Origin: Klebsormidium nitens
Taxonomy: Eukaryota > Plantae > Klebsormidiophyceae
Assembly: GCA_000708835.1 (NCBI GenBank)
Contig: DF237723.1
Coordinates: forward strand, 1 to 33,768
Length of the DNA stretch: 33,768 nt
Direction: 5' to 3'
How positions within the stretch are numbered: position 1 is the stretch's first letter; every line of letters starts with the position of its first letter. A model generated the notes under the pieces. The model saw only the letters and a program-made list of their open reading frames with translations. It did not search any database and was not told where the DNA came from. The translations under genes were made by a program, and so were the position numbers. Shown piece after piece: positions 1 through 33,768 of this stretch.

Positions 1-802
1 TCAGAGTCAGAACTCCAATTTTGATTTTGCCAGGGTGATCCAGCAAACTTGGAATGACGGACAGGGGATAGACCTATCCTAGGACTGCTTCTTTGCAGAC
101 GTCTGGACTCTGGCATCCTTCATTGCAAGTTGCAACCCTTCTCCAACGCAGAGACATGTCCCGAGAGAACGCATTTCATCTGCAGCAGAGGTTTTGCCGG
201 TCCCTGCAATCTTGAGGGCACCATTTTAAACAGTATAGGGCCCTGATAAATTCTACAGCGATGCAAAATGGCATCCGATTCATGCGTGGCCAAGAAGTAG
301 TGCCCACGGAGTAGTGAGCCTTTTCCTGGTCTTTGGGTTTCCTGTGTAGACTAAGTTCTCAGGTCAGGGTATCTTTTGTAGTTCGGTCCCCTTAGCCAGG
401 GTAATCTAGGGTAAAACCAATTTGTTTTCTCGGAAGGCTAATGCGTTCAACTTCAAGCGTTGTGGCCGCTAGGAGCAGATTTGTAAGCTTCCAAAGCCAC
501 AATGAATGCCTTTGCCCTGTCTTAGAGTCGGCAGAGTTGACCCCAATCTGGTCTTTGGTCTCAATTGGGTAAAAGCATGGTCCTTGAATAAATAAGAGGG
601 CAGACACGCTCAGTCACATCATCTTGTGAACCAAGCAAGTTCCCTAGAGTCGCCACCAAGCAGTTGCCGTGAAACGTGAAACCTCCTGCAATCAAGACAG
701 GCCGGCAGCCGTGCCACTAGAGCTGCCTGAGAGTTCTCGAAAGGAGCGCGCTCTGCATGTTGGCAGCCAATCTCGACGGGGGGGTAGGCTGCCGATGAGC
801 CA

Positions 803-3800
803 ATGGTTACCAGGGCTGTCTCGCACCCCCCCGACGGACGGGCCTCCACCGCTCCAGCGGCCAGCACGTCGGCGCAGCGTCCCTGGGAGCAGGATGCCAG
901 CAATGAGCGCAGGCGGCCACGCACCGTGCGCCGCTCAACGCTGTTCTTCTGCACGCTGGTGCTGGCCTCCCTGTCCTACAGCCTGCTGACGCTCTACTCA
1001 GAGTCGCCGTCGAGCTGTCCCGAACGGGAGCTGCGGAAGTCGGGGACGGCCCTGGCGGCCAGGTCCAAATGGGAGGGGCTGTCGATCGAGCGGCTGCGCC
1101 AGATCGGGCTGCTGGAGAAGAGGGAGGTGTTTCGGTGCACAAGGGAGACGCTGTCGGAGTACTGCTTGCTGAGAGGGGATGTCAGGGTGGACCTGCCGGG
1201 GGGGACGATACGTCTGTATGCAGAAGATGAGGACACGACGACGGGGGAGGAGCTGATCCAGCCGTATCCGAGGCGGTGGGACACGCCCGTCATGGTGCAC
1301 ATTAGCAACGTCAGTGTGTCCAGTGTATTGGGGAGGGAAGAGGCGCCGCGCTGCAAAAGGGTGCATCCAGTGCCGGCGGTTGTGGTGTCTGCTGGAGGTA
1401 AGCAAGTTTGAGAATCCTTTAGATGATGTACTGGCATTGACTGATGTGCGCCGCTTGTGCTCCCTGGAGTGCGAAAGCAAGCAGCAGGTGAGGGCGGATC
1501 TCTTTCAAGGCCTTCGCAGAGGCTGCTTGCTTCTTCATTTGATCTGGTAAACTTGACGGTGCTGTGAGTGTTTGCTGACTTTGCTGAATCAAGCCGCCAA
1601 CGGGCAATTGGCGCTTGAGCTTCTGTTTGTTTTCTTCCTATACACTGCGCCTGTACCCTGGCCTCAATCATGCCCGGAGCTCAGCAATCTGAAGTTTAAT
1701 CTGGACTCCAACTTCTGGATGGGAGCTCATTCTGATAGCATGGGCGAGGCTGTACTGTGGCCTTAATGTTACTTTCCTCTTTCTGTAATCAAAGTCTGCC
1801 GTATTCTCAGAGCAGGCATCATGTGTCGCTGAAGTTGAGTGAGCACTCATCTATCTTTCCGAAGGGGGTGTATTTCAACATTGAAGGATATAGAGCAATG
1901 GATGAGGAGCTCTCGAAAGTCTGAGCAAGGAAAGGGCACTTCCTTGTTGCGTTTAAACGCAATGTGGGGAGCCACACTCATGTTTTGGACTAAGTCCCAA
2001 GGTCTGCTTATGAACGTCCTTCCAGATTTGGACTGTCGACGTGATAGCAGTCCACACTGAAGCCTTGTGAAGCCCTGCTGCTGCCTGATTTTGTGTCCAC
2101 CGGAAAACAACTGGCGCGCCTAATGTCAAGGACCTCTGGGTTAGCTGGGCCCAGCTTGTCGCAGACTGACTCGTTTTAAAATGCCGGAAGACAGCCTTGA
2201 AAGCTCTGCAATGTGAGGTGCTGTCAGACATCCTGCCCTTTTGTCTTGACGAACTCTTTTGTCTGTTTCTTGCCTTTTCGTTTGTTGTCGCGTGCTCCTT
2301 GTCCAACAAAATCAGCTTGCACAGGCTTGTTTGTTGGTTGCAAACAGGAGCCCGCTCTGGTGAAGCATCGTGCCACTGAAAGACTTGACACTTGGCAACA
2401 GATTATTCTGCTTGTCTTGGTGTTTGTGGAAGAGATCAAGGAACCCGCTTTTGGAAAGCTTCTCTCATCTGGATCCAGGAGTGCAGAACGTTTGTGCTCA
2501 GGGCCAGATTATGCCCGAAGGAATTCCGTTCCAGCTCAGTGATCTGTCCCCGCTTGAGGAGGAGTCTAATCCGCCGCCTGCTACCAGGATAGTTCGAAAG
2601 ATTCTGCTACATCAGCGCCCTCATACTTTTGAGAGTCATTTCGCTTTTTGGCAATGCCATCAAACGCCGTCAGGCGTGGCATTGCCTTGTATTACACCTG
2701 TACGTCCTCTCCCGTTTCCGCCTCCACAGACCGTTGCCGAAATCAACGAGAGTTGTTGCGGAGAAGTTCATATATGACTCGATAGTGTCACAATTTCAAA
2801 GTTCGGACCAATCCGAGTTGAGATTCAAGTTCTCAAAGTTGTTCAAACTCTCGCCGGCCCCGGCCACTAATAGTACATCTTCCGCGCAACAAAATAGTGC
2901 CCGGTTGAGCCGCCACGGGCTGCCGCCGCGCCGCGTACGATCGCTGATTTTGCGCGCGCTAGTCGGATCCGACGGGCCGGATGGGTAGTAGGTACGCGCG
3001 TACAAGCAAGGAACTAGATCGAGCAAATACCAACAATCAGGCATTCGCGACTGCATTGCCATTTTTCGCCATTGATAAATCGCCCTTAGAACTTGTCAAA
3101 AACGCGAAGTGCACATAGTTCGGGCAATCAGCTCGACATTCGCCGCAGAAGCTCGTTGGACAGTTTTTGTCAACTCCTTACCCCCCTCACAAAGACCAGA
3201 CCGATTCTCTGCTTATTTAAGCAGTTCCTGTCTTCTTGGATGAAGAAAATAGATTCCTCCAACTTTTGCACACTGATTCTGTCAACCCGTGTTTAAATCA
3301 TCTTCGTTGGGAAACGAACACCAGTAGTGGGGCCTTCTGTGAACCTCCGTGACACTTTGTGTGCTCATGCTCCTTGACAGTCCAGAAGTGTTCATCCTGC
3401 TGAAGGATCGTGGGCATCATCTTCTCTGGTTCGGCGCCCTTGGCGCGACTTTCCCCCCCGTTCTGATTGATTTCCTAGGAGTTACACATCCCCTCAAAGT
3501 TGTCCATCCTTCATTCCGATCTCTCTTTGTAAACCCGCCAACAAACCCAGATCCCAAACCTCTCAGCAGGGTCTGAAGCGTCCGAAACTCGCCTACTCGA
3601 GGGAACATTGCAAAAAGTTTGCGGTGCAATTCTGTTATTCCTTCTGGCTCCATGCTGATCGATCGCCCCCCGTCCGCAGGTTACTCGGGCAACATCTTCC
3701 ACGACTTCAACGAGGTCCTGCTGCCGCTCTTCCAGGCCGTCCACGTGTACAACGGCGAGGTGGTGATCATCATCGTGGACCTGAAGGGCTCGTGGTGGTT

Positions 3801-4653
3801 CCGCAGCGAGGACAAGATCGGGGACAGCATCCTGGGCGCCATGACCAACTACCCGGTCCGGCTGCTCGGACGGTCCGAAGATTTGGACGGGGCGGCGCAG
3901 GGCGTCGAGTGCTTCTCCCAGGTGCTCGTCGGGACGCCGCACAACCTGTGCCTGTACGACGAGGAGGGGGGCGCGCAGGCGCGCAGCGAGCAGAAGGCCG
4001 GGGTGCGGTTGCGCGACTTCGGCAACTTTCTGCAGCGGCGGTTCGGGTTCCCGGACCAGGACTTCACGGTCGGCGTGAAGTTCACGGCGGAGAAGCGGCC
4101 CGTGCTGGGCTTCGTGCAGCGGCTGAGCACGCGCAAGCTGACCAACCTCGCCGAGTGCATCGCGCTTGCGGAGGGCGTTGGGTTCCGCGTAATTGTGATC
4201 CACTTCGAGGAGCTGCCGCCCAAAGAAGTGGTGCGCGTGATGCGGCAGCTGGACGTGTTCGTGGGGGTGCACGGGGCCGCGTTCACGAACCTCGTCTTCA
4301 TGCGGGAGAGGGGGGTCGTGGCGCAGCTGATGCCGTGGGGGGAGTACCACGACTACCTGCGGGTGGGGCGCGAGTACAAGAACATTGCATTCTCGCTCAA
4401 GTGCACGTACATGGAGTACAAGGTGCCCGTGAACGATAGCTCGCTCTACGAAAAGTACCCGCCGGACGACCCGGTGCTCGTGGACCCGTACGGGGTGTGG
4501 CAGGAGAAGGGCGTGGTCGACGCGATGCGGCTGTACCATTCGCAGGACATTGTCATACCGGGAGAGTCGTTCAAACTCATGGTCGAGCATATGTACGAGG
4601 TCGTGCTGCTGCAAGAGGGCCAGCTAGAGATCCCCTTAGAGGTGCAGAGTTGA
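803..4653 (+). CDS. Glycosyltransferase family 61 (DUF563-type) type II membrane protein, 2 exons, ~522 aa
   Basis: Exons 803-1397 and 3680-4653, joined across a phase-1 GT-AG intron (G|gtaagc ... ccgcag|GT). The join rebuilds VVVSAGGYSGNIFHDFNEVLLPLF, the GT61 GGYxGNxFHDF motif. Also has an N-terminal TM segment (TLFFCTLVLASLSYSLLTLY), IQPYPRRWD and DVFVGVHGAAFTNLVFM. Confidence 0.92.
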
Positions 4654-4996
4654 GGGGGAATTTTGTTTCGCTATGGAGGTGACTGCCGAGATCAGTTAGG
4701 GAGTCTGCATCATGTGCTCGATACTAACCACGCATGCGGGGGTGTCTCGGATGTAGATTTAGATTTGCAGTCAGCGTGCCAGGTCGAGTCTGTCAGAGCG
4801 CATCTTGTGGTCATGGCAGACCTGGATAATGTTGCGGTGCGCAAGACAGGGCCTCACACATTGTATGCTAGATGCCCGCCGCCAAGGTAGAGTCTCCTTG
4901 GTCGACACGGAACTTCGATGGGTAATAGGCAAGGTTTACCTGATTATTACGTTGCGCTTGTCCTTCTTCGTACAGAGATCTGAGTTGGTATGCTTC

Positions 4997-5480
4997 CATG
5001 CATGCTCTTGCAATGTCGAGCTGGAATCTGTGGAATTTTGAGGGCCGTTCGGACCCGGCTATGCACTCATGGTTTACTTCAAGCTCTGGCCGCGCCGCCG
5101 GTCCCTGCTCAGCTAGGCGTCATTGCCCGGCGTGCACCATGATATCGCCTTTGAAGGCTTTGGTACGGTATAGGGGACCGGGAAGCTCATGTTTCGGCTT
5201 TACTACACCGATCCGGTGTAATGATACACTACCGTCAGCTACATATACATATGCGTGGCATGCATGTGGCCTTGTGGGCCAGCATACCTGGCAAGTATAT
5301 ATGACCATTCAGTATTACCGCGTGACATGTTTACACTCATACTAACTGAACCTCGCAACACATGGGCACATATCATTATATGACCGTCGCTCAAAGCTAT
5401 CTGTATCGAAACACTAACATGCATGATACCGTCAAGCTGACATATCGTCCCTGCTGGCGTAGGGCCACCTACGGCCCATG
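4997..5480. other. CATG-rich convergent-spacer segment 1 (GT61/RPL25)
   Basis: 12 CATG in ~484 bp by hand count (~2 expected). Contains CATATACATAT 5242-5252, GCATGCATGTG 5258-5268 and TACTAAC 5340-5346. Confidence 0.7.
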
Positions 5481-5643
5481 CAGTGTGCCAGTGACTCACG
5501 CGGCCCGAGATGGCCACTGGTTCGGGTGCAGGCAATGGAGATTAGGACGGACTCAAATCCAAAGAACGAGATGAGGCTCTAGAGTAGCTTCAGGTAGTGC
5601 ATCGTCATCGCAGCTCCAAAAGCAATCTTACAAAATCTTTTGC

Positions 5644-7446
5644 TTACTCCCCGTCAGCGCTATCTGTTTGAGTTCGGCCCGAAATTTTCAGGACTGGCAT
5701 TTTCAGATCTTTTGCCACTATCCTCAGAGCCGGATCGGCTGGTAGGTCCTTGAGATAGATGCTTTGTCCAATGTTTAGTCTGCTGATGTCCACTTCCAAG
5801 TATGGGGGAACTTTGTCGCCTGGGCACACATATCGGACCAATCGCCGTACTGTGTTTAGACGACCTCCTGCAAGAAACCAATGCTCAGGGACGTCAACTG
5901 AACAAACAATCGAAGTCTGGCCACTCCGAGGCACTCCTTTAGCTAAGAGAGTAGATGGCTCTGTGATATGCTAAACGAGGAGAGAGTACATGGCTCTGTG
6001 ATATGCTGAAGGAGGAATCCAGAAGCTTCTTGAGGCAAAAGCGTCGAGTCAACGATTGACCAAGCAAGGAGTAAGCTCCGCACCTTTCTTCAGGCCTGGG
6101 CAAGCGTCCTCCCCAATGAAAAGAAGCGGGACATCTACCGTGATCTTCTCGTCGGGAGAAACTCTCATAAACGTCACATTCATCGGCTCGTCTGTAGCTG
6201 CGTGCAAATGCACCTGCAGAACGTTCTGCCTGATCAGCGCTGATACAACGATCGGAGAAAAGTCTCTTTGGAAAGGCTGCCTTTGCGCTCACAAAGTGGC
6301 GCCAGGAAGACAGATGGCTTGGCACTCAAGCTTCATACCAGCAACACATCTCCTTATCATCCAGCCAAACTCTCATCTTTTTAGCACCAGAATCGTGAGG
6401 ATTTTTACGGTATCAAACGTTTCTTCCTCTTCGCAAGCTTCCCGCAGCGTCCAAATGAATGGAAGCCAGATTTTCTAACACCTGCTCATCCTGTGTCACC
6501 TGCTTTCTTCATAGAACCAGGCTAGAAGTACGTTTCAAAATCAGAGGCTTTAAATACGCTCAACCTGCAACCACCAACTTCATCTTACCGACTTCGGCAC
6601 AACTCTCTCCACCGTCTTCTTCGCTGCCGCCTCCTCCCCAGGCCGCCCCTCATACAGCTCCAGGTCCCAGGTCATCGCAGAAAAGAAGAACTTCCCCAGC
6701 GGCTGCAGAATGGCCGACAGCTGCTTATGCCCAACCGAGATCAGCCGCTTATCGCCCCCCTTGTGCCCGTCCTTCCCGCTGAAGATGACCCCCGGCACCA
6801 GGCCCTGCCTCCTCTCCTTCTTGTTCGGAATTTTCCCAGGTGCATCACGAAGGTAGGCTTTGATCACCGGCTGCGGCTTCTCAACCTTCCGGCTCGAAGC
6901 ACGCAGGAATTGCTCCCTATGCATTGACACTGAGGGGTCAACGTCGGTGTCTTCCACTACTGCCGCATTCGCGTAGTGTCGGACTTGGGAAAGAGGATTG
7001 CATTTGAATTGCAAGGGGTAACCCAGATTTCTGAGCCCAAACAAGGGAAGTTCTTGATTTTGACAAGAGCGCAGGGCTGGCTCAATGCTTCCAATTTGCG
7101 ATAATGGTTGGTGTTTCAGATCATTGTGCCCTGCCTGAACCTCTCGGCTCCCACTCTCCTGCTTTTGCTTGCCATCCCCGCTGCTTATCGAGGGCCCACT
7201 TCCATCTAAAGGAGGTGCACCAAATTCAAAGCCCTCAGGCCCCTGTCTCCGACTGGGAAGTCCCTGTCCTTCGATGAAATCTGCATTCCTCCCTTCATCA
7301 ACCAATCCAGCGCCGCTAGTGGTCGCATCCAGGCCACTGCTTGCCCGCGCAGAAAAGGACCCTTCAAAGACGGCACCTGACTTTCCGAATGAAATCTTGT
7401 AAGCACTGGGTTTGGTCGCTCGAATGAGCAACCGCCGAAGGGCCAT
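5644..7446 (-). CDS. RPL25: Organellar (probably mitochondrial) ribosomal protein L25/TL5 family, 3 exons, ~403 aa
   Basis: Exons 7446-6589, 6213-6084 and 5867-5644, all GT-AG and frame-consistent. The spliced product ...GLVPGVIF...VVPKS|VHLHAATDEPMNVTFMR...VDVPLLFIGEDACPGLKKG|GRLNTVRRLVRYVCPGDKVPPYLEVDIS... matches the plant bL25 pattern. The N-terminus MALRRLLIRATK is presequence-like. Confidence 0.9.
5946..6007. repeat. Two-copy 27-bp direct repeat in RPL25 intron 2
   Basis: AGAGAGTA[G/C]ATGGCTCTGTGATATGCT at 5946-5972 and 5981-6007. Confidence 0.85.
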
Positions 7447-8510
7447 CAGCGGGGAGAATGGCTGGTGGAAGCGTCAGCTCATGAAGAAGCTACAGCATTG
7501 AACACCACGGGATGGGGCACCACATTATCTAGTTGAAAGGCGGTCTCTGCATTCGGCTTGGAAACCCTGACACATGGCTCGATAAAATTGCGCAGCAAGA
7601 CTTTGGCCAATCCTCCTTCCAAACAAAACGACGTGACTCGTGAGGGTGGTGCAACTTAGTAATGGCGGATAGATGCGCCTCTGCCTCTGGCTCTACATGC
7701 CTCTCCCACGCCAAGCTTTGCAGCGATCGAGATGGATCGAGACGATCTGTTGACCCGTGTGAAGTTAGGGTGTGAACCCGAGTGGGTCGACAAGACAAAC
7801 CCGCTTTCATAACCAGACAAGACGTACTGCCTTTAATCATCAAACCGGTAACGTCACCAGATCGACGGTCAAAGCAGATCCTTTTTGGCAGATCGACCGC
7901 CCAGATTTCTCCAAGTCCACAGAATAGTTAAACTAAACAGGACGACAGAAATCTGTAGACCCTTGGGTTTCGATGCTAACGAGGGTTAGAATCAGCTTAA
8001 CACGAACCTGTCCAGCACCCTTTGCAACAGTGCAACTCGCAAGCTGCAGCCTGCAACGCCTTCTCACAAAAGGTGCTCAACATCTTTTGTTGCACTCATA
8101 TCCAACTTAATTTCAAGCCGCCACAACCTAGGACTTGGAGGAGGTGCACACAAGGGTCTTGTCGGGGCATCGGGGGCCTTTCTTGGGTAGCAGGTGTGTG
8201 CAACAGTATTGCCGCCGGGCGCGGCGGCTGTGCTCAGATCTAGAGGCCAAGCGTGTACGTGCTGATTGTTTTCTGCTGGATTCCAAAAAGTATGATGTCC
8301 TTTGAGGGCATGTTTCCTTAGCAGAATAAGAAATACTGGCTTTGCTAGCGCACCTTGTAGTCTGTAGATTGTAGGGGCAGGCCAAGCGAGGGTCCCGGCA
8401 CGAAGTTGCTTTACGCGCAAGTAGGCTGCACAGTAAACTATCAGGCTCGAGGAAACTGAAACATCTGATATCTTCTACATCTGGGGTGTTAACTGGCCCT
8501 GCATTAAACC
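7447..8510. promoter_or_regulatory. Head-to-head promoter/5'UTR region of RPL25 and the microprotein gene; includes ACGTCA (7851-7856) next to AGATCGACG (7859-7867)
   Basis: Divergent start codons are 1064 bp apart. The motifs match the plant hexamer and nonamer elements by sequence only. Confidence 0.5.
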
Positions 8511-10927
8511 ATGGCGGGGGGCAACTTTTTTGCCAGGGTGGTGCAGTACGTGGCAAACGAGTTGATTGTCGAGCGCCTGTCCAACCAGTGAGTCTAAACT
8601 TTTGCTTCAGAGTTTCCATCTTCTGCTCATCAGCAGTCTTCCTTTTCAAAACCTTTGATTTATCCTTGTTTGAAAAGGTGTCTTAAACACCTTGTGATTA
8701 TGTTTCAGCCTTCAGTGTGCTTTTATCAGTTCCCCTTCAGTTGTTGAATTGCGGTCTCAAGCCTCTGTTGTGCACTTGAGGAATCAGGCGGAGTTGTACT
8801 CCAGTTGCTTCCATCTGCATGGGGTACGTGAGCTTTCAGAAATTTCAGATGGTCTCCCTTAATTGTGATACTTTTCTGGCACGGTTGCAAAGCTTACCCA
8901 AACGTTGGCCCCATAAGTTTTCCAAGGAGTCAACTCATGGAATCATACTAATAGTTATAAACTTCCTATGTGAATGTTTTTCACAACCTTCTCGTGGCCC
9001 ACAGTTCGAGTCTTGTTGCACTGGTCTGGTTATGTTCCCACGCTGAGTGCATGTCTTATGTGTCCCTGTGCTATCGGATTTCTGCTTCTTTATCCAGATC
9101 GCATCTATGTGGTATCAAGGTCGCTGCTTACTCCCCCACGTCTCCAAAGCTCTGCTGGAGGCTTTTACCAACAGCTGCTTACGTAAGTAGAAGGAAGAAG
9201 TCATTTGATAGATTCGGCCCCTCACCTCCCACTCAAGCCAAGTCTTTTCTGTTTACTGTAGCTTTCTCGTGCTTGACTTCGCGGAGCTCTCTTGTGCTTG
9301 ACTTCGCTCAAGTCTTTCCGCTCCTCGATGCATCTTTCACTTTTGCAATTTCTTCCTGTGCTGTACTTGTCTCTCAAAAAGCCATCATGTTCAAAGGAAG
9401 ATAGCACACCGTTCCGCTAGAAAGTTTGTGGACATTTCAATCAGTCTCTTTGATTGCACTTGCTTCTCTGGAAGTGAAGCTGACTTGACTGTGTGACGTT
9501 GCCTTACAACAAAGCTCCGACCCAAAACCTGCAATTTGTTCTTACACATCCACCTTGTCAGTGTGCTACGAACTTTCAGTCTGGCGTTTTCCTGGCCGTT
9601 GACTCAGCAGTCTCTCTGTATAGACAGCTTATGTGCATGCTTGGTTTGCATTCAAGATCAATGATGCACAACACAGGAAGTCTTGACAAGTGCATCAAGG
9701 CTGGCTTGCTGCAGTGTTGGTTCCAACGAGGATTCTGACAATTCGTTATTCCAACTAGAAAGAGGTTGGAGACAGAATTGGTCTCTTCCCTTTTGTCCAT
9801 CGATATGTGCTTTCCTCTTGTTGACACGATAAGTCGTCATATCATGTCGTGCAACCAATGGAAGGACCAGTACTTAACGAGGAATTTACCTCGCATACCC
9901 TGCTGACATTGTAGAGGTCCACGAAAAGGAAAAGACCGCGTGTAGGAATCGTATTCGTGTGAAGAGAAAGGAGGATTGGATGTTTACTATGTCTACTTTA
10001 TTGCTCATGTGCAGCCCCTCCTTCCAGAGATGGGCCATCCGGACCAGCAAACAGATGGAGGAACTGTCGAAGAAGAGTGAGTTCCTGGGTTACGACAGGC
10101 TAGTGTTTTCCTCAGCTTGAAACCTCTGCCACAGCTTTTGCTTGGTCGTTGTGCTTGGCAGCCCTGCGCTTTGCTGCTTCTTACGTGTGGTTTACTGTTG
10201 CATTTTTTTCGTCAGTGTGTGCTTTCAGAGGGTGTATGTATACTTGGTCGTTACAACTCTTCCGAGCTGTTTGTAAGCTGGTTGCACAGCTCTCCGAAAC
10301 GCCGCAGGGTCACCCGCGTTCTGAAGTAGGTGGACTCGGCACAGCTATAGTCACTTGTTTACTCTGTTCGGCCTTGTCAAAGCGAAACCCGTTCGAATAC
10401 TTGTGACAGCATGTTTGCAACCACTATTGCGACCGTATAGAGCACGACGACCAGCTGTAAAACCGTCTACTTGAAAGGACGATAAATCTATTTGACCAAC
10501 TGTCAGAGCGAGATTTTCGCGTCGGAACGTTGTCTGCGTACTTGTCAACAGAAACGCCACGTTTCCTCCTGCACTCAGGCGCTGATTACCAGCAGCAAAT
10601 AGCAGAGCAAGCGCGCACCTACGCAGAGGCCCTGAAGGATGAGGTGAGAAGGAACTCAGCCCACATGTGCAGGTTACCCTTGTTGTCATGTTCCAACTCA
10701 GGAAGCGATAGCGTTTCGTGCTCTGTTCATTTATGCGAACCTGGAAGTCAAGCAGCTCCATGCATCGACTTTTGATGAACTTTACGGTGAAAGGCCGCGT
10801 ATTTTCCGCTCTGCTGATCTGGATATCGAGATCGAACCGGCTTTCATCCGGTAAGATGAGCAGTTCTTATGGTGCTTCGTTTTCGCAGGTGTCTAAGGCT
10901 GCGAAGGATGTCAACAAGAGGATATGA
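8511..10927 (+). CDS. Conserved-looking 80-aa microprotein in 4 small exons, uncharacterised
   Basis: Exons 8511-8587, 10015-10076, 10579-10643 and 10889-10927, with donors gtgagt/gtgagt/gtgaga, cag acceptors and matching phases, totalling 243 nt. Product: MAGGNFFARVVQYVANELIVERLSNHPSFQRWAIRTSKQMEELSKKSADYQQQIAEQARTYAEALKDEVSKAAKDVNKRI. It resembles small land-plant proteins beginning MAGGNF (from recall, not searched). Confidence 0.85.
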
Positions 10928-11549
10928 GGCGTCAGGTCCACGGAAATGTCACCTTACGAAGTGGTCAAGCTCTCAATGACCGTCTGTACACTATAGAAAA
11001 GCCAAGCCTCTTAAAGCAGGCATTTTTCGAGGTAACAATCGAGTATGGAGGTGCTTTCACTTGGCTCCTCAAAAAGTCGATGTCCAGAAGTTGGGTCTCT
11101 TAGAGGACGCTGATTAAGCTGACCGGAAATTGTCAGTCCCTGTTGAGTCACGAAGTGATCAATATTTCAGCAAATCCTCGAAAAGCTAAGAAGCAAAGTT
11201 GGCAAAGTTGCATCTGACATGAGGATAGCGATCCATGGAGCAATCAGAGCGCTGAATACCAAAAGTGGGGACAAGGAGGGCCGCAACTTGTTGCAGTGCG
11301 CACTTTCGCCACCCGTGAGAATGTTACGAAAATCATAAGATCGTTACTGATCACCGAAGTAAGGCCGGTGCAAAATCACTCGGACTCCATGATCCTTTTG
11401 CGTCTGTCGTACTTTTTAAATTGATATTCAATTCCTGCAGACTTCTTTGCAGGATATAGATAGTAAAAACGAATAGGAATAGAACTAGTCCTTAAAGAGC
11501 CTTTATCATTAATCGTATATGCAATCGTTCTACCCGTGAGGTGACTTAA

Positions 11550-12199
11550 CATGTGCATGCAACTCAATTTCAATCAACGGGGCCGGGCATATGAGGGTCC
11601 ATATATGCGATCATGGACCCTAGTAAACGAGATGGTTCCCTGATCCTGATGCACGAAACAATGATATCATGCAGCCCGGCCCACTGCATGACCCGGCCCC
11701 ACCGCACTAACAGTCAGTGGTATGGGCCGCGCGTTGCTAATTGAAGAACAGGATCGCTCCTGTAACTTGAAAGCTTATATGCGAATTCATATTCCATACA
11801 TGCACCGTGACAGGGGGCCGGCGGCCATGTCTTCATAACAGCTCGTTATATGATGTACTAACCCATGTCACAATGTGGGCCGCGGGCCGCGCGCCCGCGA
11901 TCCCATTGTGCTCATATGCATGTGCATGAGTGCGGCGGCGGGCCAGGCAGTACAATTTTGCAGTCGCAATCAGCCGAATGTTTGCGCGCAGTCTGCTTTA
12001 AGTACATATATGATGCATGCCGTCGTGATGCCAGGGCCTGATGTAGTCACGAAGACTCGGATGCCAATGACTGTTGTGCTTACATGTGCATGTGCCGCAA
12101 TTCTTCCACAATAAGCGTTCACCCCGCACAGGCGGCAACAGACTTTGAGCGTGCACGCAGGTGCACGGATGTTTTCATGGTCCACATTGCATTCACATG
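11550..12199. other. CATG-rich convergent-spacer segment 2 (microprotein/MVD)
   Basis: 15 CATG in ~650 bp. Contains TACTAACCCATGT 11856-11868, ATGCATGTGCAT 11916-11927, CATGTGCATGTGC 12083-12095 and a hairpin AGGGTCCAT-10nt-ATGGACCCT at 11594-11621. Confidence 0.75.
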
Positions 12200-12266
12200 A
12201 GCGGTGCAGAATCCGGCATCGAGCAGCCAGCATCCTCAGCTTTTCAACAGCTGCAACGTTGTTTGT

Positions 12267-15200
12267 TTATGAAACCGGAGGGAAGCCCGTCCTCGCATCT
12301 AATAGCAGTGGCTCTAGCGGCTTCTCACACACTTGTGGCCCCATCCCAACCCGAGTAGACATGATGTATTTCAACTCGCCGGGGAATTGCAACCCGGGCT
12401 TCGCCTCTTTACTGATCTCCGGTGCAGGCAGATCCCGGATGTCATCTGCCGAGGAGACGCTAGCTTCTTTCAGCAACTCCGCGCTTTCGACGTACTCGTT
12501 CAGGGGGGTAGAATCCGAAGGGGGAAAGTGGTAGAGCAGCCGTCGGAGGAGGGCCCCTCGGTCCGCTTCCAGGCAGAAGAGGACAGCGTTTGGCCCCGCG
12601 TCAAATGTGTATGCCGCCTGCAAGTTTCGCGAGGATTGTGGATGAGACCCAAAGGAGATGCAAAGCCAAAAAGTCGACGCTGTACGAAAGGCACCCTCTG
12701 CCCCGCTTCACTTCTTTGTCGAGTACGTTCAAGCTCTGCAAAAGAGACCCCAGCTTGCCGCCGGCAACGTCATCCAAGGGTTCACATTCTGGCTGAAAGG
12801 CTAATGGTGACCCAAGCAATCAAGTCTCTGCTTTGAAAGCAAACCCTGACAGCAACTTGCATTCGCAGTGGCTGGAAAAAGCGTTTCATGCCGCCTTTGT
12901 CACTGTCTCCACCACATCAGGAGCAATCCCTGCACTACCATCGCAAGAGTTTGGCATAACTGCAAATCATTTCAAAACTTCAAGTGGACGTCGTCGGATA
13001 CCGGCCTCGGCTGCCAAACAGCTCTCGATACGTTCTAGTCTCGCTTCCCGTTGTTCGCCCATCCTCGATCAGCCTGCACAATTCAGCGCCCAAACAACTC
13101 AGAAAGCCCGCTCCAGCCCACGATTCATGATCACCACACAAAGAGTTCGCTTTCCCGACCAACCTTTATCTCCCCCGCCTGCGCGTTCCACTGCTCCACG
13201 AGACCGATGACCTGGCGCGACGCATCGTTCATGTAGAAGATCGGCGGTGACGTGTCAAGACACGTGGCGTGGAATTGGTTGCTGTCGGCCATCGTGAGCG
13301 CGCCGAACGCCTGGAAGTCGCGCGCGGCAATCGCGCGCTCCATTGCGACCATCCGCTCGGGAACCACCGCCTGACGCAAACGGACTGAGTTTTAGGACGG
13401 AATTGAAACCTAGGTCCGGAATGAATCCTTTATTCACCAATGATCGACTGTCTAGACAGTGGCAGATTTCGCAGGTGCGAAGATCCTAGCCGCACCGCTG
13501 TTCTGAGCGCAAGTGCACGTAAGGACCCGAAACAGCTGCACGCTAGGAGGGTCCGACGCAATCGCCAGAAGAAAATCAAACTCCGCACACCGAAGCGGTT
13601 CCACTCTTCTCCACCGCTTCATTCACTCTGAGAGTACCAAGTGACGGGGACAGCGCAACAATCACTCAACGGGCAAGATTTACACGCATTCACAGCGAAC
13701 GTCAGCGGCAGGATGACGTCATTGCGGGATGCTCGCTTCCTGCCTACGAAGTCCTTCATGTGAGCGTCGCGGAAGGGAGGAGGCTCACCTTGGCTCTATG
13801 TAGAAGCAGCGGGCTCGTCCGCACGCTCTGCTGCATGCCCGCGGTGCTGCTCGTGTCCTTCTGCCGGTCGTTCACCTGCGGAGCGGGGTCGAGAGCTGAG
13901 CAAGAGCGGGTCACCAGCGGGTTTAGCACGCGTCAAGAGCGGGTCACGAGCGGGTTTAGCACGTTGCGAGCGGGTCACGAGCGGGTTCAGCACGCGTCAA
14001 GAGCGGGTCACGAGCGGATTTAGCACGTTAAGAGCAGGTCACGGGCGGTTTAGCACGCGTGAAGAGCAGGTCACAAGCGGGTTTAGACGCGTTACAAGAG
14101 CGGGTCACGAGCGGCTTAAGCACGCGTCAAGAGCGGGTCACGAGCGGGTTTGGCATCCGTTAAGAGAGGTCAAAAGCGGGGTAAGAGCAGGCTACCTGAT
14201 GGGCGTGAACATAGGAGAGCTGAGTTTGACACGGCCTGAAGTGCGCTTTGTGATTCTTTTGAAGCGGTACTTTTCTAGACATAGCAGGATACGAATTGGC
14301 GCCAGTATGAGGATTCACGTGTAAATTGTAGAGATTGAAGACGACCGGTGCAGCGAGAATGGAGCAGGGATTAGCATCCGATAAAATTTGTTGCATATCG
14401 GGGATTGGTCACCGGCTTCCAAAAGGTGAAAAGATGCATAATGCCCGCTCTTGCTCACTTTTCTGATCAAGAGACTCTCCGGAAAAATTGCAAGGACCCG
14501 AAGTTGCGAGCAAACAGACTGCTGAGAGTCTTGCGGCGCTTCTAGTCCTTTGCAACTCGTTCTTCGCAAAAACGTTCGAGACTTGGCCCTCTCCATTCCG
14601 TCCCCACATCGGATTGAAGGTCCGCACTATCTCCCTATCTTGCATCGATGTACAAAATTTTGGACCTTTTGCGATTTCGTCCAGAAGGGCTGCTGGAAGG
14701 CGCTTTTCTTCGCCAACAAACTTTCAAAAGGATGCAGTAACGTCTAAGTTGCGCGCTAAAGGCACTCCTGCAAAAGGAACAGCACAAACGACCGAGAGTT
14801 TGAATACGAAGGCTCACCACGGCCACCAGCACTCTAAGGTCCGGCCAGTGCTCCTCCCCGGCCACCTGCTCCGCGATGCTATCGTGACCGTCCGATGCCT
14901 GCACGATGCAGATCGACGGTGGACGCTTCATGCACAATGGACGGTGGACGCTTCGATGCTTCTCAAGCGAACCTCAGTAATCTGGACATCTTTGGAAACG
15001 ACAGCTGTACACGAAAAGAAGCCGTTTCGAGAGACTTCAGCTGACAATAGGATTTGCTTCACGCAAAAGTTCGCCTGCGGCCAAGCAATGGGACCGAGGG
15101 GCTCCCTGGGTTCGGCAGTAAGGATGAAACTTCGCACTCCCGGCCGAAGGGCGTTCTAAGAAACGGTCCCTGAGCCATCAGCACGAAGGGCGAAGATCGT

Positions 15201-16932
15201 GATTCGTAGGGGGCTGCTCAGCTTTTGCATCTTCCTTTCGGAATCGACTTCCTTGGCGTCAAGTACACCCGGCGAAGTTTAAAGAAACACGCAACGGAGA
15301 AAGATGTCGCCACTATGATTGAAGCACCACATTTGGTGGGAGTTGGAAAAGGAGGACAATGCCAAACGTTCTGGACAAAAGAACGTTGGTGAGATTCTCA
15401 AGTGAAGGCTTACCTGCCCCATGTTCCATCGCACGAAGCCGCCATATAGGCTTCTGCAGGCACTGCCGGAACCCAGCCTGCAAGTCGGAATCACACAGAT
15501 GATAGTGCATCCGGCCAGAAGGGTGGGAAGACAGGGCCCGAAATTTGAACCAGGCCTGAAGCACCTGTTATGAGCTCTGAACCGCGGCAAGAAGTCGGCG
15601 ACAAAACGACCTGTCCTAAACAAGTGAGTTGGAAATGCTCGTCCATGAGAGAAGAAGATTGCGGGCTCACTTACCTGGCAATTGCCGACAAGTCGCCAGG
15701 TCGCTCCTCTGTGACTCCTAGAAGTTGGGCTAAGGAAAATACTGCAGACAGCGAGAAACAAGGTTAGGGTGAACGGGGTAGCGACAAAGGCTGGGCATCT
15801 CCTTCTCGATGGATCTTGAGGAGGCTGTATGGGAGGAATTCTTAAGAGAAGGCCTTACTTACTCCCCCTCACCTAGGCAAGCAAAACCGGCTGCGGAGGA
15901 CGCCAGGCCCGCCGCGGTCGGAAAGTTGTTACGTGAAGCGACGTGGATGCGCCAGCTCCGTAGCTGCTCTTGTGACGCTTTCTCCCCTCCGGCCTCGATG
16001 CCTTGCGCTCGCTCGCGAACGGCACGCAGGCAGTTCTGGTACCGGACGCTGTCCGATATTGACACCTCCTGTGGGAATCGGGGAGGGGGGGGAGGGCAAG
16101 GCATTAGCTTGGATCTTGGGGTAGAAGCGGAGATGGCCCACAAGTTAGGCTCACCACGGTACCAAATGATCATTGAGATGAAAAAGGTGGGGATAGCAAC
16201 AAGCCTTGACTGGAGCCCATCTGAGCATTAGGATCGCAGCGGTTGCATCAACAGGCATCACAAACAATCTTACACGTGGGAGACCTGTCTGACGAAGCAT
16301 CCGAAGTTCCATAAGGCGTGCCAGAGTTGGGGAACTTGTCAGGCAGGTGTTGCATTGTGGTCGAGAGAGTGCTCAAGCTAGAGCTGGTCGGCGGGAATCA
16401 AGCGAAACACTCTGATTCCACTGGTTTCAACTGCGCCGCTGATCTGAAGAGTGGTCGCCAGTGCTGTCCTTGAATTAGAGAGACCAGATCCCAAGCACCC
16501 AGTAACTAACAGCCTGTAGTCATCCAATCACTCGGCTTTCCCAATTGGCAACCACAGCTTACGAACGGCAGGTACTGTGCCATTCTAAGTTTGATCCGAG
16601 CGCCCAGGATACTATGCCTAACCACCAAAATGCTTTGACCACCCACGCCACAAATCGCCCACCACCAGAGGAGACCATCAATTGGGAGTCGACCTCACCT
16701 TTCCATTCAGCCACAGCTTGTCTTCCTCAAACGCAGGGCTGATTGCCACCGTGGTGGTTGCGGCCAGATCATTTGGATCCAGAGTGACGCTCAGAGAAGA
16801 ATTCAGGGGAAGGATCAGGGCTTCGTCCCGCTTGCCCCAGTACTTGATTACAGCGATATTTGTCGGCGTGCGCGCAGTGACAGAGAAGATAGGGGCGCCA
16901 TCAGGAGACTGAGAGAGCTGGATTGCGCCCAT
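12267..16932 (-). CDS. MVD: Diphosphomevalonate decarboxylase, 8 exons, ~428 aa
   Basis: Exons 16932-16699, 16068-15873, 15741-15675, 15477-15414, 14898-14818, 13875-13789, 13370-13164 and 12617-12267 (1287 nt, all GT-AG). Motifs: [75 protein letters not shown]. Confidence 0.96.
13901..14191. repeat. Minisatellite in MVD intron 5: ~8-9 imperfect 31-34 bp units, consensus CAAGAGCGGGTCACGAGCGGGTTTAGCACGCGT
   Basis: Units are read directly in tandem with no unique spacers. Each unit has an internal GAGCGGGT duplication. Confidence 0.92.
14915..14954. repeat. Two-copy 15-bp direct repeat near the 3' end of MVD intron 4
   Basis: GACGGTGGACGCTTC at 14915-14929 and 14940-14954. Confidence 0.75.
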
Positions 16933-17534
16933 TGCTGCGACCTGCCGTACCAAGCGAGCAGGGCGCCCTTGCTGGGTGTTGAAAAGGACTCAATGGCTCC
17001 TGCTCAGACTCGAAGAGCTGACGAACAAGCTCAGCTGGCACCCACTAGCTATAAGAGGCGCCTTCGCCCTCTCTTCTCTGCACTTCTGATCTTCAAAGAT
17101 CTCTCGCATGAAGTCGGACATCAGCTGGAGCAATGTGACAGCAAAATTTGAAAGCAAAAGCTGGCCCTGCTTCAAATTCCAGCAGATATCCGCAGCAGAT
17201 TGTCTGCTTTTTACAGAAACTGGGGGCTTTTAGATTACGCGCATTGGACAGCGGTTATAAGGCAAAATGGCTGTAACGCACTACCTGGCTAATGGAAAAA
17301 TGGTTGCTGCTTCCCAGCTGCTTATATACATATGTGCAACTCTTATATGCAGGTTGAAAGCTGAGCTCCTGCATCTTTTCATCCTGTGTGGAGGCAATGC
17401 ACCATTTGGCATTTGGTGGCGGGGCGCGCAGCTTTCCGCTCTTGAAACGAAATGCTTTCGTCAATGCACAGAAGTCGTCCACTTCCCTATTACTATTAGT
17501 ATCAGCGTAAATTGGCTGTCTGTGGATCAGGACC
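16933..17534. promoter_or_regulatory. Head-to-head promoter region of MVD and IMPACT (~600 bp)
   Basis: Divergent start codons. AT-rich TTATATACATAT / TTATAT stretch at ~17322-17350. Confidence 0.5.
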
Positions 17535-20500
17535 ATGGCGCTCGGTAGGGCGTCCCGTGCAGGGTCCCTTGCAGCAGCCGCCCGGCAGCTCGCACACCAT
17601 GCTGACCATGGCGTCCTCTCCGCTCGAACGAAGGCGGCAGAGGGGTGCTTTGAGCGGGGCTGGCTGCAGCATTCTCTAGGCTCAGAAGCAGCTAACAACT
17701 GTAGCCGGCACCCCTGTGTGCCGACGACGCCTTGCCAGCATCGCCATGGATTCACGAGGCCAGGAGATAGGAGAAGAAAGTTGCATCAACAACGAAGTTC
17801 ACCCTTAGCCACAGTTCACTGCTTGCAGAGAGTGCACGACCGGTCCACTCACACACTGTGCCACTCCGCTCTTGCTTGCTGCCAAAATGTGTATCATAGA
17901 CGGAAAGTCCTTGAACCGAATGGCGAACTTTCCAAAAGGTCCACAAGGATTGCAGAATACGTTCGCTCGTTGACGTGCCGAGCGAGCAGCGAGGAGGGGC
18001 AAGTGGAAGGTCCGGGGGGGAACTACATGACTCTGGCAGAGCGTGTGCGGTGCGAGACGGAGGTCAAGAGGAGCCGCTTCATTGCCTGGGGGGCGCCCGT
18101 TGGAAGCGAGGCCGAGGCGCTCACATTCCTGGACGAGGCAAGTCAAGAAAGCTCTGCAGAGTAACCTTGCTCTTTACAGAAACCAGGAGGAGGATTGCTT
18201 CTTGAAAGCTGGCACCCTCTTGTGTCAAAAGGGTTGCAACTCCTTGTCTGTCGATAGGGAGAATGCGACACAAGAGGGTGCCAACTCCTGGTCTGTTGAT
18301 AGGGAGGCGGCTGTTCAGTGTTCGTTGTCAAATTCGGGCAGTGCCCTTTTCCTTGCAAGATTCTTTTGCGGATTGCCGATGTCCACCCCGAAATGAACAC
18401 TTCAGCATATGTCGAGAATTGCTGATGCCACAGGACGTCGTGTCAGATATGTGCACTGCTGAGGGCAAGCACCGCAATGCTGAGGGCAGTATGAGGTACA
18501 AAGATGAGTTTGATATGTTGCCCCCTCTGTTGGGCCTTGCAAAACATGTGTACTGGGGCTGATGCGCCTTACTTTGAACAGAGGTGCAGGTGAAGGACCC
18601 GAGCGCGAGTCACAACTGCTGGGCATTCAAGGTAAGGCCTCCTGACACACAAGGAGTTTGGCTCACGGCTAGCTGGGGCGCACTTTACCATCCCATCGAT
18701 CATCAAGCTTTATGCAATGGTGTTTCAACCGGGCTTCTATTTGACGGAAGAGCTCAAGGCCCCGCTTTCGTCTCCATGTCTCTGCCGTGTTATATGTCCC
18801 TTCCGTAACCTTGGTTCCCAATCAGCCTGCGTTTCAGCCTGTGTCCTCGTTTTTTCATCTATTCTGGTCCGACATTTTTGGCCCCGAGTTTTCTTGTTTC
18901 CATCTTGCGATAAGCGTCTGGTTTCTTCACTTATGCAGCTGGGCGAACGGTACCGGTTCAGCGACGATGGAGAGCCGGGCGGGACAGCGGGCCGGCCGAT
19001 GTACGCGGCAATTGAGGGGTCGGGGCTTGACGCCATTATGGTGGTTGTAACCAGGTAGGAGCAGGAGGATATGCACCTACATTTTCGACTTCCAAACGAG
19101 AAGAGGCAGAGATTTGCCGAAAGAGGATTTGAACCAAGAAACTGATGTGTTTTCAAGACTGGTGCGGTTGATGTCGGATGATTTCGATTCCGGACGGGCA
19201 AAGATTTATTCCAATTTTGGATGGGTAAAGCCAGGGTTTCATTCATTCAAGCTGCAGTCCGTGACAGCTGTTTATTCGCGAATCGGAACTCGGCATGATG
19301 ACGTGGTCACTTTTTGATTTGGCACTAAACCGGTATCGAATCGACTGCAGTTTCACCAGGTGAAACCCTGGTTTTAGCCGTCCGAAAATCGTTTCGAACA
19401 TTGCCCGTCTGGAATCGAAGAAACCATCCGAACTTAGCCGCACCAGTCTTTGAGATCAAAAGATTGCTAGATAAACGACATCCTGTGCGTATTATTTGTA
19501 GTCCCTTGAAATGACGTCTGCAGCAGGAAATGAAAGAGGATGCTTTTTGAGCCGTCAGGACCTTTCCAGTCTTCCCATTCACGTTTCCCCTTCACGGATG
19601 TACCATGCAGATTCTTTGGCGGTACGAAGCTGGGTAGCGGGGGCCTGGTCCGCGCGTACGGCGGCGCCGTAACCGCCTGCCTCCGAGACGCGCCGACCCG
19701 GGAGGTCCGAGCCAAGGTACGGTCTGCTGCCCAACCGGCCTCAAAAATCGGTCTCCAGAATAGGTCTACTTATAGTAATTTGACGGGTAGGGTTTGGGGT
19801 GGGTACGGGTGCGGAGCGGGTGATCAATTGGGTTTTGGATGTTGGTGTTAGCTTCGTTCTTGCTACAATCTGAGCTTACTTTAAGTAATACAGAAAAGTA
19901 TGCCTTGAAAGTGGGTCTCGGAATCTGGCTAAATTCACACGTAACTGCAACGACGTCATTCGTTTGACGATCAAATTCTTTGATGGTACTCGGCTGCGGG
20001 CCTCCGCACCGTTAGTTGCAAATGAAGTCTGTCGTATGCTTGCTGTCAAAGGTGGACTGCGTGTGCTGGTTGATCTGCTACAAGTGGTCGTCAATATTTT
20101 CTTATAGCGGGTGATGCACGGACCATGCGGCCCTTCGGAGTCTGGCTACAGAAGGTCCTGGTGAAGCGACCGTGGGTGTCTTTGCGCAGGTTTCGGTCGA
20201 AGTGTTAGTGCCCTACGAGCTTCTGGGCATCCTCTATTCACTGGTGAGGCTATTGGTTGCATCACTCCCCCGATCGTTACGCCCTATCGTTGATGATCCA
20301 CCTGACCTGAAGCGAGAACCCCTTTGACGGCCGGATTCACCCTAACAGAGAAATCCCAATGGCTGCAAACAACATTGGCGTGCTCATGAGGTTCTGGAGA
20401 AGGAGCTCTGGCATAGGTATCCTGGAATGAGTTGTCAAGTGGCAACTTTGAGACGTCAGACTGTGCTAGGAGAGAGCTTTTCCGATCGAAAGCATTATTC

Positions 20501-20672
20501 TTCCCCGCAGTTGGAAGCTCATGGTGCCGACAAAATCTCGGAAGAGTTCGGAAGCGGGGACGTTGGGGGCGTCAAGATGGCCCTTAGAGTCGAACCGGGC
20601 AGAGTAGAAAAGCTAACGTCAGACTTGAAGGATGCCAGCGCCGGCCAGGTTGTCGTGCAAAGACCTCCCTAA
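17535..20672 (+). CDS. IMPACT/YigZ (UPF0029) family protein with an N-terminal transit-peptide-like extension, 6 exons, ~360 aa
   Basis: Exons 17535-18137, 18590-18631, 18939-19054, 19611-19716, 20190-20243 and 20511-20672 (1083 nt). Motifs: [54 protein letters not shown]. Intron 1 is modelled as GC-AG (GAG|gcaagt). Confidence 0.92.
18237..18306. repeat. Two-copy 25-bp direct repeat in IMPACT intron 1
   Basis: CAACTCCT[T/G]GTCTGT[C/T]GATAGGGAG at 18237-18261 and 18282-18306. Confidence 0.8.
19152..19453. repeat. Long imperfect inverted repeat in IMPACT intron 3 (arms ~19152-19259 and ~19343-19453, loop ~83 nt); MITE/foldback or hairpin RNA
   Basis: The left arm GACTGGTGCGG...TCGATTCCGGACGGGCAA...CCAGGGTTTCA...CTGCAGTC aligns collinearly with the reverse complement of the right arm (roughly 75-80% identity by eye). 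The ORF-track entries 19114-19317(+) and 19243-19443(-) are similar to each other, an independent sign of the symmetry. Confidence 0.88.
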
Positions 20673-20677
20673 CCTTT

Positions 20678-21058
20678 CATGTTTGGCATGATTAAGATCG
20701 ATATAATCTTTCATCCAAATGGATGACATATCTAGCTCAGTGGACGGCTGCGGCGCTGCGTGGTAGACTGAAATGTGGATGACCACTATCAGCAATCATG
20801 TTAAGCTGGCAATTCGTTGCATGTGCCAGGCGGGCCCGCGTGCAGAAACAGATTCGATTGTGGCCTGCAATCATTATAACTGATATCATAGTACCTATAT
20901 GCACATGCACATGTCATGCATGCCGCCGACATACTAACCCATGTGGTGAATATATACCGTACGAGCTGCGCGTACGTACGCGTGTTGTCGTGCGATCATG
21001 CAGTCCAGCGACAACTGCAGCCGGCACTGCACGTTTGCCTGCACGAACCTGCCGCATG
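20678..21058. other. CATG-rich convergent-spacer segment 3 (IMPACT/SKP1)
   Basis: 11 CATG in ~380 bp. Contains GCACATGCACATG 20901-20913, TACTAACCCATGT 20932-20944 and a perfect 14-bp palindrome CGCGTACGTACGCG 20969-20982. Confidence 0.75.
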
Positions 21059-21495
21059 CACGTTTCAAGGCCGTTGAGTAATCGTGCATTTGTCTAGCGG
21101 TATCTGAGTCTCCGGGCCGCCCTGGACCATATGCGAGTCATACGGTGTGTGGAACAAACTTCAGTCTTTCCCTTTATCGTAAGAATTCCTCTCACGATGC
21201 CTGGGCCTACGTCTGAATCATGCGCGGCTATCAGGATCAATTTCAACGCTCTGAATACTCTTCAGTGAGGGTCCTCCGGCTAGATTTCTAGATCAGACAA
21301 ACCGATCAATCAACAATTGCTGCAGACCTTCCTCTGCACTGTCCTGCGCTACTTTTGATATAAGCAACCAGATCCACATCTTTGGTCTGCAAGAAGCTGT
21401 CACACAAGCAGTTACCCTTCCCGCATAGTGACTAACGAAGGCCTAAAATTTTGAGTCTTTAGTATCTTCCTCTCAACGCGAAATGCAGTCCACGG

Positions 21496-24400
21496 TTAAG
21501 AACCGTGCTGACCCACCCTTTCGGGAGGTGGCGGCTTTGCCACCGCGATCGACACGATGCTTCCCGATGCCAGCCGCACGCACATGCTCATTTGCCGCCC
21601 GTCGGGTGCCCACTGCTCCGCCACGTGGTCGTCCTCCAGCTCGACACCTGGCACGCCCCCCCGCATCCCCACGTCTACGATCGGGTCGAAGCCCACCCGC
21701 CGGATAAACGACTGCAAAAACGCCGCCGTTTGTTGGGCCTCCAAGAGCGCGATCCCCGTCCATGGCTGGTGCGACCGGTGGCGTGCCGACCCGTTTTCCG
21801 CTCGGGTCCGGGTCTCCGCTCGCTTTTGATTTCCAGCTTGGCTTTCTTCCTCTGCTCCGCGTTCAGTCTCCGCTCCTTGTCGGGTCTCCTCCCGGTTCTG
21901 CGTTCCCGCTTGGGTGCCGCTTTCCGCTCTACTGTCAGCCTCCGCTCTATTGTGCGATGCCAACCCGGCCTCCACGGACCCGCTATCTTCCGAAGCGCCT
22001 TTTCCTTTCGGCACCCCCCCCTCTCTTCGACTCACCTCCTCACGCGCCAGCTCCCCCGTCCCCGCTCTTGCCCCGTCCGCACTCCTGCTTCGCTCAACCA
22101 CCGGGGTTACTCCCCCTTCGGACGTCCTTTCGCTCCCCATGCTAGTTTGCCTGCCGAGCCGCGCCCCCGCACCCTCACCCCCCCCCGACTCCAGCCCAGT
22201 CCGCTCCCCCCCACTCCGACACCGCGCCGCGGCGTCCCGAGCCGCGGCCGCCGCCGCCGCCGCTGCCTCCGCTGCTGCAGCTGCCGCAGCCACGACAACA
22301 TCGGCTAAACCGTTTTCCTCCTTTTCAGGGGGTTCCTCCGGGCGCTCCTCCGACCCCCCCGAAGGGCTTCGGCTCCCGCGCAGCTGCTCATGCAGCTCTT
22401 GAATTGTGCGCAGCTTGGCCTGGATCGGGTCCTCGTCTCCAGGGGCCCGTCGCCGCGCCGGGGGGGTCGCCGGGGGTGGCATCGTACCCCCCCCAAGAGA
22501 GGCTTGGAGCCGGTCTTGGCTGGATGAGGCAAGTGCCAGAATCTCTTGCATGCGCTCAGTCCAGTCTGAGGAGGCAAGGGCGCGGGGGCTGGAGAGGAAC
22601 ACAGCGGCCGGTTTGTCAGCTCTTGGTCCGAGCTAATCGGACAGTGTTTCTCTCGGTCGGTGTCCTTTCTCACAAGAAGATACTTCTTCCCGTTGAATGT
22701 TTTCCGGGTTTTGCGACCATAGGCCGGAAATGTACATTACAAAGCATGATAAAGACTTGCTGACATGCACGGGCGAGGCTGAGTGGATTCGATCGACAGC
22801 CCCACTGGTGAAGATGTACGGTGGGCAAACTGTAGTCTAGCACCCCGTCCCAAAGCCTCCCTGTGAGTGGAAGCCTTCAAACAGTGAAAAACGAGCAGTC
22901 CGCCCCACTTGAACACCTCTCCCGTTTCCGGGTCGCCTACAATTCTCCAGTCTCAGCAGTGTATATAAGCTCGTCACAAGCAGTTTGCCATCCGTCCTGA
23001 ACAACCACTTCCTTCAGCAGTATTCAAAGACCCCATGGCCATGAACCTCTAGACAATCACACCCCATCCCTCTTCTTTTACTGTCAGATCCGTAAAAACA
23101 AAGCCCACTCGCCTTTCCAGGGCGTCCTTTTTCCCCGCCGCCAGCTCGTCGCCGTCGCCCTCTTGCTCCGGCAGCAGCCCGTCTTGCCCCGCGCTCTTTC
23201 CCAGCCACGACCCCAGCCGCGAGTGCCCTCGCTGTCCACTCTGCCTTTGACTGCCCACGGGGGGCGGGGTCCGGGGGGACACCTGGCAGGCGAAATGGAC
23301 CCCCTGAATCACTTCACCGCAGCGGCTAGCGAACGCAAAGCAGGGCTAGAGGAGCTAGATGTTGAGAATCAAGCAAAGAGGAGCGACGAGAACGTCGAAC
23401 GTCCGTTGGTGGTTGACAGTGTCAGGTACAAAAGCACTCCGAGCAGTTGGGCGGCCGCGACAAAGACGGCATGGTTGCAGAAATCACTCCAGAGAAAGAA
23501 CCTCACCAGCTCCTCGGCCTCAACGGATGCATCGTCATTTTCCTCGGACGGGGCTCTGACGGCACCCCGAGCAGACCCCTGCACAGTCCAAGCATGCGTC
23601 GTACTCAATTCTCCACTGATCGTGGCCAGAAGTACTGCGACCAATATTTGGTCCGAGGTACTCTCCCATAGATGCATGAGAATAAGGATTTAAGCACGGG
23701 CGCAAATTGAGCTCTGGGTCACGGGGACATAACTCCACCTGTGCACGACACGCTTTAAGGGAGCGTCGCGGCACCCGCGACGCTCCGAGAACCAATGGCG
23801 ATTGATCAGCGTTTTGGCGGGCACCAGAGCAGAAGGGACTGCCGCACGACCACTTCGTTAGACGGCTGCGAGTGCTTACATCTTCAGAAACGTGGTCATC
23901 CGCTTCTTCCTTCTTGCCCTTCTTCTTCTTCTTTTTCGACTTGGACTTTTTCCCACCCGCGCTGCCATCGATGAACTGCAGCAGGGCCTCCACCGAACGG
24001 TTGTCCTTCTTGCTGCCAGCAGCGTCCTGGATCTCTTGCTGCAACAAGGAAAATTGCTTGGTTTATGTTTGCTTTCCAGCGGGCAAGTTGAGGGGTTCGG
24101 GATCGTGAAGTCGGTGAGGGACAACGGAGTCATCAAGGTCAAAGTGATTGTTAGTCACAGTCAGTCAGGAAGTCCGGAAGTCAAGAGGTCCATAGTTTTT
24201 ACGTCCACTGAGACAAGAAGTCAAAAAGCCAAGTCACCAAGTCGCTCCCGCTCACCTTGGTCATTTTCTTGTCCTGCAGCTCCTTCCGCTTCCGTGCATA
24301 TAGCCGGTTCAGCAGCCGTATGCGGGGGTCGTCGGTCGCGTTCTTCACAGGCTCAAGCTTCTCCTCCTGTGATAACGACCCGAGAAGAAGGTTATCTAAC

Positions 24401-25980
24401 AGTTGACACCTGGCATATAGCCCGCTAGGTACTTTGTTCGGAAACCCTTTCTCTCCTGAAAACCGCTCGCATGATCATCGTTCTTCAGTCACGGTGTGCC
24501 CATCTGTGCAGTAAGCTTTGGCACAATGACCTGATCAGATCGTCGAAAGAGGTGGCAAGGCTTGCAAAAACAATGACAGGTGTTGCGGTCGGAATGAAAA
24601 TCGCAACTGAGGAGCGCGGCGCACTTCTGTGAGGTCGTCCGGAAGGTGGAACGTTTCGCGAATCTCCTCAGGCGTCTTCCCCTCAATCATGCGCGCAAGC
24701 GCACGGCTCGTGAGGTCCACCAGCGGCTTCATGTCCAGGCTGTCTGCCGCTGACGTCAGCTCGCACAGCACGCGCGTGTCCAGCCGGATGAACTTTTCGT
24801 CAAAGATCTTGCGCTCCTGGGGACAGCATGGAGTGAATGACTAATCAAAGCCAAGCTCTGGAGTAGCCGATTGAGATACGAGTTCAATATTGTCTTCATA
24901 GCACCAAGTGTCCAGCTGGCCGAGCCATTAGTAGTTGTTGTGCATCAGTGCCGCAAAAAGACGTTTTCATAAACCGTTGGAGTGCTGCTCTAGGAAAAGA
25001 ATGGCGTTTGTGTCAAGAGAGGGATGAGAGATCAGTGCAAGAAAAGGCGACCCAAAGAAGGCTCCAGGTACAAACAACACTTGGGAGGCTAGCACGCTTT
25101 TAAAGCAATCAATGCAATCACTTGACAGCAAGCGGACCAGTAAAGTTCTCATAAGCGTACCTTGTCCGAGCGCCCCGAGACGCGATGGAAGCGGCAGTAC
25201 TCGAGGATAAGCTTAAGCACCGCGGGGCTGACTTGCTTGGGAAGCGCCACCGGGGAGTCGCGGCTGTAGCCCCGCCCATGGCGGTTCACCTCGCGGTGGA
25301 CGTATGGCGAGAGCAACGCGACGTCCTTCTCCACCTTCTCGATGTCTCCGTCCACCGTTTGGATGAAGACGTACCCCGTCGGCTCCTGCATTAGGAGAGG
25401 GGCAGGTATGACTGCTGTCTCAAGGAACTGGGGACTTGAAGAGCTGAAGAGGTGTCGTCCTTGACGGTAGCGAACCGGGTGGTTGTCATATGCATCTTTC
25501 AAAGTGATGACTTTCTTGTCACATTAGGCCTGAAAAAGCATTGGCCATTTCGGGTAACCAGCTGCAAGCAGCCACTGCAAGAGTGGATTGGAGAACTTCC
25601 AGGTTTGCTCTCTTTGACCAATGGAGGGGCACCCTTGATGGAGTAGCTATCCAAGTTCCTGACTTCTCTGCCAGTCTCAATTCCACACATGCTCGTACTC
25701 CTGCCTCGAACGCTAGGCCACCACTCACCGAGTGCACGACCATCGCCCCCACACCTTCTCGGTCGCCCGACGCTCGTCCGGTGCCCGTCTGCGACTGCAC
25801 AATGCTGTGAGGTACGGAAGCATTTCCCTTTGAGGCACTTCCTTCCGGTCCCTCGGCAGCCCCTTCAGAGTGGCCATTCTCGTGCAGGGGGGATGCACCA
25901 GGCATACCCTTACCGAGCGCCGCTTCTAGAGGCCCCGGTGTAGAAGCATCCTTGCTGCTTCTGGGCATGGCAGCATCCAT
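21496..25980 (-). CDS. Type II SKP1-like protein (ASK20/ASK21-like) with long N- and C-terminal extensions, ~767 aa as modelled
   Basis: Core exons 25385-25161, 24816-24625, 24366-24256 and 24038-23880 are firm (FDEKFIRLDTRVLCELTSAADSLDMKPLVDLTSRALARMIEGKTPEEIRETFHLPDDLTEEEKLEP, RLLNRLYARKRKEL, RSVEALLQFI). Exons 25980-25699, 23578-23507, 23282-23113 and 22588-21496 are inferred from splice signals and phase. SDWTERMQEIL matches the ASK20/21 tail motif. Confidence 0.85.
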
Positions 25981-26848
25981 TTGCAAAGCGCATCACACGC
26001 GTCTCTCCTAGTAGGATTGTTGTGAACAGTCTCATTGAGCAGACAGCATGCGGCGGTGCCAGAAAATCATTTCTCTGGCTCCTAGGACCGCTGGGTGGGG
26101 ACAAGCGCAGAAATGCAACGAGACGCCTACAGTTGAACTCAGAGCGGGTCCTTTGTTACAAGAACAAAGAGGGGGCAATGTGCCACCGCAGTCGTGGCCG
26201 CTGGTCCAATGCACGGGAGTCTCTGCAAGTATCCCAATGTCACGTTCACACCCTCCAGGTTGCTGGTACAACCAATCTTCAGAGATTGGGATTATAAGCA
26301 TGGGCCAGATTCTCATGCTTCATAGCCAACCCTAGCTTAAAAGTCCTCCCCTATGCCGCCACCAAGGGTATGTATCAATACAGAACTTGTACAGACTAGG
26401 AATCATGAAGGTCTCAGGTCTGCTGCCCTCCCACCACAAGCTTCACTTTTGATTGACACTAGATTTGCACTTTCTTTGGAGAGTCACGTAGCGCCGCGGG
26501 TGGATAGAGTCCAGCGTTGCAGAGGGTGAGCATGAAAACAACCGCAAGAGTGTCAAGGGGTTTGAAGAGGACGTTCGTTTGAAGAGCGAGCAAAAAAGGG
26601 TTTCAGATTCAATGGCGTCTTTTCAATTCTTGATTGGTGATTCAACTTCAAGCGAGGGCGGCAACTAGAAAATTGTTGGACTCTGTTAGCAGAGAACGTT
26701 ACCTAGCCTCAGGGACTCTGTAGGCCGAAAGTGACTGAGAGAGGGCTTTAACGTTCAACGTTAATTCTTCTTTGCGCCTATCGAAAGGCAATCAGAATCA
26801 TCAGGATAAAAAGCTTCTGCCGCTGAACTTGGAAAAGCTGGAGGCAAC
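25981..26848. promoter_or_regulatory. Head-to-head promoter region of SKP1-like and PTB (~870 bp)
   Basis: Divergent start codons only; no TSS can be located from sequence. Confidence 0.45.
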
Positions 26849-29800
26849 ATGACGCGGGACACGGATGGAAACCCAAACTTTAGGTACTCGCAGCCACCGT
26901 CGAAGGTGGTGCATGTGCGGAACCTGCCTTGGGGGACGACGGAGGAAGAACTGATCGAGATGTGCAAACCCTTTGGGAAAGTGGTCAACACGAAGCTGAA
27001 TGTTGGAGCCAATCATAATCAGGCTTTTGTTGAGATGGTGAGCACAAGTATGTCGAAAGCCGAAACAATTTGTGGAGTTCAGTGAACTTATGCCTTTCCT
27101 GTGTGAGTTCGTGCTTATTGCAGAGTTCGATTGAATTCCATTTGCACATTGCATCTGGATTTGCATTCCATTTGCGCATTGCATCTGGAACAATCCACCA
27201 TTACCCAATTGTGTAGACATTCTTGTGACGTTTTCTGGATTGTTGTTCATTGATCGAGTCTTCAATGTTTGCTTGCAGGAGAGCTTGCAGCAAGCTGTGC
27301 AGATGGTAGGCTATTTCCTCTCCTCGTCAGAGCCAGCGCAAGTCAGGGGTAAGGCCGTCTACCTCCAGTACTCGACACGGCAGGAAATTGTCGCGACCAG
27401 GAACACAGGGGATGCCCCCAGCAACGTTCTCCTCGTGTCGATAGAAGGTGTGGAAAGCGGCCAAGTCAGCATTGATGTGCTCCATCTGGTGAGTCGGTTG
27501 TGGTTGTCTTACACAAGTTCTTATCCAGTCATGCGCTCATAAGAGCTTGTGCTGCAGAACTTCCTTGCTTGTCCGAGCACGCTGGCAGGGTGCGTGCCTT
27601 TTTACCTGGAAAGTATGCAAGCAGCATGTGCTCACGCCGACCTTTCGTCTTGTCTGCGTGTCTAGTTCAAAAGGGTGGGCAGGGATGGCAAGGCACCTGC
27701 CCTGATCCAACGAGGCTCCACTTGTCGGAGAAATAACAGTGTGTCCCATAAACCCCTTACCCTGCTCACCTCCCCCTCCCCCCTCCTCCCCGTTGGATTG
27801 TGTAACCCTAAAATACGTTGGTTCGGTTCTTGGTTGCAGAGCAGCTAGCTTCATGCTCGCAAATTGATGTTGCCTGTATGCCTGTCTGGATTGTTTGTAT
27901 CTTTGGCTGCGAGATCTTTGTTATCGTTGGATCGCAGCAGGATCACACCCATGTCCTTTGCTGTCCAATTTGACTTCACTTCTCTCAGAGAACAGTCTTT
28001 GTTCCAGATGTTTCTTTGAGGCCCTGCTGGCAGGATCTTCTTGTTTGCATAATCAGTTATGTTGGCAGCTAGACTTTGCTTTGGTATTCACAGGGCAAGC
28101 TCTAGCGAAAATGCTGTCTTTCAAAGCTCAAATGGTTGTGAACTTTGTCCTACTTTAATTTGGAGCTCTCAGGGATTTGCCATGCATGTCGGGCTCTAAC
28201 TGGTGTGCCCTTGCTTGACAGGTGTTCTCAGCGTTTGGCTTTGTCCACAAGATTGCAACGTTTGAAAAGCAGGCAGGTTTTCAGGTGAGTGAGAGCAATG
28301 AGCGCCAGCAGATGTTGCATTGATGCGTCGTGCTTGTTCTGATCTTGCTTGCGACCAATTGTAGGAGTGCAGCAGAGGACGTGCTAGCATCATGGATTGC
28401 CCACAATTTGAGCCCTTTCCTCTCTTCTGGTGCAGGCTTTGGTCCAGTTTGGGGACCACAAAACAGCAGAGCAGGCAAAGAATGCACTGGAAGGCAGGAG
28501 TATACCCCGGTGAGTGGCTTTAAAGAAGGCTAATGCAGTTTGTGTATGACACACTGTCGTGTTATCGTCTTGTGTGCAATCAGCGAACTGTATATGCAAA
28601 TACTGTTTCTGTTGATGTGTCGTGTTGCTAGACTGGTGTCTGAGGGAGTTCTGGCCTGTTGGTCGCTACACCCTGTTGCCCTCTCTGTGACTTAGCGGTT
28701 TTAGATGACCTCCGGCGCCGCAACTACCAGGAGCGAACGCTCTTTTATAGCAGCTGGGATTGAATTTTAAGCCTGACAGGATTAGTTCTCTTTGCAGATA
28801 CCTCCTGTCAGACGACGTGCCTCCCTGTACGTTTCGCATCACCTTTTCTGCTCACCAAGATCTTAGCGTCAAATTTCAGAGTCATCGAAGCAGGTGAGTG
28901 GTACTAAGGTCGCTAAGACAGGGGTGTTATTCTTTTCCACACAAGCAAATTGAAGAGCAACCAACTCGGTTCTGCCAGAGGTTGTCAGTGAACCAATCTG
29001 CAAATATGCTTTGAACCCGCAGCTGTGTCCGTCTTGTCATGTTGACCCGCTCCCAAGTGCTGGTTTCTGAATCTGCTAAGTTTGCCACACCCGCTTTGGA
29101 GTGCCTTTCATTAGAGACACCGTTGTTTGCTGCAGCCCCTACAAACAAACGTTTTGTTTCGCTGCAGAGACTACACAAACCCGTACCTTCCGGTTGCGGC
29201 TTCAGCTAATGATCCAAGCCTGGGGTCACAGAAAAAGGAGCCGGAGAGCAACGTTTTATTGGCGTCGATTGAGAACATGCAGTACGAGGTCACCTTAGAC
29301 GTGCTTCATACGGTATGTGGAACAGAGGTTTTCATGGCAACAAGGCTTGTCGCGCCCCTGTTCTGAGGCGCTGCAGGGCTCACACATCAATGCTGTATGT
29401 CACATGCGTGGGTTCTGCATAGATTCTGCGACCTCTGCGAGATTTTGGATCAGTCTATCTTGTTGACAGACTTGCCTGCAGAAAATGCTTCTGATCCGAG
29501 ATGTTTTGCCGTGTGCAGGTTTTCTCGGCGTTTGGTTTTGTGCAGAAGATTGCCATCTTCGAGAAACAGGCCGGCTTTCAAGCCTTGGTCCAGTACCCAG
29601 GTGAGAGCAGCATCGTGACGATCCCAGCAGGACTTTGGCATACAGGGTTTCTGATCTCTGAGAGTCTGCTATGTTGCCTTCAGCAGGAACCCTCGTTCGA
29701 GAGGATTTCGAAGTACGCAACTTGGTGAAATCAGTCAATGTACGATCTGCGCTTCTCGACTACAAGCAAGCTGCACGTCGAGGGGCCTCTCCTGCTCCCT

Positions 29801-31838
29801 GCTCTTTTCCATGAGGTTTTCTGGTGAATTTCTGTCTTTATCGCGGAAAATACGGGGGAAAACCGATTTATTTGCCCCAGTAAAGTCCGCGGCGGACGGT
29901 TGGTGTCATGTACGGGTTTGGTTGCGCTGGGGCACCAATCAAAAAAGATCGCGGAAGGAGATTCTTCAGAGTTTTTGTCACCAAAGCTGTCGAAGAAGCA
30001 AAAGCTGACTGACTATTTCTGCTTGCCCTCAGATGTGGCAACGGCGGCGGCTGCCAAAGAGCATCTAGAAGGGCACGCGATCTACGATGGGGGCTACTGC
30101 GTGATTCGGCTCAACTTCTCTCGGCATACGGACCTCAACATCAAGGTGAGCCACAGACGGCTCTCCAGACCGGAAAAGCCCTGCAACCGATGCTTGTCCT
30201 GTGTTCGTCTGAAAGTGAGGCTTGAGCAGGTTTTCTTGAAGATTGTTAGGGTTATCGCCTGTGGATCAGATTGTAACTTGGAGCAGAGATTCGATCTTCT
30301 GAAAGCCCTCGAGATTGGCGAGGAGAGTAGAGAAGAACGGAGCATGGGAAAGACGGGGCTTCAACTTTTGAAGGAAGACTTTCACAGTGGGACCCAGGAG
30401 TTGGACTGCCTCGCAATGAGCCGGGCCCGCGCTTTGCGGTTTTCTCGCTCCTTTTCCATCCAACCTGAGCGCCCCTTTCCTTTTTTCCCGCAGGCAAACA
30501 ACGACCGCAGCCGCGACTTCACCAACCCCACCCTCCCCCAGCAGGTCGCCGGCGCGCAGGCCGGCCTCGAGCAGCAGTTTAACGCTCCGAACCCCCTCTT
30601 CGACCCCAACGACCTGGCCTACAACACCAGTTTCGCCGCCCAGCGGGGAGGCGCCCCCGCTGGCGGGCCGCCGCGCCCTCCTGGGCCCCCGGGGGTTCCC
30701 CCCGGGCAGGGGCCTTACATGGGTGGACCTCACTACGGCCCTCGGCCGGGAGGTCCGGGGTACGGGCCGCCGGGACCAAGGGGAATGCCTGGGCCGCCGG
30801 GGCCGCCGCCGAGGGGTCCACCTGGGGGTGGTCAGCCAGGTACGCTTTCAAAGGAGTCAGGGAAATGATCTGAGTATCCTGCGAGAAGTTTTTGTTGTCA
30901 TAGCATCGGCACCCGTTTTTGGGAAGACTCGCCCGTCATCATCGTGAGCGCTGGTTAGTTGGGTGACCTACACTTTTGATCATTAACAGAACCGGGTGCC
31001 ATTTTTTTGGACTCGTTTCTGCGGCAGCAGATCTCACATCTTGGAATCACCGCCTTGTGGGAGTGCCTTCGCTTCATAGATCCAACCGAGGAGGTCTTGT
31101 TGGTGACTGCGCATCTAACTGCGATTGAGATTGAGTTTCCCGGGCCCTGTCGGAAGGTGGTCCCGACTTCCGGTTGCTAGATTATCTTTCTCACTTCGCA
31201 GCGGTCACGTTCAGTTGTGCATTTATCTACTTATTGGGAAGTGCATAGGAAGCAAATGGCGCTGGGAATAGGAAAGGGGGTTCAGGGGCACATTCTGGCG
31301 AGGCTGTCCGGCAGAGGGCTTTGAACGCTTTCTGAAGTTCACGGGAGTAGTCGTGAGATGTTTGCATTGGATGCGGCTTGAAGTTCCCGGCTTTCCCTGG
31401 AGTTTTCCCGTAAACCATTTCACTCTCCCATATCTCTGGCCGTGCTTCTGATTTCCAACATTGCGAGCAGTCCAATCCAAACTGCAGCTATGGCATTAAC
31501 GACCGCTGAGCGAAAGTGGACAATTGGCGGAGCCTTGCAGCGTCCTTGGAGACTAGATTGCTTCTACCTAAGCGGGCAGCCAGCCGTAATTAAGATGTAA
31601 CTCAGACGTGCCTTCCCTAAACGTCTTGTCATATGCAGGCTACATGCCAGCCGGTCCTCCAGGGCCACCTCCACCAAGACCGGGCTTCGGTGGGCCGCCC
31701 GGGCCTCCTCCCCCTGGTTACCGGGGGCCCCCGCCTCCGGGTGCTCGGCCTCCGTACGGCGGCCCGCCTCAAGGGGGCCCGCCAGGCCCACGGCCGAATG
31801 GCCCACCCCCTGGAGGCCCCCCTGGTACCGGATATTGA
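26849..31838 (+). CDS. PTB: Polypyrimidine tract-binding protein, plant PTB1/PTB2 type (3 RRMs plus Pro/Gly-rich tail), 10 exons, ~505 aa
   Basis: Exons 26849-27037, 27279-27488, 28222-28284, 28436-28509, 28798-28893, 29168-29312, 29519-29600, 30033-30145, 30494-30839 and 31639-31838 (1518 nt, all GT-AG). Motifs: PSKVVHVRNLPW, NVLLVSIE, VFSAFGFVxKIAxFEKQAGFQALVQ (twice), SAHQDLSVKFQSHRSRDYTNPYLP. Confidence 0.95.
27135..27189. repeat. Two-copy 25-bp direct repeat in PTB intron 1
   Basis: ATTCCATTTGC[A/G]CATTGCATCTGGA at 27135-27159 and 27165-27189. Confidence 0.85.
27840..27875 (+). other. Candidate 36-nt poison cassette exon in PTB intron 2
   Basis: ttcttggttgcag|AGCAGCTAG...GCCT|gtatgc, with an in-frame TAG at 27846-27848 and an upstream C/U-rich tract at ~27750-27791. 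Confidence 0.4.
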
Positions 31839-32191
31839 TGCTAGAGCAATGCATAAAGCAAATAGGTCGCCACTATCAATGTCTTGTGCGTCTTAGCTTG
31901 TCTGGGATATATGACGTTTGGTGCTTCGTTTACGTGCGGTCAAGATGCGCCTCAGAAGAGACGTGAACTCCGTTGTGGAGGTTTTAGCACGATTAAAATG
32001 CTCTGCTTTCGACCTGCTTAGTGAGCTATTCGATGCAACCCAGGATGTATGATTCTGAGAAGATGTTGACAAGCACTGCACACACTCGCCTGCAAGAGAA
32101 CTCGCGAGCGCTGATGAACTGAGAAATATTCTGGATGGTCATCATTGCACATCATCGGATCATCTGGAATTACTAGTATCGCAATTTGGTG

Positions 32192-32648
32192 CATGTCGTA
32201 GGTACTGCCCCGGAGCTCCGCCCATGAAAGCTTTCAGGCGCTCACCGAAAAGGTCACCGACCAGACACGATGACCTATTCGAAGTCTTCCTGCAGTGCAA
32301 GTGGCGCATAGCGCAGTACGGTAAAAGCCGAATCGAAATGGGCGTGATCGGCGCCAAGCATATACATATCTAGTTGCATGTGGATTTGCAGCTAGTCACT
32401 GTCAATTCCTGCATGCGCAGTCCGGGGCCCCCAATTATATATATGCACTGCATACATTAATCCGGGGACGCAATTTATATTGCAGTCAATTGAGTACCGG
32501 TATACGATCTTGACCCAAAAAGAAAAATAATTGGGAATATACTGCCACTGGCACAAATTGTCGCATGGTGACTGTATTTGGAATGATGAGGGCGACGGTG
32601 CCAGCATGCATGTGCATCCGTCGATCGCGCTGTTGACCATGACCATGG
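32192..32648. other. CATG-rich convergent-spacer segment 4 (PTB/HAD)
   Basis: 9 CATG in ~460 bp. Contains CATATACATAT 32359-32369, GCATGCATGTG 32604-32614 and ATGCATGTGCAT 32606-32617. Confidence 0.65.
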
Positions 32649-32812
32649 AGTGATTGAATAACGTTAAGGTGCCTGACATTCAAGCTGAAAGGCTATTCAA
32701 TTTGAGAATCTAGAAGCCACGTGCTTCTACGCCTATTTCCAATGTAGAATACCCTGCATCAGCGTGCACCTCATATTAATGACCCTTACAACACGCAAGC
32801 ATGCCATGTAGC

Positions 32813-33383
32813 TCAGTTCGAAATAAGTATCCGAGGAAGTTGTTCTAGGTCGATTTGTGAAAGAGAGGAGAGTACGAGGTCAGCTTCGGGTTCCAACGAC
32901 GACCTTGGAAGTGTGTTCGTGACCCCAATAGCTAACGCGCCTGCAGCTTTTGCAGCTCTCAACCCAAGCACTGCATCTTCTATGATGACTGCTTCAGCTG
33001 GATTACTGCATCCTAGACGTTTCATCACTTCCACTGCACCGCAACACATGATGGGATGAGAAAGAATTACCATTGAGACAAAGCCAGGCAATCTTGGAGC
33101 AGCACTGAAAAGAAAATGTGTTTCAAAACCTCACGGTCAAGAAGTAAAAGCTAAGCCACAGCTAAATGTAAAGAGTCGAGTACGCAAGACACGCAATTGG
33201 AACAACAGCACTAAAAGGCTTACGGTAGACGTCTGGAGCGGGCTTGCCCGCCCGCACTTCGGTGGCGCTGACAACGTGGTCAACCTCAAAGGCGTCAGCC
33301 AGGCCCACTGCTCGAAGATTGTGCCAGATCTTTTCGAGCGTCCCGGACGAACCCACTCCAACCCGTATGCCCAACGCTTTGGC
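32813..33383 (-). CDS. HAD-superfamily hydrolase (CbbY/beta-PGM-like, subfamily IA), last two exons only; 5' exons not found in the window
   Basis: Exons 33383-33224 and 33033-32813, phase-1 GT-AG join. Product: ...LGIRVGVGSSG...VVSATEVRAGKPAPDVY(L)EVMKRLG...AVIIEDAVLGLRAAKAAG...; contains HAD motifs II-IV (SS, KPAPD, ED). Confidence 0.88.
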
Positions 33384-33768
33384 CTGCAAACTAGCAGAAA
33401 CCACCAATAAGGGTTGGCCCAGCTATTCAAGTTGAGAGTAACTGTAACGATTACGATTGGTTAAGCCTAACCTCGTTCTCGACAGGATTTCGTTGACCGC
33501 GAGTTAGCGAAACGGCGGTGGTTACGTCTTAACGACGCACTGCGTGGCTGTCTGCAAGACGGCGTAATATCCCGGATGGATCGGCTTCAGTGAGCCGATG
33601 TCACCGTTCAGGATAAGTTGTGTTCGGCTTCGCCGTTCGATGCAGCCAAGCTTATCTGTGCTCTGCACAGCTTGCGTGGCTGGTCTTGTCAAAGGTAGTG
33701 GACAAGAGAGAGCTATACGATTAGCCGCATAATCCACGTTGTATGTGGAGCTGTATGCTATTGATGTG

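Follow-up and report, generated by a model that had tools for sequence, protein, structure and literature searches.

Gene organization of the scaffold

The sequence studied is the entire scaffold DF237723.1 of Klebsormidium nitens (33,768 nt, hereafter the window), along which the orientation of eight genes alternates to give four convergent junctions. The convergent arrangement is supported by NCBI CDS ranges for four of the genes, and by Pfam matches and synteny for the remaining genes; the Pfam queries were single exons, each run separately. The genes, and a conserved stretch that follows the first of them, are arranged as follows.

803–4653, + strand: GT61 glycosyltransferase CDS range, 522 amino acids (NCBI gene range from L006; Pfam PF04577)
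4654–4948, + strand: conserved stretch 3′ of the GT61 stop codon, probably the GT61 3′ UTR, outside island 1 (blastn against L007)
5644–6924, − strand: mitochondrial ribosomal protein L25 CDS range, 229 amino acids (100% identical to P0026)
8511–10927, + strand: CDS range of an 80-amino-acid protein (NCBI gene range)
12267–16924, − strand: diphosphomevalonate decarboxylase CDS, 3′ end at 12267, extending past 16924 (NCBI gene range; PF22700 and PF18376)
17982–20672, + strand: YigZ/IMPACT-like gene (UPF0029 and DUF1949), stop codon at 20670–20672 (Pfam by exon; coding potential)
21496–25391, − strand: Skp1 (ASK21-like) exons and an Ala/Glu-rich exon at 21496–22602, one gene or two in tandem (synteny with L005; P0024 55% identical)
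26843–31838, + strand: RRM (PTB-like) exons and Pro/Gly-rich exons, stop codon TGA at 31836–31838 (synteny with L005; translations)
32813–33737, − strand: HAD-like hydrolase gene, C-terminal exon ending at 32813 (weak Pfam matches to the ends of the HAD_2 and Hydrolase profiles)

CATG-rich islands between convergent gene ends

Each convergent junction holds one island of 0.6–1 kb that is rich in CATG and, more generally, in self-complementary tetranucleotides.

Island 1, 4950–5600, no strand: flanked by GT61 (+) and mitochondrial L25 (−), with a CATG-rich core at 4997–5480 (CATG and palindrome counts)
Island 2, 11200–12200, no strand: flanked by the gene for the 80-amino-acid protein (+) and by diphosphomevalonate decarboxylase (−), with a CATG-rich core at ~11549–12200 (CATG and palindrome counts)
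Island 3, 20650–21400, no strand: flanked by the YigZ/IMPACT-like gene (+) and by the final, Ala/Glu-rich exon of a − strand gene, with a CATG-rich core at 20678–21060 (CATG and palindrome counts)
Island 4, 32000–32850, no strand: flanked by the final, Pro/Gly-rich exon of a + strand gene and by the HAD-like hydrolase gene (−), with a CATG-rich core at 32191–32806 (palindrome counts)

CATG occurs 12 times in 4997–5480 (484 bp), 13 times in 11500–12150, 10 times in 20660–21040 and 9 times in 32189–32648. Hand counts made in a sequence-only reading of this DNA had given 12, 15 (in 650 bp), 11 and 9, which agree for the first and fourth spacers and are slightly higher for the other two; the bounds of the 650-bp spacer were not stated, and 11501–12500 holds 16 copies. 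Island 2 includes two bins with 10 and 6 CATG, and 11 copies fall within 20501–21000 in island 3. CATG stands at 22.3/kb across the four spacers and at 3.4/kb in the rest of the scaffold, a factor of 6.5, and the control at 8000–10000 is CATG-poor as reported (8 copies, earlier ~9). Five words that had been found shared between spacers recur at 11856 and 20932, at 12083 and (as reverse complement) 20901, at 11916 and 32606, at 5242 and 32359, and at 5258 and 32604, and are absent elsewhere in the window. In total, 13 11-mers are common to different spacers, a number that dinucleotide shuffles put at 1.3 and Markov-3 simulations at 4.1 (p ~0.02). The islands align neither with one another nor with the rest of the window, confirming that the segments are not collinear. 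The lack of a comparable cluster in head-to-head spacers, earlier judged by eye, is borne out by a 400-bp sliding profile of palindromic tetramers over the whole scaffold, in which flagged windows are confined to the four convergent junctions and fall in no divergent spacer or intron.

Local dinucleotide composition had been named as a potential full explanation of the CATG excess; it accounts for about half, and a residue of ~1.75-fold persists against dinucleotide-preserving shuffles. The 1/256 rule predicts only ~1.5–2.5 CATG per spacer, but the shuffles already yield means of 5.2, 9.2, 5.4 and 5.2 for observed counts of 12, 13, 10 and 9, or 25 versus 44 over the four spacers (~4.6 SD). The islands have ~50% GC and are high in AT, GC and CA/TG and low in purine-purine and pyrimidine-pyrimidine steps, with CpG and TpA at parity (observed/expected AT 1.61, GC 1.39, CpG 0.98, TpA 1.00); in the rest of the scaffold the ratios for CpG and TpA are 0.84 and 0.54. 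Decay of CpG to TpG is not the cause of the CATG excess, because CpG is undepleted in the islands. The gene bodies of K. nitens are CG-methylated (PMC5890265), and the parity of CpG and TpA is the expectation for DNA outside methylated, mRNA-constrained gene bodies. ATAT and TATA are 10–11 times as dense in the islands as elsewhere, and the words TATATG and CATATA are recurrent.

Enrichment of palindromic tetranucleotides as a class

The CATG clusters are the most visible case of a wider palindrome enrichment, and CATG itself is not special. It is common in the islands because CA, AT and TG are all abundant there and because palindromes in general are boosted. Self-complementary tetranucleotides number 368 in the islands against 245 expected, with 15 of the 16 enriched, and palindromes take all of the top 12 places in the tetramer scores (P ~4e-14). 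Under a Markov-2 model the palindromic tetramers deviate strongly (chi2/df 5.2, p 4e-11), whereas the 120 non-palindromic tetramer classes are consistent with the model (chi2/df 0.89). The most enriched words, AGCT, TGCA, CATG and CTAG, are of mixed composition, and no reproducible ranking of palindromes was found, either between K. nitens and relatives (Spearman 0.22) or between halves of the data (0.13).

The excess is replicated separately in every island. Palindromic 4-mers in island 1 reach 1.43–1.47 times the Markov-1 expectation, and the palindrome ratios of islands 2, 3 and 4 are 1.5–1.74, 1.52–1.67 and 1.4–1.79. Under Markov-2, non-alternating palindromes stand at 1.52-fold in island 1, and alternating and non-alternating palindromes at 1.36- and 1.65-fold in island 2, 1.52- and 1.63-fold in island 3, and 1.39- and 1.63-fold in island 4. 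The excess amounts to about one additional palindrome per 26 bp. By contrast, palindromes in introns occur at ~1.0 times expectation, even though introns are equally unconserved.

Several properties delimit the feature. Tetramers with exact Watson-Crick complementarity stand at 1.50, but those with a symmetric purine-pyrimidine pattern lacking exact complementarity stand at 0.84–0.95; that only exact complementarity counts points to base pairing rather than to DNA shape or the motif of one protein. The excess falls as a spacer is introduced between the half-sites (z 9.8, 4.5 and 3.4 at spacers of 0, 1 and 2), and the ratio of islands to other DNA is ~2 at each maximal palindrome length of 4, 6, 8 and 10 bp, with no growth with length. 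No hexamer, CATGCA included, passes correction above tetramer expectation under Markov-3, and no regular spacing of palindromes (10-bp phasing) was found in the islands. Short tandem duplications are also over-represented: period-6 direct repeats have a z of 8.4, and 6-nt direct repeats at a gap of 0–5 number 26 versus 5.7. RNA folding shows no excess (mean z −0.05 in islands, 0.06 in controls, p 0.89), no Rfam family or tRNA matched the islands, and among ORFs inside the islands and around L001 the only Pfam match was to the C-terminus of a SpoU methylase.

Two earlier readings of the CATG clusters are not supported by these results. CATGCA, suggested to act as an RY element for B3 proteins, has 27 copies in the 3.25 kb of islands where Markov-3 predicts 20.4 (18 copies and 16.4 predicted in relatives), and CATG is one of 15 boosted palindromes out of 16. 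The 27 copies of CATGCA/TGCATG resemble the RY element CATGCA(TG), but their number is within what the tetramers predict, and they lie at gene ends, not promoters. Alternating purine-pyrimidine runs, proposed as a route to Z-DNA, are present (17 runs of at least 10 nt versus 8 expected, the longest 19 nt), yet alternation does not account for the palindrome excess, with same-pattern words that lack exact complementarity depleted (0.84).

Four other sources of the excess were considered and rejected. A single strand-specific reader acting on both strands would double the effect on palindromes and enrich them on average, but this would need large scatter in the non-palindromic words, and their chi2/df is 0.89. 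An artefact of pooling strand-asymmetric halves should, by an arithmetic-versus-geometric-mean argument, deplete palindromes, and introns stand at ~1.0. Patchiness of GC and AT is mild in the islands (variance ratio 1.0–1.7), and the top words are of mixed composition. The signature of a transposon footprint with its target-site duplication, a palindrome flanked on both sides by the same dinucleotide, is seen 43 times against ~35 from independence (~1.2-fold).

Recurrence in related algae

The palindrome texture is also found in independent assemblies of related algae, in which, as in K. nitens, 15 of the 16 palindromes exceed 1. It recurs at orthologous convergent junctions and at a non-orthologous one, between GT61 and a SpoU methylase gene (L001). 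Between species, the adjoining 3′ UTR and CDS are conserved but the island sequence is not, and comparison of islands with related loci gave no matches outside coding sequence. For instance, island 1 cannot be aligned to the close relative L007 while its flanks can; the blastn block at 3669–4948 has 93.7% identity to L007, with no alignment of introns, and palindromic 4-mers in its conserved portion at 4654–4948 are at 0.6–0.96 times expectation. The counterpart of island 2 (L007, 1–400) has a palindrome ratio of 1.54. L001 and L002 are identical over 15 kb, and this pair is therefore uninformative on the islands. Neither the relative loci nor an exact-pattern scan of metagenome contigs yielded a relative near enough for mutations to be polarised. 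Confinement to convergent 3′ ends, together with a texture that recurs without alignable sequence, would fit a strand-symmetric zone at gene ends.

Origin of the palindrome texture

Tentatively, and with a probability of roughly 0.4, we favor a mutational origin in which repair has scarred the unconstrained DNA that separates gene ends. The islands would be the sole DNA of the scaffold on which coding, splicing, promoters and most mRNA functions impose no constraint, and converging transcription may raise the frequency of breaks within them. Repeated small repairs through a fold-back or hairpin intermediate could then leave self-complementary junctions of 2–4 bp, by opening of a hairpin one or two bases off its tip or by snap-back or templated synthesis (as in polymerase-theta end joining), and the same repair would also yield short tandem duplications. 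Scars that accumulate and turn over might produce a texture shared across species without conserved sequence. We infer both the break-proneness of convergent zones and the repair pathway, and the required rate of scar formation is estimated at ~15% of the per-site substitution rate. Since introns are equally unconserved but lack the excess, this origin requires either a process restricted to the convergent zones or the purging of scars from introns. The persistence of the texture across species is equally compatible with selection.

P nucleotides at opened hairpins, hAT-type excision footprints and the snap-back insertions of polymerase theta resemble the islands in having sequence-agnostic, self-complementary junctions of 2–4 bp and short direct duplications. 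These known cases are single repair events; to our knowledge, there is no previous description of a standing texture that adds a palindrome every ~26 bp and is limited to a single class of intergenic spacer.

The main alternative, somewhat less probable, is that the islands are instead selected zones of two-way termination and 3′-end formation, which stop RNA polymerase II from both sides with palindromes that are read alike by both transcripts, and which may also exclude nucleosomes. In favor of this, the islands lie exactly between convergent 3′ ends, are missing from divergent spacers and introns, and keep their texture at orthologous junctions and at the GT61/SpoU methylase junction despite full sequence turnover. 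Yeast provides precedents: its bidirectional termination zones are AT-rich, span ~120 bp and are centered on the palindromic UAUAUA efficiency element (bioRxiv 10.1101/2022.11.02.514956), and its poly(A) sites are enriched in short inverted repeats (Miura et al. 2018, PMC6420913). Like the yeast zones, the islands are strand-symmetric and, with the 10- to 11-fold density of ATAT and TATA and the recurrent TATATG and CATATA, TATA/ATAT-rich; unlike them, they extend over 600–1000 bp at ~50% GC and boost all 4-bp palindromes, including GC-rich and non-alternating ones, with no standout motif. Selection on particular signals should over-disperse the non-palindromic words, which fit expectation (chi2/df 0.89), and every kind of palindrome, AGCT, GGCC, CTAG and AATT included, is boosted alike with no reproducible ranking. 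No motif rises above the tetramer level, and there is no RNA-folding excess. Bacterial REP elements and bidirectional hairpin terminators are likewise palindromic and in convergent spacers, but they are longer, folding stem-loops, whereas the islands have neither excess folding energy nor a palindrome excess beyond 4 bp. Finally, mRNA 3′ ends of Klebsormidium subtile carry ~4 CATG/kb in the 200 nt upstream of cleavage, which equals background in a rough hand count of ~30 good reads; no clear poly(A) signal is known for Klebsormidium (PMC1868727).

A more specific form of selection, which we regard as unlikely, is that two-fold symmetry over 4 bp, irrespective of the letters, is itself a signal kept across the Klebsormidiophyceae through full turnover of the sequence. 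A homodimer, or topoisomerase II with its 4-bp stagger, would be the kind of symmetric factor that reads it and marks a stop or boundary in both directions between converging transcription units.

The importance of exact complementarity, and the raised self-complementary dinucleotides (AT and GC above expectation, TA and CG at parity against lower values elsewhere), might also suggest landing pads for symmetric DNA modification or a chromatin boundary, where dense palindromic sites (ApT for 6mA, GC/CG for 5mC) let a mark be copied to both strands and set neighboring transcription units apart. This appears improbable: a methyltransferase recognizes a small number of sites or just one, whereas 15 of the 16 tetramers are boosted equally, and the undepleted CpG of the islands makes long-term heavy 5mC unlikely. 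Methylation of the 6mA type at ApT has been described in Chlamydomonas around transcription starts, whereas the islands lie at gene ends.

A decayed family of transposons or MITEs inserting between gene ends is very improbable. Compact genomes do offer transposons a refuge in spacers of this kind, and the islands contain a few imperfect inverted and direct repeats of 11–27 nt, but alignment between islands never extends beyond words of 10–14 nt, nothing similar occurs in the window or at related loci, and the excess is restricted to the tetramer scale. Descent from one such family, put forward earlier as an outcome that would undo the proposal, is contradicted by the lack of mutual alignment and of notable terminal inverted repeats or target duplications, and ORFs in the islands have no Pfam domain. 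That plain base composition or chance fully explains CATG is hardly conceivable, for although dinucleotide shuffles alone give 5.2–9.2 CATG per spacer, the 44 copies exceed the 25 expected by ~4.6 SD, the palindrome class deviates at p 4e-11, CpG stands at 0.98, and the pattern is replicated per island and in relatives.

Implications for streptophyte algae

Under either a mutational or a selective explanation, interpretation of such regions on the basis of CATG, as B3 sites or 6mA motifs, would mislead. If the texture is a repair scar, the islands would preserve a natural record of the break-repair pathway in use at sites of collision between transcription units, and would offer a compositional marker of truly non-genic DNA that helps to place gene ends when streptophyte algae are annotated. 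If the texture is selected, a close algal relative of land plants would end or insulate transcription by means of a signal that rests on symmetry and is indifferent to sequence, a kind of cis-element that is invisible to motif searches.

Gene order at the convergent junctions

Strand alternates throughout the window, whose eight genes follow the order + - + - + - + - (a random chance of about 1 in 128, presuming that the Skp1-like exons and the exon at 21496-22602 are one gene) and form four convergent and three divergent junctions. Genes beyond the NCBI ranges were placed by coding potential, exon-by-exon Pfam searches and synteny with a related contig.

Genes and convergent spacers of the window
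803-4653, + strand: GT61 glycosyltransferase (NCBI CDS range)
5644-6924, - strand: mitochondrial ribosomal protein L25, 229 aa (NCBI CDS range)
8511-10927, + strand: 80-aa protein (NCBI CDS range)
from 12267, - strand: diphosphomevalonate decarboxylase (NCBI CDS range)
ends 20672, + strand: YigZ/IMPACT-like gene (coding potential, single-exon Pfam, synteny)
ends 21496, - strand: Skp1/ASK21-like exons and an Ala/Glu-rich exon (coding potential, single-exon Pfam, synteny)
ends 31838, + strand: RRM/PTB-like gene with Pro/Gly-rich exons (coding potential, single-exon Pfam, synteny)
ends 32813, - strand: HAD-like gene (coding potential, single-exon Pfam, synteny)
4654-5643, 10928-12266, 20673-21495 and 31839-32812, no strand: convergent CDS-to-CDS spacers (gene ranges)

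A 288-aa ORF at 6580-7446 (-) matches K. nitens mitochondrial ribosomal protein L25 (P0026) with 100% identity over the aligned part. The full ORF, including the region 6925-7446 (-) 5′ of the annotated start, is conserved as protein in relatives (72% identity over 100% of the ORF for the matched protein P0025 and 48% over 93% for P0027), and from these matches the NCBI model may be missing about 170 N-terminal residues.

Palindromic words are raised as a class

Each convergent junction carries one island dense in palindromic tetramers, the 16 self-complementary four-nucleotide words. A sliding profile of the whole window flags only ~4800-5400, 11200-12000, 20600-21400 and 32000-33000, and since the window holds no certain tandem pair, restriction to convergent junctions and presence behind gene ends in general are indistinguishable from it. 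Pooled palindromic tetramers reach 1.62 times the Markov-1 expectation in the spacers and 1.03 elsewhere. In a Markov-2 z-score ranking of island tetramers, palindromes fill the first 12 places (chance ~4e-14). The 16 palindromes deviate from this model (chi2/df 5.2, p 4e-11) while the 120 non-palindromic classes are consistent with it (chi2/df 0.89, p 0.81). A double-reading model, which requires scatter among the non-palindromes, is ruled out by the latter value.

Alternating palindromes (CATG, TGCA, ATAT and others) are raised in every island taken singly, as are non-alternating ones such as AGCT, GGCC, AATT, CTAG and GATC (1.52, 1.65, 1.63 and 1.63 in the successive islands). The corresponding ratios lie between 0.6 and 1.2 in introns, in divergent spacers and in the conserved 3′ UTR of GT61. 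Fifteen of the 16 exceed 1 both in K. nitens and in its relatives, with a ranking that is not reproducible (Spearman 0.22 between species, 0.13 between data halves), so the boost is class-wide. ACGT is absent from islands 1 and 2 but not scarce in the other two. The boost does not compound with length, density being about double that elsewhere for maximal palindromes of every size (4, 6, 8 and 10 bp), and dyad symmetry declines over spacer lengths of 0, 1 and 2 (z 9.8, 4.5 and 3.4). At self-complementary centres, exactly complementary flanks are the sole type in excess (368 vs 245, 1.50). The islands also hold period-6 direct repeats (z 8.4) and 6-nt direct repeats at gaps of 0-5 (26 vs 5.7). 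The rule of the islands is exact complementarity of any letters, at the 2-4 bp scale only, with short tandem duplications and no motif.

Two words show strand bias in these otherwise symmetric islands: across the four convergent spacers, all seven copies of ACTAAC lie on the + strand (4723, 5341, 5413, 11706, 11857, 20933, 21431) and none on the - strand, and GGGCC is found ~15 times vs ~5 for GGCCC. The sequence TGACGTCA occurs twice in the window (13714, 24751), each time within a gene.

CATG and sequence-specific explanations

The sequence-only reading had described CATG-rich segments in four tail-to-tail spacers, and its CATG counts, five shared words and lack of collinearity held on re-count and alignment. 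CATG reaches 22.3 per kb in those spacers vs 3.4 in the rest of the window. Its excess is explained only in part by local dinucleotide composition: dinucleotide-preserving shuffles already yield 5.2-9.2 CATG per spacer (9-13 observed), which accounts for about half of it, and a residue of ~1.75-fold (44 observed vs 25 in total) lies beyond. Nor is CATG the unit, as ATAT and TATA are 10-11 times more frequent than in the rest of the window, exceeding CATG's own enrichment, and palindromes are raised as a class. Different spacers have 13 11-mers in common, above the 1.3 of dinucleotide shuffles and modestly above the 4.1 of Markov-3 simulations (p ~0.02); shared words such as CATGTGCATGTGC belong to the short tandem duplication type.

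The rule of the islands argues against a sequence-specific reader, either B3 or a single methyltransferase, and against DNA-shape accounts. For the proposed RY element bound by B3 proteins, CATGCA occurs 27 times vs 20.4 expected under Markov-3, no hexamer in the islands survives correction under that model, and palindromes of any letters are boosted. Z-DNA is favoured by alternating purine-pyrimidine runs, but flanks with the same purine/pyrimidine pattern lacking complementarity are depleted (0.84) and non-alternating palindromes are boosted. CpG decay is contradicted by a CpG o/e of 0.98 in the spacers vs 0.84 elsewhere.

The islands match neither each other nor other sequence in alignment and hold no terminal inverted repeats of note, Rfam families or tRNAs, no Pfam domains in their ORFs and no regular palindrome spacing; they show no gain in RNA folding stability over shuffled copies (mean z -0.05 vs 0.06 in controls). 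Literature searched on Klebsormidium palindromes, poly(A) signals and methylomes, and on convergent-junction palindromes, did not describe this texture.

Islands in related algae

Orthologue-bearing contigs were drawn from public runs and metagenomes. The GT61 protein is 98.8% identical in L007 (Logan SRR23617307; synteny over 12 kb), and 93% in L003 and L004; for L001, L002, L005 and L008 (JGI) identities are 47-67%. Against L007, coding sequence and 295 bp 3′ of the GT61 stop can be aligned, and neither the introns nor the island (~4950-4997 to ~5589) can; island conservation is therefore no better than that of introns, and the island begins at the end of the conserved GT61 3′ UTR. That 295-bp segment (4654-4948, +), ~90% identical to L007 where the same gene's introns are unalignable, is either a 3′ UTR under strong constraint or an element missing from the annotation, and contains a conserved TACTAAC word at 4722.

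The texture itself is present at both orthologous junctions in L007, 3′ of GT61 in L004 and, more weakly, in a distant JGI alga, with a pooled palindrome excess of 1.35-fold across the relatives' islands. In L001, GT61 is convergent with a different partner, a SpoU-methylase gene, and the spacer is again CATG-rich. An exception to the convergent-junction rule is L005 3400-4000, a GC-rich palindrome-dense block whose corresponding K. nitens spacer is divergent. The block abounds in palindromes of the CCGG, GGCC and GCGCGC type (ratio 1.6-1.95), has few CATG and sits between PTB-like and Skp1-like genes; the K. nitens counterpart is 1 kb long and island-free. L001 and L002 are identical over 15 kb and then diverge by 8-12% over ~5 kb (15000-20500), which may reflect a mosaic of strains or haplotypes, or else a chimeric assembly.

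Transcription of the islands

At each junction, one end of the island reaches to 6-90 nt from a stop codon (20678 after 20672, 32805 before 32813, 12195 before 12267), so part of the island must be 3′ UTR; at the other end, 150-600 nt of ordinary sequence intervene. ESTs of the relative K. subtile (Wodniok et al. 2007, PMC1868727, supplement 4, part 32) gave, in a rough hand count, ~24 CATG in ~30 good-quality reads of ~190 nt, or ~4 per kb, which is background. Many reads in that supplement are homopolymer stutter (runs of G, C and T), a possible source of CCCCC and GGGCCC, the words reported by the paper close to Klebsormidium cleavage sites. TpA and CpG are at parity in the islands and K. 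nitens gene bodies are CG-methylated (PMC5890265), suggesting that island DNA lies outside the mRNA-constrained, CG-methylated gene body.

Possible origin of the islands

Two options are left: either base pairing took part in forming the sequence, or symmetry itself is under selection. The main rival explanation, possible but somewhat less likely than the favoured one, is a selected two-way termination zone like those of yeast, which are built around palindromic UAUAUA. Favoured, at a probability of roughly 40%, is a base-pairing origin: termination zones would be unconstrained and possibly break-prone, repair there would proceed through a fold-back, hairpin or templated route, and the islands of K. 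nitens and its relatives may be the repair scars that pile up in such zones.
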